A stretch of DNA of 64,000 nt, taken from positions 32,001 to 96,000 of IMG/VR virus record IMGVR_UViG_3300048929_000185. One strand, 5' to 3'. This DNA comes from a virus. Under the pieces are notes generated by a model that ran no database searches, was not told where the DNA came from, and saw only the letters and a program-made list of their open reading frames with translations. A program made the position numbers and the translations under genes. Below are positions 1 to 64,000 of this stretch, one piece after another. How positions within the stretch are numbered: position 1 is the first letter of the stretch; every line of letters starts with the position of its first letter.

Positions 1-252
1 GTATTTTTCTAGTTCATTCTTTTTAGCGGGATTTGATTCTATCATCTGTTCAATATTCATCGCCGTAATATTAGTAATCTTCTTATTGTATAATTCTTTA
101 ATTGCCCAATAAATAATTGCATTATCAGAACTATAAAAGTATTTATCCTTTAAATAATTACTGTTTAATATAAATTCAGGATGGTAAACCAACGTGGAAA
201 TAATGCCCGCTTCTGCTTTATTGTCTGAAATTTCATTGATCTCTATTGTCAT
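1..252 (-). CDS. Replicative DNA helicase, DnaB-like N-terminus (runs off the left end)
   Basis: Manual translation IEINEISDNKAEAGIISTLVYHPEFILNSNYLKDKYFY...IIYWAIKELY resembles a DnaB N-terminal domain; lies next to ssb. Confidence 0.65.
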   Translation of the reverse strand, partial: MTIEINEISDNKAEAGIISTLVYHPEFILNSNYLKDKYFYSSDNAIIYWAIKELYNKKITNITAMNIEQMIESNPAKKNELEKY

Positions 253-733
253 CACCGCCTAAAATTTGACCAAAGCCAGGGTTGCAAGTTGAACTAAACT
301 TAAAAGTTCTTTCTCTGCTTACTGGTTTAATGTCATTATTCATGTTTTTTTCAATTTCTTTTCTCTTAATTTGATTCTTCATTGCTTGGTATTTTTTCTT
401 AATTTCCATATCATTCTTAACTAACCACCCAAGTGTAAAAATCCCTTTGAATGGAGTTTTTTTATGTATCGCCTGACATAAAACATATAGCACGTATTCC
501 GCATTTGAATTGCTTACAAAACCATTGATGGCTTTTCTTACCATGTGAAAATCTTCAGTTGATCTGTAATATTTATAATAAATATCAAATATTTGTGTTT
601 TAAAACATTTTTCTTCGTGGCAATCCTTATGATAATAGCGAGTACCATCCTTTATTGCTTCTTCGGATGGTATTTTCTCGCCATTGTGAAGGCAACCACT
701 ATATCCACAAACATATTCCTTTGCCTTCGCCAT
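233..733 (-). CDS. Hypothetical Cys/His-containing replication-module protein
   Basis: 166 aa ORF with RBS, CxxxxC...YYHKDC, between ssb and helicase. Confidence 0.6.
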   Translation of the reverse strand: MAKAKEYVCGYSGCLHNGEKIPSEEAIKDGTRYYHKDCHEEKCFKTQIFDIYYKYYRSTEDFHMVRKAINGFVSNSNAEYVLYVLCQAIHKKTPFKGIFTLGWLVKNDMEIKKKYQAMKNQIKRKEIEKNMNNDIKPVSRERTFKFSSTCNPGFGQILGGDDNRDQ

Positions 734-747
734 ATTTATCTCCTCAA

Positions 748-1191
748 TTAGTTGAAGGGTAAGCCCCCGTCTTCCACTCCGTCTGGAATATTCATAAATC
801 CATCATTTGATGCTGCCTGTGGCGTTGGTCTTGATGTCTGTCTTGGAGAATTCCCCTCTGTTCCATTAGAACCCTTACTCTCAGCAAATTCCACTTCTTC
901 TACAACCACATCTGTTGTATATATTTTCTGTCCATCTTTGTTAGTATAATTACCCGTTTGGATTCTTCCTACCACAGCGATCTTAGAACCCTGTTTAAAA
1001 TATTTTTCAATGAATTCTGCTGTCTTTCCAAATGCGACGTGATTAATAAAATCTGCCGTAGGTTCCCCCTCTTTTTTGATTTTACGGTCAATAGCTAGAG
1101 TGAATTTAGCAATTGCCGTAGGGTTTGCTCCCTGAGAATATCTTACTTCCGGATCACGAGTTAATCTTCCGATTTCAATGAGTTTTTGCAT
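748..1191 (-). CDS. ssb: Single-stranded DNA-binding protein
   Basis: IGRLTRDPEVRYS, ADFINHVAFGKTAE, acidic C-terminal LPFN tail. Confidence 0.97.
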   Translation of the reverse strand: MQKLIEIGRLTRDPEVRYSQGANPTAIAKFTLAIDRKIKKEGEPTADFINHVAFGKTAEFIEKYFKQGSKIAVVGRIQTGNYTNKDGQKIYTTDVVVEEVEFAESKGSNGTEGNSPRQTSRPTPQAASNDGFMNIPDGVEDGGLPFN

Positions 1192-1194
1192 ATG

Positions 1195-1854
1195 TTATGT
1201 CTCCTTTTTATAAAATATATTATAGTAGTGACTAATTAAGCTTTGATCACAGCCTAATTGATTTGCTAGTTCCACTTGTGTCTTGTTTTCTAATTCACTA
1301 TTTAGCATCTCTTTAGTAATATTGTATTTAGTTCTTGCTTCTCCGCTATTCCGCACTGGAATGTTATATTTATGCAATAAGTTACGTATAGGGTTAGTTG
1401 ATATATTAAACATCGCCGCAATATTTTTAGGACTCATGTTCTCAACAATATATAGTTGGAACAATTCTTTCCTTGAAATATAAAAACATTTTTTCAATCC
1501 AGTTCTCAATGCATGTTGAGCATTTTCTTGTGGGGTGCACCACTCTAAATTTTCAACGTGATTATTTTTAGGGTTTCCGTCAATATGATTGATAAATGGC
1601 TTATCGTCTGTGTTTTCTATAAAAGATTGAGCCACAAGTCGGTGCACCTTATACGAGGTTCTTTTCTTGTCAATATACAACTCAACCTTCTTGTATCCGG
1701 TCGACGTAAAACTTTGTTTTAATATTTTTTCATTCTGGACATAAATCCCCTTTCCATTATTTCTTTGTCTTTGTATACTTTTTATTCTTCCATGATTACT
1801 TACCTGATAATATCCGACGTATCCGGGTATATCTCTCCATTCTTCTGCGATCAT
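1195..1854 (-). CDS. NUMOD4-HNH homing endonuclease with C-terminal HTH
   Basis: EEWRDIPGYVGYYQVSNHGRIKS (NUMOD4); VHRLVA...INHIDGNPKNNHVENLEWCT (HNH). Confidence 0.93.
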   Translation of the reverse strand: MIAEEWRDIPGYVGYYQVSNHGRIKSIQRQRNNGKGIYVQNEKILKQSFTSTGYKKVELYIDKKRTSYKVHRLVAQSFIENTDDKPFINHIDGNPKNNHVENLEWCTPQENAQHALRTGLKKCFYISRKELFQLYIVENMSPKNIAAMFNISTNPIRNLLHKYNIPVRNSGEARTKYNITKEMLNSELENKTQVELANQLGCDQSLISHYYNIFYKKET

Positions 1855-1867
1855 CTTCCTCCTTCTA

Positions 1868-2608
1868 CTATATTTTTCTAATACCCATTAACTTCTTCTT
1901 TAGTTTCTCTAATACTTCATTATCTTCGCAAAGTCTCGGATCTCCATTTTCTTCGCTTAACATTTCTTTACATGTCTCAGCTACTTTTTCTTTTGTTCCT
2001 TCAGAAAGAGCAGACCTTTTCGTGATTAGTTCCATACATTCAGCCTGTAGCTTATTCATCTGTAATACTGATTCTGGAGCATCTTCCTTAGTCCATAAGT
2101 TAAGCCCCACACCAAACATGCTTAAATTCTTCGCAAAACATCTCATTATTGCTTTATAGATATCTCCGAATGTCGCAGCCGGTACGGTTTTATTACCAAA
2201 TTTTGTTTCATATGTATAAGGCTCAAGTCCCATGCTTCGATATGAGGTGTCGTATACAGGCAGATTCATTTCCTTTTCAATACCGTCGATGGTAACAGAT
2301 GTTCTTACTTCTAATCCGGTATCGGTTACTGTATAGGGGATCTCCTGCTCGATGGTGGTTGTATCTTCAATTGTTGTGTTTTCATCGACTTTAGTGATTT
2401 TTTTGATTTCCCTCGTCTGTTTGTTCCTTTTAAAAGTGTATTTTACATCGCTAAAATGCTTACAAACCTCACTGTAAGTAGTCGCCCACGGTAGGTAATT
2501 AATTTTTGTTTTGCCAGTGTCTTTTTCAACCGACCTTTCTCTTGTGTCAATCTCGTAAAGGGTGTTAAAAACTGATTTTTCTAACTTCTTAATGTTAATC
2601 TCTTCCAA
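1868..2608 (-). CDS. Sak/Rad52-like single-strand annealing recombinase (DUF1071-like)
   Basis: YLPWA...LPVYD...IYKAIMRCFAKNLSMFGVGL motif; adjacent to ssb. Confidence 0.8.
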   Translation of the reverse strand: MEEINIKKLEKSVFNTLYEIDTRERSVEKDTGKTKINYLPWATTYSEVCKHFSDVKYTFKRNKQTREIKKITKVDENTTIEDTTTIEQEIPYTVTDTGLEVRTSVTIDGIEKEMNLPVYDTSYRSMGLEPYTYETKFGNKTVPAATFGDIYKAIMRCFAKNLSMFGVGLNLWTKEDAPESVLQMNKLQAECMELITKRSALSEGTKEKVAETCKEMLSEENGDPRLCEDNEVLEKLKKKLMGIRKI

Positions 2609-2872
2609 TCATTTTCCTCCTATTATTTTTGCATATGAAAAGTGAATTTTATCTCAATTTTAATACTATATATTGTGTTTAAATCTTCTATAATTACAAG
2701 ATACAGTATGTATCAGCTATAATAAAGCGGATGTCCCCTATCTCCCAAATTAACACCTCCAATATTCAGTTTTAGTTATTTTAATTTTGTGATTGTTTTA
2801 GGTATTTACATTTACACCGCTGCCACGGTATTATTTTTAATATACAGTCTTTATATTACTAATTTCCAACAA

Positions 2873-3139
2873 TTACATCATTTGCCAAAATGCAGAATAT
2901 CTATTACCGTATGGCGGAATATAGATTCTCGTATCGTATTTTGACTCAAATTCTTTAGTTTTTTTGATAATCTCTTTTCGCAGATTCTCAATTTCCTCAA
3001 GATCTGAATTAAGTTTCTCCTTTAATTCTTTTTCTGCCTTTATAGCTCTCATTTTCTCTTCTTCAATTTGTTTTTCGTAGGCTACACACTCTTCTACTGT
3101 CTTAAATCCATCTTTACCATCTGTTGCTACAATTCTCAT
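2873..3139 (-). CDS. Hypothetical phage protein (coiled coil)
   Basis: ORF with GGAGG RBS. Confidence 0.7.
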   Translation of the reverse strand: MRIVATDGKDGFKTVEECVAYEKQIEEEKMRAIKAEKELKEKLNSDLEEIENLRKEIIKKTKEFESKYDTRIYIPPYGNRYSAFWQMM

Positions 3140-3190
3140 ATCATTGTCCTCCTTAATTAAATATTATTTCAACCGTATGAAACGGAGATT

Positions 3191-3523
3191 TTAAAGTTTA
3201 ATTCCGCCTGATCTGTCTTCTGCAATCCAGTATCTATCATTGCCGCCTAAGTCTTTCTCTATTTCGTAGTCTTTAGGATTAAGCATTGTACATGTAGCGT
3301 TTCCAGTCTGTAAGGGTGAAAATAAATCGGTAATTCTTTTACCACAATTCTGACACTCTACAACTTCTGTACTAAAAAATCCAGAATATTCAATCTGGCT
3401 ATTGCCACAATTGCATTCTACATTAAAAGATTCTTCATCTTCGTGTAGGTTCCAGCCTAATTCAGAAATGCACTCCTTAAAACTCATCACCTTAAAATCT
3501 GTAACGTCTTGTAATTTTTTCAC
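3191..3523 (-). CDS. Hypothetical zinc-ribbon protein
   Basis: CNCG...CQNC; GGAGG RBS, GTG start. Confidence 0.7.
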   Translation of the reverse strand: MKKLQDVTDFKVMSFKECISELGWNLHEDEESFNVECNCGNSQIEYSGFFSTEVVECQNCGKRITDLFSPLQTGNATCTMLNPKDYEIEKDLGGNDRYWIAEDRSGGIKL

Positions 3524-3562
3524 TAATTACCTCCTTATTTTAATACCGAGGAAACTCGGATT

Positions 3563-3970
3563 TTATTCAATTAAAGTAACTTTTCCATCGTTAAATTCCC
3601 ATTTCCATTCGCTGCCGTCTTCTCCTACAAAACAGAGAAACGACCCAGGTTCTACATATGTAGCAATTGCACTAAAAAATATTTTTTCATCTCCATATTT
3701 TTCTCCAACAAATTCAACATCACAAATATCTCCAGCCAAATTAAATATTGGTAAATATCTTATACCAGTTAATCCGTCTTCAAGTCTTTTACTATCAAGT
3801 ACAAATTTTGTAGACACCCATTTAAAATGAGGAATTCTTTCACCATCAATACTATCGTAACATGTCATATTTTCGGTAACAAACACACTTTTCAAGCTAT
3901 TTAGCGCCTTTGTAAAGTTTTCCTTTCTAATAATAAAATTACTATCTGTCATTTCTATAAGATACCCCAT
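3563..3970 (-). CDS. Hypothetical phage protein
   Basis: ORF with RBS; GEDG..WKWEF C-terminus. Confidence 0.75.
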   Translation of the reverse strand: MGYLIEMTDSNFIIRKENFTKALNSLKSVFVTENMTCYDSIDGERIPHFKWVSTKFVLDSKRLEDGLTGIRYLPIFNLAGDICDVEFVGEKYGDEKIFFSAIATYVEPGSFLCFVGEDGSEWKWEFNDGKVTLIE

Positions 3971-3971
3971 T

Positions 3972-4178
3972 CTATTCCTCCTTTAGTTTTACAATTTTTT
4001 CAATTAAATCAATATCTACACGACTTCCATCTATAACAAGTTCCCCACCGCTTCCAGATTCATACCAGATCTCTTCTAGCATTCCGTCTCTATGCCAACC
4101 ATTAAAATAGTATGCGGACACTTCATCTCCAATTTTCACCATGCTACAATCTTCATTTATTAATCCGGTTTTAACCAT
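3972..4178 (-). CDS. Hypothetical phage protein
   Basis: ORF with RBS. Confidence 0.65.
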   Translation of the reverse strand: MVKTGLINEDCSMVKIGDEVSAYYFNGWHRDGMLEEIWYESGSGGELVIDGSRVDIDLIEKIVKLKEE

Positions 4179-4220
4179 ATGTACCGTTCCTTTCTCCTGC
4201 CATGAAACAGGTATTCTATT

Positions 4221-4676
4221 CTATTTAGATGCTTCCATCAATTTTGAAAGCAAAAGTTTTTCTTCTGCCGGCATATTATTAAACTTTGTAATTACGTCCA
4301 TAATATATTCTGCTTTATAATACGGGATCTCTTCTAGCTTTTTATATACTTCAGATAATTCCTTATTCAATTCTGCAACTGCATTTTTAACCTGTTCAAT
4401 TCTCGGCTTTTGATCGGAAACTAATTGGCTATACTTACAATATAAATCTTCGCTCTTGCTTATTTCTTCTTCCACTGCTTTCCTATATTCGTCTCTAACC
4501 TTTTTAGCATGCAATTTAAAATTCAAGAAACTATCTTCTAAACATTCGTCCATTGCACTAGTGTCTCCGACAATTCTATTTACAGTTTCTTTAATGTCCT
4601 TTCCTTTTAATTTAATGCAATCCATTATCAAATCAAAATACGGCTCTAGCTCATCATCAATATGCTTATATCCCAT
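4221..4676 (-). CDS. Hypothetical coiled-coil protein
   Basis: Start reset to ATG 4676 after AGGAGA. Confidence 0.7.
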   Translation of the reverse strand: MGYKHIDDELEPYFDLIMDCIKLKGKDIKETVNRIVGDTSAMDECLEDSFLNFKLHAKKVRDEYRKAVEEEISKSEDLYCKYSQLVSDQKPRIEQVKNAVAELNKELSEVYKKLEEIPYYKAEYIMDVITKFNNMPAEEKLLLSKLMEASK

Positions 4677-4716
4677 ATATTCTCCTTTTCTCTTTAAAAG
4701 ATTTATTTTATCCACA

Positions 4717-5046
4717 TTAGATACACCCACCACAGCTTCCGTGCCTCCAGTCCTTGCTTTGGAATGCGTCATAAATTTGGATTTTTAATTCATGATCAGA
4801 AGATATGTTATTTAACCAATAATTGTTTTTTTCGATCCATTCTTCACAAAACAATCCGTCATCATAATCTTCAAATACTTCACTCCACTCTTCGAAGTGC
4901 CATTCCTGATACGTTCCGTATGTATTCATGTCACTGCATCTTATGTCGTCTGGTATTTTATCTGAAACATCGATATCATCAACAAATAAACTCCATTTAC
5001 CGAAACACAAACACGGATATGCTCCACTCCATTCCACTGATACCAT
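4717..5046 (-). CDS. Hypothetical phage protein (C-terminal SCGGCI)
   Basis: ORF with GGAGG RBS. Confidence 0.75.
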   Translation of the reverse strand: MVSVEWSGAYPCLCFGKWSLFVDDIDVSDKIPDDIRCSDMNTYGTYQEWHFEEWSEVFEDYDDGLFCEEWIEKNNYWLNNISSDHELKIQIYDAFQSKDWRHGSCGGCI

Positions 5047-5059
5047 AATATTTTACCTC

Positions 5060-5479
5060 CTATTTAAAATAAACATCTTTATTTATTTCCATATTTTCAG
5101 GGCGCCATTCAAACACTGTATATGGATAATAATCATCAGTATTTTTGGTTCCAACTTCTAAGATTAGTTTATTATCGGACGAATATATTTGTAAAATATT
5201 AGCCGACTCAGACCAGTAATCATCGCTTACCTTATCAACAAATTCGCACCTCACTTTTTGTCCCGGGAAAACATTTTTAATTTCCCTATTTGTTATTTCA
5301 AGTTCCGTCATATAGCTTCTATATCCGTCTGCTTGATCCTCGGTCATAATATAATTAACACCATCAATGCAAAACAAGATATCATTACCGAAATCATCCC
5401 ATTCATCTTTAGCAGATGTTGACGGAATATAATCAACACCAGAAAATAGATGTTCACCACTTAAATCTCTTAGTTCCAT
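5060..5479 (-). CDS. Hypothetical phage protein
   Basis: EDQADGYRS and DDYYP motifs; start reset to 5479. Confidence 0.75.
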   Translation of the reverse strand: MELRDLSGEHLFSGVDYIPSTSAKDEWDDFGNDILFCIDGVNYIMTEDQADGYRSYMTELEITNREIKNVFPGQKVRCEFVDKVSDDYWSESANILQIYSSDNKLILEVGTKNTDDYYPYTVFEWRPENMEINKDVYFK

Positions 5480-5532
5480 ATTTACTTCTCCCTTTCTTCC
5501 ACAAATAAATCTTTTCATTTATCTGCTAAAAC

Positions 5533-5865
5533 TCAGTTTTCTACTACGCCTATCCGATCTAAAAACTCTTTTTCAGTCTGCCACCTAAGCGGATTCTCAA
5601 TGTCCTGGTACTCCCAACCCTCTCCGCAGCCTTCGTCTTCGTCAAAGTTGTAATACATGTAAGCGTGTGGATTTTCATCACTTTCGTCTGGAATTAACGC
5701 ACTATAGCTGTTATATGCCGGTACGTCTTTAAAACTGTATGTCTGCGGCATATCCTCATACGCTCCTCGCATAATACCATCTGCATTATTCCAAAGTATT
5801 GCTCCACGCCCGATCACTTCCACTTTAGTCAATTTACAATCTTCATTTTCACAAAACTTGCACAC
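5533..5865 (-). CDS. Hypothetical phage protein
   Basis: ORF with GGAGG RBS downstream of promoter at 5933-5961. Confidence 0.7.
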   Translation of the reverse strand: MCKFCENEDCKLTKVEVIGRGAILWNNADGIMRGAYEDMPQTYSFKDVPAYNSYSALIPDESDENPHAYMYYNFDEDEGCGEGWEYQDIENPLRWQTEKEFLDRIGVVEN

Positions 5866-5904
5866 TCTTCATACCTCCTTTGCCTCATATACTCTGATTT
5901 ATTT

Positions 5905-5961
5905 ATTACTATATTTTCTTCCCTACTCTTATATCTTATCATTACTATATTTCTTTGTCAA
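5905..5961 (-). promoter_or_regulatory. sigmaA-type promoter with paired ATTACTATAT operators
   Basis: Minus strand TTGACA-17-TAAGAT; ATTACTATAT at 5905 and 5941. Confidence 0.75.
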
Positions 5962-6115
5962 TAGAAAAAATAAAAAGTTTGCGTTATATATTCCATTACT
6001 ACTCAATCCATCTCATAAACTCTTCAGCTCTTTCATCACACAAATCTAGTTCCTCATTCTCTGATGCTTCGTCCTTCGTTCTTATCACCTCCAGACATGA
6101 AACCATGATTTTAAC

Positions 6116-6430
6116 TCAATAAACCTCTTTTCCATTTACTCTTAATCCAGAAAATGTTTCTGTGACCATTTGAATCGGTGGCGCCTCTGGTAAATCTTCA
6201 TCATCGTCCCCATAGCTAGTATGTTCTTCTATTGGATTAATCTTGCATTTAGGTATAATTTCACTCATTAGTTTATCAAAACATTTGCAGCACATATCTA
6301 AATTAATCTGCTTGCCATCGTATCTACTTCCGTATCCTATTTCATCTGTATGTATCCCAAAATTCTCCTGATCGTCAAGCATATTAAATTTCTTGCCACA
6401 AACGTTGCAAATCGTTTTACCTCTCGCCAT
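6116..6430 (-). CDS. Hypothetical zinc-finger protein
   Basis: CNVCGK...DMCCKCF. Confidence 0.75.
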   Translation of the reverse strand: MARGKTICNVCGKKFNMLDDQENFGIHTDEIGYGSRYDGKQINLDMCCKCFDKLMSEIIPKCKINPIEEHTSYGDDDEDLPEAPPIQMVTETFSGLRVNGKEVY

Positions 6431-6444
6431 GATTGCCTCCTTTT

Positions 6445-6861
6445 TTATTCAACCCATTCACAGTTTGGAACTACCGGAACATACCAATCTCCATCTTTTC
6501 TTGATCTACAATACATATTGTCTTTTACGTCTTTTAATATATATTTATCAATTTCATCTAATGTAGATAAGTATTTTGATATCGCTTGTTGTAATGATAA
6601 AGTATTTCTATATTTTTTCTTGTAAATATCTAACCCTCTACTCATATATGTGTGGTTCTCGAAATAACATTTATCTACCGAATTTAATCCATGGAAAAAT
6701 TCATCTTCAGATACTACGTTCTCATTAATCAAGTAAATTCTTTCTTGAGTATCTATTAATAAACGTTCGATAAAAATTATACCTTTATCTAATAATCTAT
6801 TTCTAACATCAATTTCAAACATCTCATATTTAAAATATTTATCCATTACTTTTTCTTCCAT
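6445..6861 (-). CDS. Hypothetical phage protein
   Basis: ORF with GGAGG RBS. Confidence 0.7.
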   Translation of the reverse strand: MEEKVMDKYFKYEMFEIDVRNRLLDKGIIFIERLLIDTQERIYLINENVVSEDEFFHGLNSVDKCYFENHTYMSRGLDIYKKKYRNTLSLQQAISKYLSTLDEIDKYILKDVKDNMYCRSRKDGDWYVPVVPNCEWVE

Positions 6862-6895
6862 TTTTCCTCCTTAAAATGATGTTTCTATTGATAGA

Positions 6896-7240
6896 TTATT
6901 TAATAGTTAGAATAGCAGGATTTACCACGCCATCACCATCATAATCATATTCCTTGTTGTGCCATTTTCTTAATGCCTCTCCGTATTCCCAACAGCTTGA
7001 CAGAATGTTGACGGCTGCACCATACATAAATCCAGTAATTCCTTCCGTATCTGCTTTATAACTTGTTTTATCTGCATTTTCAATAATGACTTTATCCGAA
7101 TTTTCAGAGGAGTCGTTTATTAGTTCCTCAAGCAATTCTGCCCACCTTTCAGCAAAACGGAAACATGCTCTGCCATAGTCTGCGCCTTGATTTTCATACC
7201 ACTCTTTGTAGTCCTGCTCTTTACCATTTAAAATTTTCAT
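6896..7240 (-). CDS. Hypothetical phage protein
   Basis: ORF with RBS; GITGFMYGAAV..WEYGEALRKWHN. Confidence 0.75.
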   Translation of the reverse strand: MKILNGKEQDYKEWYENQGADYGRACFRFAERWAELLEELINDSSENSDKVIIENADKTSYKADTEGITGFMYGAAVNILSSCWEYGEALRKWHNKEYDYDGDGVVNPAILTIK

Positions 7241-7278
7241 ATTCTTCTCCTTTTTACAATAAATTCAAAACTTTATTG

Positions 7279-7599
7279 TCATTTTGCTCTTTTAAAATGC
7301 GACCTGTTATTACAGCCCAAACATATATTTATGTCTTCTCCCAAATGTGCACAGTAATCGCATAAGATCAATTCGCACCTGTGATTCCACGCTTCTATGA
7401 TATCTTCAATTTCGTAAAATCCACCGCCAAAATGACAACCGCAATCGCAGCCAATATGATATGGATCTCCTCCGCTATCAGGATCATAATACGTTGGCTT
7501 CCACTCTTCTTCACCACCGTGTATCTCCACTGGTTTTCCACAGAATGGGCAATGTTTCAAATTTGGTTCTCCATCAACAAATAATTCTTCTTTGTCCAT
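7279..7599 (-). CDS. Lar-like restriction-alleviation family zinc protein
   Basis: LKHCPFCG ... IEAWNHR signature. Confidence 0.7.
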   Translation of the reverse strand: MDKEELFVDGEPNLKHCPFCGKPVEIHGGEEEWKPTYYDPDSGGDPYHIGCDCGCHFGGGFYEIEDIIEAWNHRCELILCDYCAHLGEDINICLGCNNRSHFKRAK

Positions 7600-7656
7600 A
7601 TTTAACTCCTCATTTTTTCTGATAAAACACCGATTTAACTATGTTTTTCAATCTAA

Positions 7657-7938
7657 CTATGAACCATCTACATAGTTGAATACAGTATTACAACACGGGC
7701 ACTTATACTCTATCTCGAATTCATAATCATAAAACCCGCCACTGCTCCATAATATTTTGCCTAGCCCCAAATCTTCATCTGCGTTCAACGAGTCCCACCC
7801 ACAGTTTGGACATTGATACGGTTCTGAATACTTGTTTGTTGTTAATCCACGTTCATAATCGTAACTTACGTGACAGAATCCTCTATGATACATTTTAAAT
7901 TTCTTTTTAATAATACGTTTATTCATATTTTTCTCCAC
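7657..7938 (-). CDS. Hypothetical zinc-ribbon protein
   Basis: CPNC...CPCC. Confidence 0.65.
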   Translation of the reverse strand: MEKNMNKRIIKKKFKMYHRGFCHVSYDYERGLTTNKYSEPYQCPNCGWDSLNADEDLGLGKILWSSGGFYDYEFEIEYKCPCCNTVFNYVDGS

Positions 7939-8132
7939 GAAATATTCATTTCAATCTTATCTCGTTCTAAGTCTATATAATTTACTGATGATTCTATAAA
8001 CCATCTTCCTTGGCAGTTCTTTGCATATAATTTTGCATAAACTATATAGACGTTCATCGTAATATATACATTCACTAACTAGCTGGTCTACGAGTTCTTC
8101 ATTTGACATTGATGATAAATCAACCATAATTT

Positions 8133-8810
8133 CTAACCCCTCTCTTTCAACTTTTCCCAGTCAACTTCTTGCAAAATCTTCCACAATTTCTCCGTTTCTC
8201 GGCTCCTCCATGAAGTCATAGCATATGTATGAGCATCTTCTGAGTAATGATAATTGTTAGACCTTAGATGATTTTCCGCATCTTTCTGGGTGAGAAACAT
8301 TGTATTCTCATATATTTTAGGAATAATCTTATAGGAAATAACATTATAATCATATCCTTGTTCTTCTAACCATGTTTTGATTTCGTCAATATCAGTTAAC
8401 TCTTCTCGTTCCTCGCATTCTTCATCTCCACCATCATTCCACGTAACAACAATCCTATCGGAGCCAAATACACCCTCTTCAAACTCAACAGTAAATTCTT
8501 CACCCTCCAATCTATTGCTATTAATCTCTTCAAGCTGATTATCATTTATGTATTCACATATACCTCTTGTATCTTCGGCAAGAGTATCGCAGCAATCCGG
8601 ATCATATAATTCAAAACCGTCCGCTTCTTCCACATGATAAATCTTTTCTGTTCCTTTGATCACCCAATACCTCGGATCTGCCTGACTAACATGATCCTGA
8701 GTATTCATCTCTTTTTGTAAACTCAGAAGAAAATCAATTTCTTCCCGTGTAATTTCGTGCTTATTCATAGTATCCTCGTGATACTCTAAAAATTCATGAT
8801 ATTTTGCCAT
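8133..8810 (-). CDS. Hypothetical phage protein
   Basis: 225 aa; TQD..SQADPRYWVI and MFLTQKDAENHLRSNNYHY. Confidence 0.8.
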   Translation of the reverse strand: MAKYHEFLEYHEDTMNKHEITREEIDFLLSLQKEMNTQDHVSQADPRYWVIKGTEKIYHVEEADGFELYDPDCCDTLAEDTRGICEYINDNQLEEINSNRLEGEEFTVEFEEGVFGSDRIVVTWNDGGDEECEEREELTDIDEIKTWLEEQGYDYNVISYKIIPKIYENTMFLTQKDAENHLRSNNYHYSEDAHTYAMTSWRSRETEKLWKILQEVDWEKLKERG

Positions 8811-9033
8811 GTAAAAATCCTTTCGTCAAATTATTATTGTATTGGTTTCATAAACGATTGATTCTATTTTTTCCAATTCTTCTGTTCCAGAATAAAATCC
8901 ACCATCATCTCTATACTGAACTTCAATGTTATAATTCTCAATCCCAAGAATTTTAGCAGCGTCATAAAGTTCTTTTATCGTCATAATAATACCTCTCCTT
9001 TTCTTAATGAAAGCATTGTTTTAAACCGATTAT

Positions 9034-9237
9034 TTAAACAAACGGTATTTCAATTACTTCTTTGGTATGTTTATCATCAAAGAATTCTTCTGGTTTATGT
9101 ATCATAATATCTTTTTTTAATACATCGGTTTCAATGGCCTGATAATATCCGCACACCATATCCTTCGCTTCTACTTTATTATCTGCCATTACAAAAACAG
9201 TTGGTAAGGAACCGTCGTGTATTCCAATATATATCAT
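9034..9237 (-). CDS. Hypothetical phage protein
   Basis: ORF with GGAGG RBS. Confidence 0.65.
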   Translation of the reverse strand: MIYIGIHDGSLPTVFVMADNKVEAKDMVCGYYQAIETDVLKKDIMIHKPEEFFDDKHTKEVIEIPFV

Positions 9238-9266
9238 TTATTCCTCCTTACAATATAATTTAATTT

Positions 9267-9524
9267 TTATAAATAGTCTTCTGGCAAGTAATATCTTACA
9301 AATTCACAAATCCATTTTTGTGCTTCGTCATAGCTGGTTATTCCTGGCAACTCTTCTAATAATTTAAATAATTGTTCATAGGCTTCATGCCTCAAATATG
9401 CAATAAATACGGTTTTAGTTTTACCACATCCTCTTGGTACAACACGATTAGAGTCCCAGCCTCCGGGGTACAATCTATCACGTTCTTCTCTCAGTCGTTT
9501 TATTAATTCGTCATTCATAAACAC
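9267..9524 (-). CDS. Hypothetical phage protein
   Basis: ORF containing PRGCGKT. Confidence 0.6.
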   Translation of the reverse strand: MFMNDELIKRLREERDRLYPGGWDSNRVVPRGCGKTKTVFIAYLRHEAYEQLFKLLEELPGITSYDEAQKWICEFVRYYLPEDYL

Positions 9525-9554
9525 CTCTGTTTATCATAAAAGCAGTTAAAATAG

Positions 9555-10325
9555 TTATTTGATTGAATACTTTAACACCATTTTATGAAGTAATGTATAA
9601 TATGTCTCAAATATCCAATCAATTTGTATTGGATCTAGCCAACCATTCATTAATGTATCCAATGATTTAAAATCTTCTTTTCCTAAAAAATTAATAATCG
9701 TTGAATTATTCACCTTTTCAGTAAAATCAATTGCGTACATTTTACATATAGAACGTCTGCCCCAATAATTAAAAATCATTCCAAGTATCCTAGATAATAA
9801 TTCTAAAGTTATAGATGGTTTTGTATTTATAATTTGGGTTGCTAAAGTATGAGCTTCGGTAAGCAAGTCTTCTGCTTTTTTTACGCCAGTATGATCAAGT
9901 ACTTTTTCATTCATAGAAAAACTAAAATTGTCATCTAACTTTGTGAATCTAACTAACCTCATAAAATCTATCTGACCTGCGTGATATTCTGAAAATCCTC
10001 TATACATAATATTCGTAATTTTTTCACCTTTTGGCACATAATTTTTATTATCGAGCATATGTGTAAACTCATGAAACAGAACCCAATCTGCATGTAAAAT
10101 TGGCTCCCAAATATTTGAGTATACTTTTAACAAGTGAGCGTTGGTTGAAACGTCATAATAATACGAAGCTAGTGAATCGTAACCGTTCTTCTCTCCTCGT
10201 TCGACAAAATATTTTATTTCTTTTATTTGATACCGTGGTAACTTTTTAATTCCCATGAAAACGATATACTCTTTTGCAATTTTATTAATATAATTTTCTA
10301 ATCTGTTCATGCAATCATACCTCAT
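9555..10325 (-). CDS. Putative HEXXH zinc-metallopeptidase-like protein
   Basis: LFHEFTHMLD motif; 256 aa. Confidence 0.55.
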   Translation of the reverse strand: MRYDCMNRLENYINKIAKEYIVFMGIKKLPRYQIKEIKYFVERGEKNGYDSLASYYYDVSTNAHLLKVYSNIWEPILHADWVLFHEFTHMLDNKNYVPKGEKITNIMYRGFSEYHAGQIDFMRLVRFTKLDDNFSFSMNEKVLDHTGVKKAEDLLTEAHTLATQIINTKPSITLELLSRILGMIFNYWGRRSICKMYAIDFTEKVNNSTIINFLGKEDFKSLDTLMNGWLDPIQIDWIFETYYTLLHKMVLKYSIK

Positions 10326-10357
10326 TCGATAAATATTTTTTGATTAAAACTAACCTT

Positions 10358-10633
10358 TCAACTATATTCACTCAATTCTTTTAAAATCACATGTAACTCA
10401 TCATTGTCAACAAATTCAATATAATCGACACTGGAGTTTTCAAACACTCTTTTAATAAAAACCGTATCTACAGATTTTACATATATTGCTAAAGGTACAC
10501 TTACCACGTTTTTACCTTTAAATAAGCCCGTCAACTTGTGATTTGTTTCCCGATTAATTTCATACCAATAATCTTTATTTACTCCGTCGGTATCTCCTAT
10601 AGCTTCAATAAATTTAAAATCACTTTTATTCAT
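10358..10633 (-). CDS. Hypothetical phage protein
   Basis: ORF translationally coupled to the upstream gene. Confidence 0.65.
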   Translation of the reverse strand: MNKSDFKFIEAIGDTDGVNKDYWYEINRETNHKLTGLFKGKNVVSVPLAIYVKSVDTVFIKRVFENSSVDYIEFVDNDELHVILKELSEYS

Positions 10634-10838
10634 TCACAACCCCCTCTTCGAATTCTCTCATCTCATTCGCCAACTCCTCGATAATATCTTTAATCTCTCC
10701 CGCAATAACCGAAACCCCATTCGGTTCATGAATCCTAGCTGCTTCAATCTGTAAATTAATATCCACCAACTTAAGCCGCCGAAGATTATCATTAATCACT
10801 TCTATGATTTCTTTCCCCGTATATATTCTCCTTCCCAT
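10626..10838 (-). CDS. Hypothetical protein resembling an MCP signalling-hairpin fragment
   Basis: NLQIEAARI...GVSVIAGEIK recalls MCP NAAIEAARAGE.GRGFAVVA.EV. Confidence 0.55.
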   Translation of the reverse strand: MGRRIYTGKEIIEVINDNLRRLKLVDINLQIEAARIHEPNGVSVIAGEIKDIIEELANEMREFEEGVVNE

Positions 10839-10852
10839 TTAAAACCTATGAT

Positions 10853-11161
10853 TTATAGGCTCCAATCCAACTTTTGTCCGCAATATTTATGGCTACAATA
10901 GTATTCATCATCGTCACCATTAATATAATTACCACAACAGGGACACTCTCCACTCTTAAACTCCATTCTAATAGAACCATCATTAGTTTCTTTTAAATTT
11001 AAAGGCTTTTTAGCTATTTGTTTATCGAGTGCCCCAAATACAATTTCTTTAATTTCACTTGTTTCTTGCCCATTATCACAGATTATAATAATTCTGCAAT
11101 ATTCGTCCGTATTACAGAGATCTTCGTCTTGTAAAATGTATAATACTTCAGATTCTGTCAT
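10853..11161 (-). CDS. Hypothetical zinc-ribbon phage protein
   Basis: ALDKQIAKKP...CPCCG...YCGQKLDW. Confidence 0.75.
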   Translation of the reverse strand: MTESEVLYILQDEDLCNTDEYCRIIIICDNGQETSEIKEIVFGALDKQIAKKPLNLKETNDGSIRMEFKSGECPCCGNYINGDDDEYYCSHKYCGQKLDWSL

Positions 11162-11197
11162 TTATTGAATTCTCCTTCCTTTGAAATCCCTCTTTGA

Positions 11198-11422
11198 TCA
11201 GTTAAAATATACTTTGTAAATCTCTTTTGCAAGACTATTCAATAAACTTAGTGCATTATCCTTGTCAATATCGTCGGTAGCTTCTGATAAAATGTTAGCA
11301 TAATCTTCACATAATTCATCTATACAAATATTTTGATATACCGCAATGTCTTCGCATATTCTTTCGTTATTTGCTTCTAATTCTTTTAATTTATCTCTTG
11401 TCGTTTTACTACTATCTTTCAT
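11198..11422 (-). CDS. Hypothetical phage protein
   Basis: ORF with RBS. Confidence 0.6.
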   Translation of the reverse strand: MKDSSKTTRDKLKELEANNERICEDIAVYQNICIDELCEDYANILSEATDDIDKDNALSLLNSLAKEIYKVYFN

Positions 11423-11644
11423 ATCATTCTCCTTTTACGATTAAAAGTCTTCATTTATTGGAATCCAATGGGCATAATGGTAATCCAGCATTAAACCCAT
11501 ATGCGTCCATGTCATCAATTTGTTTATTTAATTTGATACAAACATTAGTCCAATCATCAATCGATAAATCCCATTGTCTGAGATATGGACAATTTTTATC
11601 ACAATCTACAGGAAATTTTTTCATTTTTTATTCTCCTCATTACA

Positions 11645-12019
11645 TTACCATTCACTTTTTTTATTTTTTAATACAATTTCAGCTTCCGATTTTTTCAAAA
11701 ATACAGTCTTTCCAATACTACTTTCAGCAAAAGATCCATTATATATATTTTCATTCTTATATTCACCAACTACAGAAAATTTAAATTTTTTACTATAATA
11801 TGTACGTTTAACTTTGCACTCAATTAACTCCCATGACGTACCGTATCCGGTAATTACATATACAGTATTGTTTACCTCTATTTTTGATTGTGCTACCGTT
11901 GGTTGCTTATTAATTTCTTCAATTACTTCGCTCGTTTCGAGTTGGCTGTAATACGACCCATCATCTCCCAAATACGAGCTAAACGATTTAATTAATTTAT
12001 CTGCATCAATTAACCTCAT
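11645..12019 (-). CDS. Hypothetical phage protein (MRLIDAD family)
   Basis: MRLIDADKL N-terminus; IGKTVFL..EAE C-terminus. Confidence 0.75.
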   Translation of the reverse strand: MRLIDADKLIKSFSSYLGDDGSYYSQLETSEVIEEINKQPTVAQSKIEVNNTVYVITGYGTSWELIECKVKRTYYSKKFKFSVVGEYKNENIYNGSFAESSIGKTVFLKKSEAEIVLKNKKSEW

Positions 12020-12069
12020 TTTATTCTCCTTATTTTCTCTGTTAAAAGAACCATTTCCTTTGCTTCTTA

Positions 12070-12300
12070 TTATTTTTTATGACCAGGACAAGGCATTCCG
12101 TTTTCATCTCTATATGGGACACCCAATAATTTACTCGCGCATTCTCCACAAATTTCAATATCCTTATAGGGAGTCCATGATTTTGAATTCCACCAGCCAC
12201 TATTGCCATGCGACTCCCAATAACCCTTTAAGCTTTACTTTATCTTAAAACTTCTGCTTGCATCTCTTGTATTACATATGTCACAAATTCGCCTCTCCAT
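12070..12300 (-). pseudogene. Small zinc-finger gene with internal TAA stop
   Basis: MERRICDICNTRDASRSFKIK*SLKGYW...ICGEC...; in-frame stop at 12235-12237; GGAGG RBS. Confidence 0.6.
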
Positions 12301-12329
12301 TCATACCTCCTATTTTTCAAAGAAAAGAG

Positions 12330-12545
12330 TCATTTTATGTCCTCTACCCTACATATTGCTTTCATATCAGGATCATTTACGTGATACACCATTCCATTAA
12401 AAGCAATCATAGAATAACCCACGCTCTTAGCAACTTCTCTCACCTTATCATAATGACCGAAGAACCTCTTTGGATCAAAAACATCTCTCCATGAGATACT
12501 TTTATCTTGTGGTGGATTAAATACCGAAACTATATCAATTCCCAT
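12330..12545 (-). CDS. Hypothetical phage protein
   Basis: ORF with GGAGG RBS. Confidence 0.65.
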   Translation of the reverse strand: MGIDIVSVFNPPQDKSISWRDVFDPKRFFGHYDKVREVAKSVGYSMIAFNGMVYHVNDPDMKAICRVEDIK

Positions 12546-12557
12546 TTATTTTCCTCC

Positions 12558-13361
12558 TTAATAAGCCATAATCTCTTCTAATTTATTATTGATTTCCTGT
12601 AACCCATCTTCCTTAACTCCAATGCTATTATGTATACTATCCGAAGAGTAAACTTTGAAAAACTTTTCTCCTGCCTGATTGACTTCCTGAATCTTTTTAT
12701 GTATGTATCCCATTGCTTTTGCCCACCTGGTAATCTGACCCTTTTTCAGATTCAACGCTTTAGTCACATCGGTAATTGAGTAGCAGCCTTTCTTATCAAT
12801 CCTCAGTTCCGCAAGAGCTGCCATAGGTTTCTGCTTCTCAATCGTTTCGATCAACGGCTGCGCAACCAAGCTTTCTAACTTATTAATGGCTAAAGCACGC
12901 TCGACTTCTGAATTTGCATTTACAATAGCAATAATCGCCAAATCTTTTTCTGAGATAGAAGATTTAACTGCACTTCTCATCTCAAAATATTCATCAATGA
13001 ATTTATCCATCGTATCCCAAGATTCATCATCATCCATATACTTAATCAGTTTGGAGTATCCTCTTTCGGATAGGATGAATGCATTTTTCTGACCATTGCT
13101 GGTAATTAATCCGAGGTCACCAGCAGTGACCTTGAGTTCTTCGCTCAAAAACAGGTCTATATAATCAACATTTTCCTTAATTCTGCCTTTCTCTATCAGT
13201 CTTTTAATTGACTGGTTGATTACTTTGGCTTCCAGTCCATGAGTACTGGTAATCATAGGAACCGTTGTAACCCTCTTATCGTTTCCGAATCCACCCTCAA
13301 TAACAGGAATCTCAATCCCCATAAACATTTGCTTTCCTACCACTTTTAATTCATTACCCAT
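12558..13361 (-). CDS. Antirepressor-like protein (ORF6N-type N-terminus plus KilA-C/ANT-like C-terminus)
   Basis: IPVIEGGFG, ILSERGYSKLIK, FIDEYFEMR, IEKQKP.. Confidence 0.8.
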   Translation of the reverse strand: MGNELKVVGKQMFMGIEIPVIEGGFGNDKRVTTVPMITSTHGLEAKVINQSIKRLIEKGRIKENVDYIDLFLSEELKVTAGDLGLITSNGQKNAFILSERGYSKLIKYMDDDESWDTMDKFIDEYFEMRSAVKSSISEKDLAIIAIVNANSEVERALAINKLESLVAQPLIETIEKQKPMAALAELRIDKKGCYSITDVTKALNLKKGQITRWAKAMGYIHKKIQEVNQAGEKFFKVYSSDSIHNSIGVKEDGLQEINNKLEEIMAY

Positions 13362-13383
13362 TCACTTTTCTCCTTTAATTTTA

Positions 13384-13659
13384 TTAATCATAAGCAATCA
13401 CAACTTTTCTATCTTCATAAAAATATTTATCAAGTTCTTCTTCGGTTATTGCATAACTGATAATTCCACAACACGGTATGCGCTTTTCGTCAAATTCTGT
13501 AATTACAAAACTCCATTTGTTGTCTATTGTTCTACACATAGACACAAACAGCCATTCTCGTTCTTCCCAACCACCAAAAATAGAACCAGATATATTTATA
13601 TCTTCTTTTTGTTTTAATACAGATTCATATTTCCTCATATTTTTTATCATATCCGTCAT
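13384..13659 (-). CDS. Hypothetical phage protein
   Basis: ORF with RBS. Confidence 0.6.
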   Translation of the reverse strand: MTDMIKNMRKYESVLKQKEDINISGSIFGGWEEREWLFVSMCRTIDNKWSFVITEFDEKRIPCCGIISYAITEEELDKYFYEDRKVVIAYD

Positions 13660-13685
13660 AACTTTTCTCCTTTAAAATCTATCAT

Positions 13686-13868
13686 TCATTCTCCAACCAC
13701 TCTATCAAGGACGGCTCCACAATATGGACAGTAGTTCCATCTCTCTATCTCGCTATCCTCTTTGCCGTTTTCAAATCTCCATCTCCCCAAATATTCACCA
13801 CATCTATCGCAATAAAGTAAACGCGTAACTGTCTTGTTTTCGCAATGGGTAAATCCAGTTTCGATCAT
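13686..13868 (-). CDS. Hypothetical zinc-ribbon protein
   Basis: CDRCG...NYCPYCG. Confidence 0.7.
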   Translation of the reverse strand: MIETGFTHCENKTVTRLLYCDRCGEYLGRWRFENGKEDSEIERWNYCPYCGAVLDRVVGE

Positions 13869-13909
13869 ATTTTCACCTCTCAATCCCAATTAAAATTCGT
13901 ATTCTATAT

Positions 13910-14095
13910 CTATTTTATTTTCTTCTTTAATACAACTGCTAATTCTTTAATCACTTCACCAACATCTTTAGTTCTTCCATTATTTTCATTAACAATAGAA
14001 ATGCCAATGCTATCTAACGTATTAAAAACAGAAACAACATCTGTGTTCATATTGCTTAATTTATCAAGCACTTTTTCCATTTCTTTATTTTTCAT
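13910..14095 (-). CDS. Hypothetical phage protein
   Basis: ORF with RBS. Confidence 0.6.
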   Translation of the reverse strand: MKNKEMEKVLDKLSNMNTDVVSVFNTLDSIGISIVNENNGRTKDVGEVIKELAVVLKKKIK

Positions 14096-14300
14096 TTAAA
14101 CGCTCTCCTCACCCATAAAATCAGCCTTCTAACGTCTTATTTTTCGCTACAACCCCATCATTGCTCTTAACTTTATACTCTATCCGTTCATGACACTTGG
14201 GACACTCTTCATATCTTCCATGCTGCTTTGCTTCGTAATGAATACCAGATTCCATCATACATTTACATCTATTGCACCACATATGTATTTCCTCCTTATT

Positions 14301-14357
14301 ATTACTATATATCTTTGCCTACATTTATAATATAACATTACTATATTTCTTTGTCAA
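14301..14357 (-). promoter_or_regulatory. sigmaA-type promoter with paired ATTACTATAT operators
   Basis: Minus TTGACA-17-TATATT; 24-nt identity ATTACTATATTTCTTTGTCAATAG with 5941-5964. Confidence 0.75.
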
Positions 14358-14514
14358 TAGAGATTATTGACTTTTTCTAATTATTTTTGTATAATAAAAA
14401 AGTGCAGATATCTTCTGCACTTCTATCACAATTCGTCCGTTCAGGACAAATCGTGGTATTTACATTTAGTGGGTAAGGCGAGCCTGCCAGCGATGACCCT
14501 TGCCCATTTTTAAT

Positions 14515-14820
14515 TTAAACCGTAAGCGTAATATGTACATCTTCATATATGTATGTAAGCCAAAGTCTCTTATTTTTATCTATCTTCAAATCAGTCAAAT
14601 TCACGTACCCTATCGTTATCTTATTATCTAGATTTAATTTATCGGAAATGCGAATCTCATACCCCACCGGTTCCACAACTGCTTCTTCAAATAATATTTT
14701 ACAACTCCCCCAGCACCTATCACAAAATGGCTGCGTTATCCCGACACAAACAGTTTTGCCATTTCGTTTCATTATTTTTTCTTCTGCTACTTTTTTTTCA
14801 ATGTCAAGTTCCCCGTTCAT
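14515..14820 (-). CDS. Hypothetical protein, probably SOS-regulated
   Basis: ORF with GGAGG RBS; LexA-type boxes upstream. Confidence 0.65.
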   Translation of the reverse strand: MNGELDIEKKVAEEKIMKRNGKTVCVGITQPFCDRCWGSCKILFEEAVVEPVGYEIRISDKLNLDNKITIGYVNLTDLKIDKNKRLWLTYIYEDVHITLTV

Positions 14821-14852
14821 TCACATTTCCTCCAATTATTATTGATAAAAAC

Positions 14853-14927
14853 AGAACGTATGTTTGCCTTAATGAGATAATACCACTTTAGTTTATATGT
14901 GTCAAGCCCTAAATGAAAATACGTTCG
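14853..14927 (-). promoter_or_regulatory. Promoter flanked by two Firmicute LexA (GAAC-N4-GTTY)-like boxes
   Basis: AGAACGTATGTTTG 14853-14866; TGAAAATACGTTCG 14914-14927; minus TTGACA-17-TATTAT 14905-14877. Confidence 0.65.
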
Positions 14928-14979
14928 ATACTATATTACTTTTTCTACTTTGTAAAAAAATAGACCGGATATTACCGGC

Positions 14980-15912
14980 CTATAATCTATCTAAAAAGTC
15001 TCTTACATATGCCCCATATCTATATCTGACCACAGATAGTTTAGCAACTTTAGGAGATAATCCATATTCTAGCGCCCATAACTCAATTTGCGGGGGTTCT
15101 TTTTTGAGTTCTCTTGAATTGCTTCTATTATCCTTGAAGAAAATATCCTCAAGAACTTCTTCGGAGTAATTACACTTCCTGTATAAATAGTTAATAAGTC
15201 CTGACATATACAACCTCGTTGTTGTAAATCCAGTTTTTACAAGTGTTCCGCTAATCATATGCATAAATAAAGTATAGTTATCTTCAGATCTTGGGTGATC
15301 TGGAACCTTAACAAAACTATCTTTATATGCATCATACAAGTTGTAATTAAGAGATACCTCTGTTTTATTTCTACCAGTAGACTTTATTGTTTCGTAAGTT
15401 TCGATATTATAATATAATGAAATTGATTCGCAAAGTTTTTTAGATATATTAATTGTGTAATTTTTAAAATGTATTTCCCTATTTGCAAGATCAACATCTT
15501 CCTTTTTTAAATCATATATATCATTCTTTTCTTTAGCACCCTCATACAGTAGCCCTAGAATACAATCCCAATAAATCTTATTAATTTTAACCGATCTATC
15601 TAGTTCTTCTGGAAATATATATATACCCTCATTAATATAATAAAACAAATTGTCTGAAGACAATTCAATAGAATCGCTAAACGGATTGTATCCGGTATAT
15701 CCTTCAGATTTACAAGCTTCATACATTAACGAATACGCTTTTACATATTCGTCTACGGATTGACGCTGCATTTTACCATTGTTTTTAAAAGCAGCTTTCC
15801 AATCGTCTACTCCCATCTTCAAAATATCTTTTCCATCAATAACTTTTAATATTATATTTTTTATTTTTATGTCATGTTTAATACATAATTCCATTAATTC
15901 TTTCGATTCCAT
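14980..15912 (-). CDS. MrpR/YopR-like master repressor (catalytically degenerate tyrosine-recombinase fold)
   Basis: LGLLYEG...IYDLKKEDVDL and RLYMSGLI motifs lacking the R/HxxR catalytic set; SPbeta-like context. Confidence 0.65.
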   Translation of the reverse strand: MESKELMELCIKHDIKIKNIILKVIDGKDILKMGVDDWKAAFKNNGKMQRQSVDEYVKAYSLMYEACKSEGYTGYNPFSDSIELSSDNLFYYINEGIYIFPEELDRSVKINKIYWDCILGLLYEGAKEKNDIYDLKKEDVDLANREIHFKNYTINISKKLCESISLYYNIETYETIKSTGRNKTEVSLNYNLYDAYKDSFVKVPDHPRSEDNYTLFMHMISGTLVKTGFTTTRLYMSGLINYLYRKCNYSEEVLEDIFFKDNRSNSRELKKEPPQIELWALEYGLSPKVAKLSVVRYRYGAYVRDFLDRL

Positions 15913-16019
15913 ACTGACCTCCACCTCTAAAAATAGAACATACTTTCGCTATTATAGCTACTCTAGCACAAAGTATAGCATGTGTCAATATGGTCATTCG
16001 TATACTTATGCTGTTATTA

Positions 16020-16325
16020 CTACATTTTCGGTAATAATATTACTTTATGTTCTAATCCTACTGGTTTTATATTAAATATATCTTCTTGTAAGGCTGTATA
16101 TAGAGCGTATATATCAAGAGAATCTTCCTCTCCAGCATCATCAATCATTGCAATTATTGTTTTACATGTATCTACAAGTTTTTTTGCGTCAACTTTGCTG
16201 CAACGCGTGGTTCCTTTATCTTCTTGTTTTTCAATATCAGATGTTGCGACCAAAATTCCACCGAATAGTCCCATGTCTATAACCTCATGAAGCTCAGCTG
16301 TTGTCATTGCTTTTATTTCTGCCAT
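16020..16325 (-). CDS. Hypothetical protein downstream of mazF
   Basis: ORF with GGAGG RBS. Confidence 0.7.
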   Translation of the reverse strand: MAEIKAMTTAELHEVIDMGLFGGILVATSDIEKQEDKGTTRCSKVDAKKLVDTCKTIIAMIDDAGEEDSLDIYALYTALQEDIFNIKPVGLEHKVILLPKM

Positions 16326-16346
16326 ATTATAATCCTCCTAGTTGTT

Positions 16347-16775
16347 TTATGCTACAGTATTAGCATCTTCGTTATATACGAGTGCATTTCCATCAAGATC
16401 TCCATATCCATATGTGGCAGAAACCAAAAACCGCTTAAAGACTTCCCTTTGGATCTCTCTATCCGTAATGCTGCCAACCTTATCTATTACCCTACTTTTA
16501 TCAATTGTCATAATCTGCTCCGCAAGCAGCATCGAATCTAATTTTAATCCATTATCCCTGTTCGCCTCAATCAATAAATGGGTAGGCAGATCTTCTTTTT
16601 TGTACTCACTCGTCATTTTTAAAACCATCAACGTAGGAGAATATTTATTCCCAACATTATTTTGTATTACTATAGCTGGACGCACCCCACCCTGTTCCGA
16701 TCCTATATTACCATCAAAGTTTGCATATAGTACATCATATTTCTTAAATTGTATTTCTCGTTTTTTATACTGCAC
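16347..16775 (-). CDS. mazF: PemK/MazF (EndoA-like) endoribonuclease
   Basis: GSEQGGVRPAIVIQNNVGNKYSPT, LPTH, DSMLLAEQIMTIDKSR. Confidence 0.92.
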   Translation of the reverse strand: MQYKKREIQFKKYDVLYANFDGNIGSEQGGVRPAIVIQNNVGNKYSPTLMVLKMTSEYKKEDLPTHLLIEANRDNGLKLDSMLLAEQIMTIDKSRVIDKVGSITDREIQREVFKRFLVSATYGYGDLDGNALVYNEDANTVA

Positions 16776-16815
16776 TTATCGCATCTCCTTTCTTTATGTA
16801 ATCATCTTATGCACT

Positions 16816-16894
16816 TATTATATAGGTATATACCTATATATACAATAGGAAATGTGTACAAAGTTTTAATATATTTTTTGTAGGTATATACCTA
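16816..16894 (-). promoter_or_regulatory. mazF promoter with perfect palindromic operators
   Basis: Minus TTGTAT-17-TATAAT enclosing TATATAGGTATATACCTATATA (16819-16840); second TAGGTATATACCTA at 16881-16894. Confidence 0.75.
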
Positions 16895-16924
16895 TATTGT
16901 ATAAAAAATAAAAAACGAGACGGT

Positions 16925-17101
16925 TTATTTTCCATCTCGCTCTAACTTTTCTTTAACAGATTCGTTAATATACCCATTAACAGATTTTCCAGTAGATTGG
17001 ATTCTCTCCTTAGTCCCCTTTGGAAATCTAACGAGTATGTTATCATTCACTTCATCGTGATATTTTTTAGAAGACTTTTGTGCTGCCTTGCTGACTGCCA
17101 T
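16925..17101 (-). CDS. Small ribbon-helix-helix/Arc-like DNA-binding protein
   Basis: MAVSKAAQKS...ILVRFPKGTKERIQSTGKSVNGYINESV. Confidence 0.7.
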   Translation of the reverse strand: MAVSKAAQKSSKKYHDEVNDNILVRFPKGTKERIQSTGKSVNGYINESVKEKLERDGK

Positions 17102-17187
17102 CGGATCACCCCTCTGATATGATGGTTTATATCTTACAGGATAATTCAAAATCTGTCAACTTTGGCTATTAAAATTCTAATTTTATG

Positions 17188-17565
17188 TCAACAATATTTA
17201 ATCATGTCTTCAGCCTTTTGTCTTGGAACGCCTAATTTCAACAATATCATGAACATATCTTCATCTTTGTGTTCTATACCATCATTATCTAATCCATATA
17301 ATCCCTCGCTCAAGGCCATGCGAATACAAGATGTTATTATATCGACTTCTTTGTTCTTTAATTTTATTGTAACCTCATCTTGAACCGGAACAATACGTTT
17401 CCAATATTTTGATTCACCTGGAATCTCTCCTATAACACCTGTACCATAATTAACATCATCTTGGGGAATGTCAAGGAAATATGTTTTTCCATTATAATTT
17501 ACCATATTATTAAGAACATATCGCACCATGTAGTCATATGTTCCATAATGTATGTACTTTCCCAT
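17188..17565 (-). CDS. Hypothetical phage protein
   Basis: ORF with RBS. Confidence 0.7.
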   Translation of the reverse strand: MGKYIHYGTYDYMVRYVLNNMVNYNGKTYFLDIPQDDVNYGTGVIGEIPGESKYWKRIVPVQDEVTIKLKNKEVDIITSCIRMALSEGLYGLDNDGIEHKDEDMFMILLKLGVPRQKAEDMIKYC

Positions 17566-17603
17566 ATATCTCTCCTCTCTGTCAAATGAAAATTTAGTTT
17601 TAT

Positions 17604-18113
17604 CTATTTTCTCTTGCTTTTCATATAATTATCTTGTTCGTGCATATCCCTATTTTTAAGTATTTCATCAAAACATATCATTTTAAAACTAAAATATTGA
17701 AGTTGGTCGTGCTGCATGTGTATCATTCTCGACATACTTATTAATATTACGGTTAATATTACGGCAACTAATTTACCAAAATTATATTTGCTCATATTAA
17801 AATATGTATATATCGGGTTTTCTCCAATTATAGTAAGCATTACAGTAATCATTAATCCCCAATAAGCAAATCTCACGGAAACAAAATTACTAAAGTCGTT
17901 TTGTTTTAAATGTTCAGCTCCAATTAAAGCATCAAGTCTGTTTTCTTCAAATTCATCATGTTTCATATTTTTGAGTTCTCTTATTACTGAGTTCTTTAAT
18001 TCCACATATGTTGAATTTATTTTAATTTTGTCTCCAAATTCCTTTTTGGCGAGGTTTTCAAGAATTTGATTTGCGGCTATTCCATTTGGACAAAACAACC
18101 ATGTAGCTAACAT
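17604..18113 (-). CDS. Hypothetical two-TM membrane protein
   Basis: Two hydrophobic segments; GGAGG RBS. Confidence 0.7.
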   Translation of the reverse strand: MLATWLFCPNGIAANQILENLAKKEFGDKIKINSTYVELKNSVIRELKNMKHDEFEENRLDALIGAEHLKQNDFSNFVSVRFAYWGLMITVMLTIIGENPIYTYFNMSKYNFGKLVAVILTVILISMSRMIHMQHDQLQYFSFKMICFDEILKNRDMHEQDNYMKSKRK

Positions 18114-18371
18114 ACTTCGCCCTCCTACTAAATATTTAATGTATTCCCATATGAATCTTAAAATTTATTGATATTTTATTAATATTTCAATCCACGTTCT
18201 TTACATAAATATCTTTCATATTGTAATCCTTCATATAAAGGATTATCGGTGTCTCCATTCGGATATAATCTTTTCCAATCTTTTTCGAGTTGTACTACAG
18301 ACTTTAAAAGTTCTTCATCTTTATAAAATGTTGCCTTCATATAACACTCCTTTCATAAATCTCAAATTTTA

Positions 18372-18716
18372 TTATGAATTATTTAATATTGATTCCAAAT
18401 CGTTAATAATTTGCCCACATAGCGAAAACTTCCCGTCTTTGTGCATATCCTGAGACATTTTATTATACTTATTCAGCAATCCAGTTATTTGTCTACGATA
18501 CCATTCTGGACATTTTCCTTTTGTTGTTTTTGCATATTGCTCATCACACAATATTTTTTTATAATCACCTTTGTTTATCATCTTCAATGTTTTTATCGTT
18601 TTATTCGCATCTATTTCACTAAAAACTTTTGCGGAAGATATGTTTCCGTTAAAAATAGATGAACTCCCAATCCAATTCGTAAAATATCTATTATTGGAAT
18701 CTTTAATTATGTACAC
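18372..18716 (-). CDS. Hypothetical phage protein
   Basis: ORF with GGAGG RBS, GTG start. Confidence 0.7.
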   Translation of the reverse strand: MYIIKDSNNRYFTNWIGSSSIFNGNISSAKVFSEIDANKTIKTLKMINKGDYKKILCDEQYAKTTKGKCPEWYRRQITGLLNKYNKMSQDMHKDGKFSLCGQIINDLESILNNS

Positions 18717-18765
18717 GACTTTACCTCCATCTTTCGTAAACGCCAGCTTGAATCTATTATTTTAT

Positions 18766-18981
18766 CTACTCATCAAAAATCATATAAACATCACTATCAT
18801 TGCTTTGATCGTCTCTAATGTTCCATATGATTATTTTCTTATCATTTTTATCTAAATAGTCCATATGCCGACAAATATATTCATTTACTTTTTCTTCAGC
18901 TTCTTTTAAATTATTTGCAATTACAATTCCACCAGTATATCCATCGCAACATCTAAACTCAAATATATTATCGATTGTCAT
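18766..18981 (-). CDS. Hypothetical phage protein
   Basis: ORF with GGAGG RBS. Confidence 0.65.
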   Translation of the reverse strand: MTIDNIFEFRCCDGYTGGIVIANNLKEAEEKVNEYICRHMDYLDKNDKKIIIWNIRDDQSNDSDVYMIFDE

Positions 18982-19009
18982 TTAATCCTCCGATCATTAA
19001 ATAATCATT

Positions 19010-19225
19010 TTAATTCTGATCTAATAGTCGCTCAATTAATTCTTGATAAGCAAGTACAAGACTCAACTCTAATGAATATGTGCCACTTATTTTCCCACTT
19101 AATTGATACAATTTTTTCATAGTTTCATTTTCAAGATTTCCTTTTGAATAATAAATTTCCATTAACTCTTCTGTAGACATATCTCTTATCGTTTTAATAA
19201 AATCAATTTCATTGTTCATTAACAT
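19010..19225 (-). CDS. Hypothetical phage protein
   Basis: Start reset to ATG after GGAGG. Confidence 0.6.
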   Translation of the reverse strand: MLMNNEIDFIKTIRDMSTEELMEIYYSKGNLENETMKKLYQLSGKISGTYSLELSLVLAYQELIERLLDQN

Positions 19226-19259
19226 ATTAGCGCCTCCATTCTTCAATAAAACAATTCTT

Positions 19260-19477
19260 TCAATTACATTTTTCAATATCAAATATAGGCAATTCGCTAC
19301 TTAACTCAGGCTTCCATGTCGTGTTTAGATCTTCTTTCTTCAATATCTGCTTAACCGCCTTTACGTCCATGCGGAACACTGTAGCAACCCGCTTAACGTC
19401 TCCAAATCGTCTGTACTCCATTATAATGTCATCATCAGTTAATCATAGTATACCGGCTCATTCATGTATTCTTTCAT
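19260..19477 (-). pseudogene. Small HTH-like gene with a one-base frameshift near 19441
   Basis: MKEYMNEPVYYD joins LTDDDIIMEYRRFGDVKRVATVFRMDVKAVKQIL if one T is restored. Confidence 0.5.
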
Positions 19478-19488
19478 CTTGTATGCTC

Positions 19489-20481
19489 CTATAAACTCAT
19501 CATCAAAGAGGCCATTTTACTTTTATCCATATGAACATAAAACTTAGCAGCCGTTTCCAGGCTCCTATGTCTCAACTGTCTTTGTACAAATACAATATCC
19601 TTAGTCTTTTCGTATAATACCGTACCTACCCAGTGGCGTAGCATATGTGGATTTATCTGTCCATCACTATACGCGCTGAAGAATGATGCAATGGGAGTCT
19701 TGCTAATGCGATTACATCTATTAGATAGGAATAATGCGTTTTCATCTTTTATACCGCGATCTGTCACAAATTCATCCCTCTTTATTAAATAATCTTCCAA
19801 GTAATATTTTGCCTTTGCCGAAATAAACACTTCGTCTTTGATTTCACGTTTACCCTTGCCCATTACCGTAATGTAAGGAGCCTCTTCTTCAAAGTGCAAA
19901 TCAGATACATCAAGTCCGATCAGTTCTTCTGATCTAATTCCACTACCTAAAAATAATTGTACTATAGCAATATTCCTCGTGCAATCAAAATCATTATTAT
20001 TTCCCTGTTCCACACTATTGATGAAGTTCTCAAGCTGATCCTCGGTAGGAATCTTCACAACGTGATTTGTTATCTCAGACTTATATAAATGTCCTGGTAT
20101 TTGTTTGATGATGTTTTCGTCAACAATTTTCTGCTCCACAAGATATGACCAAAAAGCACTTAGAACATTCTTTTTTGTGCCTAGCGTATTTAAGGTATTC
20201 GGAGTACAATCAATTCCGTTCTTCAGAGAGTTAAGGTAGTTGATAATATCTATTGAAGTAACCTGATTCATAAGTACTGGAGTAATTTCTGATATGGAAT
20301 TTACAGAGATGCAATTAGCACACAACCATTGTAGCATATTTTCGATATATCCCCAGTATACAACTTTACTGGCTTCAGATTTGTACCGTGTGAAGTAGTT
20401 GCATATAAATCTAGGAGCATTTACCATCTTCTCAGACAAGATATTCGCAAGTTTCTTATGCCGTTCGTCTTTATAACACAT
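19489..20481 (-). CDS. Tyrosine recombinase/integrase with intact catalytic residues
   Basis: GIRSEEL (R), GKG (K), HMLRH (HxxR), LRH (H), KFYVH (Y). Confidence 0.93.
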   Translation of the reverse strand: MCYKDERHKKLANILSEKMVNAPRFICNYFTRYKSEASKVVYWGYIENMLQWLCANCISVNSISEITPVLMNQVTSIDIINYLNSLKNGIDCTPNTLNTLGTKKNVLSAFWSYLVEQKIVDENIIKQIPGHLYKSEITNHVVKIPTEDQLENFINSVEQGNNNDFDCTRNIAIVQLFLGSGIRSEELIGLDVSDLHFEEEAPYITVMGKGKREIKDEVFISAKAKYYLEDYLIKRDEFVTDRGIKDENALFLSNRCNRISKTPIASFFSAYSDGQINPHMLRHWVGTVLYEKTKDIVFVQRQLRHRSLETAAKFYVHMDKSKMASLMMSL

Positions 20482-20482
20482 G

Positions 20483-20782
20483 TTATTTAGCCACCTCTTC
20501 TAAAAGTTTACCTGTTCTTCTGAAATACTCATTGCTTATGGTTGGGTTCATCACGCCACATCTTTTATACCACTTTTCAATATATCTCAATTCTGAATCA
20601 GTCAGCCTTGGCATGGTTGCCGAGGTATGCCATAAACATTTTTGATGTATGACCTCTTCCGGAGTTTTACAGTTTACCAACATTACATCACCAGCAGCTG
20701 CCACCTGACCTTGCCATTTTGCTTCTTTATATAATGAACTTGCACCTTTGCCGATTAATCCTGCAATAAATAATCCCCACAT
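20483..20782 (-). CDS. Hypothetical protein with hydrophobic N-terminus
   Basis: ORF with RBS, coupled to the recombinase gene. Confidence 0.65.
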   Translation of the reverse strand: MWGLFIAGLIGKGASSLYKEAKWQGQVAAAGDVMLVNCKTPEEVIHQKCLWHTSATMPRLTDSELRYIEKWYKRCGVMNPTISNEYFRRTGKLLEEVAK

Positions 20783-20814
20783 GCTAAACTCCTCCTAAAA
20801 TTGCTCGTTTCGTG

Positions 20815-21090
20815 TTAGTATTTTACATTTTTTATATGATTATCAATATCCTCTTTGACTTCAGACGGAGATAAACTTTTGCAATTACAAGCATCTCCGC
20901 GCCACGCACCATAAGAATAAATAAGTTTACCATCTTCCCAACATTCCATACAATTAAAATCTTCTCCGCACTTAACTTCCTTGGAATTTAATAATTCTGA
21001 TACAAAAATAACTGCTGAATCAAAATTATCACTTACAAACGCATTTTGGCTCCATTCATAGTCACCACGCACAACTACATATATTCTCAT
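20815..21090 (-). CDS. Hypothetical phage protein
   Basis: ORF in array. Confidence 0.65.
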   Translation of the reverse strand: MRIYVVVRGDYEWSQNAFVSDNFDSAVIFVSELLNSKEVKCGEDFNCMECWEDGKLIYSYGAWRGDACNCKSLSPSEVKEDIDNHIKNVKY

Positions 21091-21283
21091 CTATATACCA
21101 TTCCTTTCATGTTTAAAATTTTTGTCATCAGATACTTTCTCCATTTTAGTTCATCTACTCTTGTAATAGATAAATCTACTAAATCTCTGTATTCTATTAT
21201 ATCATTCTTCATTCTTGTTCTCCATATTTGCAAGAAAATAGCCAGCAACATTTGACCGCTACTGACCATAAAAATCAATATAT

Positions 21284-21598
21284 TTAACCAAGTTCGGGTT
21301 CTTCGTTTATAAAATCGTACCTTCTATTTGAGAATACTTTTAAATCACAAAACATAAATTTTTCTCTACCAGTCCAAAAATTTGTTACATCTCCGGTATT
21401 GGTGATAATTGGATTTGTGCTATACTTCCGCACAGCTCTATAATACGTCTCCCCTGCTTTTAACTGATTCGAAAATTCTTCTAGTGTAATTTTAGTTTTT
21501 TCTGATTTTTCGAAATCAAATTCGTTCACATTCTCAATGTAAGCAACCACATCGTTTTCCACGTCAATTTCAATAATTAATCTTCCATCGGCATCCAT
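21284..21598 (-). CDS. Hypothetical protein with its own promoter
   Basis: GGAGG RBS; minus TTGTCT-17-TATAAT upstream. Confidence 0.7.
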   Translation of the reverse strand: MDADGRLIIEIDVENDVVAYIENVNEFDFEKSEKTKITLEEFSNQLKAGETYYRAVRKYSTNPIITNTGDVTNFWTGREKFMFCDLKVFSNRRYDFINEEPELG

Positions 21599-21705
21599 TT
21601 TTTAGCCCTCCATATTATCATTATTTCATATGATTATATCATAAGCACAATTAACAGACAATGAATGTTGCCAAAGAAATGATTGATTTATTGATAAATT
21701 TCAGT

Positions 21706-21975
21706 TTAGTCAATGCAGAATTCTCTTTTCCACTTCTCAAAACATACTTTACAAGCAGTAGCTGGGAAAGCCAATACTTCACTACTTGCAATATCTGTAT
21801 CATAAAAATCTGTATCTTGCTCATATTTTTTACATAAACTATTTCCTTCGATAAAACAGTGGTATTTTGCTCTTCGATCTATGTAATTACGTTTTCCATA
21901 CCTTGGATCTTCTTTCACAGGAATCTCCCATACTGGTTGCCCACTAATCATCTTAGGTTTTATGTATTTAACCAT
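21706..21975 (-). CDS. Hypothetical Cys-containing phage protein
   Basis: Start reset to MVKYIKP. Confidence 0.65.
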   Translation of the reverse strand: MVKYIKPKMISGQPVWEIPVKEDPRYGKRNYIDRRAKYHCFIEGNSLCKKYEQDTDFYDTDIASSEVLAFPATACKVCFEKWKREFCID

Positions 21976-22045
21976 CTTTAATCCCCCAATTCCGCAAAAT
22001 TCTAACCTAACTAATAAATCACTTATTTTAAAGTTAAATCTTGGT

Positions 22046-22327
22046 CTATAATGATTCATAAAATGTATCAAGCAATTCGTTATACCATTGTTCTTTATCA
22101 AACTCCGTACTCGTATGAGTGGCTATTTTATCACCTGACATATTAAATACCATAAACTGCCCATTAAAGGTATTTAGTATTATTGCAAGTGGAGTATCAT
22201 GCCACACTCCTTTAAAACTTGCGAAATCTCCTCCGTTGTCAAAATCTCTAGTGTCAACTTGCATACCTTTATCTTCCATTAGTTTACAAATATTTTCATA
22301 TTTTCTGTTTCCTTTATATTTTTTCAT
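22046..22327 (-). CDS. Hypothetical phage protein
   Basis: Start reset to MKKYKG after AAGGAG. Confidence 0.7.
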   Translation of the reverse strand: MKKYKGNRKYENICKLMEDKGMQVDTRDFDNGGDFASFKGVWHDTPLAIILNTFNGQFMVFNMSGDKIATHTSTEFDKEQWYNELLDTFYESL

Positions 22328-22360
22328 TTTTATCTCCTTTTCTACTTTGAAATTGTGCAT

Positions 22361-22504
22361 TTATCTGTTTACTTGATGCATAATCTTTTCTTTTGCGCTC
22401 TCAATGTCTTTTGCGACCACATTTATTTCTTTATCATTGATGACAAATGAATATGTGGCATACAGCCCATAATACAGTCGTGATGATTCATCATACTTAC
22501 TCAT
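22361..22504 (-). CDS. Small hypothetical protein (47 aa, not in ORF track)
   Basis: MSKYDESSRLYYG...; GGAGG RBS; stop inside a junction repeat. Confidence 0.55.
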   Translation of the reverse strand: MSKYDESSRLYYGLYATYSFVINDKEINVVAKDIESAKEKIMHQVNR

Positions 22505-22541
22505 TTTTATATTCCTCCAATTGAATCTTGTATTCATTTTG

Positions 22542-22800
22542 TTAATTGTTCAATCTGTTTCCAGTCAACTTGCTTGAAAATTTCTTCTGCAAATTCTTCA
22601 GCTTCTTCTTTCCATACACAATAATTTGACTCGCATATGTACTGAAGTGTTCTAGTGGATAATCCATAATCTTATTAATAAGAATATGGTTAGTCTTGCC
22701 ATTGTTTAAGATGTCTCTGGTAATCAACGCAAGTTCTCGCCACTGTCCGGTTAGTTGCTGTTTAGGTAATACTGGAATTAAATCCTTGTGCCATAATCAT
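22542..22800 (-). pseudogene. Frameshifted, truncated paralogue of the DenV-like glycosylase gene
   Basis: ATGATTATGG lacks 2 nt versus MRLW; continues HKDLIPVLPKQQLTGQWREL...HILINKIMDYPLEHF. Confidence 0.75.
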
Positions 22801-22819
22801 ATTGTGAATACCTCCGTTT

Positions 22820-23062
22820 TTAAGGTTTAATTAATTCCATAAAACATGCGTTTGCTATCAACGTATATGTTTCATCAAATCTATCATACATTAAAACAAT
22901 GTTTCCATCACTATAAGCCTTTACAAGTTTTGAATTACTAATCCATTGCGCAACATCTGATTCAATAAAGTAATGTAATAATCTTTCTTTTACTTCATCT
23001 TCTTTTAAATTAATTCTTGTAAATAATCTTTTAGAGTTTTTATTTGCTTCTTCAAATTTCAT
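22820..23062 (-). CDS. Hypothetical phage protein
   Basis: ORF with RBS. Confidence 0.65.
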   Translation of the reverse strand: MKFEEANKNSKRLFTRINLKEDEVKERLLHYFIESDVAQWISNSKLVKAYSDGNIVLMYDRFDETYTLIANACFMELIKP

Positions 23063-23105
23063 ATTCTTATCTCCTTTCCACTGTAAAATATCTCTTTCGT
23101 TGGTT

Positions 23106-23516
23106 TTATAATATCCTCTCGCAAACCGTTTCTACTTTGTTCCACTCTTCTTCTGTCAATCCACCGCAGTCATATTTCTCTTGCAAATTATAATAGCACT
23201 GACGCAAGTATCTGTCAGTATGCCATTCGGAAAACAGTTCATCATATGTAATTTTGTTATTGGTATCGCAGACAGAAAATATCTTATCGCTCACTTCAGG
23301 ATTGATTCTACGCCCTCTATTAAAGCATTCCTGACGTATTAACTCTGCGTACAACATAAAGTGTTCCATTTGGTAATCCATGACTTTATCGACCAATAAA
23401 TGCTTTGGACTACCTTTCATTAATATATTACCTGCTATAGCGCTAAGTTCTCTCCACTCACCACCAAGTTGATCCATGGGCAATACCGGAATTAAATCTT
23501 TATGCCAACATCTCAT
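23106..23516 (-). CDS. Pyrimidine-dimer DNA glycosylase/DenV-like family protein
   Basis: MRCWHKDLIPVLP..QL.GEWRE, ECFNRG, H.DRYLRQCYYNLQEK. Confidence 0.7.
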   Translation of the reverse strand: MRCWHKDLIPVLPMDQLGGEWRELSAIAGNILMKGSPKHLLVDKVMDYQMEHFMLYAELIRQECFNRGRRINPEVSDKIFSVCDTNNKITYDELFSEWHTDRYLRQCYYNLQEKYDCGGLTEEEWNKVETVCERIL

Positions 23517-23847
23517 TATGCAATCTTCCATTTAAAAACTGTGTGCCACGTTTATTCAACCCTCTTTTGCGATAATTAGATTCTAATTGAACAATTTCGT
23601 TACGTGTAGGTTTCAGATCATCTGTAGGCCAATAAATCCCTCTTATATAATTATTAGTATCTACTTTAAATACGCAATTACCAAATCGATACTTTTTTCC
23701 ACCAGAATAAAAAGATATATTAGTTTGATCCACAGAATCAATTATACTATTAAGCCTCAGTTTTAAAATCTCATAATCAATATTTACATTTTGTTTTGCT
23801 CCGTTTCTAAATTGACGATAAGCGGTAATTGATATAGCTCTTATCAT
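23500..23847 (-). CDS. Hypothetical phage protein
   Basis: ORF with GGAGG RBS. Confidence 0.7.
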   Translation of the reverse strand: MIRAISITAYRQFRNGAKQNVNIDYEILKLRLNSIIDSVDQTNISFYSGGKKYRFGNCVFKVDTNNYIRGIYWPTDDLKPTRNEIVQLESNYRKRGLNKRGTQFLNGRLHNEMLA

Positions 23848-23914
23848 ATGTTTATCCTCCTCTACTTAATTGAAATCAGCCGATAACATTTGACTGCTAC
23901 CGGCTGTAAATTAC

Positions 23915-24670
23915 CTATCTATATTTCCACTCACTTACATAATCAAAGGCTACATCAAAATATTTTGGATTGAGATCCCTGTATGACGCACAACCATAAA
24001 GAGCCTTGAGTCCGTTCCACATATTAATGAAGTAACTTTTAGCATTCTCTTTATATTCCATGCTATGCGCTCCGCCTAACAAAGCACCAATTCTATCTTT
24101 TCCAGCCTTATAAATCTTCTGCTGTTGTCTTGTTGATAACGTCATATTATCCATTACGCAGGATAGTATTTCAAGCTGTTTATCAATAGTTTCTTCCATT
24201 CTGTTAATTTGTACTGTCTGAGTCTTCTGAATCTCTTTCATTTCCATGATTTGTCCTTCTAATCCAAGTGATGTATGAAGTGCTTCTTTCTGCTCACTTG
24301 TTTCGTAGAATGCTTTGTGAAGAACGTCTGTTGCTTCCAATTGATACTTTAGCAAAACACCTGTTGCTTCCGGATTCTTATTCAGCATAGATGGAGTAAG
24401 ATGAATTTGAGCCAACCACATAGGAACAAATCTTTCAATTAAAACAAATATTGTTCTTACCTGTCCGTCATATTTGACGGATAGCTCTTTCCAATTATTA
24501 TTAAATAACAAGTTCTTTTTTACCTTTTTTACTTCATTGTCCGCCTGATTGCCATTAAGTCCAATGTCTATTGACGCTTTTCTAATTGCTAACCAAATAT
24601 TTCCGTCTTCTGTCTTTACTCCTAATAATGTTTTCCCGTTGAACGGGACTTCTTTGATCTCTGTTTTCAT
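23915..24670 (-). CDS. Antirepressor-like protein (P22-AR-type N-terminus plus ORF6C-type C-terminus)
   Basis: IKEVPFNG..LLGV, PMWLAQI, YQLEATDVLHKAF, SYRDL..KYFDVAFDYVSEW. Confidence 0.8.
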   Translation of the reverse strand: MKTEIKEVPFNGKTLLGVKTEDGNIWLAIRKASIDIGLNGNQADNEVKKVKKNLLFNNNWKELSVKYDGQVRTIFVLIERFVPMWLAQIHLTPSMLNKNPEATGVLLKYQLEATDVLHKAFYETSEQKEALHTSLGLEGQIMEMKEIQKTQTVQINRMEETIDKQLEILSCVMDNMTLSTRQQQKIYKAGKDRIGALLGGAHSMEYKENAKSYFINMWNGLKALYGCASYRDLNPKYFDVAFDYVSEWKYR

Positions 24671-24910
24671 ATACTTTTTACCTTTTCCTTTTTATTCGAC
24701 ACACTCTTTCACAGCGGATTCACGTTGTTACCGCTTATACAAGGACTTTCACCTTATAGTTGTGGATGGATGAAATTTTCAATGTGCAAATAAGGGATTA
24801 ATACTTGACTAAAGTAATTAGAATTGATAAACTAGACTAATCAAGTACGGCTTCGGCTAATCTTGTGTTGAATGGCGGTTTCAAGTTTTCCAGGCTGCGA
24901 ACCGCTATTC

Positions 24911-25066
24911 TTATTTCTTCTTGTCATTCTCTCTTTCAACTAGAATCATTCTTACTAAATTTGAAAAGTTTGTGCCTTTCTCGGCAGCTTCCTTCTCCAA
25001 CGATTCCTCTAGTTCTTTTGAGATGTAAACGGACTTTCTAACTCCGTTCTGTTTTGGTTTAGCCAT
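24911..25066 (-). CDS. CopG/RHH DNA-binding protein (51 aa, not in ORF track)
   Basis: MAKPKQNGVRKSVYISKELEESLEKEAAEKGTNFSNLVRMIL; AAGGAGG RBS; TTGACA-17-TAATAT promoter upstream. Confidence 0.8.
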   Translation of the reverse strand: MAKPKQNGVRKSVYISKELEESLEKEAAEKGTNFSNLVRMILVERENDKKK

Positions 25067-25174
25067 CTTTCAGCCTCCTTACATCATTATATTATCACTT
25101 TAACAAGTACCTGTCAAGCACTATTTTATGTATTTTGTGTTTATAAACGCCTTTAAAATCACGCTTCTATCTGT

Positions 25175-25543
25175 CTATTCAGCATTCAGTTCAACAGCAG
25201 CGCCTTCACAATTCCTAAATCTTAAAGTACCATCTTGTATCATTTCATACATGGCTGTTTTGAAACCAGAGTCTTCTCTTATAACTTGAATATTTAGTGG
25301 AAGAAAATCTTCTTCTAATATAAGATGAATTACTTCTGTTTTCTTGTTGTCGTAATAGACACTAACTGCATTTATAACTGAATTCAATACTTCACTATCA
25401 CAATTCGAGTTTCCCGCTTCCCATTTCCCCTGATCTTTAATTAAATATATTGATTCTTTCTGACCGCAACGTAATCTACCCTTAAAACATGAAGCGAAAT
25501 TCCCAACACTTCTATAAAATTTGAATTCTGAAAATTGATCCAT
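25175..25543 (-). CDS. Hypothetical phage protein
   Basis: ORF with RBS. Confidence 0.65.
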   Translation of the reverse strand: MDQFSEFKFYRSVGNFASCFKGRLRCGQKESIYLIKDQGKWEAGNSNCDSEVLNSVINAVSVYYDNKKTEVIHLILEEDFLPLNIQVIREDSGFKTAMYEMIQDGTLRFRNCEGAAVELNAE

Positions 25544-25619
25544 TATATTCCCCTCTCTTTCTCAATAAAAGACTTCATTTATCAGTTTAATAATAAAAAA
25601 AGAAGCCATATTAAGCTTC

Positions 25620-25937
25620 TTATGTTTGTACGTCATCTAATACTTCTGAGATTGCTCTTTGTCTGTTTTTCATAAGCACATCATACATTAAATTTGGATT
25701 TTGCTTTTCTGGCATGACTATGATGTCAGATTCAAATGATTCCAGTCCTGTAATTATTATTTCATATGCCCACTTACCATCGACTTCATATTCAGTAAAA
25801 TCAACCGAATCGCTAAAAATAACATTTTTCTGTAAAATATTTATATTTTGTTTCTTACACAACATTTCAAAGTCGATATCTTCAAACCCTTGTATCTCAT
25901 ACTCTATTCCATCGTAAACAAATTTTACCATTGCCAT
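25620..25937 (-). CDS. Hypothetical protein
   Basis: ORF with GGAGG RBS. Confidence 0.7.
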   Translation of the reverse strand: MAMVKFVYDGIEYEIQGFEDIDFEMLCKKQNINILQKNVIFSDSVDFTEYEVDGKWAYEIIITGLESFESDIIVMPEKQNPNLMYDVLMKNRQRAISEVLDDVQT

Positions 25938-25982
25938 AATTAAGTACCTCCATGTATTGATTATATTATCATAAGTATTTAA

Positions 25983-26174
25983 TTACAAGCACATCATTAT
26001 AAATTCATCTGTGCTCATTGCTCCTTCATACCAACATACAATAGCTGGGTGTGCCTCTGATTGGTCGTTTAGATATTCCTCTAACTGATTCTGAAAATAT
26101 CTTAGCATCTTATGACCAAACGCTTGTTTGATCTTAATAAATTCTTTGCATTGCTCCAATACTCCGTATTTCAT
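25983..26174 (-). CDS. Hypothetical phage protein
   Basis: ORF with RBS. Confidence 0.6.
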   Translation of the reverse strand: MKYGVLEQCKEFIKIKQAFGHKMLRYFQNQLEEYLNDQSEAHPAIVCWYEGAMSTDEFIMMCL

Positions 26175-26386
26175 GTCGTTATCTCCTTTATATTTTATTT
26201 TTAGATAGTGCCTTGACAGCCTGTGACAGCCACGAGCCAGGAAACGCTCTTCAAGGCGGCTTATTCAATTCCCGTGCATGACAACGCTTAATATCTCGCT
26301 AAAACTCTTGCATGTAGCTAAATATTCATTACCTTTGTAAAACCTCAATCTCCCCGTTATTGGTCAGTTTATAACTAAATCTCAAA

Positions 26387-26626
26387 TTACTCATGCTTTG
26401 CTGTCTCCTTTATCTGTGTAAATAACGCAACCGAAACAATTAATGACCATGCTGCCAATGTCCAGTTTCCGTCCTGATCTGGTAGCTTATATAAAACAAA
26501 AATGGAAAGCAATAGTAAAATGCCTCCCACGATCTTGTAGATCTTATTCAGTTTGTTTGACTTCTGTTTATGTATGACTGACCCATAATCGTATGAATTG
26601 TCGTAGTTCCTAACTGTGTCTACCAT
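26387..26626 (-). CDS. Small two-TM membrane protein
   Basis: Two hydrophobic helices; RBS. Confidence 0.65.
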   Translation of the reverse strand: MVDTVRNYDNSYDYGSVIHKQKSNKLNKIYKIVGGILLLLSIFVLYKLPDQDGNWTLAAWSLIVSVALFTQIKETAKHE

Positions 26627-26782
26627 GAGCTACTCCTTTCTTGATATTAACTTTCTGATATCCTCCAATGCCTCTGTGAAGCTACTATGCCACATATAAT
26701 GCCCCTCAGTATCATAGACGTATATATCTTTGCCTTTAGTGGTTTTACCGCCGTTATCGCTCATATTTTTTCCTCTTTCCAA

Positions 26783-27046
26783 TTATAAATTTGCCAATGA
26801 TATACCAGTAATTGAATTTTGCCTAAATCCGTTTTCCTTGCAGAAATCTTTCCATAATGAAGAAAGTTCTTTACACTTACGCTGAATGTAGTCAAATTGA
26901 TATGGAAGCACATCTAACTGCGTCTGATCATATTCTCCTTCAGTGTTTACAAAATCAATGTTGAAATTCCAGTAACCAAATTCGTCTGTTAGAATGACGC
27001 AGCTTGATGGGATTTCTATATTTTTAATAGCACTTTCAAATACCAT
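26783..27046 (-). CDS. Hypothetical phage protein
   Basis: ORF with GGAGG RBS. Confidence 0.65.
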   Translation of the reverse strand: MVFESAIKNIEIPSSCVILTDEFGYWNFNIDFVNTEGEYDQTQLDVLPYQFDYIQRKCKELSSLWKDFCKENGFRQNSITGISLANL

Positions 27047-27081
27047 TTAATTCCCTCCGTTTTAATAATAAAATGTGCTTT

Positions 27082-27306
27082 TTATTTGATGTTACAAGAT
27101 TCTTTTAACTCCCAATTTGCTTGCTCTGCATCTTTCTTGGTAACATAACACTCGATAACCGGATTAAATTCGTATCCCTCTTGGTCATATACAAGTGCAT
27201 ATTTCTTGCTAGGATAATATTTGCTTGTAAGAGGATTATCATTTTTAGATATATCTGTCACACCCTCAAAAGTACGTTTTACTATTTTAATATTAGTTAC
27301 CTGCAT
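27082..27306 (-). CDS. Hypothetical phage protein
   Basis: Start reset to MQVTNI after GGAGG. Confidence 0.65.
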   Translation of the reverse strand: MQVTNIKIVKRTFEGVTDISKNDNPLTSKYYPSKKYALVYDQEGYEFNPVIECYVTKKDAEQANWELKESCNIK

Positions 27307-27491
27307 TCTTATTTCCTCCTTTAAAACCTGTTTTTTATCTGCACATATCAAATGGAATATAGTAACACTCACCATTACAAAGCATATATTCAAAGCCAAA
27401 TTTTGTTATCGTTGTAATAGTTCCGTTGATGTTATTTTCTCTCATGTATCTAGTAGCTAGACATTTTTCCATTCTATTCCCTCCTTAAAAT

Positions 27492-27692
27492 CTATTTTTC
27501 ATGGTGTATTGACGCACCCATTTTATTGCCACATGAACACCTGATCTCCAATGTGATTTTTTCTAATTTGCCATTAATGGATTCACAATAATGATGTGTT
27601 GGCACTATCCAAGCTTCCTTTCCGCACCTATTGCATACAACACTAAAATCTTCATTATTTCCATATTCTTCTGTTCCAAATGGTCTAATCAT
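27492..27692 (-). CDS. Hypothetical zinc-ribbon protein
   Basis: CNRCG...CSCG. Confidence 0.65.
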   Translation of the reverse strand: MIRPFGTEEYGNNEDFSVVCNRCGKEAWIVPTHHYCESINGKLEKITLEIRCSCGNKMGASIHHEK

Positions 27693-27726
27693 TTTACATT
27701 CTCCTTTTCATTTTAAAATTACAATT

Positions 27727-27996
27727 TTAATTATATCCTAGACATGTTTTACAAGCTCCTACAAGCGCGTGATCCGTTAACATTTGTCTGGTAATAATTG
27801 CATAAGCTAATTGACGGTCGAGCAATGCTTTTTCTGTTAAGTGCTTGATTACATCGCTACCGTCTCCCATTTCAAAACAAGCATCGAATTCCCTGTCGTC
27901 TTCTCCTCTGCGTGGTCTTCCTGACTTTATCATACTGGCTGCTAATGTTGCTCTTGCTTTTGCGGTTTTTACTGTATATGGATTTCTTTTATTCAT
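27727..27996 (-). CDS. Hypothetical phage protein
   Basis: ORF with RBS. Confidence 0.65.
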   Translation of the reverse strand: MNKRNPYTVKTAKARATLAASMIKSGRPRRGEDDREFDACFEMGDGSDVIKHLTEKALLDRQLAYAIITRQMLTDHALVGACKTCLGYN

Positions 27997-28048
27997 AATA
28001 TTTAAACCTTTCTTTTATTTTTATAAGCCATTGAAAATTACATTTTAT

Positions 28049-28234
28049 TTACATTATTTCTACATTATACTTTTTACTATCTATTGCTTGACCCGTGTAT
28101 CCATCTCCACAAAAATCTGAAACATTCATTGCTTCGGTTTTATTCCCTGTGATTGCTAAAATCTTATAAAAAACAGTTTCGCTATGTGAATATTGAGATA
28201 TTTCATTGTTCTCTTTGTTTAACACTTTAAACAT
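28049..28234 (-). CDS. Hypothetical phage protein
   Basis: Start reset to MFKVLN. Confidence 0.55.
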   Translation of the reverse strand: MFKVLNKENNEISQYSHSETVFYKILAITGNKTEAMNVSDFCGDGYTGQAIDSKKYNVEIM

Positions 28235-28280
28235 ATTTATTGCCCTCTCTTTCCAAAGGAAACTTACTTTTGAACCGCTT

Positions 28281-28925
28281 CTATGCAAATACTTTTCCAT
28301 CTGATTCTCTTATTTTAAAGTTTCTATACTCGACCACTGGCTTCCCAAAATGTTCAACACAATCTTTAAAAAATCTTGCATCGAAACAGCTGTATTTTGA
28401 TTGACGTAAATTATCGCTTATTTTATTGTGTGTAACTTCTTCGGATAAATCATGCCAACCCTTATATATTGCAAGGCTGCAATCATAGAAATTAATATAC
28501 ACGTCAGAGCGTTTTATTGCCCTTTTAGCCGTTATTTTGATAGCATCAGTATATTGTGCATACTGGCAAGGTGAAACGCCTTTAAACACGATTTTATCAG
28601 CTACAGGGAAGCCAAATTCATTCATATAAACAAGAGTGTATTTGTTCCCTTTGATCAACTTGGCGTTGATAATTGCTTTCTGAAATGGTTCTGCATTCTC
28701 AATATAAAACTGCCTGAATTCGTCTACTGTGTCCGGTTCCATTTCTCCAGATTCTATAAAATAAGCAAGCACATTTTCGTCTGTCAATTCCCTTTGCCAT
28801 CTTTTGCAAAAAGAAAAGAGTAATTTTTCATACTCTTCTTTTGTATGTGCCTGTGATGTAACCGTAAAATATTCCTCTGCGATATGATTGTAAAATCCTG
28901 CGTTACTTCTGATATATGGCAACAT
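28281..28925 (-). CDS. Hypothetical phage protein
   Basis: 214 aa ORF with GGAGG RBS. Confidence 0.75.
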   Translation of the reverse strand: MLPYIRSNAGFYNHIAEEYFTVTSQAHTKEEYEKLLFSFCKRWQRELTDENVLAYFIESGEMEPDTVDEFRQFYIENAEPFQKAIINAKLIKGNKYTLVYMNEFGFPVADKIVFKGVSPCQYAQYTDAIKITAKRAIKRSDVYINFYDCSLAIYKGWHDLSEEVTHNKISDNLRQSKYSCFDARFFKDCVEHFGKPVVEYRNFKIRESDGKVFA

Positions 28926-28927
28926 GT

Positions 28928-29128
28928 TTATTCCTCCCGTACTTCTTGTTTATTGTCAATGTAATCATATAAATCTGCAAGAGTTTCAAAAGTCTCTGTA
29001 TAATCCTCTGGCGTTTGTAAATAAAAATATCGTATTTTCATGTTTTCAATCCAGATATATGTTTTGTATCCCTTATAATCACAATCTTCCAAATAAGCAG
29101 AAAAACTTGTTCTATTATATCTTGACAT
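28928..29128 (-). CDS. Hypothetical phage protein
   Basis: ORF with GGAGG RBS. Confidence 0.65.
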   Translation of the reverse strand: MSRYNRTSFSAYLEDCDYKGYKTYIWIENMKIRYFYLQTPEDYTETFETLADLYDYIDNKQEVREE

Positions 29129-29145
29129 ATTCTATATCCACCTCC

Positions 29146-29721
29146 TCAAACTAATAATAATGCTTCTTTTCTGTTTACATCTCTAAGATTGTGAAAATTC
29201 GGTTTCATGTTGCCTATATAAGTTGAACCGACAGGAGCAGTACAATAACCTAAATTAACCCAACCTTTTGGCATTTCTGTCATAACTTCAATACTTCTTT
29301 CTTTTGCAAATTCTTTTACTTTTCTAACCTTTTCTTCTGTAGCTGTTTCACCTATGGCACTTGAAAATAATCTGAACGTTTCGTCAATTAATTTTCCCTT
29401 GTTTTCTTCAGTTGCTTCATACATCCAGTCAAAATTTATAACTGCTCGTTTACCGTCTTCACTCCGCTTGCTCTGAGGATTATACATTATCCAGCATCTA
29501 CCCTCTGTATCTGTTACATACGTTGAAATACACCAATATGTTTCTAAAACTCTATCTATATATCCGTGCTGTTTCCACAAAACCGGAAGTGCATGACTCC
29601 CTCCCCAATTAGTGCACAATGATAGTTCAATCGTAAGTGTCTCACCTTTTGCATTTGGTTCTGCAAATTTATACCACCATACTCTTTCTGCTGACTGTTC
29701 TACTGTGTATTCTTTTTTCAT
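29146..29721 (-). CDS. Hypothetical phage protein
   Basis: Start reset to MKKEY after GGAGG. Confidence 0.75.
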   Translation of the reverse strand: MKKEYTVEQSAERVWWYKFAEPNAKGETLTIELSLCTNWGGSHALPVLWKQHGYIDRVLETYWCISTYVTDTEGRCWIMYNPQSKRSEDGKRAVINFDWMYEATEENKGKLIDETFRLFSSAIGETATEEKVRKVKEFAKERSIEVMTEMPKGWVNLGYCTAPVGSTYIGNMKPNFHNLRDVNRKEALLLV

Positions 29722-29812
29722 GATAACTACCTCCATTTAATTTAACTTAATTATTCCCACTATTAAAGCCACCGGAACGCTGTCCAATGGCTTTAAACTG
29801 TGGATAAAAGTA

Positions 29813-30019
29813 CTATTCTATGTGTATTAATGATTCTCTAACCACTTTCAAAAGTGCGGTAAAATTATCTTCATGTATTGTATAATCTGAATAATAGTTT
29901 TTAAGTTTCCAACCGCTTTTGCAACCAATGACGCACCAAAACCCATCATCATCTTTATATATATCTTTAATGGCAGCGTGATACTTTTTAGGTATCCTAT
30001 TTAATAATTTTTTATCCAT
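29813..30019 (-). CDS. Hypothetical phage protein
   Basis: ORF with RBS. Confidence 0.65.
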   Translation of the reverse strand: MDKKLLNRIPKKYHAAIKDIYKDDDGFWCVIGCKSGWKLKNYYSDYTIHEDNFTALLKVVRESLIHIE

Positions 30020-30275
30020 ATATGTTATCTCCTGTTTGTTTTAGGTTAAAATCCGCATTTTATTAAGCAAATAGGTTCATGGGTTTCATAGTCTTACTTG
30101 CTACCCAAGACTTCCAACCATATGAATAATAAACGTTTGTATATTCTGGATTTTCGTTACTGAATACGATTGCCTCTTCTTCAAAATCAAATGTATAAAA
30201 ATCATGCGTTTTGTTATCTGTATAACGTTCCATTTGATTACCTTCCCTTTTACTGTCAAAGAATAGTTTTATTTA

Positions 30276-30518
30276 CTATTGTTTAAGTACGGAAAAACCT
30301 TTTTCGTTTTCCATATCGTAAAATAAACTTGCTTCTTCTAATGATATTTCATCTATTGATTCTATATCATGTGTTTTATAATGATATTTCATCATATCAG
30401 TTTTCAAGAAATTCCATACTTGTTCTCTTGATGGCTGTTCTACATCTGATTTAATGCAAATACCGTAACTATCAGTGAATAAAATTTCATAATACTTTGT
30501 GTTCTTGCAATATTTCAT
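30276..30518 (-). CDS. Hypothetical phage protein
   Basis: ORF with GGAGG RBS. Confidence 0.65.
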   Translation of the reverse strand: MKYCKNTKYYEILFTDSYGICIKSDVEQPSREQVWNFLKTDMMKYHYKTHDIESIDEISLEEASLFYDMENEKGFSVLKQ

Positions 30519-30555
30519 CTTCTTTTCCTCCTCATAAAATAATCGTTTAATTGGT

Positions 30556-30765
30556 TTAATACTTCAATGTAAAATCATCTGTTAAAAGAATGTCGTGTAC
30601 CCCTTTAATGAAATGAACGTATCCTTTCTGATTTATGTACCATTCCTGCCCCTTTGTGTTATAGATATTGTTTGATGTGTAACTACCTACAACACTGTTT
30701 ATAAGTTCTTCTTTTAGCTTTATACAAGCATTATTTGTATAGGCTTCTTTAATACAGTAGGCCAT
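30556..30765 (-). CDS. Hypothetical phage protein
   Basis: ORF with GGAGG RBS. Confidence 0.65.
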   Translation of the reverse strand: MAYCIKEAYTNNACIKLKEELINSVVGSYTSNNIYNTKGQEWYINQKGYVHFIKGVHDILLTDDFTLKY

Positions 30766-30788
30766 GTCATTTCCTCCATTCTACACCT

Positions 30789-30857
30789 ACGGACTTGTGA
30801 CCGTCTGACTTGCGTCAGGTGCATTAAAACGGCTATGTGTCAGCCGTTTCACTCTGC
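30789..30857 (-). ncRNA. Twister-like self-cleaving ribozyme, circularly permuted (type P5)
   Basis: Minus strand GCA-GAGUG-[AAACGGCU/AGCCGUUU]-UAA-UGC-AC-[CUGAC GCAA GUCAG]-[ACGG UCACAAGU CCGU]; CAC/GUG and AC/GU pseudoknots. Confidence 0.7.
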
Positions 30858-30860
30858 TGA

Positions 30861-31196
30861 TTAATAAGTATACATAGTTTCAATGTCTACCCATTTGTTA
30901 TTTTCTTCATTATAAAGTTTTCCGGTACAACCATCTAACCAACTAGCTTTTATAAACCAATCACCAGAAAACTCAAAGTATTTGTAAGAAATATTATAAT
31001 TTGCTTCAAGTAATTTTAATATTACTGTTTTAGGAACTCCTTCTCTTCCGGCAGATAAATAACATCCACATTCCCCTTCTTTTCTTGCTTCTTCAATTTT
31101 GTCTAAACATTTAATCAATGCTTTTGGTTCTGTCTCCATTCTCATATTTTCCGCTTTTGGCACATGAATTTCTTTGATTGTTCCGTTCTTTTTCAT
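30861..31196 (-). CDS. Hypothetical phage protein
   Basis: ORF in array. Confidence 0.7.
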   Translation of the reverse strand: MKKNGTIKEIHVPKAENMRMETEPKALIKCLDKIEEARKEGECGCYLSAGREGVPKTVILKLLEANYNISYKYFEFSGDWFIKASWLDGCTGKLYNEENNKWVDIETMYTY

Positions 31197-31243
31197 AATT
31201 ATTATTCTCTCTTTCCGCCACGTAAGGCTATAAAATTCGGTAT

Positions 31244-31417
31244 TTATTGATTAGTCATTTCTTCGATTCTATTTGTTACCTGTTCAATTTTACCATCTAT
31301 TGCAATCAAGCTTGATACAAGCTGCCAGTCGTAACCGCTACCTAATTCCTTGCAAATCATTTCTCTTTTATCTTTCATTCTTTGTAAATCGGTAATTAAA
31401 TAATCAATCTGTTTCAT
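31244..31417 (-). CDS. Hypothetical phage protein
   Basis: Start reset to MKQID. Confidence 0.6.
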   Translation of the reverse strand: MKQIDYLITDLQRMKDKREMICKELGSGYDWQLVSSLIAIDGKIEQVTNRIEEMTNQ

Positions 31418-31452
31418 ATTTATGTCCTCTCTTTTCTGATAAAATGGATATT

Positions 31453-31629
31453 TTAACGTTCCCAATAGTAACCAGATCCGTCTAATAACGTAATCTGTAC
31501 GCCATCTGCGTCTGCTTGAATGTCTGCAACCTGATTCATGTCAATCATGTCTCCGTTTCCAAATCTGCCAAATAAAAAAGCACTTATGACAAGTGCGGTT
31601 GTGATGATTGCATATTTGATTTTTCTCAT
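31453..31629 (-). CDS. Small membrane-anchored protein (58 aa, not in ORF track)
   Basis: MRKIKYAIITTALVISAFLFGR...DGSGYYWER; stop inside a junction repeat. Confidence 0.65.
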   Translation of the reverse strand: MRKIKYAIITTALVISAFLFGRFGNGDMIDMNQVADIQADADGVQITLLDGSGYYWER

Positions 31630-31705
31630 ATTTATACACCTTTCTTTATAATTATTCGCTTAATAGAAATGAGCCTATAACCTGTAACAGCTATAAGCCC
31701 TTGTT

Positions 31706-32614
31706 TCACGCTTCAATTTTCAAATCGTTAAACATTTCATTTACGTCCGTTTCGTAATATTCACACAAGGCTGAAAACGACTTAATAACGCATTGCCATT
31801 CATCTTCCTTTACATATTGTAACCATGGTTGCTTTCCTCTGTTCTGTAAATCAATGTGGTATTTATTTTTGAGTTGTTTGTATAAGTCGTTCCATACTTT
31901 ACCATAACCTACGTGTGCGTACTTGGAAAGCTTTCTGACTGCAAAATTAATACGGCTTCTATCTTCCCATTCAAGGATTCCATTTGCAAGCGCCTTGTTT
32001 GTACTTTCCAATTTGGTATTTGACTGTTCCAACTGTTTAATATGTCGGTTCTTATAATCCATCATCTTTGTTGTTGCAATCATAATAGCGTCAGGATCAC
32101 CACTGGCATATGCCATACCAACAGACAGAGCAAGTGTTTGTTCTTCTGTGATATCAGCCGTTTTAATTTCTGGCGTTGCCCTTTCTTCTATATTAAGAAG
32201 TTGAGTGCGGATCTCTTTGGCTATTTCGGAATCTCTGAGCAACATTCCGACTCTTAATATTGCCCTTCTAGTAAATAAGAGGTTATTTCTATTATTAAAT
32301 CTGATGTTTTCGCAAGTGAAATATCCTCTAAAGTTAGCAAGGTCCCTAGAGAACCTTCCTAAAAATTCCTTTGTTTCTGTACCTGTTAGATTTTTTAATC
32401 CATCTTCTTCAATTTCTTCTCTGTTGTCTTTTACAAGGGATTTAATTGCCTCAAGTCCCACCTCGTAATACTCGGCTACTTGCTGAGTTGTTGCTAAATC
32501 AGTGTTGGGGATAAGAAGTAACTTCTTTACCTTTTCCAGTGTTTCAACCCTTGAAACCATTTCTTCTCTTAATTCTTTGCTTTCCAATAACTCATTTGCT
32601 TCTAATGTATACAT
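31706..32614 (-). CDS. Antirepressor-like/regulatory DNA-binding phage protein
   Basis: ATTQQVAEYYEV, LFTRRAILRVGMLLRDSEIAKEIRTQLL; preceded by a roughly 730-nt leader. Confidence 0.65.
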   Translation of the reverse strand: MYTLEANELLESKELREEMVSRVETLEKVKKLLLIPNTDLATTQQVAEYYEVGLEAIKSLVKDNREEIEEDGLKNLTGTETKEFLGRFSRDLANFRGYFTCENIRFNNRNNLLFTRRAILRVGMLLRDSEIAKEIRTQLLNIEERATPEIKTADITEEQTLALSVGMAYASGDPDAIMIATTKMMDYKNRHIKQLEQSNTKLESTNKALANGILEWEDRSRINFAVRKLSKYAHVGYGKVWNDLYKQLKNKYHIDLQNRGKQPWLQYVKEDEWQCVIKSFSALCEYYETDVNEMFNDLKIEA

Positions 32615-32639
32615 TTTTCCTCCTTTATTTTTGATTATT

Positions 32640-33230
32640 TATGCAGTTTATTACATATTCATACAGACAATAAGCCAATGATTCCAAAATAAGAAATTCA
32701 CTACATATTAAGGATTGTGTAGCAGAGCCTCTCCTGATGAGTAGTTGCCAAGAGCCTTAATCATTGTTCCTTCCATACGTCTCAGATATGTTTGGTTTAT
32801 ATATTTGCCTGCATGATAAATAATAAAATGTATAACTGTTTATCCGTTCTATAATTGATTGCCTATAACAAATAGGACTTTGTGATTCCGTTCTATTCTT
32901 CTGCCTGATACTCACAGGCTCGTTATTTCGTTCAATTTGGATTCCAGTATTGTCCTATGGAATTTGTTTATTTCTATGCCGTAATGCAAGCTGATTTCAC
33001 TTGCTGACAGCTTCTATATATTCTTACGTGTCTACTTTTTCAGGACTGCCTAACCTATGGACAATGGCTACATTCTTCACTGTAGCAGATTCAAGGAAAG
33101 TCACTTTTCACATCACGTCTTAACCGTATAGAATCGGTTATGTGCAATATTCGGTTTTTTGTTATGCCGTTCAATATGTGATCAGCTTCGCCACTGATAT
33201 TTTCTAAGGAAATTTGTGTGCGATTGCACT
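32640..33230 (-). ncRNA. Candidate long structured RNA or 5' leader
   Basis: No ORF; dense short hairpins; downstream of minus promoter TTGACA-17-TATACT at 33375-33347. Confidence 0.4.
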
Positions 33231-33364
33231 TGAAAAGTTAATAAAAGAATGTTAAAATACTTACATCAACTTTCAAGTTGTAGAGAAAAGAGTTTTCATT
33301 GATTGGTCGTCGGTGGAACTCTTTTCTTATTTCCTTTGATGATATAAGTATAACACGATTTTTG

Positions 33365-33598
33365 TTATTTGTCAACACTATTTTTGTTACTTTTTAAATC
33401 ATTTTCATGTCTGAGTATGTCTCCTATGTCGCAGTTAAACAGATTGCATATATCGTCTAAAAGCTTAACTGGAATCTGTTTTGACTTATTATTACACAGA
33501 TCGTTGATAGTTGGAAGTCTAGCGTCTATTTTATTTGCTAATTCCTTTTGTGTTAACTCATGTTCAGCTAATAGGACTTTGAGTCTGGATTTAATCAC
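33365..33598 (-). CDS. Cro/CI-type HTH regulator
   Basis: IKSRLKVLLAEHELTQKELA...LLDDICNLFNCDIGDIL. Confidence 0.9.
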   Translation of the reverse strand: MIKSRLKVLLAEHELTQKELANKIDARLPTINDLCNNKSKQIPVKLLDDICNLFNCDIGDILRHENDLKSNKNSVDK

Positions 33599-33934
33599 AA
33601 TATCACCACCTTTATAGTTAATGGTTATATTATAACACAAATCGTTATGTACTAACATTCCTTTATTAACTTTTCAAGGTTCACACATCAAATTTAGTTT
33701 GGGATTTTCGTCCAGAAAGAAATACAAACGTATGTTTAGACTTGAAACATTAGTTTCAATGTGATACACTCAGACTGTGTAAAGTGGTGTATCGCCATAC
33801 GTTCATGGGTCTGATAGTTGGAAGCTGTCAGGCTCATTTTTATTTCCTATCGGTACAAGCTGTGAACCACTTGTCGTAATAGCCTTTGTGTGAATTGCAC
33901 CCACTCCCATAATGTTCTATGGGTAAGACTTGAG

Positions 33935-34132
33935 TTAAGGCTTAATGTTTAAATATGGTTTAATGTTGATTGTGTCTGAAATGTCGGACAGCTTGGAGCA
34001 TAACACGTTTTGGATCTCTTCCTCTATGTCTACTTGAAATGCAAGTGATTTGAATACCTTTCTGCACTTCTTTACAATCTCGTCTTGGATTGCTTGCGGT
34101 AACTGACATACGTATACTACCATGATTATCAT
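33935..34132 (-). CDS. Hypothetical phage protein
   Basis: ORF with RBS. Confidence 0.6.
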   Translation of the reverse strand: MIIMVVYVCQLPQAIQDEIVKKCRKVFKSLAFQVDIEEEIQNVLCSKLSDISDTINIKPYLNIKP

Positions 34133-34145
34133 TCCTTTCTGTCAT

Positions 34146-34200
34146 ATCCTGACTGGCAATTAAGCCAGTCGTCGTAATTCTCAACAACTCGTCAGAGGAT
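34146..34200 (-). ncRNA. Hammerhead-ribozyme-like element with a shortened GAAA core
   Basis: Minus AUCCU-CUGACGA-[GUUGU/ACGAC]-GA-[CUGGC/GCCAG]-UC-AGGAU. Confidence 0.55.
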
Positions 34201-34485
34201 TTATAATTTGTCATAAGCTTCGGCTTCAACCACTGTGTGAGTGTGTGCTATATAGTCTTTACTGCTTCCAGATCTGACACAACTAACAGTTACCCCGTAT
34301 CCTTTTGATAAAAAGTTATTGTATCTTACATTGATTGAAAACACTTCGTTAGACTCATCAAAGAGTCCATTACTTTTGAAATTTTCAATGTTGCCACTAG
34401 ATTCTAATATAGATATCTTATTTGAAGATACTTCGAATATTTTTGCAATTGCTTTCGTTACTGCCTTTTTAGTTGTCTTCGTCAT
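34201..34485 (-). CDS. Hypothetical first gene of the leftward operon
   Basis: Start reset to MTKTTK. Confidence 0.65.
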   Translation of the reverse strand: MTKTTKKAVTKAIAKIFEVSSNKISILESSGNIENFKSNGLFDESNEVFSINVRYNNFLSKGYGVTVSCVRSGSSKDYIAHTHTVVEAEAYDKL

Positions 34486-34704
34486 AACATTCCCTACCTT
34501 TCGAGTAACTTGTTTGTGTGTTATGTATTTCTTAACTGTCTTTATTATACTACATATATCTAGTATTTGCAAGTTATTTCTTGTATTTTGTAGATATAAT
34601 ATTGCACAAACATAATAGATATATCTTGTATATTATGTACATATCTTTTATAATAAAGACTATGCTATGATGTACTACTGTCCACAAGAAAGGAATAATG
34701 AATT

Positions 34705-34926
34705 ATGACATATACAAATACTCCTGATATACTGAATTATATCCGTCAGTTGATGGTAAAGAAACGTATGCAAGTAAAGGATATAGCCATTAATATGAAC
34801 AAGTCGCAAGGCGCTACAAGTGCATTACTGCGTCAGGAGAATATAAGCCTTGAATCCCTGAATGAGATCTGTCAGGCAATGGATTGTCAGTTAGTCATTG
34901 ATATCGTCCCAATGGATCGCGAATAG
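34705..34926 (+). CDS. Cro/CI-type HTH regulator, divergent
   Basis: IRQLM..QVKDIA..KSQGATSALL..ISLESLNEICQAMDCQL. Confidence 0.85.
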   Translation: MTYTNTPDILNYIRQLMVKKRMQVKDIAINMNKSQGATSALLRQENISLESLNEICQAMDCQLVIDIVPMDRE

Positions 34927-34929
34927 TTT

Positions 34930-36900
34930 TGTATGATCCTGATTCGCTACTACTGCTATGTATGTGTTATTTGGCTCGTAATCGTAACTATTTGCCCTTG
35001 TAATGCGTTTAGGCTAGGATTGTTAGCATAAAGGATTTAAGCCGTAAATGAGCCGTTTAAGCGTGTTATAATGCATTGTGTTGGTGTTTATGTTATTACT
35101 GTATTTCGTTTGGTTATGTAAGAACACTCGTTTGTATGTTATTACTATATATCTTTGTCTAGAATCTGTCAAGAAGAATTTTTGTGAGTTGATGGATTAT
35201 TTTTTAATGGAGTGAATGATTATGATGAGTCGAGGTTAATTGTTACTAGATATCGCTGTGAACGTTGTATTCGCCTGTTGCTGACGTTGTGATGATGTGA
35301 GTGTGGAATTGTTAGGGTTGATAGGTTGAGTGGGTAAATAAGACGATATGAACGTTATATGATGATGTGTATCGTGATAACTTTGTGCTTAGGTGTCAGG
35401 AGTTGGAACGTGATGAATGACTGATAGTGTTGAGTGAGTGGAATCAGGTGATAGAATGGTGATGGCATAAGATGATAATTCATAGTGGTGTGGTGTAATA
35501 TATGTAGTATTGTAAACTATGTATAATGGTAATCATATCTATTAATGTGAATGTGTTGTAAAATCGATGATGACATACGTAGTATTGATTACTGTGTAGT
35601 GATGTGTTATGTACTGTTATATACTGTTTAGTAGACTATGAAAAATTAGTTCAAAAGTGAACCATTATTAGATCCGAACAGGTATGTTGTAGATAAAACG
35701 TTTTCGTTGTTTTCACAACGTAATTGCAATCAATACCAGTTGACCGCTAATCAACCGCCAGATACGTCATGAAATGGTTCAATACTTGACTATCAACCCA
35801 ATACTCCTACGGTCAAAGTTAATATTCAAAAATCCTATAACTACATATTAACACCAAAATAGTACGTATTTACTAGGTTTCAAGGCTATTTCATAGGGTG
35901 GGGGTAAGTTTACATTTTCAACGACCACCGAAAAGCAGCCAGGAGGCATATCTGTTCCACTCACACATAACTCCCCATTTTCAACTCCGAAATCACCAAA
36001 ATCGCCCAATTTAACTATACAAGTTGCACAAAGAAATCACCAAATAGTTCGGTATCGAGTTCGGGGATTTTCGAAGTCATTACCAGTAAGTACAGTAAAA
36101 TCAAGCACTTTAGTGACTATACAATATGCACAAAAAAATAATAACACGAAAAATCACTCTATTTTCACCATCAAAATCCTCGCAAACCCTTATAAAATAA
36201 GCATTCTCCCGAACTCACCCTAAAAATGTAAAAATGAGCACTTAAATCACCAAAATTTGCACCAAGAATGACCACTAAAATCGCAATAAACCCTTATAGA
36301 ATAAGGACATTCTCATCTCTCACCGAAGTACTCTCCCGAAGTCATATAAAAAATTCATGTTCAAACTCATCTTAAATCACCATAAACGTAGCAATAACAA
36401 GGAGAATCTCCCATAACACAAAATATTTTCATCTTACAGGCTCAAAATACTACTCTTATTACACAGGAAAAATATCAGAAAAAAAGAGAATAATCCAGTA
36501 AAAATGATCAGATTCGTAAGATAGTGATTTATGCATACCTTATTATAGGCAAAATAAATATGATACGCTCATAGCATAAAGTAAATAGTCACAATCCAGC
36601 AACAAGCATAATCAAATCAGTAACCATAAAAACCAAAATATAATAAGCGGCATATCTTACACAAATAATCCAGTCCAATAATCTAAGCAGCATTAATCTC
36701 TCACAATCCCAAATTAATCTAATATCTCTACTCTCCTATCACTCAACTATTCTTACTACTAATCTATTGCTCAAATTCGCGAAAATAGCATCAAAAATCC
36801 ATTCTCTACTATTTAATGGAGAAATACTCATCTACAGGCTAAAATCCAGAATTGGTACCAAAAACGCAAAAATAAGCACGTAAAAATATTTCATAAAAAA
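34930..36900. other. Non-coding strand-asymmetric switch region with short direct repeats
   Basis: G/T-rich 35180-35640, C/A-rich 35950-36890; AAATCACC x4; AAACCCTTATARAATAAG x2. Confidence 0.6.
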
Positions 36901-36903
36901 GTG

Positions 36904-36960
36904 TTGACAAAGAAATGTAGTAATGATAAGATAACAGTGTAGCAAGAGTAATACAGTAAT
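36904..36960 (+). promoter_or_regulatory. Rightward promoter with paired operators
   Basis: TTGACA-17-TAAGAT, nearly identical to the 5933-5961 promoter; ATGTAGTAAT 36915 and ATACAGTAAT 36951. Confidence 0.8.
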
Positions 36961-37028
36961 ATTATAAATAAAAACTCATGGCAGTGAGATAAATGTAAAT
37001 ACCATTTGTTTTCCCTACACTTTATGAC

Positions 37029-37040
37029 GTACCTTGAAAA
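37029..37040 (+). promoter_or_regulatory. boxA-like antitermination site
   Basis: GTACCTTGAAAA; related copies on the minus strand at 33671-33682 and 24776-24787. Confidence 0.5.
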
Positions 37041-37161
37041 TTACATATGGAAATAACCAACAAGTATTAGTGTGGTTTTGGATGGAGTATTTAATATTGA
37101 GCGTTAGCGAAATATTAAATACGTAATGTTTTGTTTTATTAATAGGTTTATCTTTTATTTC

Positions 37162-37244
37162 AGTTCAGTAGACAATGCATTTGCACCCTCTGCTGAACTC
37201 TGGTGAAGATTCACGGGGATACATTTGCATAGTTTACTGAACTC
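37162..37244 (+). repeat. Iteron-like repeats upstream of the Rep-like gene
   Basis: CATTTGCA-N7-CTGAACTC at 37178 and 37222; inverted AGTTCAG at 37162. Confidence 0.6.
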
Positions 37245-37270
37245 TCGCAAAAGAAAAAGGAGGGATCTTA

Positions 37271-38062
37271 ATTAAGAAAGATTATTTTACAAGGATACCC
37301 AATCAGTATATCAGGGGGGATATCCGCAAGTTATACGGAGTAAGCAGAAAGTTCTATATCACCTACATATTAATTGATCGTTATCGGTCACTTGAAGACT
37401 TTAGCTGGATTACGATAAAAAAGATACTTAACTATTATGGGCTGAAGAATACCAGGAATAAGCCAAAGGCGTTTAAAGAAATCTTAGATGTACTGGAATA
37501 CATGGTAAATAGCAAAATGATATCCATTGCTCAAGACATGGATTCTATTACATACGATACGGGGATTGAAGTAAAGATAATTTCAGACAACTTTGACTTC
37601 CCTAAAAATTTCTGCAAGTTTGAATTCTGTGTGTTTGATAAGATTATGGATTCGGATTCTGCAATCAATAACGAGACTTTGTTGCTGGCCTATATTTATA
37701 TCCTATCTTATATAGGCGAAAAAGGTGAACAGCATAAAGAAGAAAGCGACTATGAGTATTTAGAAAGGCTCAAAGAGTATCCAAGAGCATTCTTTAAAGA
37801 CATTAGTAATATGGCAAAAGATCTATCCATGTCAAAGGATACGATAACAAAATGCATTAATTATTTTTTATCTGAGCAAATGCTTGTGAAGAAAACGGTG
37901 GGAAGTATAAAAAAAGACGGTAAACCACCTCAGAACGTTCCAAATATTTATGTTTTAAATAATGATGAGTGCCAGCAAGAAATTGACTGGGCATTAGAAA
38001 AAATGAAAGAGATTTATAAAGTAGACTATTTTGATGAGATTAAAGGAGGAAATAAAAATTAA
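37271..38062 (+). CDS. Putative replication initiator (wHTH), probable ATT start
   Basis: Frame open 77 codons upstream of ATG 37502 to an ATT 6 nt after AAGGAGGG; FTRIPN N-terminus, HTH (SNMAKDLSMSKDTITKCI), PNIYVL. Confidence 0.6.
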   Translation: MKKDYFTRIPNQYIRGDIRKLYGVSRKFYITYILIDRYRSLEDFSWITIKKILNYYGLKNTRNKPKAFKEILDVLEYMVNSKMISIAQDMDSITYDTGIEVKIISDNFDFPKNFCKFEFCVFDKIMDSDSAINNETLLLAYIYILSYIGEKGEQHKEESDYEYLERLKEYPRAFFKDISNMAKDLSMSKDTITKCINYFLSEQMLVKKTVGSIKKDGKPPQNVPNIYVLNNDECQQEIDWALEKMKEIYKVDYFDEIKGGNKN

Positions 38063-38275
38063 ATGAATCATACGGTAGAAATCAACACATATCACTCCCA
38101 CACTAGGGATCAGCTCCACAAGGAATTTGCAGGTGAAATTACAGAAGGAAGTTTCAATACATATCAGAACGAGAACAAACGCATTTGGTTTACGAAAATG
38201 GAATCGCTTGAATGGAAAAGAATAAAAGAAGAAAAGCAAGCAAAAGAGCGTGCTGCATTGAAAGGAGAAAAATAA
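38063..38275 (+). CDS. Hypothetical phage protein
   Basis: ORF coupled to rep. Confidence 0.65.
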   Translation: MNHTVEINTYHSHTRDQLHKEFAGEITEGSFNTYQNENKRIWFTKMESLEWKRIKEEKQAKERAALKGEK

Positions 38276-38547
38276 TGTTTGAAAATGTAAAAATGGCACT
38301 TGGTTATTATAAGCCAGGTAAGGAATATTGGCTGAATATTGAAAAGATACATATTACTGATGAGTTTGCTTCTAAGAAAGTTGGCTGGAAAAAGATGCAG
38401 CGTAAAAAGAATTATTTTAGAAGGACTCGAAAATTTGAAAGTAAGGTTGTGTTAAATAAAGATTTTACTTTAGTAGACGGATATAGCACGTACTGTATTA
38501 TTGATGAACTTAAACTTGGCAAGGTTCCAGTTTGGTTTGAAGATTAA
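38275..38547 (+). CDS. Hypothetical protein (possible ParB-like fragment)
   Basis: VVLNKDFTLVDGYSTY; AAGGAG RBS. Confidence 0.65.
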   Translation: MFENVKMALGYYKPGKEYWLNIEKIHITDEFASKKVGWKKMQRKKNYFRRTRKFESKVVLNKDFTLVDGYSTYCIIDELKLGKVPVWFED

Positions 38548-38590
38548 AACAATACTCGCAAGGTTTTTAAATAAATAACAAAATTGAATA

Positions 38591-39445
38591 ATGGAGGGAT
38601 GTATTATTTTAACTTGTAAATTAGGAAGCGAATTTATTAATTGTTATGATGGCGGTCATGACCGGGAGCAACTCAAAAAATGGGCAGCAAAAAGAATATT
38701 ATTATGCCCCGCATGTGGAAAGCCGTATGAATATTGCCACGGCAAAGTAAAAATGCCTTATTTTAGGCATATGGATAAAGAAAAGTGTGAAGACTCATAT
38801 TCTGAACCAGAAACAGAAGAACATTTGATGGGCAAATGGAGATTGTATGAATGGATAAAGAAACAAAATGGAGTTACTGATGCATATTTAGAGGGATGGA
38901 TTCCAGAAACTAAACAGAGACCAGACATTGTATTTAGATACTATGGCGAAAAATGTGTAATTGAGTACCAGTGTAGCCCAATTAGCTCAGAATACTACGA
39001 AAGACATAATCTATATAAAAGTAGTGGAATTAAAGATGTTTGGATTTGTGGAGTGGAAAAATATATACAATGTTTACACGCCGGTAGTGGAGCTAAAAGG
39101 TTAAATGTATTAGAGGAAAGTTGTAAATTATATTTTAATTCTGAAACAAACCAATTTTATAAAATTGATCCAAGAATGACGAAAGAAGATTTTGATAAAA
39201 TACGAGATAACAAAAGATGTAAATTAATGAAAAATGTAAATGATTATGTTAATTGTAATATAAAAAAATACATCGAAGTTAAAAATTCTTCTCTTAGTTA
39301 TGATAAATTTTATAGATATCCGTCTCCTACAGGTAGAAGTTCAAGAAAGTATCCATACCCAGTTCCAGTGTTTAAGTATAGTCGTAATGTGTCTTTGGCG
39401 GAGTGTTTTGATTTAAATACGTTAGTGCTAAAAGGGATAATTTAA
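38591..39445 (+). CDS. CoiA-like zinc-finger PD-(D/E)xK nuclease
   Basis: LLCPACG..PYFRH, ETEEH..GK, QRPDI, IEYQCSPIS. Confidence 0.8.
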   Translation: MEGCIILTCKLGSEFINCYDGGHDREQLKKWAAKRILLCPACGKPYEYCHGKVKMPYFRHMDKEKCEDSYSEPETEEHLMGKWRLYEWIKKQNGVTDAYLEGWIPETKQRPDIVFRYYGEKCVIEYQCSPISSEYYERHNLYKSSGIKDVWICGVEKYIQCLHAGSGAKRLNVLEESCKLYFNSETNQFYKIDPRMTKEDFDKIRDNKRCKLMKNVNDYVNCNIKKYIEVKNSSLSYDKFYRYPSPTGRSSRKYPYPVPVFKYSRNVSLAECFDLNTLVLKGII

Positions 39446-39458
39446 GGAGGGAAACAAA

Positions 39459-42400
39459 TTGAGTAAAGCAAAAGTATCTCCAAGATTTATTTTAAAGATT
39501 CATTCAGCTAGATTAAGAAGAAATAACTGGAAACTAAGTTTAACAATTAGTCAGGCAAGGGAAAACAATGAACTTATCTCTCTGAATGATAGTCAAATGC
39601 TTCGATGGTTAGATGAACTGAATAATATTAAAAATCCAAATATATATACCGAGTATTTAAAAGATAAGATAAAAAAATTAAAATATGACGATGATATCAA
39701 AAAAACACAAAGAGAAATTAAAATGCTTTTGAGTGAAATTGATGATTTACTATACAAGCGAGATTATGTATGCATTGTGATTGATAAGATATCAGATTTT
39801 GACAAATTACATTTAAATGGATTTGAATTAAATAATAAGAAATACGTGAGATTACTCGGTACTACTGGTGGAGTAAAAAATGAAACAGTTGTATTTATAA
39901 GTGAAAAACATGCAGGTGAGATTAGACGGCGTATAAACAATGAAAGGGATGAAACGAAGGAATTTTCTCCTGCAAAATTAGAAGCATATAAATCTTTGAC
40001 TTGTAGTGCTTCTACTCCGGTGTCGTATCCAAAAGGAATTTGTGTAGTACATGACTGTATTACTCATTTTAATTCAGATGTTATTTTATTAGATGATACA
40101 GACATAGATCAACCAAAAATGATTTTTAAAAAAGATGAGCTAATAGAGTTAATTGACAGCGATGGATACGGTTTGGGAATGCCTTCGTTAATGGAACGCT
40201 GGGGAAGTGAATTGGGGGAAGATTATATTCTGCCAGGCTGTGTTATAAGAAATAGCTTCTGTAAGGGCGCTGTATTCTGCGTCGACTTCCAAAAATTTGC
40301 AAGAGATAGAGGAATAAAATACATACAAGACGTGTGGGGAACTTGGCACCACGTTCACAACATAGAATTAATTTTAACTGAATCTATGTTAAAACTATGG
40401 GATTCTTATCACTCTATTTATACATATCTGTACAATTGCAAAAAAAACCATTATGATTTTGCAATAACAAAAGCATCTGAAGAAAACTTAGAAAATGTTA
40501 GAAATATGAACTATCAGTTTTTACAAAGTTACGATTTTACTGACAAAGATTTAGATGAGTTAATATCTCCTACTATATCTGAAATAAATGATATTCTTTC
40601 TGGAGATTATAGAAAAACCATACTATACACAAAAGGAACTCATTTGACAAATAGAACGGTACAGCATCTCGACTCATCTTTCGCAACGGCTCTTATGATA
40701 GATGAGAGAATGAAAGACGACCCGTATATACAAAATCAAATTAATAAAATGATAAATAAGCGAATAAACGAAGCAAAAGTTGGAGTGTTAACTGTTCCAG
40801 CTAATTATTCATTGGTGTGCGGAGATCCTTACTCTTTGTGTCAATCAATGTTTGGAATTAAAATAACTGGATTATTGAAATCTGGTCAGGTATATTCAAA
40901 ATACTGGATTAACAGCGGAGTTTATAAAGTATCTAGTTTTCGCGCACCAATGACGTGTCATAATAATATTAGATTGTTGGAAGTTGTTCATGACGACGAA
41001 ATGGACGATTTTTACAAGTATATGACAACTATTACAATTTTTAATAGCTGGGACACGTCTGATAAAGCCATGAATGGCATGGATAAGGATTTGATTAATT
41101 TCTGTCCTTGTAAAACTTGGTGAACCTAGATATCTAGGGTGTACATATTACGGATAGGAACTGTAGGAAATGACAGTTAGAATATGTGCTAACGGGGGAG
41201 GGTTTAATATCCTAATCGCCGTGCTAAAAATCAAATAATTATTTGATTTATGTGGAACGACTATCGAAAGGATAATTACGAAGAAATATCGTAGTGAATA
41301 ACCGAGTAGAGTACATAATGTTTGAAATATCATTATGGAAGCGCCAAGGCTCAGTATGACGGTAAAAGAAATATTGAGTATGATATAGTCTATTCCCCTA
41401 ATAAATATCGGGAAACCGAGGGTAGATAAGGGCGACTGTGTAATCAATACATCAATGGACGTTATTGTAAGGAACACAAAACAACTGCCGGCGATTATGT
41501 GTGTGCAACGAAAAGCTCCAAAATGTGTGCCTACTGAAGATGATTTTTTTCAATCAAACATAAATAGCTTTGGGAACGATGTTGGTTCAACAACAAACAA
41601 AATAACCTCAATGTTTGAAGTTCAATCTCGTTATCCTGTTGGAAGTAGAGAATACAATATTTTGGATTATAGGATTAAGTGTGGGCAGCTTTATCAGCAA
41701 AATGCGATAGACAAGACAAAAGGAATAGATGCAAAGCCTATGCCAGAGTCTTGGAGCGATTGGGCTTCTAACCGTCTAAGTAAACGAAATAAAGAAGGAA
41801 AAATCGAATTACTTGATTTACCAAATGACGAGAGAAAAAAAAGAGTATTTAATCGCAATGTAATCGCAGATAAGAAACCTTATTTTATGCGTTACATCTA
41901 TCCGCAGTGCGATAAAGAGTATATGAATTATATTAAATACACATCTGAAAAATGTAGGATTAAATTTGACAAATCTTTAGACGAATTAATTCAATGCAAA
42001 TCAAAAACAGATGAAGAAAGTAGATTTTTTGATTATTATGAGAGTCACTTTCCTTTAGGAATGAGTCCGTGTGTAGTAAATAGGATTTGCTGGAAAATCG
42101 AAAAAGAATTTGATGGTAAATTAAATACAGATTCACGTAAAGAGTTTGATTATTCGATTCTGCAAAGTACTGGTGTTATATACTCAACAGATTTGTATAA
42201 AAAAATACAAAAAATATATAAAGATTATAAAACTGTATCTTCAAGATATTCGGCAGAAGCAAAAAATAAACGTATTAAATCAGACGAAAGACGATTACAA
42301 AGATATGCCATTAAAAGTACATTTATTAATATGTGCTTAATTGCTTGCCCGGATGAAGATATTTTATGTAATATTATATTAGACATGTGCTACAAAAATA

Positions 42401-42597
42401 ATTCGTCAAAACAGTTTGCGTGGGATGTATGTGGAAAAACATTTATTAAAAATTTACTCAGATTAAATGATTTTAAAATTTCGTATCCAACAAAATCGGG
42501 TGATGGTGACATAATTTTTAATGGTGAAAAATTTAAAATTGAAACCTGTGATATAAAAGTTGAAGTAAATGTTGATGATTCGGAGGAAAATGAATGA
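39459..42597 (+). CDS. YonO-like single-subunit DNA-dependent RNA polymerase (exons 39459-41090 and 41431-42597; about 932 aa)
   Basis: DGYG, IRNSFCKG, RAP motifs; splicing restores MNGMDKDGD; later GSTTN and QQNAIDKTKG; SPbeta-like context. Confidence 0.88.
41091..41430 (+). ncRNA. Group I self-splicing intron, 340 nt, no ORF
   Basis: Exon ends in U pairing with G in P1 (AAGGAT/GTCCTT); P3 CTTGGTG/CGCCAAG; P7 GACTAT 41259/ATAGTC 41385; GAAA-capped P9; terminal G; removal restores the frame. Confidence 0.92.
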
Positions 42598-43364
42598 GCT
42601 TAATATTAAATGAGGTTAAATATGTAGAAGAAATTTTAAAAACAGGCGAAGTGGGCAGAAAGCCTTCTTCTACCCTGTTATTACTTGCAAAATATTATTA
42701 TAACGAAAAATGCTTAAGAGACAAAGAAATTGAGATAAAACTTGATGAGTTTATGAATAAAAATTATCCAAACTATAATAAAGTGTTTTGGGAAAATAGT
42801 ATTGAATCATATTCAAAAAAGGCTGGTAAGTACACATTAAATAAAATTGAAGAAATTCCAATTACGGAGTTAGAGTTAAAAGTGATTGCATCTGTATGTG
42901 ATTCAAGATTGGAAAGGTTTTTATTCACGATGCTGTGTTATGCAAAGGCTTATGATATGATAAATGATAAAAATAATGGGTGGATAAATACAGATCTATC
43001 AGTTATCTACAATACTGCAAGATTAAGGGCGAGGAGGAGCGATGATCGGTTCCATATGGTAAATCAATTATTAAAACTATCTTATGGGCAAAACAATGAT
43101 TTATTAATATCGATATCTCAAAAAAATACCAATAGAAATATAAAAATAAACTTTATAGATTTTTCAAATAACGTAGTTTTACATATATCAGATTTAAGAG
43201 AACTTGGGTACGAATATATGTTGTATAAAGGAGACAATTTTGTCAGATGTGAGAAATGTGGGCGATTAATTAGAAAGAAAAAAAACAAAAAATATTGTTC
43301 TGAGTGTTCTGTTTTAGCAAGAAATGATAGACAGAAAGAATATATGAGAATAAGAAGATGTTAG
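42594..43364 (+). CDS. Conserved hypothetical protein with C-terminal zinc ribbon, coupled to the RNAP gene
   Basis: ATGA overlap; CEKCG...YCSEC. Confidence 0.8.
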   Translation: MSLILNEVKYVEEILKTGEVGRKPSSTLLLLAKYYYNEKCLRDKEIEIKLDEFMNKNYPNYNKVFWENSIESYSKKAGKYTLNKIEEIPITELELKVIASVCDSRLERFLFTMLCYAKAYDMINDKNNGWINTDLSVIYNTARLRARRSDDRFHMVNQLLKLSYGQNNDLLISISQKNTNRNIKINFIDFSNNVVLHISDLRELGYEYMLYKGDNFVRCEKCGRLIRKKKNKKYCSECSVLARNDRQKEYMRIRRC

Positions 43365-43597
43365 TATGTTAGCTTTTTTAAATTAAATAAAATCCCACGA
43401 AAGCCTTGATTTTACTGGGTTTTAATGGTCTATTAAATATGGTGTGTTTTTCCTTATTATGATAGATATAATGTATCGTAAGTTGTCGTAAGCTATCGCA
43501 GTTTATTGTAAATTTATTTTTCATATTCTTTTCCTTTCAGTGGCTGTACTTGTGTAATGCGAGTATGGTCACTGACCCTTTCTAAAATAATTATTAT

Positions 43598-43681
43598 GCT
43601 AGAATAATTCGGACGGCTCCGGAACCTGCCTTGAAAACAGTGAGTGCTTAACGGCATGGGGATCGACACCTCATTCTAGTG
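43598..43681 (+). tRNA. tRNA-Ser(UGA), atypical (8/4-type fold possible), no encoded CCA
   Basis: Acceptor GCTAGAAT/ATTCTAGT, D arm TTCGGA/TCCGGA, anticodon loop CTTGAAA, long variable arm, T arm GGGG-ATCGACA-CCTC, discriminator G. Confidence 0.7.
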
Positions 43682-43725
43682 CTACTCTCCTACGAAGGAG
43701 AAAATTAATAAGGAAGAAGGTAGTT

Positions 43726-43920
43726 ATTATTTTACAGATTTCACAAAAAGAAGCAGAATATCTTGAATCCAAAGGTTTAAAATTTGGAACAAACTCGGAG
43801 GGGGATATTCACAGAACATATTCTGGGCATCACAAGTATTGGTGTACTGAATCATCTTATGCAAAGAAGTTATTATTTGAGTATCGTAAATCTCGCATTC
43901 TAAAGACTGTCGAGAAATAA
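43726..43920 (+). CDS. Small hypothetical protein without ATG (ATT start)
   Basis: 64-codon open frame IILQISQKEAEYLESKG... after AGGAAGAAGG. Confidence 0.6.
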   Translation: MILQISQKEAEYLESKGLKFGTNSEGDIHRTYSGHHKYWCTESSYAKKLLFEYRKSRILKTVEK

Positions 43921-43931
43921 TCTAAAGAAAG

Positions 43932-45374
43932 GTGGTTTTGACCATCGCAAAGAAAAAAGAAAAAATTTCAGTATCATTTGTTGATGAACCGGCTAGTGAG
44001 GACGTAACTGGCAGTTGTGTTTATATCGAAACACCAAACCATAAGATTTTACTTGATATGGGTTTACATCAATCAAATAATAAATACGAAGATTTTTTAG
44101 TAAATAACAGAAAGTTTGCGAAATTCAAAGCAAAAGACATTGACTTAGTTTTTATATCACACTTGCATGGAGATCATTGTCTTGCCGTACCAAAACTATA
44201 CAGAGATGGGTTTAGAGGGGCAACTGTGCTACCCAGAAGCTCTAAAGGTGTATTTAAGACCATGGCAAGCGATTCAGCCTACATCGCAGAACGGGATATA
44301 TTTGTCATAAATGATCAAAATAGTAAAAATTATAACCCGCTTTATGATATTTCAGACGTAAATACAATGCTTGAATATACTATCGAAAGACCCATCGGAG
44401 AAAAGATATTTATAGACGACGAGCTATCTTTTATGTTTGTTCCAAGCGGGCATTTATTAAATAGTTGTCAGATCATTCTTTATATTACAGTCGATGGATT
44501 AACAAAAACTATCGTTTATACGGGCGATATTGGCAATAAAAAGATAGACAATTATTTCGTAGGTAAATTTGAGATGGTACCGTCATGCGACATATTGATT
44601 GGAGAATCTACATATGGAGATAGACCAGATTTAAAGACTGGCAAAAAAGAGCGTGACAATGATCTAAATAAGTTAAAATCGGTTATTGATAGACAGATAA
44701 AAGAAATGAATGGTAGGGTGTTGATCCCATCATTTGCGCAGTCAAGAATTCAGCAGTTAGCATTGATGATTTATGAACTCTATAAAAATGAGCCATGGCA
44801 GCCAAAAGTATATATCGACTCCCCTCTTGCTATCTCAATATTTAAAGATTATGCTGAAATATTGGAAGGCGATGATAAGAAGAAATTCGATGAAATGCTT
44901 AAATGGGAAAATCTAGTATTCGTTAAAGAAACACAGGCCAGTAAAGCGCTAGTATCTTCAATTGAGCCATGTTGCATTCTTTCAACTGCTGGAATGTGTC
45001 AGGTTGGTCGTGTGAGACATCATTTAAAGTCTTTGGTTGGGAATCCAAATGCTACTATTCTATTTGTTGGCTTTAGTACTGAAGGCAGCCTTGCGAGTAT
45101 GTTAAAGGACAATAAAAGAAAATCAATCACAATTGATGGCAAAGAATACGATTGCAGATGTAGTTCTTATAGTCTTAAAAGCATGTCAGGACACGCACCA
45201 TTTGATCAGTTAGTGGATATTTATTCATCTATAAACTGTAATAAAATTGTACTGCACCATGGTAGTAGGGAAGCAAAAGAAACATTAGCGCTGGCACTTA
45301 AAAATGAATTAGAAAAGAAATGTAAGTCAACCCGCGTAATTATTTCTAATTCAAGCTTGAGATTTTCATTATAA
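43932..45374 (+). CDS. MBL-fold beta-CASP ribonuclease
   Basis: LDMG, SHLHGDH, SGH, YTGD, ESTYG, MSGHA, LHHG. Confidence 0.92.
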   Translation: MVLTIAKKKEKISVSFVDEPASEDVTGSCVYIETPNHKILLDMGLHQSNNKYEDFLVNNRKFAKFKAKDIDLVFISHLHGDHCLAVPKLYRDGFRGATVLPRSSKGVFKTMASDSAYIAERDIFVINDQNSKNYNPLYDISDVNTMLEYTIERPIGEKIFIDDELSFMFVPSGHLLNSCQIILYITVDGLTKTIVYTGDIGNKKIDNYFVGKFEMVPSCDILIGESTYGDRPDLKTGKKERDNDLNKLKSVIDRQIKEMNGRVLIPSFAQSRIQQLALMIYELYKNEPWQPKVYIDSPLAISIFKDYAEILEGDDKKKFDEMLKWENLVFVKETQASKALVSSIEPCCILSTAGMCQVGRVRHHLKSLVGNPNATILFVGFSTEGSLASMLKDNKRKSITIDGKEYDCRCSSYSLKSMSGHAPFDQLVDIYSSINCNKIVLHHGSREAKETLALALKNELEKKCKSTRVIISNSSLRFSL

Positions 45375-45401
45375 AATAAATCATAGGAAGAAGGTTTTAT
45401 T

Positions 45402-46016
45402 ATAGACGAATTATTATTAACATTACCTACGAATTTAGAAAATATGCAATTACCTGCTCCAGAAATGGTAAATTATTGGAGACTTGCCGAAAATCGTACA
45501 TTTTATATTGATTATGAAATTGATACTGGTGTATTAGAAATTCAAAAGGCAATTATAAATATAAATCGAGAAGACAAAGGAAAACCAGTAGAAAAACGGA
45601 TTCCGATTAAGATTTTTATTCAGTCACCAGGCGGTTGTTTATATAGTACATACAGTCTCGTCGATACAATTCTTGCATCTGTAACACCTGTTATTACAGT
45701 AAATATGGGTATCGCTCTTTCAGGCGGATTTTTATTATTTATCGCTGGATCTAAAAGATATTGCCTATCAAGATCGCAAGCAATGCTACATACCGGTTCT
45801 ACTGGCGTACAGGGAACATTTGAGCAGGTGGAGGAATCTCAAAAGACATATCGCAAGCAGATTCAGCAAATGGGCGAATATATTTTGTCTCGTACAAAAA
45901 TTGATCAGAAGACTTTTAGTAAAAATAAAAGTAAAGATTGGTATTTTGATGCAGCTGAACAGGTTGAATATGGTATAGCAGATAGTATATTAAATAGTTT
46001 AGACGAAATAATTTAA
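45402..46016 (+). CDS. clpP: ClpP-family protease subunit
   Basis: IQSPGG, ALSGG (Ser), MLH (His), DWYF (Asp), YGIAD; frame open upstream to ATA 45402. Confidence 0.85.
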   Translation: MDELLLTLPTNLENMQLPAPEMVNYWRLAENRTFYIDYEIDTGVLEIQKAIININREDKGKPVEKRIPIKIFIQSPGGCLYSTYSLVDTILASVTPVITVNMGIALSGGFLLFIAGSKRYCLSRSQAMLHTGSTGVQGTFEQVEESQKTYRKQIQQMGEYILSRTKIDQKTFSKNKSKDWYFDAAEQVEYGIADSILNSLDEII

Positions 46017-46139
46017 TTTTTTTATTTTACATATTTTTTCGTATATTCTTACGTATCTCATTTTATCACGTAATATACTATTCGCACAATAGTAAATATC
46101 AACAATAATATATCAATTATTTTGGAGGAAATTAACAAA

Positions 46140-46334
46140 ATGGTAACTCATAAAGACGTAGAACCCAAAGTAACTGCGGGTAAAAGAAATATTTTGATTA
46201 AAGATGTATCAATCGATGGAGAATTGTTAGTTGACGAAAACGGTTCTATCGCACCGGAGTTGAAAAAGAATTTACCTGACTGGGTACATAAATTCGATAT
46301 GAAAATTAGCATTGAACTTCCAGACGAAGAATAA
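46140..46334 (+). CDS. Small YonK-like hypothetical protein
   Basis: GGAGG RBS; position before the phosphoesterase as in SPbeta. Confidence 0.6.
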   Translation: MVTHKDVEPKVTAGKRNILIKDVSIDGELLVDENGSIAPELKKNLPDWVHKFDMKISIELPDEE

Positions 46335-46339
46335 GAAGG

Positions 46340-47566
46340 GTGGGGACAAAAATAAATAATCAGGCTTTGATACAACCAAATGAAAGTCCAAAGGCTTATA
46401 GAATACGATTATATAAAAATAGAGATTTATATGGCTTGACAAATACTGAAATCGGTAAATTATGTAACGAAGCTTTTGGCGTAAATTGGGACGAATCTGC
46501 CCACCGAAAGAAAACAAAGAATTATTTAGATGGATATAATGATGCCAAAGATGAATTAGGTACTCCTGATAAGCAATTACAGGGCATGATTGAAGAAAAC
46601 AAAACCTTAAAACGTGAAGCACAGCGAGAACTTATGAAAGTGCAGACCGAAAAGCTCGAATATGCCCGATGGCAGCGTGAACTTGCTAGAGATGAACTGT
46701 TTGAAGAAAAAGTATTACAGGCAATTAGAGATAATTCTAAAATAATTATTCCAGAAGATATTCCTGTAGTACATAACAAACGTGCTGGACAGTTAAACTT
46801 TGCCGACTCTCATTTTGGAAAGGAATTTAAGATTTATGGACTTTTTGATGAAGTTATAAACGAATATAGCCCTGAAATCTATTATTCCAGAATGGAGCAA
46901 ATATATAATCAGACAGTTGAAATTATTGAAAATGAAAAACTGTCAGAAATTCATGTTAATAATCTCGGAGATCATATTGAGGGATTTATAAGACACTCTC
47001 AGTTATGGAGTCTTCGTTACGGAGCTATTGATAGTGCTATTATCTTTGGTAATTATCTTGGGAATTGGCTCAACAAACTCTCCAAGTTAGTTAATGTGGT
47101 ATATCATCAAACGGACGGAAATCACGACGAATTTCGGCTTCTGGACGGAAAAAAGAATGAGCATTTATGTGATACGGCAGGTAAAATTGTTAGAAATAAT
47201 ATCATTACAAAGAATGAAAATAATCCAAACTTCAAATATGTAGAAAATAAGACTGGATTTATTTTTGATTCTATTGCTGGATATAACATTTTAGGAATTC
47301 ATGGAGAAGTTTCAAATTTAGCACAGGCTTTAAAGGATTTTTCTGATATTTATGATGTGCGTATTGACTACATAATTGGAGGACATAAACATCGTAATGA
47401 CTTTATAAATTGTGGAGTAAGACGTGGAGCTATGACGGTTGGATCAATTGTTGGAAGCGATGATTTTTCTATGAGAATTAGGAAATCGGCTGATGCCACC
47501 GCTTCTTTTGTGATTTATGAAGAAGGAAAAGGCAAGGTATGTGAACATACACTTGTATTAAATTAA
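46340..47566 (+). CDS. Calcineurin-like metallophosphoesterase with coiled-coil N-terminus (YonJ-like)
   Basis: ADSHFG, LGDHIEG, GNHD, IHG, GHKH. Confidence 0.85.
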   Translation: MGTKINNQALIQPNESPKAYRIRLYKNRDLYGLTNTEIGKLCNEAFGVNWDESAHRKKTKNYLDGYNDAKDELGTPDKQLQGMIEENKTLKREAQRELMKVQTEKLEYARWQRELARDELFEEKVLQAIRDNSKIIIPEDIPVVHNKRAGQLNFADSHFGKEFKIYGLFDEVINEYSPEIYYSRMEQIYNQTVEIIENEKLSEIHVNNLGDHIEGFIRHSQLWSLRYGAIDSAIIFGNYLGNWLNKLSKLVNVVYHQTDGNHDEFRLLDGKKNEHLCDTAGKIVRNNIITKNENNPNFKYVENKTGFIFDSIAGYNILGIHGEVSNLAQALKDFSDIYDVRIDYIIGGHKHRNDFINCGVRRGAMTVGSIVGSDDFSMRIRKSADATASFVIYEEGKGKVCEHTLVLN

Positions 47567-47638
47567 TTATTCGCGGAGAGTATGGCGCTCTCCTATTTTA
47601 TTACAAAAAAAAATAAAATTAAGGAGATTTATAAAAAT

Positions 47639-47914
47639 ATGACAAAGACAGAATTCATTTCAGAAGTAGCTACAAGAGTAAACGTGAGCAAATTACAGGC
47701 TGAAGATTTAGTAAAAGCCTTTTTAGAAACAGTAGAAGAAACACTGGTTAAAGATGATAGGCTTCAGCTTACCGGATTCGGGACATTCGAGGTTGTTGAA
47801 CGTGCTGCCAGAGAAGGTAGAAATCCTAAAGATGGTACTCCACTTCGCATTGAAGCTTCAAAATCTCCCAAATTTAAACCTGGCAAGTCTCTGAAGGATT
47901 CCTTAAATAGATAG
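47639..47914 (+). CDS. hup: HU family DNA-binding protein
   Basis: MTKTEFI...GFGTFEV..RAAREGRNPK..PKFKPGKSLKD. Confidence 0.95.
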   Translation: MTKTEFISEVATRVNVSKLQAEDLVKAFLETVEETLVKDDRLQLTGFGTFEVVERAAREGRNPKDGTPLRIEASKSPKFKPGKSLKDSLNR

Positions 47915-47926
47915 GTGGTGTTATAA

Positions 47927-48070
47927 ATGTATGACGAAGATGCTTTAATCATCTCTCTTACCGATGATGAGATTACTATTTTAAAAGAAGTATTAAAGAA
48001 CAGACTTGAATCTTGTCTTTCATTGGGAGAACAGGTAACGATTGAGGAATTAATTGAAAAGTTAAATTAA
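47927..48070 (+). CDS. Small hypothetical protein (47 aa)
   Basis: MYDEDALII...; AGGTGG RBS. Confidence 0.55.
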   Translation: MYDEDALIISLTDDEITILKEVLKNRLESCLSLGEQVTIEELIEKLN

Positions 48071-48074
48071 CATA

Positions 48075-48107
48075 GGACTCTGCACTGTAATAGGTGTGGA
48101 GTTTTTT
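48075..48107 (+). terminator. Rho-independent terminator
   Basis: GACTCTGCAC/GTGTGGAGTT hairpin followed by a T run. Confidence 0.6.
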
Positions 48108-48256
48108 AGATGGAAAATAATGTATGGGTATGCTCCATGCTCCATTAATGGTTGTTTTGAGAGATAATTACTCTCCTCTTCCATAAACGCATTGAACCTG
48201 ACGAAACGTTTGGTTCTTTTTGTTTACACAAATGAATCAACGAAAGGATTGATAGC

Positions 48257-48916
48257 ATGTTAATAGAAATTGCAAAATTTAATAAGGTAGAAACAACTGT
48301 AGTGAGTAGTCTTGATGTATCAGAAACATTTGATAAACATCACCGCGATGTAATGGAGTCAATAAGGACGATAGGTTCAAACATTAGTACAGCGGAATTT
48401 TCCGCTCTATTTAATTTGACATCATACAGAGCTTCTAATGGTAAAACCAATCCTATGTATGTAATGACAAAGGACGGATTTACACTTCTTGCAATGGGAT
48501 ATACAGGTGAAAAAGCTATGAAGTTTAAACTTGCTTATATTAAGCAGTTTAATGCAATGGAAAAAGCTTTACAGGGAAAACTTATTGAAAGAGAAAAAGG
48601 AATTGCCGTAAGGCAGTCTTTGACAAAGGCTCTACAGCTATCAACAGAAAATGAGAGAATGCATGGACATGCATATTCAAATTATACAAATTGTATATAT
48701 AAAGTCTTATTTGGCATGAACGCAAATCAGTTAAGAGATAAATATGGAATTGGTAAAAACGATCAGATAAGAGACTGTTTGTCAGAAAATGAGTTAAGAG
48801 CAATACAATCCATGGAAAGCATGGTGAGTGGATTGGTTGATTGCGGTTGGGGATATGATCAAATTAAAACTTTTATTGAACAAACAAATACAACAAAACA
48901 ATTAGGAGTGGCTTAA
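48257..48916 (+). CDS. Rha family phage regulatory protein
   Basis: SSLDVSETFDKHHRDV, MTKDGFTLLAMGYTGEKAMKFKLAYIKQFNAME. Confidence 0.93.
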   Translation: MLIEIAKFNKVETTVVSSLDVSETFDKHHRDVMESIRTIGSNISTAEFSALFNLTSYRASNGKTNPMYVMTKDGFTLLAMGYTGEKAMKFKLAYIKQFNAMEKALQGKLIEREKGIAVRQSLTKALQLSTENERMHGHAYSNYTNCIYKVLFGMNANQLRDKYGIGKNDQIRDCLSENELRAIQSMESMVSGLVDCGWGYDQIKTFIEQTNTTKQLGVA

Positions 48917-48957
48917 TGTCACTCTCTTTTTATTAGCAAAAGAGGGGGAGTGAGTGA

Positions 48958-49989
48958 ATGGACGGTAAAATTGCAGACCGTAGCGATGATATAACAGACG
49001 AAATGTGGCTTGAAGTAAATGAGTTTAATCGTAATATGGTTCAGGAATACTTAGAAAATCAGGCTGAATTAGCAGTAAAAACAAAAATAGGCTACGAATC
49101 AGCGTTAAAAATATTTTTCTACTGGGTGAAAGAACATCTGAATAATAAAAGTTGCCTGGAAATAAAAAAGAAAGAATTTGTAAGATACTTAAACTGGCTT
49201 ACAAACAGAGGGCTTTCGGATTCGGCTATTAAGTTTAAGAAATCTGCGGTAAGCAATATATGTAATTACATAATGATGATGTACGAGGAGGAATATCCTA
49301 CCTTCAGAACGTTCGTAACAAAGGAAATGAAAGTGGTAAAAACCGGTTATGTACACCCTAAAATCCCGCTCACTCCTGATGAATATGTTCATTTATGCGA
49401 AGAATTGGAGAAACGAGAGGAATGGGAGAAACTAGCCTACCTTATGTTTTCTTATTCTACAGGTTGTCGTAGAGCTGAAGCAAGACAATTACTAAAGGAA
49501 GTAGTTAATTATACTCCCGTTGAAAATGAAATTACAATTATCGATGAAGATAAAAATGAGCAAAAAGTGATGTCTAAAAAATACATAACACACACAATTC
49601 GTTGTAAAGGAGCTTCCGTAATCGGAAAACCAAGAAAACTTAAATTTGGCGAAGAAGTCATGGACGTATTTAAAAAGTGGTTAGAGGTACGTGGTGAAGA
49701 TGATAACCCATATATGTTTACCATTAATGTAAAGAAAACTGGAGAGGTTAGACAGGTTGCAGAAGGAACATTTAATGGTTGGTGCAAAGGCTTATTTGCT
49801 GAAATAGTTGGTCGAAGAGTTCATCCTCATCTATTTCGGGAGTCAAGAGCTACAAATTTAGTCGTTTATGAACATAAATCTGCTGAAGTTGCTCAGAAAT
49901 TATTAGGCCACAACGATGTAACTACCACGAAAAATCATTATATTATCCGAAATGATGAGGCTGACGAATCTGACGAAGCATTCACTTAG
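48958..49989 (+). CDS. Tyrosine recombinase (YomM-like)
   Basis: STGCRRAE (R), RCKG (K), HLFR (HxxR), LLGH (H), NHY (Y). Confidence 0.9.
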   Translation: MDGKIADRSDDITDEMWLEVNEFNRNMVQEYLENQAELAVKTKIGYESALKIFFYWVKEHLNNKSCLEIKKKEFVRYLNWLTNRGLSDSAIKFKKSAVSNICNYIMMMYEEEYPTFRTFVTKEMKVVKTGYVHPKIPLTPDEYVHLCEELEKREEWEKLAYLMFSYSTGCRRAEARQLLKEVVNYTPVENEITIIDEDKNEQKVMSKKYITHTIRCKGASVIGKPRKLKFGEEVMDVFKKWLEVRGEDDNPYMFTINVKKTGEVRQVAEGTFNGWCKGLFAEIVGRRVHPHLFRESRATNLVVYEHKSAEVAQKLLGHNDVTTTKNHYIIRNDEADESDEAFT

Positions 49990-49999
49990 AATCCAACTT

Positions 50000-50458
50000 T
50001 CATTGGTAAAACACAGGCTCGCTTGCCGAGGGAATTGTAGTAGCCAATCCGGGCACTCCCCTGTCTAAAAAAAATTGTGAACGATTGTTACTTAAAAGAA
50101 CCGTTAAGTCGGCAATTCAAAAAGAAATGAGTTAATAACTCAAACCTTCGGGTATGAAATCCCAACAAAAAATAATATTGGTTCTGACGTGCATGGGAAG
50201 TCAGATTAAATGTGGTCAATCAGGTAACGGTATCTGAGCGTAAAACAACCAACAGCAGGAAGAGCTTGCTGCTTATCAAGGCGAGGTTGGTAGACCTACT
50301 GAACTGCCTAGGAACTGACATGCTTCCTAGAAAGGTGAAAACCGTATGTTTAAGTGCGATAGAATTAACTGTAGGCGAAACGCCGTACTTCCGTATTATT
50401 GGAAGTGTGTCATTTGACACTATATATTAATAATTCAGAAGAGACAACTACTCTCCTA
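50000..50458 (+). ncRNA. Candidate large structured ncRNA (ROOL/GOLLD-like class)
   Basis: About 460 nt, GC-richer than flanks, many hairpins (ACC-TTCG-GGT, TCTGAC/GTCAGA, CAGCAG/TTGCTG, CTAGGAA/TTCCTAG, ACTTCC/GGAAGT, GTGTCA/TGACAC). Confidence 0.55.
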
Positions 50459-50481
50459 TCTTGCCGAAAGGAGTAATTAAA

Positions 50482-51363
50482 TTGAATATTAACCAAAATA
50501 CAAACTTTGGAACACACAATACATCTGTGCGTCCAGGCAAAATAGAATACATAATTATACATTACGTAGGAGCCACGGGTGATGCAAAGGCAAACATAAA
50601 TTATTATAATCAGCCAACTACTACAAATGCATCTGCCGACTTCTATGTCGGATTTTCCGGTGATGTATGGCAATACAATCCTGATCCAATCTCTCGCTAT
50701 TGTTGGGCAGTAGGAGGAAAGAAATTATCTACGGGTGGTGGATCATTATACGGGATTGCTAAGAATGTCAACTGTGTAAGCGTCGAAATGTGTGTTAGGA
50801 ATAATGGCAGCAAAGCAGATACAAGCCGAGACTGGTATTTTGAAGATGCCACTGTACAGTCAGCTATTGAACTTACTAAAGAACTGATGACTAGATACAA
50901 TATTCCAGTTGATCGAGTAATCAGACACTATGATGTGACGGGAAAGATTTGTCCAAATCCTTACGTATACGATCATACTAAACATACATGGACTGATTTT
51001 AAGGCGGCTCTCACTGAACAAAAAACACATGAAAAGAAATCCGGTTGGAAACAGGAAGACGGTGGCTGGCGCTTTTATAACGGTGACACCGGAGAATGTA
51101 TTAAAAACGACTGGTATCATGACACAGAAAAAAATTTATGGTACTGGTTTGACGGAAATGGAATGATGGTTACAAATACATGGTATCAATATAAAGGTGG
51201 TTGGTACTATCTCAACGCAGATGGCGCTATGTGCAGATCACAACTTGTAGAAAATAATGGTAAGATCTATGCTGTTGATTCTGATGGAAAGATGGTAACT
51301 GGAGAGGTATTGGTATCAACATTAAGCGATGGATCTTTACAGTATAAAGGGTTAGCAAAATAG
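50482..51363 (+). CDS. Endolysin: Amidase_2 with C-terminal cell-wall-binding repeats
   Basis: YIIIHYVG, SADFYV, SVEMC, VIRHYDVTGKICP; WYWFDGNGMMVT repeats. Confidence 0.93.
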   Translation: MNINQNTNFGTHNTSVRPGKIEYIIIHYVGATGDAKANINYYNQPTTTNASADFYVGFSGDVWQYNPDPISRYCWAVGGKKLSTGGGSLYGIAKNVNCVSVEMCVRNNGSKADTSRDWYFEDATVQSAIELTKELMTRYNIPVDRVIRHYDVTGKICPNPYVYDHTKHTWTDFKAALTEQKTHEKKSGWKQEDGGWRFYNGDTGECIKNDWYHDTEKNLWYWFDGNGMMVTNTWYQYKGGWYYLNADGAMCRSQLVENNGKIYAVDSDGKMVTGEVLVSTLSDGSLQYKGLAK

Positions 51364-51374
51364 GAGGAATAAAA

Positions 51375-51668
51375 ATGGAACAGATTATGAAATATATTAA
51401 ACCGGAACTTGTAGTTGTGGCTGTAGTTCTTTATTTTATTGGCATGTGGATTAAACAGGGACAGCTTATTAAAGATAAATATATTCCACTGGTTAATGGA
51501 GCCGTAGGGATCGTTCTGTGCGCTATTTATGTGTTGGCGGCAACTACATTCGGTAACACACAAGAGTTCGCTCTAGTGGTGTTTACGGCGCTCACACAGG
51601 GTATTCTTGTGGCAGGATTAAGTACATATGTTGACCAGATTATTAAGCAGATTAACAAGGACGAATAA
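51375..51668 (+). CDS. Holin
   Basis: YIKPEL..V..VLY.IG..IK, KDKYIP, TQGILVAG; three TM; next to endolysin. Confidence 0.88.
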   Translation: MEQIMKYIKPELVVVAVVLYFIGMWIKQGQLIKDKYIPLVNGAVGIVLCAIYVLAATTFGNTQEFALVVFTALTQGILVAGLSTYVDQIIKQINKDE

Positions 51669-51861
51669 CGGATAAATGTAATGTTTTATTGGAGAAATAA
51701 ATATTCGCAGTAGATATGGGACATCTCTCTGAGGTGTCTCTTTTTGTGTTGCGAAAACACTAAAACATGGGAGACATGCTGGAGTAGCTACCAGCGTGAG
51801 TTAGGTCTACCTACCCTACTCTCCCATTATTATTTTTTGTAGGTAGAGAAAGTAGGTAAGT

Positions 51862-53508
51862 ATGGTTTCAGAAGAGGAATATAAGCAAAGATTGCAAAAG
51901 GTTCATGGCAATAAAATTAAATTGGTGTCTGGATATAAAGGCACCTCATTTAAAGCAATTCATTGTTGTGAAAAACATAATTTTGAATATGAAATGTTTC
52001 CATATGCCGCTTTAAGGGGACAAGAATGTAGATATTGCATGAAAGAAAAATTAAGAAATGCTGCTCTTATATCAGAAAGTGAAGCGAAACGTAGACTATT
52101 TAACACGTATGGAAATGAATTTGAATTATGCGAAAAATATCATGGAGTATCCGAAAACATAAATTTAAGCACAACTTAAAAGATGGAACGAATCATATAT
52201 TTATGACGACATTTACTTTGTTATATTTAGGAGAATGCTGTGGTATATGTAGCAATAATAGAGTTCTAGTTGGATATAACGATATTGGAACAACAAACCC
52301 ATATATCGCGTCATTATTTTCAAACAAAGAAGATGCTTATAACTATGTAGAATTAAGCAATCAAGAAATTGAATTTATATGTCCTGATTGCGGAAGCCGT
52401 TCAAACCAAATTATTGCTAAAGTTGTAAAAGGGAATAGAGTGCTATGTCCATACTGTTCTGATGGAATTTCGTATCCTAATAAATTTATATATAACTGTT
52501 TGATGCAAATATCATACGAATTGGATTTTATTCACAGAGAATACAAACCTAATTGGTGTAAATTTAAATTAAAAATAAAAGCAAAACTGGTATTTATGAT
52601 ATTTATTTTGGGATTAATGGTAAAAAATATATTGTTGAGATGGACGGAGGTTTTCATAATAATCCATATGTAAAATCTGAATTATCTATTTCAGACTCTA
52701 AGTACATAGATGAACAAAAAGATTTATTGGCGATGCAACATGATATAGAGGTTATTAGAATTGATTGTGATTATCGAAAAATATCTGAAAGATACTCCTT
52801 TATTAAACAGAACATGTTGAAATCTATTTTATCAAAAATTATAAATTTAACACATATAGATTTTCATGATGCAGACATTAAATCGCTACAGTCTTTGTTA
52901 ATTGAATCTTGCAAATTATGGAATGACGGAATGACAGTTACTAATATAGGAGAAGCTATTGGTGTTAGTGTACAAACTGCCAGATCATATTTAACTTCCG
53001 GAATGAAATGTGGATTATGTGACTATTCAAAGAGTTTAAGTAGAATTCGTTCAAAAACTCAAATACCCGTAATATGTTTAAACGATTTTTCTGAATATAA
53101 AAGTATTACAGAAGCGGCGGAAAAATATATGCTAACACCTGAATCAATAAGGTCTTGCTGTTGCGGTAAAACATTATCATCTGGAGAAGAAAATGGAAAT
53201 AGGATTGTTTGGAAATATTTAGATGATTTTGCACATATGAAAACAAAAGATATAAAGCAATGTTTGATTGACGCGTATACAAAGAAAGTAGTTTGTATAT
53301 CTAAAATATATTATTCGCTACAATTAAAGACGCTGCTGAATGGACTGGAGTAAGTTCATCTGCAATAAGTAAATGTTGCACGGGACTTAGTAAATCATGT
53401 GGAATAGATACAGATAAAAACACCCCAATGCATTGGAAATATTATGATGATTATATAGTAAATAACGATATTAGCACTCTAATCCTTTATGGAAGATTGA
53501 GTGCTTAA
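51862..53508 (+). pseudogene. Zinc-ribbon/PD-(D/E)xK/NUMOD1-type endonuclease gene split by three frameshifts
   Basis: ORFs 51862, 52128, 52640 and a tail to 53508 join if one A is added in A-runs near 52155, 52572 and 53304; VLVGYNDI, CPYCSDGISYPNK, IVEMDGGFH, NUMOD1-like repeats. Confidence 0.75.
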
Positions 53509-53538
53509 TTTATTGCAAAAAGAAAGGATGGTGTTGTC

Positions 53539-54573
53539 GTGGCACAGCCAAAATCAAACAGACGAATTACTATTACTTCACCGTCTAAAAACACAGAAAT
53601 TGAAAAAATTAAATACTCAAAAGAAGATGAACCAAATTTCTACAAATGCCCCGCTTGTGGTTCATCATATAAAATATTAGACGATAATTTCCCGGCTTCT
53701 CAAAGTGAATTATATGCAGGTTGGAGTTACCATCTTCCAATTTGCAAGAAATGTTTGGATAAAATGTTTGAACATTATACAGAGGCGTATGGTGGAGATG
53801 AAGATACTGCAATAAGAAGATTGTGTGAAAAATATGATATTTATTATGATTTGAGTTTATTAAATGCTAGCAGAAAAATTACAAAAAATAGATCTCGTAT
53901 TCATACATACATATCAAAGGCAAATTTAAATCAATATTCCGGTAAGACATTTGATACAACATTAGACGAAGAAAGAAAAGAAGGAATTATAGAGACTCTT
54001 GAAGACGTAAAAGATTCTAAGAAAGCAAAGCTTAAAACTGTAAAATTCTTTGGAACGGGTTTTGAAGACGATGACTATTCTTTTCTTGAAGATGAATATT
54101 TAGACTGGACAACAAGACATGAGTGTAGCACAAAGGCACAGGAAGAAGTTTTTAAACAAATATGTTACGCCCAGTTAGATATATTAAAAGCAAAAAGAAA
54201 AGGATTACCAACAAAAGACCTAACTAAGACATTACAGGATTTATTGGCAACAGCAAATCTTCAGCCAAAACAAACAAAAGATAATACTTTGGCGGAGCAA
54301 AATACATTTGGAACCTTAATTAGAAAATGGGAAAACGAGAAACCAATACCTGAGCCAGATGAGGAATGGAAAGATGTTGACGGAATTGTAAAATATATCA
54401 CCGTCTATTTCTTAGGTCATTTGTGTAAAATGATGGGTATTAAAAACTCTTATTCTCGGCTATACGAATCTGAAATGTCAAAATATAAAGTTGAAAAACC
54501 AGAATACGAAGACGATGATGAAGCTTTGTTTGATGCGGTATTTGGGGGTGAATTGGATGATTCAAACCAATAA
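53539..54573 (+). CDS. YonG-like protein, candidate small terminase subunit
   Basis: CPACG...PICKKC; TFGTLIRKWENEKPIPEPD; directly upstream of the terminase. Confidence 0.7.
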   Translation: MAQPKSNRRITITSPSKNTEIEKIKYSKEDEPNFYKCPACGSSYKILDDNFPASQSELYAGWSYHLPICKKCLDKMFEHYTEAYGGDEDTAIRRLCEKYDIYYDLSLLNASRKITKNRSRIHTYISKANLNQYSGKTFDTTLDEERKEGIIETLEDVKDSKKAKLKTVKFFGTGFEDDDYSFLEDEYLDWTTRHECSTKAQEEVFKQICYAQLDILKAKRKGLPTKDLTKTLQDLLATANLQPKQTKDNTLAEQNTFGTLIRKWENEKPIPEPDEEWKDVDGIVKYITVYFLGHLCKMMGIKNSYSRLYESEMSKYKVEKPEYEDDDEALFDAVFGGELDDSNQ

Positions 54574-56317
54574 AAAAACAGAGCAAGAAGTCGCAAATGA
54601 TAAAGCATCAAAAATAATGAATGGTGTTGCTACATGGTGTAGCTTTTACCGTTCAAATCCTCATCGATTCGCCCGCGATTATTTGGGAGTCTCCTTAAAG
54701 CTTTTTCAAGTAATATTGCTTTATATGATGAATATAAGTAATTATTTCATGTATCTAGCTGCCCGCGGGCAAGGAAAAACGTGGTTGACTGCTTTATTTT
54801 GCACAATTCGTTGTATTTTATATCCAGGAACTAAAATTTGTGTAGCATCTAAAAATAGAAATCAAGCTAATGAAGTTCTTGAGAAAATCACGACTGACTT
54901 CTTAGATAAATCTGATAATTTAAAATTAGAAATTGAAGATTATTCAGTTGGTCAAAACAAGGCATATGTTTTATTTAAGAACGGGTCATGGATAAAGGTT
55001 GTAACGGCATCGGATTCCGGGAGAAGCGCCCGCGCCAATATTTTAATTACAGATGAATTTAGAATGGTTGATTTGATAGTAATAAATACGGTTTTACGTA
55101 AATTTTTAACAGCTCCAAGAACTCCAAAGTATTTAAGCAAAAAAGAATACAAACATCTAGTTGAAAGAAATAAAGAAATCTATATGTCTAGCTGTTGGTT
55201 TAAAAGTCATTGGTCTTTTGAAAAGGCAAAAGCTTATTGCGCCAATCTTGTAAGCGATTCAAAAAAATATTTTATTTGTGGACTTCCATATCAAATATCA
55301 ATTAAAGAGGGTTTGCTTTCAAAGGAACAAGTAGCAGATGAAATGTCTGAGGCTGACTTTTCTGAGATGGCATGGGATATGGAAATGGGGTGTTTGTGGT
55401 ATGGAGACAAAGATGGCTCTTTATTCTCATATGAAGATACGTCTAAAAACAGAGTACTTAAAAGAACAGTATATCCTACACACATATCAAAATTACTTTC
55501 AGATAAATCAACCAAAATGCCAGATTTAAAAAATCAAGAACAAAGAATAATTTCAGTTGACGTGGCTCTTTTGGCTTCAAAGAAACAAAACAACGACGCT
55601 GCTTCTATTTTTATTAATAGTGCTATTCCCACAAACAATCAAAGATATATTGGGAATTTAATATATACTGAAAATCATGAGGGACTAAATACTGATGAAC
55701 TTGCATTGATTGTTAGAAGATATTATGAAATGTATAAGTGCACATATATTGCATTAGATGTTAAGGGAATTGGCCTTGGAGTGTATGATTGTTTAATAAA
55801 AGATATGTACGATCCATTAACAGGAGAAACGTATGGTGCATTAAGCTGTTGTAATGATAAAGTTTATGCCGATAGATGCAAGGTTCAGGGCGCACCAAAA
55901 GTAATTTGGGCAATACAGGCGACCGCGCAGTTTAATAACGATATGTATTTATCTTTGCGAGAAGGATTTAGACAAAATAAAATAAACCTTCTTATAAATG
56001 AATTTGAAGCAGACGAAGTCTTAAAAGATATTAGAGGATATAACTCCTTACAAATAAGTGATAAAACTTTATTACAAATGCCATATATACATACCACATT
56101 ACTCATAAATGAGCTGATTAATTTGGAATATGAAGCAAAAGGGGTAAACATAAGAGTACATGAGAAATCTGGAATGCGAAAAGATAGGGTTTCTAGTGTT
56201 GGATATAATTATTGGGTGCAATGCCAATTGGAAACAAAATTGAAAAAGCCAGCAAGTACTTCATTTGATCCATCAGAAGCATTTAAAATCAGGCAACCAA
56301 AATTACGTAAATATTAA
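54557..56317 (+). CDS. Terminase large subunit (YonF-like)
   Basis: ARGQGKT Walker A, LITDEFR Walker B, ISVDVA and KDRVSS nuclease motifs. Confidence 0.92.
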   Translation: MIQTNKKTEQEVANDKASKIMNGVATWCSFYRSNPHRFARDYLGVSLKLFQVILLYMMNISNYFMYLAARGQGKTWLTALFCTIRCILYPGTKICVASKNRNQANEVLEKITTDFLDKSDNLKLEIEDYSVGQNKAYVLFKNGSWIKVVTASDSGRSARANILITDEFRMVDLIVINTVLRKFLTAPRTPKYLSKKEYKHLVERNKEIYMSSCWFKSHWSFEKAKAYCANLVSDSKKYFICGLPYQISIKEGLLSKEQVADEMSEADFSEMAWDMEMGCLWYGDKDGSLFSYEDTSKNRVLKRTVYPTHISKLLSDKSTKMPDLKNQEQRIISVDVALLASKKQNNDAASIFINSAIPTNNQRYIGNLIYTENHEGLNTDELALIVRRYYEMYKCTYIALDVKGIGLGVYDCLIKDMYDPLTGETYGALSCCNDKVYADRCKVQGAPKVIWAIQATAQFNNDMYLSLREGFRQNKINLLINEFEADEVLKDIRGYNSLQISDKTLLQMPYIHTTLLINELINLEYEAKGVNIRVHEKSGMRKDRVSSVGYNYWVQCQLETKLKKPASTSFDPSEAFKIRQPKLRKY

Positions 56318-56329
56318 GGAGGTGAGAAT

Positions 56330-57862
56330 TTGGAAGAAAAAAAAGAACCATCTGGAAATAAAACCTTAGAACAGATTGCGGTAGAAAAATATTCTCAGCT
56401 TGCGTTTGCAAATTTAAAAAAGAATATTGTTCAGGATTTAATAAAAAATCGCAACGAAAGTATCATATATAGGAAATACCCGAAAGAGCGCGTTGTTCAA
56501 ATGCTTGAAGCGCCACAAACATTTGCTTCTGCTTTACAGGAAATGAGTAACTTTTTATATATGGTAAGTCCTCATTACAAAAGATTGATAAATTATTATT
56601 CAATGCTTCCGAAATTTAATTATTCTATTCGTCCATTGAACTTACCTCAAAAAAGTAAAATCAAAAAGACTGAGTATCGTAATACATACAATTACGTGTG
56701 CGACTTATTTAAAAAATACAACTTAAAACAAGAATGTTTTAAAATTATGCAATCAGTATTTCGAGATGGTATCTTCTACGGATTATCATACGAAACTACT
56801 GATTCTTTTTATATTAGGCCATTTAATCGTGCATTTGCAAGGATATCTTCTGTTGAAGACGGAGTATTTGTAATGTCTATCGATTTGCTCTATTTTTCAG
56901 ATAAAGAAGATTTGCTTCCGGAATACGGAAAAGAAATTGAGTCTGCGTATTTAGCTTATAAAGGTAATCCCAAAAAGGGGACAAAAGGAGACGGATCGAA
57001 AAGGTGGTATGAACCTAGCAATGGTATCTGTATTAAAGCAGATGAAGATGATCCGATTTACGCAATTCCAGTATTTACGGGTTTAATTCTCGGAGTTTTG
57101 GATATTGAGGATTATAAGCTACTTAAAAAGGCAAAAACTGAGATTGACAATTATAAGGTTTTAGCAATGAAAATGGAAGCAGATGAGCAAGGTATACCCA
57201 AAATGGATTATGAGATGGCTATGAAATATTATGGTCAGGCAGCTGCTAATATCCCAGACGGGATTGGACTAATATTGTCTCCGTTTACTATAAGTGATTT
57301 TTCATTCCAAAAATCTAGTGTGGCGGATACAGATGCAGTAAGTGAAGCCGAAGAAAACTTTTGGTCAAGTTCAGGAACATCGCCTTTACTATTTGGATCA
57401 GCTAAAAATAAGACCTCAACATCAATGGAACTTTCAATCCGGAATGATGAGTTAATATCGTTTGCTGTAATGAACCAAATACAAAGATATTTCAACATGA
57501 AAACCAAGAAAATGGATTTACCATATTCTTTTGAAATGAGATTTTTGGAACAAAGTATCTATAATGAAACTAAAGTTCAGGACTCGTATTTAAAGGCTGG
57601 GCAGTACGGAGTATCTACAAAACTATTGTATGCTAATTCATTAGGGCTTGAACCGGCAGATATTAATGGAATGTCATATTTAGAAGATGAGATTTTGGGA
57701 ATTGGCAAAAACATGTTTATTAGACCTCTTATAAGTTCTAATACATTAAGTGGCGGATCAGTAGATAATACTGGAGGTAGACCAACCAATGAATCTAAAG
57801 GGGAACAATTGACAGAGTCTGGTCAACAAACGTCAGAGACAGATCAAAATCTGAATCGATAG
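56330..57862 (+). CDS. Portal protein (YonE-like)
   Basis: 510 aa after the terminase; GGRPT C-terminal motif. Confidence 0.8.
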   Translation: MEEKKEPSGNKTLEQIAVEKYSQLAFANLKKNIVQDLIKNRNESIIYRKYPKERVVQMLEAPQTFASALQEMSNFLYMVSPHYKRLINYYSMLPKFNYSIRPLNLPQKSKIKKTEYRNTYNYVCDLFKKYNLKQECFKIMQSVFRDGIFYGLSYETTDSFYIRPFNRAFARISSVEDGVFVMSIDLLYFSDKEDLLPEYGKEIESAYLAYKGNPKKGTKGDGSKRWYEPSNGICIKADEDDPIYAIPVFTGLILGVLDIEDYKLLKKAKTEIDNYKVLAMKMEADEQGIPKMDYEMAMKYYGQAAANIPDGIGLILSPFTISDFSFQKSSVADTDAVSEAEENFWSSSGTSPLLFGSAKNKTSTSMELSIRNDELISFAVMNQIQRYFNMKTKKMDLPYSFEMRFLEQSIYNETKVQDSYLKAGQYGVSTKLLYANSLGLEPADINGMSYLEDEILGIGKNMFIRPLISSNTLSGGSVDNTGGRPTNESKGEQLTESGQQTSETDQNLNR

Positions 57863-57873
57863 GCGGTGAATGA

Positions 57874-58065
57874 ATGAAAAGCATGATAAAGGTTTTAAAC
57901 CAAGAAAAGGCAAATCAACTCGCCATACTTGGATTTAAATATGTTTTAGAGACTGTGAACGGAGAATCTGTTTGCAGTTTTTTTATGTCAGAAAAAATTA
58001 TGGATTATATTAATTCCAATTTTGATAAAAAAGACTTCTTTCTGACAAACAAAATTACTTTTTAA
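57874..58065 (+). CDS. Hypothetical protein
   Basis: ORF with RBS in the head operon. Confidence 0.7.
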   Translation: MKSMIKVLNQEKANQLAILGFKYVLETVNGESVCSFFMSEKIMDYINSNFDKKDFFLTNKITF

Positions 58066-58078
58066 GAAAGGAGGAAAA

Positions 58079-59611
58079 ATGAAGAACAAAAATATACAGG
58101 TAACTTTTAATGCAAAAATTACTCCAATAAAACCTGTTAACGAAGAATTTACTCTATGCAAATGTTATGTGCAAGGGATTGGGAAAAACCGCAACGGAAG
58201 TTACATGAGCAAAGAAAATGTTGAAAAGTACTCTCCAACTCTTAATTATTGTCCAGTTGTTGGACACATAATCGAAGCCACAGATCCTGGGACAAAAGAG
58301 ACTCATAGATACATGGGTGGGCATGATTGGACGGTAGATGAAAACTGGGAAATTGTAGATTTAACGGTTCCATATGGGGTTGTTGTAAATGACACATTCG
58401 ATTATGAAACTGTAAACGAATATGGAGTTGATGTTGAGTATTTAACTGCTCACGTTATTTTATGGACTGGCAGATATCCAGAACTTAAAGATGCAATTTA
58501 TTCTGATAATTTTTGGTTTAATCAATCAATGGAAATTAGTCCAAAACAATATCGTCAATTAGAAGATGATTCTAATTATGTGGAACTATTGGAGTGGAAC
58601 TATTCTGCTTTATGCTTATTGGGCAAAGCAGATGATAAAACAAGCCCAGAGCATACAGAGCCTTGCTTTATTAGTTCTAGTGTTATACCTATTGAGTTCT
58701 CAAAGGCTGAATTTGCATTAGAGTTTAAAGAATTAAAAGAGAAATTATCTGCTTGCTTTAACTATGAAGGAGCAGAAAAAGGAGGTAATAATTTGAATAA
58801 AAAAGAAGAAATTATGATCAAATATGGCAAGACCGTTTCTGATTTAAATTTTTCATATGAAGATATGACAGATGAAGAATTTGAATCTAAAATGTTTGAT
58901 CTATTTGGGAAGACAGATGAGCCAATCTTGTTTTCTACTACTTATAGGCAGAAAAGAGATGCGTTGTCAAATGCTCTTGATTCTGTAATTGTAAAAGATC
59001 TAAATGGAAACGTAACAGAAGAAACATATTTTTATGTTGAAGACTTTGATGATGAATACGTTTACGTAGAAAGAGATCATTGGACTGTGAATGATTATGA
59101 ATCTAAATATGGACGTTTTACATATTCGTTTGACGATTCAAATTTAACCGCTACGATTACTGGCGAATTTGAAGAAATGATTAAAGTATGGCTCACCATA
59201 GAAGAAAATCAGCAAGTACAGGAAGCAAGAAATTCATACTCAAAGTTAGAACAGGAATTTTTAGATTACAAGAAACAATACTCTGTCTCTAATGAAGAGT
59301 TTGATGTACTTAAATCATACAAAGAAAGCAAAGAAGCTGAGGAAAGAAAATTTGCAGAAACTGGAATTTTTGAAAAGTATGATAAGAAAATCGGTACGAC
59401 AAAAGAGTTTGAAGAATTAAAGAAAACTTCATCTAATTATTCCATAAAAGACTTGGAAAAAGAATGTTTATGTATCGTTGGATTGTATTCATTTGAAGAT
59501 GAAGGTACAGACGGTTCAATTAAAGGAGATTCAATTAAATTCTCTGCTACGAATGAGACAAATAATGAAGATCCAATTGATGCAACATATAAAAAATATT
59601 TAAAGAGATAA
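58079..59611 (+). CDS. Prohead protease/scaffold protein (YonD-like)
   Basis: KNRNGS, LWTGRY, NQSMEI, LCLLG, EPCF; acidic coiled-coil C-terminus. Confidence 0.8.
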   Translation: MKNKNIQVTFNAKITPIKPVNEEFTLCKCYVQGIGKNRNGSYMSKENVEKYSPTLNYCPVVGHIIEATDPGTKETHRYMGGHDWTVDENWEIVDLTVPYGVVVNDTFDYETVNEYGVDVEYLTAHVILWTGRYPELKDAIYSDNFWFNQSMEISPKQYRQLEDDSNYVELLEWNYSALCLLGKADDKTSPEHTEPCFISSSVIPIEFSKAEFALEFKELKEKLSACFNYEGAEKGGNNLNKKEEIMIKYGKTVSDLNFSYEDMTDEEFESKMFDLFGKTDEPILFSTTYRQKRDALSNALDSVIVKDLNGNVTEETYFYVEDFDDEYVYVERDHWTVNDYESKYGRFTYSFDDSNLTATITGEFEEMIKVWLTIEENQQVQEARNSYSKLEQEFLDYKKQYSVSNEEFDVLKSYKESKEAEERKFAETGIFEKYDKKIGTTKEFEELKKTSSNYSIKDLEKECLCIVGLYSFEDEGTDGSIKGDSIKFSATNETNNEDPIDATYKKYLKR

Positions 59612-59631
59612 GAAAGTGAGGATTAAATAAT

Positions 59632-60102
59632 ATGGCAAAAGCAATTATCAGACTCGACAATGTGTCTGCAACAAAAAACGGGAATTTATTAAAGAGTGTA
59701 AAAATCTCAGCTGAATTACAGAATGGTTCTGTAGTCGCAATTGGAGGACTCGTAAGTGGTGAAAGAGAAACCCACACAGCCACCACTCCAGCAGTAGATA
59801 CTACATACTACGGAATTCTGTGCACTCCAGAATTAATGTATGACGAAAAGAAACAGATGGATGAATTTGTTAATGTTGTTGATAAACCAGCGAGAGCATT
59901 TATTCCAACAAAAGGGGATATTTTCTCTGCTACGGTTGAGGCTTTTGATGCAACTCCTACAGTTGGTAAATTAGTTGAGCTTGCAGCTGCAAACACAATG
60001 AAAGTTGTAACGACCGCAACTTCTGGATCTACACAGATTGGTAAGGTTATTGGAATTGACGTATATGGAACAAAAACATTTTACGCTGTTGAAGTACAGT
60101 AA
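59632..60102 (+). CDS. Head decoration/cement protein (YonC-like)
   Basis: 156 aa between scaffold and capsid genes. Confidence 0.65.
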   Translation: MAKAIIRLDNVSATKNGNLLKSVKISAELQNGSVVAIGGLVSGERETHTATTPAVDTTYYGILCTPELMYDEKKQMDEFVNVVDKPARAFIPTKGDIFSATVEAFDATPTVGKLVELAAANTMKVVTTATSGSTQIGKVIGIDVYGTKTFYAVEVQ

Positions 60103-60127
60103 TTAAGAAAGTGAGGATAGACTTAAT

Positions 60128-61123
60128 ATGAGTAAAGAAATTATCAAAATTGCGGTAGAGGCATATAAGGGAAGACAGTATGGAAATTATTCCACTTCCG
60201 ATTCAATGGAAGTATTAAGAAACGCTTTAGTAGAAGCAAATAATGGCAAGGCATATTTAGATTATAGAGACATTCGAGATGGAAAATGCAGTGGATTATT
60301 CGCAATTATGGAAGAGATTATCACAAAGACAGTTCTTGAAGGACTGCCAGACTCCTCTCCTATTTTCCAGTTTGTAGATTTTAGAAATAAGGCACTCGGC
60401 GATCAGGATTCCTTTATCGTAAGGGATACTGGTCTTTTTACTGTTGCCGATATTGCTGAAGGAACACAGGGAGTAAGAAGACAGAGAGCCGTAAGCGGAG
60501 AAACAATTTATGTAACTCCACAGCTGAAGGCAATTAAGATCTATGATGAACTGAATCTTATTTTAGCTAATCGTATTGATATGAACGAATTAATTAACAG
60601 AGTATCAAGATCTTTTATTGCTAAGACAAATACAGACATCTACACATCATTTGCCGGTACATATTCTAAACTTGTTGCACCATATCAGGTATCAGGTACA
60701 TTTGCAGAAGATAAACTTGCAACATTAATTGATCATGTAGAAGCAGCTACTGGTATGACTGCATATGTTTTAGGTTCAAAACAGGCAGTTAGAAAGATTA
60801 CTGGCGTTAAGGGTGCTGATTCAGATTCTGCAAAAGAGGCTCTTTACAACGTAGGATATTATGGTAACTTTGGAGCAAATCCAGTTATCGCAATGCAGAA
60901 CGCTCACAAAGTGGGTTCTACTGATTTTGTTTTAAATGATACAGATTTACATGTTGTAGCAGGTGAAGATAAATTTATCAAGTATGTAACAGAAGGTGAT
61001 ACCTTGATTATTCCGGGAACACCAATGTCTAACGCAGATCTCTCCCAGGAGTTCTTAATGGCTCAAAGAAGCAATGCAGGTATCGTTATGTCTGAAGTGT
61101 TTGGATGTTATAGAATTGGCTAA
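60128..61123 (+). CDS. Major capsid protein (YonB-like)
   Basis: 331 aa, position, FVDFRNKALGD, followed by a strong terminator. Confidence 0.8.
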   Translation: MSKEIIKIAVEAYKGRQYGNYSTSDSMEVLRNALVEANNGKAYLDYRDIRDGKCSGLFAIMEEIITKTVLEGLPDSSPIFQFVDFRNKALGDQDSFIVRDTGLFTVADIAEGTQGVRRQRAVSGETIYVTPQLKAIKIYDELNLILANRIDMNELINRVSRSFIAKTNTDIYTSFAGTYSKLVAPYQVSGTFAEDKLATLIDHVEAATGMTAYVLGSKQAVRKITGVKGADSDSAKEALYNVGYYGNFGANPVIAMQNAHKVGSTDFVLNDTDLHVVAGEDKFIKYVTEGDTLIIPGTPMSNADLSQEFLMAQRSNAGIVMSEVFGCYRIG

Positions 61124-61134
61124 TTAATAATACG

Positions 61135-61167
61135 GTACGGTTAGATTATACTAACCGTACTATTTTT
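61135..61167 (+). terminator. Rho-independent terminator after the capsid gene
   Basis: GTACGGTTAG-attata-CTAACCGTAC followed by TATTTTT. Confidence 0.85.
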
Positions 61168-61193
61168 ATATGAATAAATGGAGGTAATAAAAT

Positions 61194-61823
61194 ATGGCAA
61201 ATTTAACAAAGGAAGAACGTGAAAGGCGACTCGCTGAAAAGGAAGCAAAGGTGCGTTCTGAATTAGAAGAAAAAATACGAAAAGAGTATGAAGCTAAGTT
61301 AAATGTTACGTCAGTAAGTCATGAAGAAGTAAAAAAGAATCATACGAAAAAGAAAACTAAAATTCCTCTTGATATCTTAGTGCCTGTTAAAAGTGGCGTA
61401 CAGGGTATATTGGTGTATGGTTCAAGAAAAACGATTGGATATCAGATTGAATGGGATTCCTATGGTTCTATTGAGTATGTGGAACTGGGAGAACTATTAT
61501 CAATGAGAAATACAAATCGTAGTTTTTACAAAAATAATTGGATATTCTTTGAAGATACTGATGAGTATACTGCGGTAGAAATATATGAGTTCTTAGATGT
61601 GGCGCAATACTATCAAAACACCATTATTGGAGAGGACATAGAAACTATTTTCACAAAATCGTTAGATGATATACGCAAGATTATAACCCCATTGTCAAAA
61701 GGAGTTAAAGATACAATAGCCACAAAAGCGCGTTTAATGATTGACAGTGGAGAATTTGATTCAATTAATAGAATTCAGTTATTAGAGGAATTGCTTGATG
61801 TTGAGTTAAAGCCTTCTTATTAA
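61194..61823 (+). CDS. YonA-like virion/assembly protein
   Basis: ELLSMRN, FDSINRI..LEELL; position. Confidence 0.7.
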   Translation: MANLTKEERERRLAEKEAKVRSELEEKIRKEYEAKLNVTSVSHEEVKKNHTKKKTKIPLDILVPVKSGVQGILVYGSRKTIGYQIEWDSYGSIEYVELGELLSMRNTNRSFYKNNWIFFEDTDEYTAVEIYEFLDVAQYYQNTIIGEDIETIFTKSLDDIRKIITPLSKGVKDTIATKARLMIDSGEFDSINRIQLLEELLDVELKPSY

Positions 61824-61833
61824 GGAGGTATTT

Positions 61834-62274
61834 ATGAATACTACATACCAATTTGTTTATGACGAGTTTAAAGACGGGATTACAGATCCTGATTTATTGC
61901 AATTTGCAGAAGAACTTCAGTCTGAGATGCTTTTGGCAATTATGAGAAAAGCAATATCAAAATGTAACAGAATAGTAAAAAAAATGTGTGATTTAAACGA
62001 CAGAAATGATTTAACGGCAGAGTTTAATATGTCTGTTCCAGACGATGTGTTGGATGTATTGTTGGAATGGATGACTGTTATATGGTTAAAACCTTATGTA
62101 AATAATATTGAAAACTTAAAAAATAATTTGAACACAAAAGACTTTACCATGTATTCTCCAGCTAATTTATTAGAAAAAATCGGTGATAGATACGATTATT
62201 CCTTTAAATATGCAAATAGTTTGGCAAACAAATTTTCCTACATATATGGAGATTTGGAGAATTTAAAATCATGA
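61834..62274 (+). CDS. Head-tail adaptor-like protein
   Basis: DFTMYSPANLL; position. Confidence 0.65.
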   Translation: MNTTYQFVYDEFKDGITDPDLLQFAEELQSEMLLAIMRKAISKCNRIVKKMCDLNDRNDLTAEFNMSVPDDVLDVLLEWMTVIWLKPYVNNIENLKNNLNTKDFTMYSPANLLEKIGDRYDYSFKYANSLANKFSYIYGDLENLKS

Positions 62275-62609
62275 TTACCGTTGAATATGGTTTATTGCCA
62301 ACCGAAAGTTTTAACAATTATTTTAAGTTTTTAATAAATAAGACATATAAGATTTTACCAATGAAAGAAGAAAAGTCAGAGACACTTAAATCTTATTTGG
62401 AAAGCTACCAAAGGGAACTAATTGGAAATCAAAAGCTAATCATAGAACTGACTAATGAACCTCAATTTATTACCGTATTAAACATAATTCAATATTTGAT
62501 TAGCGAAGAATATTCACTGGATACGTGTAAAAAAGAGGTGTTTAGGTGCATTCACATTCTTGAAAAAATTAAAGATAAATATTTTACTGAGGAGGTAGAT
62601 CATGGATAG
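62271..62609 (+). CDS. Hypothetical structural-module protein
   Basis: ATGA overlap; YKILPMKEE. Confidence 0.7.
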   Translation: MITVEYGLLPTESFNNYFKFLINKTYKILPMKEEKSETLKSYLESYQRELIGNQKLIIELTNEPQFITVLNIIQYLISEEYSLDTCKKEVFRCIHILEKIKDKYFTEEVDHG

Positions 62610-63612
62610 ATATTCAGCCCGTATTAATCTACATGGCACTTCTCAAAGAGAACGTTTAATTAGCCGTTGTAAGGATAGCTTAACTCGCAAATTACCAGAT
62701 TCAGGGGCGTACAAAAGTGTAAAGCTAAACGGTGAAGCGTCAAGTTTAGTTATAAATTCAGGCACTAAACCCTATTATAAAGAATTCACATCTCTACCTG
62801 GGCAAACAGTTTTAGCTGGAGACTATGTTGAATGGGCAAATAATACGTGGTTAATCTACGAAGCAGATTGCGATGACGAAGTTTACATTGATGGAAAAAT
62901 GTATCAATGCAATTACATTCAAAGATGGCAAAATGAAAATGGAACCATAATTGAGCGTCCAAGTTATGTTACAAGAGAGTCAAGTACTGGAGAAGATGGG
63001 AATAAAACAATTACTCTAGGTGCAAATGAATATTTCGTGTATATGCCATATGACGAAGAAACGGTTAAACTTCGTAATGGGGAAAGAGTATATATTGATT
63101 TTAACTCAAACAGTCCAAATCCATATATATTAACATTACCTGATAATGTCTCGATGAAGTTTGGATCAAAGGGAGTTCTTTGTTATTTATTTGAACAAAC
63201 AGAAAAAAGTCCAGACAAAGATAAATTAATTACTCTTGAATCTGGAGAAAAGGCATGGATTGCAGATTACATCTCTCCCACTCCTACGCCAGAGCCAACG
63301 CCTACAACAAAATCATATATAGCCACTATCGTATGCACCAAAGCAGCTATTGCATCTGGAAGCAATCGTAAGTTTACAGCAAAATTCACAGATACCGATG
63401 GAAATGTAATTACTACTCTTACACCGAAGTGGACTGTAACTTCTGATTTTAGTGATAAATTAACCACGACTTATGGTGCTGATTATATAAGAATTGGCGT
63501 TGATGATGACTCGTTAATCAATGAACATTTTATGCTTAAATTAGAATCTACAGATGATTCTGCGGAGCCAAATGAAATATCGATTTTAATTACGTCACTA
63601 TATGGAGGATAA
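62602..63612 (+). CDS. Head-closure-like protein with PT linker and Ig-like C-terminus
   Basis: GDYVEW..WLI, CNY..RW; PTPTPEPTPT linker. Confidence 0.65.
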   Translation: MDRYSARINLHGTSQRERLISRCKDSLTRKLPDSGAYKSVKLNGEASSLVINSGTKPYYKEFTSLPGQTVLAGDYVEWANNTWLIYEADCDDEVYIDGKMYQCNYIQRWQNENGTIIERPSYVTRESSTGEDGNKTITLGANEYFVYMPYDEETVKLRNGERVYIDFNSNSPNPYILTLPDNVSMKFGSKGVLCYLFEQTEKSPDKDKLITLESGEKAWIADYISPTPTPEPTPTTKSYIATIVCTKAAIASGSNRKFTAKFTDTDGNVITTLTPKWTVTSDFSDKLTTTYGADYIRIGVDDDSLINEHFMLKLESTDDSAEPNEISILITSLYGG

Positions 63613-63621
63613 GGAGGGTAA

Positions 63622-64000
63622 ATGAAAAGTGCTTTAAAAGATTTTGGATTATATAAGAATAGACTAATTGAAGCATTTTTGTCCTCTCCTGATATCCTAA
63701 AATTATTACTTGGAGATTTGTATGACGAAAATGCAGAGATGTCAGATATAAGAGATATGTTAGTTTATCAACACATATTCCCATACTTATACATACCAGA
63801 AGTTCAGAGTGAAAAGAAGTCATATATATGCATTGATTGTAGAGCTAGCTTTTCCGGAAGTATGAAAAACAATATACTCACAATATGGGCGTTTTGTTCA
63901 AAGGATAAAGACTTTATGAGGTATTCGTATCCGGGATATGTTGGTACAAGAAGTGATATATTGGCAGACATGATCGACAGACGATTATATGATTCGTACA
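63622..64000 (+). CDS. Structural-module protein (partial, runs off the right end)
   Basis: AAGGAGG RBS; MKSALKDFGLYKNRLI...HIFPYLYIP. Confidence 0.65.
   Translation, partial: MKSALKDFGLYKNRLIEAFLSSPDILKLLLGDLYDENAEMSDIRDMLVYQHIFPYLYIPEVQSEKKSYICIDCRASFSGSMKNNILTIWAFCSKDKDFMRYSYPGYVGTRSDILADMIDRRLYDSY

Follow-up and report, generated by a model that had tools for sequence, protein, structure and literature searches.

Palindromic sites with unique 6-bp centers between the small early genes of an SPbeta-like gut phage as probable joints for gene swapping

RESULTS

An 18-bp palindromic motif lies at junctions between small early genes. The window analyzed here, a stretch of 64,000 nucleotides from an SPbeta-like gut phage, carries a minus-strand arm of small genes, with a tyrosine recombinase gene inside it, a Sak gene, and a second, YomM-like recombinase gene on the plus strand (Table 1). 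The motif WTRAAA-N6-WTTYAT was matched 30 times in the 64-kb window, whereas dinucleotide shuffles gave 2.92 matches on average and 9 at most. A gap of 6 bp occurred at 24 loci of the minus arm (window positions 1 to 32,700; shuffle mean, 1.28; maximum, 4) and was the only enriched gap, the others from 0 to 12 giving 0 to 4 loci each; in the plus arm, the same gap was found at 3 loci against 1.1. The half-site consensus is shared by the two arms, and the center is uninformative within the genome. These results confirm that the palindromic motif between the small early genes is real, and the fixed spacer described in an earlier note on this DNA was borne out.

Sites were also scored in bits with a weight matrix derived from the sites themselves, which makes the scoring partly circular; 47 sites of at least 10 bits were obtained in window positions 1 to 33,759. 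Contig positions 1 to 64,500 contain 63 to 66 sites (66 at a threshold of at least 10.5 bits, including 57 between called genes), and the other 59 kb of the contig contains 12 at the latter threshold. The array reaches contig position 1, which is 32 kb upstream of the window start. The median intersite distance is 554 bp, and of the 62 intervals, one called gene is present in 31, two in 9, and three in 5. As for placement, a site starts 0 to 15 nt past the upstream stop codon or overlaps it, and its end precedes the next start by about 10 to 37 nt, in agreement with the position between gene end and next ribosome site given by the earlier note. All 12 stop coordinates listed there are open reading frame ends, and 14 sites of the arm, 10 of them in the window, carry the stop at site positions 2 to 4. 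Its list of 44 site starts stood in part: 20 match the strict consensus and 35 reach 10 bits, but nine are weaker (7259, 7622, 7937, 8850, 9253, 20796, 21674, 23083, and 30255), among which 20796 (-0.7 bits) and 23083 (3.2 bits) lack credibility as sites. Eleven sites of at least 10 bits in window positions 1 to 32,700 were missing from that list (794, 1480, 4694, 4771, 5505, 9546, 15785, 19246, 22891, 28001, and 29804).

Table 1. Recombinase genes, the Sak gene, and junction sites of at least 10 bits (window coordinates; sites given as arm, center, arm)
Feature	Position	Strand	Bits	Remarks
YomM-like tyrosine recombinase, 343 aa	48958..49989	+		phrog_1 integrase 1.5e-35; PF00589
Array tyrosine recombinase, 330 aa, family A1	19489..20481	-		PF00589 1.4e-23
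Sak single-strand annealing protein	1868..2608	-		PF06378 1e-24
Junction-site array, small-gene arm	1..33759	-		47 sites
ATCAAA TGATGG ATTTAT	794..811	-	10.7	Within called gene
TTGAAA AAATGT TTTTAT	1480..1497	-	11.1	Within called gene
ATAAAA TTCACT TTTCAT	2635..2652	-	14.0	
TTAAAA TCTCCG TTTCAT	3177..3194	-	15.4	Upstream stop at site positions 2-4
ATAAAA TCCGAG TTTCCT	3549..3566	-	13.6	Stop at 2-4
ATAGAA TACCTG TTTCAT	4202..4219	-	13.8	
ATAAAA TAAATC TTTTAA	4694..4711	-	14.6	Within called gene
TTAAAA ATCCAA ATTTAT	4771..4788	-	11.0	Within called gene
ATAAAT GAAAAG ATTTAT	5505..5522	-	10.9	
TTAAAA TCATGG TTTCAT	6097..6114	-	16.5	
ATAGAA ACATCA TTTTAA	6871..6888	-	11.0	
TTAAAA CAATGC TTTCAT	9007..9024	-	15.9	
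ATCAAA TAACTA TTTTAA	9546..9563	-	11.0	
TTGAAA GGTTAG TTTTAA	10344..10361	-	14.3	Stop at 2-4
ATAAAT CATAGG TTTTAA	10839..10856	-	12.9	Stop at 2-4
ATCAAA GAGGGA TTTCAA	11181..11198	-	12.2	Center common to G002, collinear
ATAAAT GAAGAC TTTTAA	11441..11458	-	13.4	
AGGAAA TGGTTC TTTTAA	12042..12059	-	10.5	Center common to G002, G003
ATAAAA TGACTC TTTTCT	12321..12338	-	11.5	
ATGAAT GATAGA TTTTAA	13672..13689	-	12.2	Stop at 2-4
ATAGAA TACGAA TTTTAA	13890..13907	-	13.7	
TTAGAA GGCTGA TTTTAT	14115..14132	-	13.9	
TTGGAA AGCTGC TTTTAA	15785..15802	-	10.7	Weak
ATAAAA TTAGAA TTTTAA	17169..17186	-	15.9	
ATAAAA CTAAAT TTTCAT	17586..17603	-	13.5	
ATAAAT TTTAAG ATTCAT	18151..18168	-	10.3	Weak
ATAAAA TTTGAG ATTTAT	18355..18372	-	14.0	Center common to G002, G003
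ATAAAA TAATAG ATTCAA	18748..18765	-	12.9	Center common to G002, G003
TTAAAA TGATTA TTTAAT	18996..19013	-	11.1	Center common to G003; stop at 2-4
TTGAAA GAATTG TTTTAT	19246..19263	-	15.3	First downstream of array recombinase gene
TTAAAA TAAGTG ATTTAT	22014..22031	-	13.5	Center common to G002
ATAAAT GCACAA TTTCAA	22347..22364	-	13.0	Stop at 2-4
ATGGAA ACATTG TTTTAA	22891..22908	-	11.0	Within called gene
ATAGAA GCGTGA TTTTAA	25153..25170	-	13.5	
ATAAAT GAAGTC TTTTAT	25565..25582	-	14.1	
ATAAAA AGCACA TTTTAT	27068..27085	-	14.2	Center common to G002, G003
ATAAAA AACAGG TTTTAA	27321..27338	-	14.0	Center common to G003
ATGAAA AATAGA TTTTAA	27485..27502	-	12.4	Center common to G003
TTAAAA TTGTAA TTTTAA	27713..27730	-	14.3	Center common to G003
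ATAAAA GAAAGG TTTAAA	28001..28018	-	11.3	Weak
ATAAAA TGTAAT TTTCAA	28031..28048	-	12.1	
ATAGAA TAGTAC TTTTAT	29804..29821	-	13.1	
ATAAAA TGCGGA TTTTAA	30046..30063	-	17.2	Top score
ATTAAA CGATTA TTTTAT	30534..30551	-	12.1	Center common to G002, G003
ATAAAT ACCGAA TTTTAT	31230..31247	-	13.2	Center common to G002, G003
TTAAAA TATCCA TTTTAT	31439..31456	-	14.6	Center common to G002
TTGAAA CTAATG TTTCAA	33742..33759	-	14.3	Outside range of earlier note
Junction-type site over stop of YomM-like gene (TAG, 49987-49989)	49986..50003	+	13.1	

The centers are unique within the genome and keep their order between genomes. All 62 of 62 centers in this genome differ from one another. Nine of them recur in the related genome G002, with a collinear chain of 8, and 12 recur in G003, with a chain of 11; the means over 2,000 letter shuffles were 1.9 for G002 and 2.5 for G003, and the longest chain was 5 (collinearity, P < 1/2000). 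The order of CGATTA (30534) and ACCGAA (31230) is swapped in both genomes. At the sites held in common with G002 and G003, both 40-nt flanks were at background identity in 21 of 21 cases. The slots TTGTAA>AATAGA>AACAGG>AGCACA (27713 to 27068) contain three single genes with no protein similarity to those of G003, and the gene in slot TAATAG>TTTGAG (18748 to 18355) has no similarity to its G002 or G003 counterparts. The same order of centers with differing genes between them suggests that the sites are most likely numbered gene-swap joints, of which our literature searches found no published description. We also observed two mildly significant deviations: palindromic centers were absent among 258 distinct centers (2.8 expected; P about 0.045), and one duplicate center pair was found over six genomes where about 5 were expected.

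Homology between relatives breaks at the sites. Of the 2,782 blastn block ends found in 55 related loci, 15.8% fell inside a site, compared with 1.3% of random positions; block starts clustered at position 0 of the site, block ends at positions 14 to 18. Breakpoints were present at 238 of 270 junctions with the motif and 601 of 1,455 without it (156 of 180 and 215 of 395, respectively, when matched for length), and block ends at the motif-less junctions were diffuse. As an example, blastn homology to the loci L066 and L067 begins 4 to 5 nt from the start of site 29804, and the block shared with L067 spans site 31439 to site 31230. The earlier note had looked to breakpoints in relatives, and blocks indeed start and stop at the sites. 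When the left flank alone was shared (147 pairs), identity was 0.93 to 1.0 up to position 12 and at background at positions 13, 16, and 18; when the right flank alone was shared (130 pairs), identity was at background at positions 1 to 6 and 0.94 to 1.0 from position 7 on. The pairs of either set are not independent events. At one site, the same left flank occurred with several different right flanks. Among the left-flank families with several right partners, a single identical center was seen in 30 of 39 and more than one in 9 of 39; 21 center classes joined at least two left with at least two right families, and 5 of these passed the four-gamete test. Overall, the comparison demonstrates the sites, their position, the unique centers, and their conserved order, together with crossovers confined to the center.

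Bacillus phages share the motif. In SPbeta, 37 loci had a gap of 6 bp, against 2 to 7 at other gaps, and SPbeta, phi3T, and Goe14 display the same motif and the same center and flank pattern. Within this trio, all 10 left-only pairs and 13 of the 15 right-only pairs had identical centers, compared with 25 of 6,552 unrelated pairs. The arms, which reach 11 bp in Bacillus phages, are retained from Bacillus to Lachnospiraceae phages. The SPBRE/MrpR operator was rejected as the identity of the motif; the SPBRE sequence that emerged from 9 of 10 published MrpR targets is promoter-like and differs from it. In a phi3T-SPbeta laboratory hybrid, each of the six switches between parents either falls within a long identical stretch or lacks a site (no site is present at the switch at 53993-54033), indicating that ordinary homologous recombination also shapes these genomes.

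Candidate recombinases. The YomM-like protein is 33% identical to SPbeta YomM (E = 3e-53), and R, K, HxxR, H, and Y are all in the alignment, with SPbeta YomM having HxxK in place of the HxxR of the others. All 9 of the motif-bearing genomes examined had a member of the family. The matches were weak in G002 (E = 7e-7) and in G005 (E = 3.6e-4). In the 2 of 2 genomes without motif enrichment, the SPbeta YomM query gave no match at E <= 1e-3, and the window's copy gave weak C-terminal matches in both. G001 contains a YomM-like gene and few strict sites. Past the end of the stop codon of the yomM homologue, the distance to a site is 21 bp in Goe14 and about 400 bp in SPbeta and phi3T. The array recombinase matches XerH (1.5e-14) and XerD (7.6e-10), and IntI4 just at an E value of 0.011. 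Its family (35 members) has invariant R183, E186, H279, R282, H305, and Y315, and K209 in at least 90%; no homologue was found in G001 to G003, whose site-bearing records are an estimated 61 to 78% complete. We infer that a recombinase is the agent, with the YomM-like protein as the leading candidate for the enzyme acting at the sites and the array recombinase as the second.

DISCUSSION

As judged from sequence comparison, the sites are probably Xer-type core sites whose unique overlaps serve as slot addresses. Two inverted 6-bp arms (WTRAAA and TTTYAW) would hold two recombinase monomers, and the 6 bp between them would be the overlap region, where strands are exchanged. The overlaps differ at every junction in one genome and are non-palindromic, so that sites in one genome would not recombine together. 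The only partner would be a site of identical overlap on another, related genome sharing the cell, for example, when a resident prophage meets an incoming phage. A single exchange could then give a recombinant at that junction, and two exchanges at two addresses could swap the 1 to 3 intervening genes in register, in frame with the gene order. The inverted arms around a 6-bp center are the core-site architecture of tyrosine recombinases, as the earlier note had proposed. Its argument from the spacer tolerance of Tn916-type integrases is not supported, as conservation between genomes is highest in the spacer of each junction and recombining partners have this spacer in common.

The sites could instead be operators of a dimeric DNA-binding regulator, gene exchange being a side effect of the sole conserved intergenic sequence; the stoperators of mycobacteriophage L5 and SPBRE/MrpR of SPbeta would be comparable operator arrays. 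The motif is indeed a dyad between genes, just before ribosome sites and in the early arm only, and SPbeta-like phages do encode a recombinase-fold repressor with many sites (PMC10516654; 10.1101/2025.11.27.690993). Nevertheless, we consider this fairly unlikely, since an operator needs no unique center retained between genomes and here the center is the best-conserved part of the junction. Moreover, SroF acts as a monomer on a non-palindromic 26-bp box (10.1101/2025.11.27.690993). Its boxes are unlike between phi3T and SPbeta, yet this motif has identical arms in the two phages. A regulatory role may exist alongside recombination at the sites. Short-homology recombination by Sak or host machinery at conserved linkers, with no dedicated enzyme, would draw on an old idea of modular phage evolution, also proposed for PeSLs. 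The phage encodes Sak, homologous recombination does yield hybrids of these phages, and partners are alike over the center and the invariant arm bases (an identical run of about 12 bp in this phage and as long as 28 bp in Bacillus phages). However, short homology should favor likeness over the whole site, and in the far arm the variable positions show identity close to or at the background level (position 16, 0.52 against 0.46; position 6, 0.75 against 0.76). The inverted arms, the fixed 6-bp gap, and the arm conservation from Bacillus to Lachnospiraceae would also be left unexplained, and we find a linker without an enzyme quite unlikely.

The earlier note's cassette array was partly supported: the sites appear to be recombination joints that bound replaceable units of 1 to 3 genes, but they are not integron-like. 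An integron proper would have single-strand-folded attC-like sites, an IntI-type integrase, and excised circular cassettes. A site after each small co-oriented gene and a tyrosine recombinase within the array recall such a system, yet the sites measure 18 bp and no fold is predicted for 71% of the 63 (mean, -0.29 kcal/mol), so that they are not attC-like; pairing is broken by frequent A3/C16 combinations, and the array integrase matches XerH and XerD better than IntI4. With all centers unique within a genome, no two sites offer an excision substrate, excision is not expected, and three runs (contigs only) contained no excised circles or site-site joints. The integron reading is already contradicted on its defining site features and seems extremely improbable. 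An RNA-level element of the polycistronic early transcripts, for example, a processing site, a translational operator, or an enhancer ahead of the ribosome site, might account for the fixed sense-strand place between stop codon and ribosome site. Stable hairpins are not predicted, however, the half-sites are DNA-symmetric with both kinds of mismatch on either strand, and the unique ordered centers and center-internal crossovers would have no explanation, which makes such an element very unlikely.

Of the relatives with solved structures, XerH is the nearest to the array recombinase; it uses two arms flanking a 6-bp central region, and in each arm it reads the inner 5 bp alone (PMC5241119).

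Dyad sites with a 6-bp centre at the gene junctions of the early arm

The window covers bases 32,001-96,000 of a viral contig of 123,206 bp, which has an estimated completeness of 62%, and the first 33 kb of the window form part of an arm 64 kb long, made up of small genes on the minus strand. Matches to the dyad consensus WTRAAA-N6-WTTYAT numbered 30, against 2.9 in shuffled sequences, and enrichment was limited to a spacer of 6 bp, with 24 loci versus about 1.3 in shuffles, while the other gaps tried (0 to 12 bp) gave 0 to 4 loci each. The plus-strand late arm stayed at background. With a weight matrix made from the sites themselves and a cut-off of 10.5 bits, contig positions 1-64,500 yielded 66 sites and the remainder of the contig 12. 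The earlier note had described the motif, its fixed spacer and its confinement to the accessory arm, and these observations hold; of its 44 listed starts, 35 stand, the other 9 being weak or wrong, and it overlooked 11 sites.

On the sense strand, the consensus reads A-T-A/G-A-A-A, six free bases, and T-T-T-T/C-A-A/T, with one half-site rule for both halves. The arms are symmetric and the centre (the middle 6 bp) is uninformative within the genome, so that the element has the two inverted arms and 6-bp gap of a core site. Each site starts at or just past the upstream stop codon and ends 0 to 20 nt ahead of the next ribosome site; the fixed register of the stop codon, also noticed earlier, was recovered at site positions 2-4 in 14 arm sites. 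No fold was predicted for 71% of the 18-mers, and the flanks are not complementary. By eye, sigma-A-like promoters were seen in the sense strand downstream of the sites at 17169, 25153 and 21674, and transcription units may begin at these junctions.

At 47% identity to its counterparts in the Bacillus phages SPbeta and phi3T, the terminase places the phage with SPbeta. A Herelleviridae identity was also considered and rejected, since the megablast matches are confined to at most about 170 bases near 41,250-41,434 and the terminase points to SPbeta. Over at most about 170 bases of that stretch (55 to 60 in most matches), 212 phage records match at 76-96% identity, the majority from Staphylococcus, Listeria, Enterococcus and Bacillus phages, and the remainder of the 8-kb query around it had no match. 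The stretch resembles a mobile intron or homing element.

Homology between related loci changes within the sites

Next, 55 loci of 21 kb were fetched from large viral contigs with an alignment to the family of the array recombinase. They are enriched at gap 6 only (301 matches versus 19 to 57 at other gaps) and represent three clades of mosaic relatives, 90-99% identical, none of them with DNA-level similarity to this genome. The proposal that breakpoints in relatives would fall inside the sites was borne out in these loci: the ends of blastn homology blocks lay within a site 12 times as often as expected by chance, blocks starting at the site's first base and ending at its last bases. Breakpoints were found at 88% of junctions with a site versus 41% of those without (54% if length-matched), and the ends at motif-less junctions were diffuse.

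Pairs of site contexts were sorted by their outer flanks alone. In pairs alike only in the left flank, the left arm and all of the centre (site positions 7-12) remain identical, and beyond them the right arm is at background; for pairs alike only in the right flank the picture is mirrored. This pattern indicates that both kinds of partner have the centre in common and that the crossover is confined to it. Identity of the overlap between partners, with exchange at its edges, is thus present as a signature, by comparison alone, and the base-by-base pattern fits a requirement for identical 6-bp overlaps. In anatomy, the joints are like recombinase sites. A single centre was kept in 30 of the 39 left flanks that have several right flanks, the centre AGATAA joins 12 left and 14 right families in 25 combinations, and five centres passed the four-gamete test. 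The same centre never occurred twice in one locus (0 of 55 loci), against about 56 repeats expected from the pooled list. Six centres of this genome recur in these distant loci versus 2.3 expected, which is not convincing.

Centres recur in a conserved order in closer relatives

Searching viral contigs with the array recombinase alone gave no close relatives, and in genome contigs its homologues were three loci only, in Lachnospiraceae, Eubacterium and Oscillospiraceae assemblies. Three relatives of about 120 kb each were found through the 214-aa gene at 28281-28925, and two of them (G002 and G003) were fetched whole.

All 62 centres of this genome are distinct. Nine of them recur in G002 and 12 in G003, with orientation and order unchanged save one local swap, forming collinear chains of 8 and 11, respectively; with letter-shuffled centres there were about two matches, and the chain never exceeded 5 in 2,000 trials. 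Site direction, as given by the asymmetry of the overlap, is kept between genomes. For all 21 shared sites, the 40-base flanks on either side were at chance identity. Likewise, G002 and G003 have 32 centres in common in perfect order, 24 of which have neither flank alike. Four slots, namely three consecutive single-gene slots from 27713 to 27068 and the slot from 18748 to 18355, have identical bounding centres in G003, and their genes differ in length from those of G003 and have no detectable protein similarity to them.

None of the 258 distinct centres is palindromic, 2.8 being expected, and a count as low was reached in 45 of 1,000 shuffles; this lack of palindromes and the finding that each centre is unique in its genome are only mildly significant. 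Duplicate centres, direct or inverted, were absent from this genome (G000), G002, G003, SPbeta and Goe14, and phi3T has one direct pair. That pair (GAGGGA) is the sole repeated centre in a genome, and in its second copy the right arm is poor.

The addresses ACCGAA and CGATTA stand in opposite order here and in G002 and G003. In-register exchange could not produce such a swap, so a slot must have been moved in another way. No joints at sites were found in the assembled contigs of three sequencing runs that contain this DNA, two of them possibly its source, and these contigs are neutral on excision and expression. One run contained, in addition to this phage, a related-phage contig of higher depth that shares the 214-aa gene at about 90% identity and then diverges, with about 4.1 kb of other sequence versus 2.6 kb in this genome (28578-28925 and 31556-31655).

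The same dyad in Bacillus phages

SPbeta contains 37 strict loci at gap 6, the other gaps giving 2 to 7; its matrix sites number 48 and lie mostly in the early cluster and likewise at stop codons. In SPbeta, phi3T and Goe14 the dyad is lengthened to 11-bp arms (11-6-11, 28 bp), a form that occurs 18 to 19 times in each phage versus once for a control pattern, and the arms are identical in these three and the gut phages. When flanks were sorted blind, without reference to the site, the centre was identical in 10/10 left-only pairs and 13/15 right-only pairs, versus 25/6,552 unrelated pairs. The laboratory hybrid Hyb3phi3Ts-SPbeta switches parents in long identical stretches, once without a site, and gives no support for the sites.

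Candidate enzymes

Three tyrosine recombinases are encoded in the genome, at the contig end, in the array and at 48958-49989, and three (end, middle and arm) are present in each of the four related genomes, those embedded in the arm belonging to unrelated families in different phages. Two ordinary sites bound the 2.7-kb interval in which the array recombinase gene lies. Among solved structures, its product matches XerH (1.5e-14) and XerD (7.6e-10) best; of the seven catalytic residues, six do not vary in 35 family members, and the other, K209, is retained in at least 90% of them. The gene at 48958-49989, whose stop codon is overlapped by a site, encodes a product 33% identical to SPbeta YomM (E 3e-53). 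Members of the YomM family also occur in phi3T, Goe14 and the further genomes G001 to G005, some of these matches being weak. With SPbeta YomM as the query, no match at E<=1e-3 was found in phiCD211 or MT835478, neither of which has motif enrichment; with the window protein, both gave weak matches (about 1e-5) in the C-terminal third. The catalytic set is full in the window copy, and a lysine replaces the second arginine in SPbeta YomM.

Assignment of the enzyme by co-occurrence was attempted and given up. The array family was not found in the incomplete records G001 to G003 and the end integrases are not orthologous across the genomes compared, leaving the YomM family as the only recombinase family common to these genomes, a small sample. 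We suspect that a phage enzyme acts on the sites, and a YomM-family enzyme is a lead for this role, not a finding. Both candidates carry the full catalytic set, and cleavage of the sites by either, through a 3'-phosphotyrosine, is a prediction.

Positions of genes and elements in this genome (window coordinates unless stated) and in related phages
Feature	Record	Position	Strand	Remark
Array recombinase	This genome	19489-20481	-
YomM-like recombinase	This genome	48958-49989	+
Arm/end recombinase comparison locus	This genome, contig coordinates	834-1418		Outside the window
Arm/end recombinase comparison locus	G002	120939-121493
Arm/end recombinase comparison locus	G003	56662-57195
Antirepressor-like genes	This genome	31706-32614, 12558-13361, 23915-24670	-	ORF6N, ANT/KilAC, P22_AR_N with ORF6C
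HNH endonuclease with NUMOD4 motif	This genome	1195-1854	-	Adjoins Sak annealing-protein gene
314-aa ORF	This genome	14980-15924	-
Sigma-A-like promoters	This genome	17100-17168, 25080-25152, 21600-21673	Sense	TTGACA-like and TATAAT-like hexamers
Stretch matching other phages	This genome	41252-41433
Swapped addresses ACCGAA and CGATTA	This genome	30534-31247
Swapped addresses ACCGAA and CGATTA	G002	61634-61815
Swapped addresses ACCGAA and CGATTA	G003	117506-117687
Repeated centre GAGGGA	phi3T PP526178.1	28637, 86617
Promoter-like box	SPbeta NC_001884.1	Upstream of yorE, aimR, yonT, yonP, yonX, yorZ, yosX, yopV, yopM

Discussion

Since the modular theory of phage evolution, the clean exchange of unrelated genes by tailed phages at gene boundaries has been ascribed either to conserved 'linker' sequences or to illegitimate joining at random, followed by selection. 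In this long-argued question, the dyad sites are visible as exchange joints. We tentatively propose, with slightly less than even confidence, that SPbeta-like phages, from the B. subtilis 168 prophage to gut Lachnospiraceae phages, perform a natural cassette exchange. A YomM-family enzyme would act on 50 to 65 heterospecific core sites per genome, whose unique 6-bp overlaps would serve as shared addresses, allowing slot-by-slot swaps without homology or scrambling of gene order. If true, the early arm would be an ordered, addressable library of accessory genes, and dozens of mutually orthogonal recombination sites would become available for genome engineering. Because SPbeta and phi3T of Bacillus subtilis carry these sites too, the proposal is testable with existing genetics, and a test there would also give yomM and yopP, both conserved recombinase genes, a function. 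No function of either is given in PMC8612738 (a domain note only, for yopP), and the names are absent from the review PMC8270828. The literature searched, which excludes supplements, the SPbeta genome report (1999) and the sro-operon article in Cell Host & Microbe (2023), either of which could mention the motif, contains no description of the dyad, of addressed exchange or of an ordered heterospecific phage array.

After the kinship with SPbeta had emerged, the dyad was considered as SPBRE, the operator of MrpR. Both are repeated intergenic elements of the early arm in the same phage family, and both involve a protein of tyrosine-recombinase fold. According to the available text of PMC10516654, MrpR (YopR/SroF) is a recombinase-fold repressor that binds SPBRE and keeps 3/7 catalytic residues, whereas both candidate enzymes here retain the set, and SPBRE occupies about 10 promoter sites in SPbeta, versus 48 junction sites for the dyad. 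The accessible part of bioRxiv 10.1101/2025.11.27.690993 describes SroF as binding a non-palindromic 26-bp box as a monomer, with specificity and motifs that differ between phi3T and SPbeta, whereas the dyad arms do not differ. Upstream of 9/10 published MrpR targets we recovered a common box that is promoter-like and AT-rich, with a TATAAT-like hexamer at its end, unlike the dyad. This box is presumably SPBRE, and the SPBRE/MrpR reading was rejected because it is another sequence. Nor does the array recombinase match MrpR, 8A0A being absent among its matches at E<=1. The 314-aa ORF, considered as an MrpR-like degenerate recombinase, has no Pfam family, solved relative (E<=10) or phage-collection match, leaving that assignment unsupported.

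A shufflon or other invertible multi-site system was rejected because inverted duplicate centres are lacking in all six genomes checked, and an RNA hairpin was rejected on fold prediction. The attC sites of integrons are imperfect palindromes of about 60 to 140 bp, folded as single strands. The array had been read in the earlier note as integron-like, and it does resemble an integron in its co-oriented, mostly single-gene units with recombination sites between them and a tyrosine recombinase nearby. That reading was abandoned: the sites, 18 bp long, mostly with no predicted fold and with noncomplementary flanks, are not attC, the match to the integron integrase IntI4 reaches an E value of only 0.011 over 46 residues, and there is no excision substrate. 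Moreover, exchange here would be slot for slot between genomes, not capture at one end. Integrons have been reported in phage genomes, as the available part of PMC9892861 states. In the portions of PMC2839356 and PMC4122927 at hand, the PeSLs of T4-type phages consist of an early promoter and a terminator hairpin and are thought to act via homologous recombination. Like the dyads, they are short conserved intergenic elements beside early accessory genes, marking gene gain, loss or replacement. However, the sites here have neither a stable stem-loop nor an evident promoter, the 0 to 20 nt to the ribosome site leaving no room for promoter and leader at many junctions, and they form a recombinase-type dyad with a site-specific centre.

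Closer in design to the proposed addressed exchange are dif-like sites. XerH core sites have two inverted arms and a 6-bp central region, with only the inner arm bases read (available text of PMC5241119), and in Acinetobacter plasmids, dif modules (pdif) bound accessory genes and are reshuffled between replicons (available parts of PMC13141974, PMC6449649 and PMC9947245). Inverted arms with a 6-bp centre, the 28-bp 11-6-11 layout of the Bacillus phages and the bounding of accessory genes are common to these systems and ours. The modules of a pdif system lie between XerC/XerD sites on which host enzymes act. As far as those texts describe pdif, the differences are that the sites here lie in a phage arm rather than a plasmid, number 50 to 65 per genome (almost every other gene junction has one), are co-oriented, each with its own centre and with order kept between genomes, and have symmetric arms instead of XerC/XerD halves.

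In recombinase-mediated cassette exchange, heterospecific lox or FRT sites have the same arms and differing overlaps, recombine only with their own kind, and allow the segment between two different sites to be swapped in register. The laboratory system is engineered and uses two or three sites; by analogy, a natural array of dozens would apply the same principle here.

What the first reader, a model, noticed from the sequence alone, without database searches (positions are those of the whole stretch)
41085..41436. Group I intron inserted in the catalytic DxDGD motif of the phage RNA polymerase
Seen: GAT AAG GAT | 340 nt | GGC GAC. Splicing gives D-K-D-G-D in frame, and P1 with a U-G pair, P3, P7 and the terminal G are identifiable. 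Established: DxDGD binds the catalytic Mg in YonO-type two-barrel polymerases, and group I introns favour conserved sites. Inference: late transcription depends on splicing, and automated annotation would call two broken genes. The intron has no endonuclease, so mobility would need one in trans.
Basis: partly seen in the sequence, partly recalled or inferred. Interest (0 to 1): 0.75.

Follow-up and report, generated by a model that had tools for sequence, protein, structure and literature searches.

The report
Group I intron splits phage RNA polymerase
A 340-base group I intron sits inside the catalytic aspartate motif of a phage's YonO-type RNA polymerase gene, so the enzyme can probably be made only after RNA splicing; it is an ordinary kind of phage intron in a gene where it seems to have been overlooked.

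Summary
Exon 1 (39459-41090) ends GAT AAG GAT. A 340-nt insert follows (41091-41430). Exon 2 starts GGC GAC at 41431.

Removing the insert gives AMNGMDKD|GDCVINTS. This matches uninterrupted alleles in the closest relatives: L009 has AMNGLDKD|GDCVINVS and L010 has AMNGFDKD|GDCVINTS.

The insert is a group I ribozyme with no ORF.
- Rfam sees it only weakly: 21.3 bits, below the 50-bit cut-off.
- A profile built from 13 related phage introns, without this one, hits it alone in the 123-kb genome (E 2.6e-33).
- P1 (U41090·G41104), P3, P7, P4-P6, P8, P9 and the terminal G41430 are all placed. P3 and P7 covary across the family.
- It is about 70-74% identical to DNA-polymerase introns of Staphylococcus and Bacillus phages, but its guide sequence fits the RNA polymerase exon.

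The same site carries an intron in L052, in Clostridium phage c-st (annotated since deposit as N- and C-terminal YonO fragments) and in L005 (948 nt, with an HNH endonuclease). Relatives use three further insertion sites in this gene.

Splicing itself is untested, because no RNA run holds the stretch. I file it as a new member of a known kind. The nearest published parallel I found is the PhiPA3 RNA polymerase intron.

The parts
39459..41090 (+). Exon 1 of the YonO-type RNA polymerase gene (544 codons, TTG start), ending ...AMNGMDKD
   Evidence: PHROG phrog_25339 E 9.5e-169 and phrog_8308 E 4.7e-66. Aligned to uninterrupted homologues.
41085..41090 (+). P1, exon strand AAGGAU; U41090 is the 5' splice-site U
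   Evidence: Six pairs with 41104-41109, U41090.G41104. Recovered by the unconstrained fold.
41091..41430 (+). Group I intron, 340 nt, no ORF
   Evidence: RF00028 21.3 bits, E 0.0048 in a 751-nt search. Family nhmmer profile E 2.6e-33. 92% identical to the same-site intron of L052.
41104..41109 (+). Internal guide sequence GUCCUU (P1 3' strand), followed by the family-conserved joiner GUAAAA
   Evidence: It sits at the position where the DNA-polymerase introns L054, L055 and L061 have GCCGUA before GUAAAA.
41121..41123 (+). In-frame TGA that ends translation of unspliced exon 1
41116..41120 (+). P3 5' strand CUUGG (the free-energy fold extends it to 41122)
   Evidence: Pairs with 41344-41348. 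19 of 22 anchored family sequences keep an exact complement, in 8 sequence variants; L005 adds a ninth.
41125..41189 (+). Two hairpins between P3 and P4 (41125-41138; 41141-41189 with inner hairpin 41160-41177). Provisional names only.
   Evidence: Both covary in L055, L058, L066, L068 and L074 (read).
41192..41253 (+). P4-P5-P6/P6a domain
   Evidence: Rfam alignment; pairs listed; fold
41259..41263 (+). P7 5' strand GACUA
   Evidence: Pairs with 41386-41390. L066 has GAUCA/UGAUC, two compensatory pairs.
41264..41337 (+). P7.1 (41264-41272) and two further hairpins (41275-41295, 41314-41337) around the conserved GAGUAGAGUACAU
   Evidence: Hairpins are kept with different sequences across the sequences parsed (13 for 41275-41295; 14 of 15 for 41314-41337, L068 mis-parsed).
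41344..41348 (+). P3 3' strand CCAAG
41350..41378 (+). P8 hairpin
41386..41390 (+). P7 3' strand UAGUC, preceded by J8/7 GAUA
41396..41422 (+). P9 (CCC/GGG) enclosing a GAAA-capped hairpin UCGG/CCGA
   Evidence: The inner helix covaries (UAGC/GCUA in L071, UCUG/CAGA in L061).
41430..41430 (+). Terminal G (omega G), 8 nt after the P9 GGG, as in L052, L005, L054, L061, L069 and c-st
41431..42597 (+). Exon 2 (388 codons plus stop), beginning GDCVINTS. Its first canonical start codon is only at 41455.
   Evidence: phrog_35857 E 8.1e-67.

Best explanation
Window 41091-41430 is an ORF-less group I intron. It belongs to a phage lineage best known from DNA-polymerase genes of Staphylococcus and Bacillus phages. 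It is inserted between the second Asp codon and the Gly codon of the catalytic D-x-D-G-D loop of a YonO/QDE-1-type single-chain two-barrel RNA polymerase.

Inferred mechanism: the pre-mRNA folds. The guide sequence GUCCUU (41104-41109) pairs with the exon end AAGGAU (41085-41090) to form P1, with a U.G wobble at the splice site. An exogenous guanosine bound in P7 attacks after U41090. The terminal G41430 then takes that site, and the exons are ligated to give ...GAT AAG GAT|GGC GAC... This encodes one 932-residue polymerase with an intact Asp triad.

Without splicing, translation stops 11 codons into the intron. The Gly-Asp of the triad cannot be translated, so an active enzyme depends on splicing.

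Shown here: boundaries, fold elements, family membership, and intron-less and intron-bearing alleles. Inferred: catalysis, its efficiency in vivo, and that this polymerase drives late transcription.
For: (1) Exact restoration of the reading frame. Exon 1 ends AMNGMDKD and exon 2 starts GDCVINTS. Uninterrupted alleles read AMNGLDKD|GDCVINVS (L009, 76% identity over the 297-residue exon 1 query), AMNGFDKD|GDCVINTS (L010) and AMNGCDFD|GDAIYST (phage PMBT24). Uninterrupted proteins are 918-931 aa; the two exons here sum to 544+388.
(2) The 8 codons GDCVINTS lie upstream of the first ATG/GTG/TTG of exon 2. An in-frame TAG at 41386-41388 precedes them, so they can only be translated after splicing. 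Against L052 they differ at 3 of 24 bases, all synonymous.
(3) Ribozyme identity. RF00028 scores 21.3 bits, E 0.0048, in a 751-nt search, with the J6/7-P7 GACUA and J8/7-P7 GAUAUAGUC blocks aligned. An nhmmer profile of the 3' domain of 13 other family members gives one hit in the whole 123,206-nt record, at window 41243-41431, E 2.6e-33.
(4) Covariation. For P3, 19 of 22 anchored sequences carry the exact reverse complement at the anchored place, in 8 variants. The three misses are two loci cut short upstream and L072. P7 changes GACUA/UAGUC to GAUCA/UGAUC in L066. The hairpins 41275-41295, 41314-41337 and P8 are kept with different sequences in 13, 14 of 15 and 14 of 15 parsed sequences.
(5) The unconstrained fold recovers P1, P3, both 5' hairpins, P4/P5, P6a and P8; z = -4.04, 0 of 100 shuffles as stable.
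(6) Homology over intron positions 20-127 and 143-334 to the Staphylococcus phage Stau2 DNA-polymerase intron, and 20-52 and 162-334 to a Bacillus Agatevirus one (70-82% identity by segment). The Agatevirus intron scores 41.2 bits on RF00028. The guide sequence occupies the same position and matches each intron's own exon.
(7) Window versus L052: intron 312 of 339 aligned bases identical (92%), exon 1 706 of 891 (79%), exon 2 884 of 1161 (76%), third codon positions 165 of 297 and 209 of 388. Of 28 substitutions, 12 lie in helices and 9 of those keep pairing, including one A-U to G-C double change.
(8) Same-site introns occur in L052, in c-st and L048 (317 nt; RF00028 25.4 bits, E 1.5e-4 locally) and in L005 (948 nt with an HNH ORF, phrog_59 E 7.7e-41).
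Against: No RNA evidence: no listed run is on record as RNA, so splicing is not shown. RF00028 is below its 50-bit gathering score, and the intron is missed in both whole-window scans and in the whole-genome family search. P10 is weak: I saw at most 2 possible pairs by eye. Three of the 12 helix substitutions against L052 break a pair, all at helix ends. The layout departs from the textbook order, with two hairpins between P3 and P4 and three between P7 and P3'. My helix names there are provisional, and subgroup models (GISSD) were not available. The higher conservation of the intron than of the exons could reflect recent transfer rather than function.
Confidence: 0.88

Rival explanations
1. 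The insert is a decayed group I intron that no longer splices. The polymerase is made as two polypeptides (39459-41123 and 41455-42597) that assemble, as in the split RNA polymerase subunits of jumbo phages.
For: Two separate ORFs are what gene callers report. There is no homing endonuclease, as expected late in an intron's life cycle. Rfam score is below threshold.
Against: The break lies inside the Asp triad, and the G-D codons have no start codon, so the third Asp would be lost. YonO with its three Asp changed to Asn is inactive (passage of PMC5467207). The intron is better conserved (92%) than the exons (76-79%), and all core helices are intact. The untranslatable codons GDCVINTS change only synonymously.
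Confidence: 0.05
2. It is a group I intron that splices in vivo only with help: a host or phage RNA chaperone, or a maturase supplied in trans. It does not self-splice efficiently.
For: Weak P10 and an AT-rich core (35% G+C in the Rfam match). No test of catalysis was possible.
Against: Nothing in the data argues for a cofactor, and no maturase-like ORF is in the intron. From recall only: related phage introns (SPO1, Twort, T4 td) self-splice in vitro.
Confidence: 0.06
3. The resemblance is chance: an intergenic spacer between two independent genes.
For: None beyond the sub-threshold Rfam score.
Against: E 2.6e-33 against a family profile built without this sequence. The frame is restored exactly. 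Uninterrupted alleles exist in 39 of 45 related loci at this site cluster.
Confidence: 0.01

Closest known systems
Group I introns in DNA polymerase genes of Herelleviridae (Staphylococcus phage Stau2, Bacillus Agatevirus; the SPO1/Bastille type)
   Same: Same ribozyme lineage: 70-82% identity by segment, spanning intron positions 20-334 apart from a short gap at P6. Same conserved blocks (GUAAAAC-P3-UGAAC, AACGACUAUCGAAAGG, AACCGAGUAGAGUACAU, GGAAGYG-P3', GAUAUAGUC, CGGGAAACCGAGGGUA) and the same helix order.
   Different: Host gene and guide sequence: GUCCUU pairs with AAGGAU here, while GCCGUA lies just downstream of exon UACGGU there. Stau2 carries an HNH gene between the equivalents of intron positions 127 and 143; this intron carries none.
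PhiPA3 gp210 intron in the virion RNA polymerase gene gp211/gp209 (Science 2024, PMC11620839; passages read)
   Same: A phage intron, described there in the context of self-splicing group I introns, that interrupts an RNA polymerase gene next to conserved acidic residues. The paper says the insertion site borders the second Asp at the end of gp211. My translation of gp211 ends ...GSMNDD followed by an intron-coded tail.
   Different: That gene is annotated as a beta-like subunit of a multisubunit polymerase of a Pseudomonas jumbo phage. The motif is therefore not the D-x-D-G-D loop. That intron encodes an HNH nicking endonuclease shown to act in phage competition.
Clostridium phage c-st CST179 / CST178 ('YonO-homolog, N-ter only')
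   Same: Orthologous gene (49-53% identity over exon 1 C-terminal queries), interrupted at exactly the same codon boundary: GAT ATG GAT | 317 nt ending in G | GGA GAT.
   Different: A different, more canonical group I lineage: only about 38 nt around J8/7-P7 align to the window intron. It is annotated as separate genes, with no intron feature in the record.
SPbeta YonO (PMC5467207; abstract and passages read)
   Same: Same protein family. The Spbetavirus BUCT082 homologue matches exon 1 at E 9e-24. The paper shows a catalytic Asp triad and transcription of late genes.
   Different: No interruption at this site in the Spbetavirus gene fetched (L003).

Membership tests
Group I intron | 5' splice site after a U that forms a U.G wobble with an internal guide sequence (P1) | tested here: met
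   U41090.G41104 plus five Watson-Crick pairs. Recovered in the unconstrained fold. The guide lies at the position homologous to that of related introns.
Group I intron | Terminal G at the 3' splice site | tested here: met
   G41430. The spacing of 8 nt from P9 is shared by L052, L005, L054, L061, L069 and c-st.
Group I intron | Conserved core: P4-P6 domain, and P3-P8 / P7 domain with the P3/P7 pseudoknot | tested here: met
   All helices placed with standard pairs. P3 covaries: 19 of 22 sequences, 8 variants. P7 covaries in L066. P4-P6 aligned by RF00028.
Group I intron | Score at or above the Rfam RF00028 gathering cut-off (50 bits). This is a curators' threshold, not a biological property. 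| tested here: inconclusive
   21.3 bits. The related Agatevirus DNA-polymerase intron also stays below it at 41.2 bits. PMC11878797 (passages) says Rfam and GISSD models may fail to recognise phage introns.
Group I intron | Removal restores an uninterrupted conserved reading frame | tested here: met
Group I intron | Guanosine-dependent self-splicing | not testable with these tools
   No RNA holder listed.
Subgroup IA (IA2-like phage introns) | Extra hairpins P7.1/P7.2 between P7 and P3' | tested here: met
   Three hairpins between 41264 and 41337. Assignment to IA2 or IA3 was not tested, because no subgroup models were on hand.
Mobile intron with its own homing endonuclease | Endonuclease ORF inside the intron | tested here: not met
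   No + strand ORF of 40 aa or more in 41091-41430. The antisense 109-aa ORF 41148-41477 has no family. Relatives L005 and Stau2 do carry HNH genes.
YonO / QDE-1-type two-barrel RNA polymerase | Catalytic D-x-D-G-D loop | tested here: met
   D-K-D + G-D across the splice junction, aligned to DFDGD of PMBT24 and DKDGD of L009 and L010. D541, D543 and D545 are invariant in 17 homologues.
YonO / QDE-1-type two-barrel RNA polymerase | Sequence homology to YonO | tested here: met
   tblastn to the Spbetavirus BUCT082 gene: 28.8% identity, E 9e-24. c-st annotation note. PF05183 precomputed on 12 of the 120 listed homologues. Pfam found nothing on the exons themselves or on L009.
YonO / QDE-1-type two-barrel RNA polymerase | Fold | tested here: met
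   AlphaFold model of the uninterrupted homologue L009 (pLDDT 65, catalytic region below 50). All Foldseek matches down to rank 19 are RDR2 or QDE-1 (best E 3.4e-7, TM 0.31-0.44), then E jumps to about 1. This is moderate support only, given the model quality.
YonO / QDE-1-type two-barrel RNA polymerase | DNA-dependent RNA synthesis; transcription of late genes | not testable with these tools
   Extrapolated from SPbeta YonO.

The most novel reading that the evidence does not exclude
The few codons that encode the catalytic loop of YonO-type polymerases are a multi-lineage homing hotspot. Insertions lie at -8, -6 and 0 nt relative to DxD|GD, from at least two, probably three, ribozyme lineages, and another site lies 91 codons downstream. 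One ribozyme lineage has been re-aimed repeatedly between DNA polymerase, ribonucleotide reductase, portal and RNA polymerase genes by changing only its guide sequence. As with PhiPA3 gp210, the HNH-bearing versions (such as L005) could serve phages of Clostridia-like hosts as weapons against co-infecting relatives by cutting their polymerase gene. The ORF-less copy here would then be an immunised allele left behind.
Probability: 0.3. Interest if true: 0.6.

Novelty: new member of a known kind. Interest (0 to 1): 0.45.

Why it matters
The finding corrects gene models. A single ~932-residue polymerase is currently reported as two unrelated ORFs in records such as c-st, and as separate PHROG families. 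Surveys of phage transcription machinery may therefore undercount or misread YonO-type enzymes.

It adds a single-chain two-barrel RNA polymerase to the phage genes that carry group I introns at catalytic residues. It also shows a natural series in which one ribozyme scaffold carries different guide sequences for sites 6-8 nt apart and for unrelated genes. That series is useful for studying how introns change targets.

It does not change what is known about how group I introns work.

Tried and rejected
Rfam at gathering threshold on the whole window, at E<=1 on the whole window, and RF00028 on the whole genome record all missed this intron. Only the 751-nt local search found it.

The only RF00028 hit in the genome search, window 60767-60992 (14.2 bits), lies inside an intact 331-aa ORF (60128-61123). 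I take it as a false positive.

The P3 proposed by the Rfam alignment (intron 93-100 with 220-227) was rejected. It is not kept in L055 (flagged non-canonical). The 5' strand instead forms a covarying local hairpin (intron 51-59 with 91-99). A second candidate, GUGC with GCGC, also failed across the family.

RNA evidence: no RNA holder is listed. Laying four runs showed only DNA contigs with the intron present (X1, which may be the source; X2; X3). There were no joints. A second variant in X2 shares the L052 substitutions I compared. The run guessed to be RNA (X5) matched only the conserved P9 stretch of other introns.

Pfam found nothing on either exon or on L009. A PDB sequence search of exon 1 found nothing meaningful.

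The AlphaFold model is weak in the catalytic core, so the active-site geometry was not examined.

Flanking exon identity to L052 is only slightly raised next to the intron (54 of 60 in the last 60 nt, against 42-52 of 60 elsewhere). That is not enough to call a co-conversion tract.

PMC162337 and PMC308352, which describe the Bastille and HMU-phage intron structures, are not held, so the published helix nomenclature for this lineage could not be checked. Supplementary files were not requested; those of PMC11878797 (predicted intron structures) may bear on subgroup and naming.

Literature searches for an intron in a YonO-type gene returned no paper that holds both YonO and group I intron in that sense. 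The 2010 two-barrel review (PMC2919709, passages) mentions a mobile intron only in a jumbo-phage beta-like subunit.
Full report
WHAT IS THERE

The window is bases 32001-96000 of a 123,206-nt IMG/VR virus record, estimated 62% complete. An ORF from 39459 reads ...AMNGMDKD, with GAT AAG GAT at 41082-41090. It then runs 10 more codons to a TGA at 41121-41123. From 41431 a second frame reads GDCVINTSMDVI... to 42597. Its first ATG/GTG/TTG is only at 41455, and an in-frame TAG lies at 41386-41388.

THE GENE

- PHROGs places the two halves in separate families of unknown function: phrog_25339 (E 9.5e-169) and phrog_35857 (E 8.1e-67). Exon 1 also matches positions 61-551 of the 847-position phrog_8308. 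Pfam finds nothing.
- tblastn of the last 197 residues of exon 1 finds 10 phage records. They include Clostridium phage c-st (52.8%), six Enterocloster phages (44.4%) and the Spbetavirus BUCT082 (28.8%, E 9e-24).
- The c-st record annotates its copy as 'SP beta YonO-homolog (N-ter only)'.
- A search with the uninterrupted relative L009 finds 4076 proteins at E<=1e-5 among 7999 scored candidates. Most listed are 919-926 aa, and 12 of the 120 listed carry PF05183, the cellular RdRP family.
- An AlphaFold model of L009 is mediocre: pLDDT 65, with the catalytic region below 50. Even so, every Foldseek match shown down to rank 19 is plant RDR2 or fungal QDE-1 (best E 3.4e-7), after which E jumps to about 1.
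- Passages of PMC5467207 say that the YonO Asp triad is essential (the 3D>3N mutant is inactive) and that YonO transcribes SPbeta late genes. Passages of PMC2919709 give DYDGD as the QDE-1 motif and group YonO-like proteins with it.

The gene is thus a YonO/QDE-1-type two-barrel polymerase.

THE JUNCTION

I fetched 45 IMG/VR loci that encode relatives and compared both exons with them.
- The closest uninterrupted alleles read AMNGLDKD|GDCVINVS (L009, 76% over the 297-residue exon 1 query) and AMNGFDKD|GDCVINTS (L010, 73%).
- PMBT24 reads AMNGCDFD|GDAIYST.
- Joining 41090 to 41431 reproduces this block exactly. The product would be 544+388 = 932 residues, against 918-931 for uninterrupted relatives.
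- Moving the junction by one base would break the frame or the motif.

THE RIBOZYME

Rfam's RF00028 finds the insert only in a local search: 21.3 bits, E 0.0048, cut-off 50. Three wider scans miss it. Three other lines of evidence are stronger.

First, homology.
- In a blastn of the locus against 50,697 phage records, 28 of the 30 rows listed match only inside the intron.
- The matches lie in the split DNA polymerase genes of Staphylococcus phage Stau2 and a Bacillus Agatevirus.
- Pairwise, the window intron aligns to Stau2 over positions 20-127 and 143-334, and to the Agatevirus intron over 20-52 and 162-334, at 70-82% identity by segment.
- That Agatevirus intron scores 41.2 bits on RF00028.
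- Passages of PMC11878797 list the phiAGATE polymerase intron among those chosen for laboratory tests. They also state that Rfam and GISSD models may miss phage introns.

Second, a family.
- A 17-nt core string fetched 20 IMG/VR stretches. Two of them (L062, L067) are not introns of this kind.
- An nhmmer profile of the 3' domain of 13 members, excluding the window and L052, hits the 123-kb genome once, at window 41243-41431, with E 2.6e-33.

Third, structure.
- P1: AAGGAU (41085-41090) pairs with GUCCUU (41104-41109), with U41090.G41104.
- P3: 41116-41120 pairs with 41344-41348.
- P4-P5-P6/P6a: 41192-41253.
- P7: 41259-41263 pairs with 41386-41390.
- P8: 41350-41378.
- P9 with a GAAA-capped inner hairpin: 41396-41422.
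- Terminal G: 41430.
- The unconstrained fold recovers every nested helix, with z = -4.04.
- P3 covaries. In 19 of 22 anchored sequences, the five bases after GGAAGNG have their exact complement just before UGAAC. There are eight sequence variants, and L005 adds a ninth. The three misses are L056 and L069, both cut short upstream, and L072.
- P7 changes at two pairs together in L066.
- The hairpins between P7 and P3', and P8, keep their shape with different sequences in the sequences parsed (one regex mis-parse, L068).
- The guide sequence sits just before the conserved GUAAAA joiner. In the DNA-polymerase introns GCCGUA sits there, just downstream of exon UACGGU.

The layout differs from the textbook order. 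There is no P2 here. Two hairpins lie between P3 and P4, and three lie between P7 and P3'. I could not check published names for these because the papers are not held.

CONSERVATION

- Against L052, a different phage with the same-site intron, the intron is 92% identical (312 of 339).
- The exons are 79% (706 of 891) and 76% (884 of 1161) identical, and third codon positions are 56% and 54%.
- Of 28 intron substitutions, 12 fall in helices. Nine of those keep pairing, including one double compensatory change; three break terminal pairs.
- This pattern fits constraint on the RNA, recent transfer, or both.

DISTRIBUTION

Among the 45 loci:
- 22 have no insertion.
- 17 have only a ~1039-1045-nt insertion after the equivalent of exon 2 residue 91 (LYQQ|NAIDK).
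- 3 have an intron exactly at DxD|GD: L052 (339 nt) and c-st/L048 (317 nt).
- 3 (L034, L037, L043) have a 1119-nt insertion 8 nt upstream. L034 also carries the downstream one, which scores 69.9 bits on RF00028.

Further observations:
- The c-st intron scores 25.4 bits, E 1.5e-4, locally. It aligns to the window intron only around P7, so it is a different lineage at the same site.
- L005, a faecal phage whose polymerase is only ~28% identical, has a 948-nt intron at the same boundary. It shares the window intron's architecture and carries an HNH gene.
- Members of the window's ribozyme family also interrupt phrog_8308 polymerases in L057/L059 and L074.
- From the sequences I infer junctions CAG U|UU GAU GUU GAU GGA GAU (site -8) and UUC GAU|GUU GAU GGA GAU (site -6), each with a matching guide sequence. 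These two junctions are inferred, not checked against intron-less alleles.
- Other members sit in DNA polymerase, class I and anaerobic ribonucleotide reductase, and portal genes.

WHAT IS NOT SHOWN

- Splicing was not observed. No RNA run holds the stretch.
- DNA contigs from three root-metagenome runs carry the intron and show no intron-less joint.
- That the polymerase serves late transcription is extrapolated from SPbeta.

COMPARISON AND VERDICT

The nearest published parallel I found is the PhiPA3 intron in a virion RNA polymerase gene. According to passages of PMC11620839, it borders the second Asp at the end of gp211 and encodes an HNH nickase used in phage competition. The record annotates gp211 as a beta-type subunit, and my translation ends ...GSMNDD. 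So it lies next to a different acidic motif, in a multisubunit enzyme.

Four literature searches gave no paper that describes an intron in a YonO-type gene. The c-st record has carried the split annotation without an intron feature.

I rate this a real and well-supported group I intron. It is a new member of a known kind, of moderate interest.

Noticed in passing
window 30789-30858 (-): Type-P5 twister ribozyme, 51.3 bits against a cut-off of 37.6, E 9.8e-8, full model length.
   Followed up: no
window 38591-39445 (+): The gene immediately upstream of the polymerase encodes a CoiA-like nuclease (PF06054, 94.5 bits, plus CoiA_N). No PHROG family. I did not test whether it acts as a free-standing homing nuclease.
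   Followed up: partly
window 42594-43364 (+): A 256-aa ORF overlaps the polymerase stop codon by 4 nt (phrog_30716, E 7.6e-27). The equivalent c-st gene, CST177, is annotated as a 'YonO-homolog (C-ter only)', so part of the polymerase may be a separate subunit in these phages.
   Followed up: no
window 43932-45374 (+): A beta-CASP / metallo-beta-lactamase RNA-processing-type nuclease (Beta-Casp 87.4 bits, RMMBL 31.6 bits) lies close downstream of the polymerase.
   Followed up: no
window 60767-60992 (+): Weak RF00028 match (14.2 bits) inside an intact 331-aa ORF in the structural-gene region. Taken as a false positive.
   Followed up: yes
window 41148-41477 (-): A 109-aa antisense ORF covers most of the intron and runs into exon 2. 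It is hydrophobic and has no family match, so it is probably not a gene.
   Followed up: partly
L012 and 16 other loci at ~3695-4733; L004 2076-3230; L034 4804-5119: A second, frequent insertion site in the same polymerase gene, after LYQQ (exon 2 residue 91). It holds ~1040-nt inserts, and in L034 a clear group I intron (69.9 bits). Enterocloster phage CB457P2 has an annotated 251-aa ORF in the insert, while PMBT24 is uninterrupted.
   Followed up: partly
L057/L059, L074, L058, L063, L068, L064, L066, L071, L061: One ribozyme family (shared 17-nt core) occurs in YonO-type polymerase, DNA polymerase, class I and anaerobic ribonucleotide reductase, and portal genes of uncultured phages.
   Followed up: partly
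Read-laying run X2 on window 40995-41407: The same root-metagenome run holds two variants of the intron-bearing allele. The second carries the substitutions that I compared with L052.
   Followed up: no
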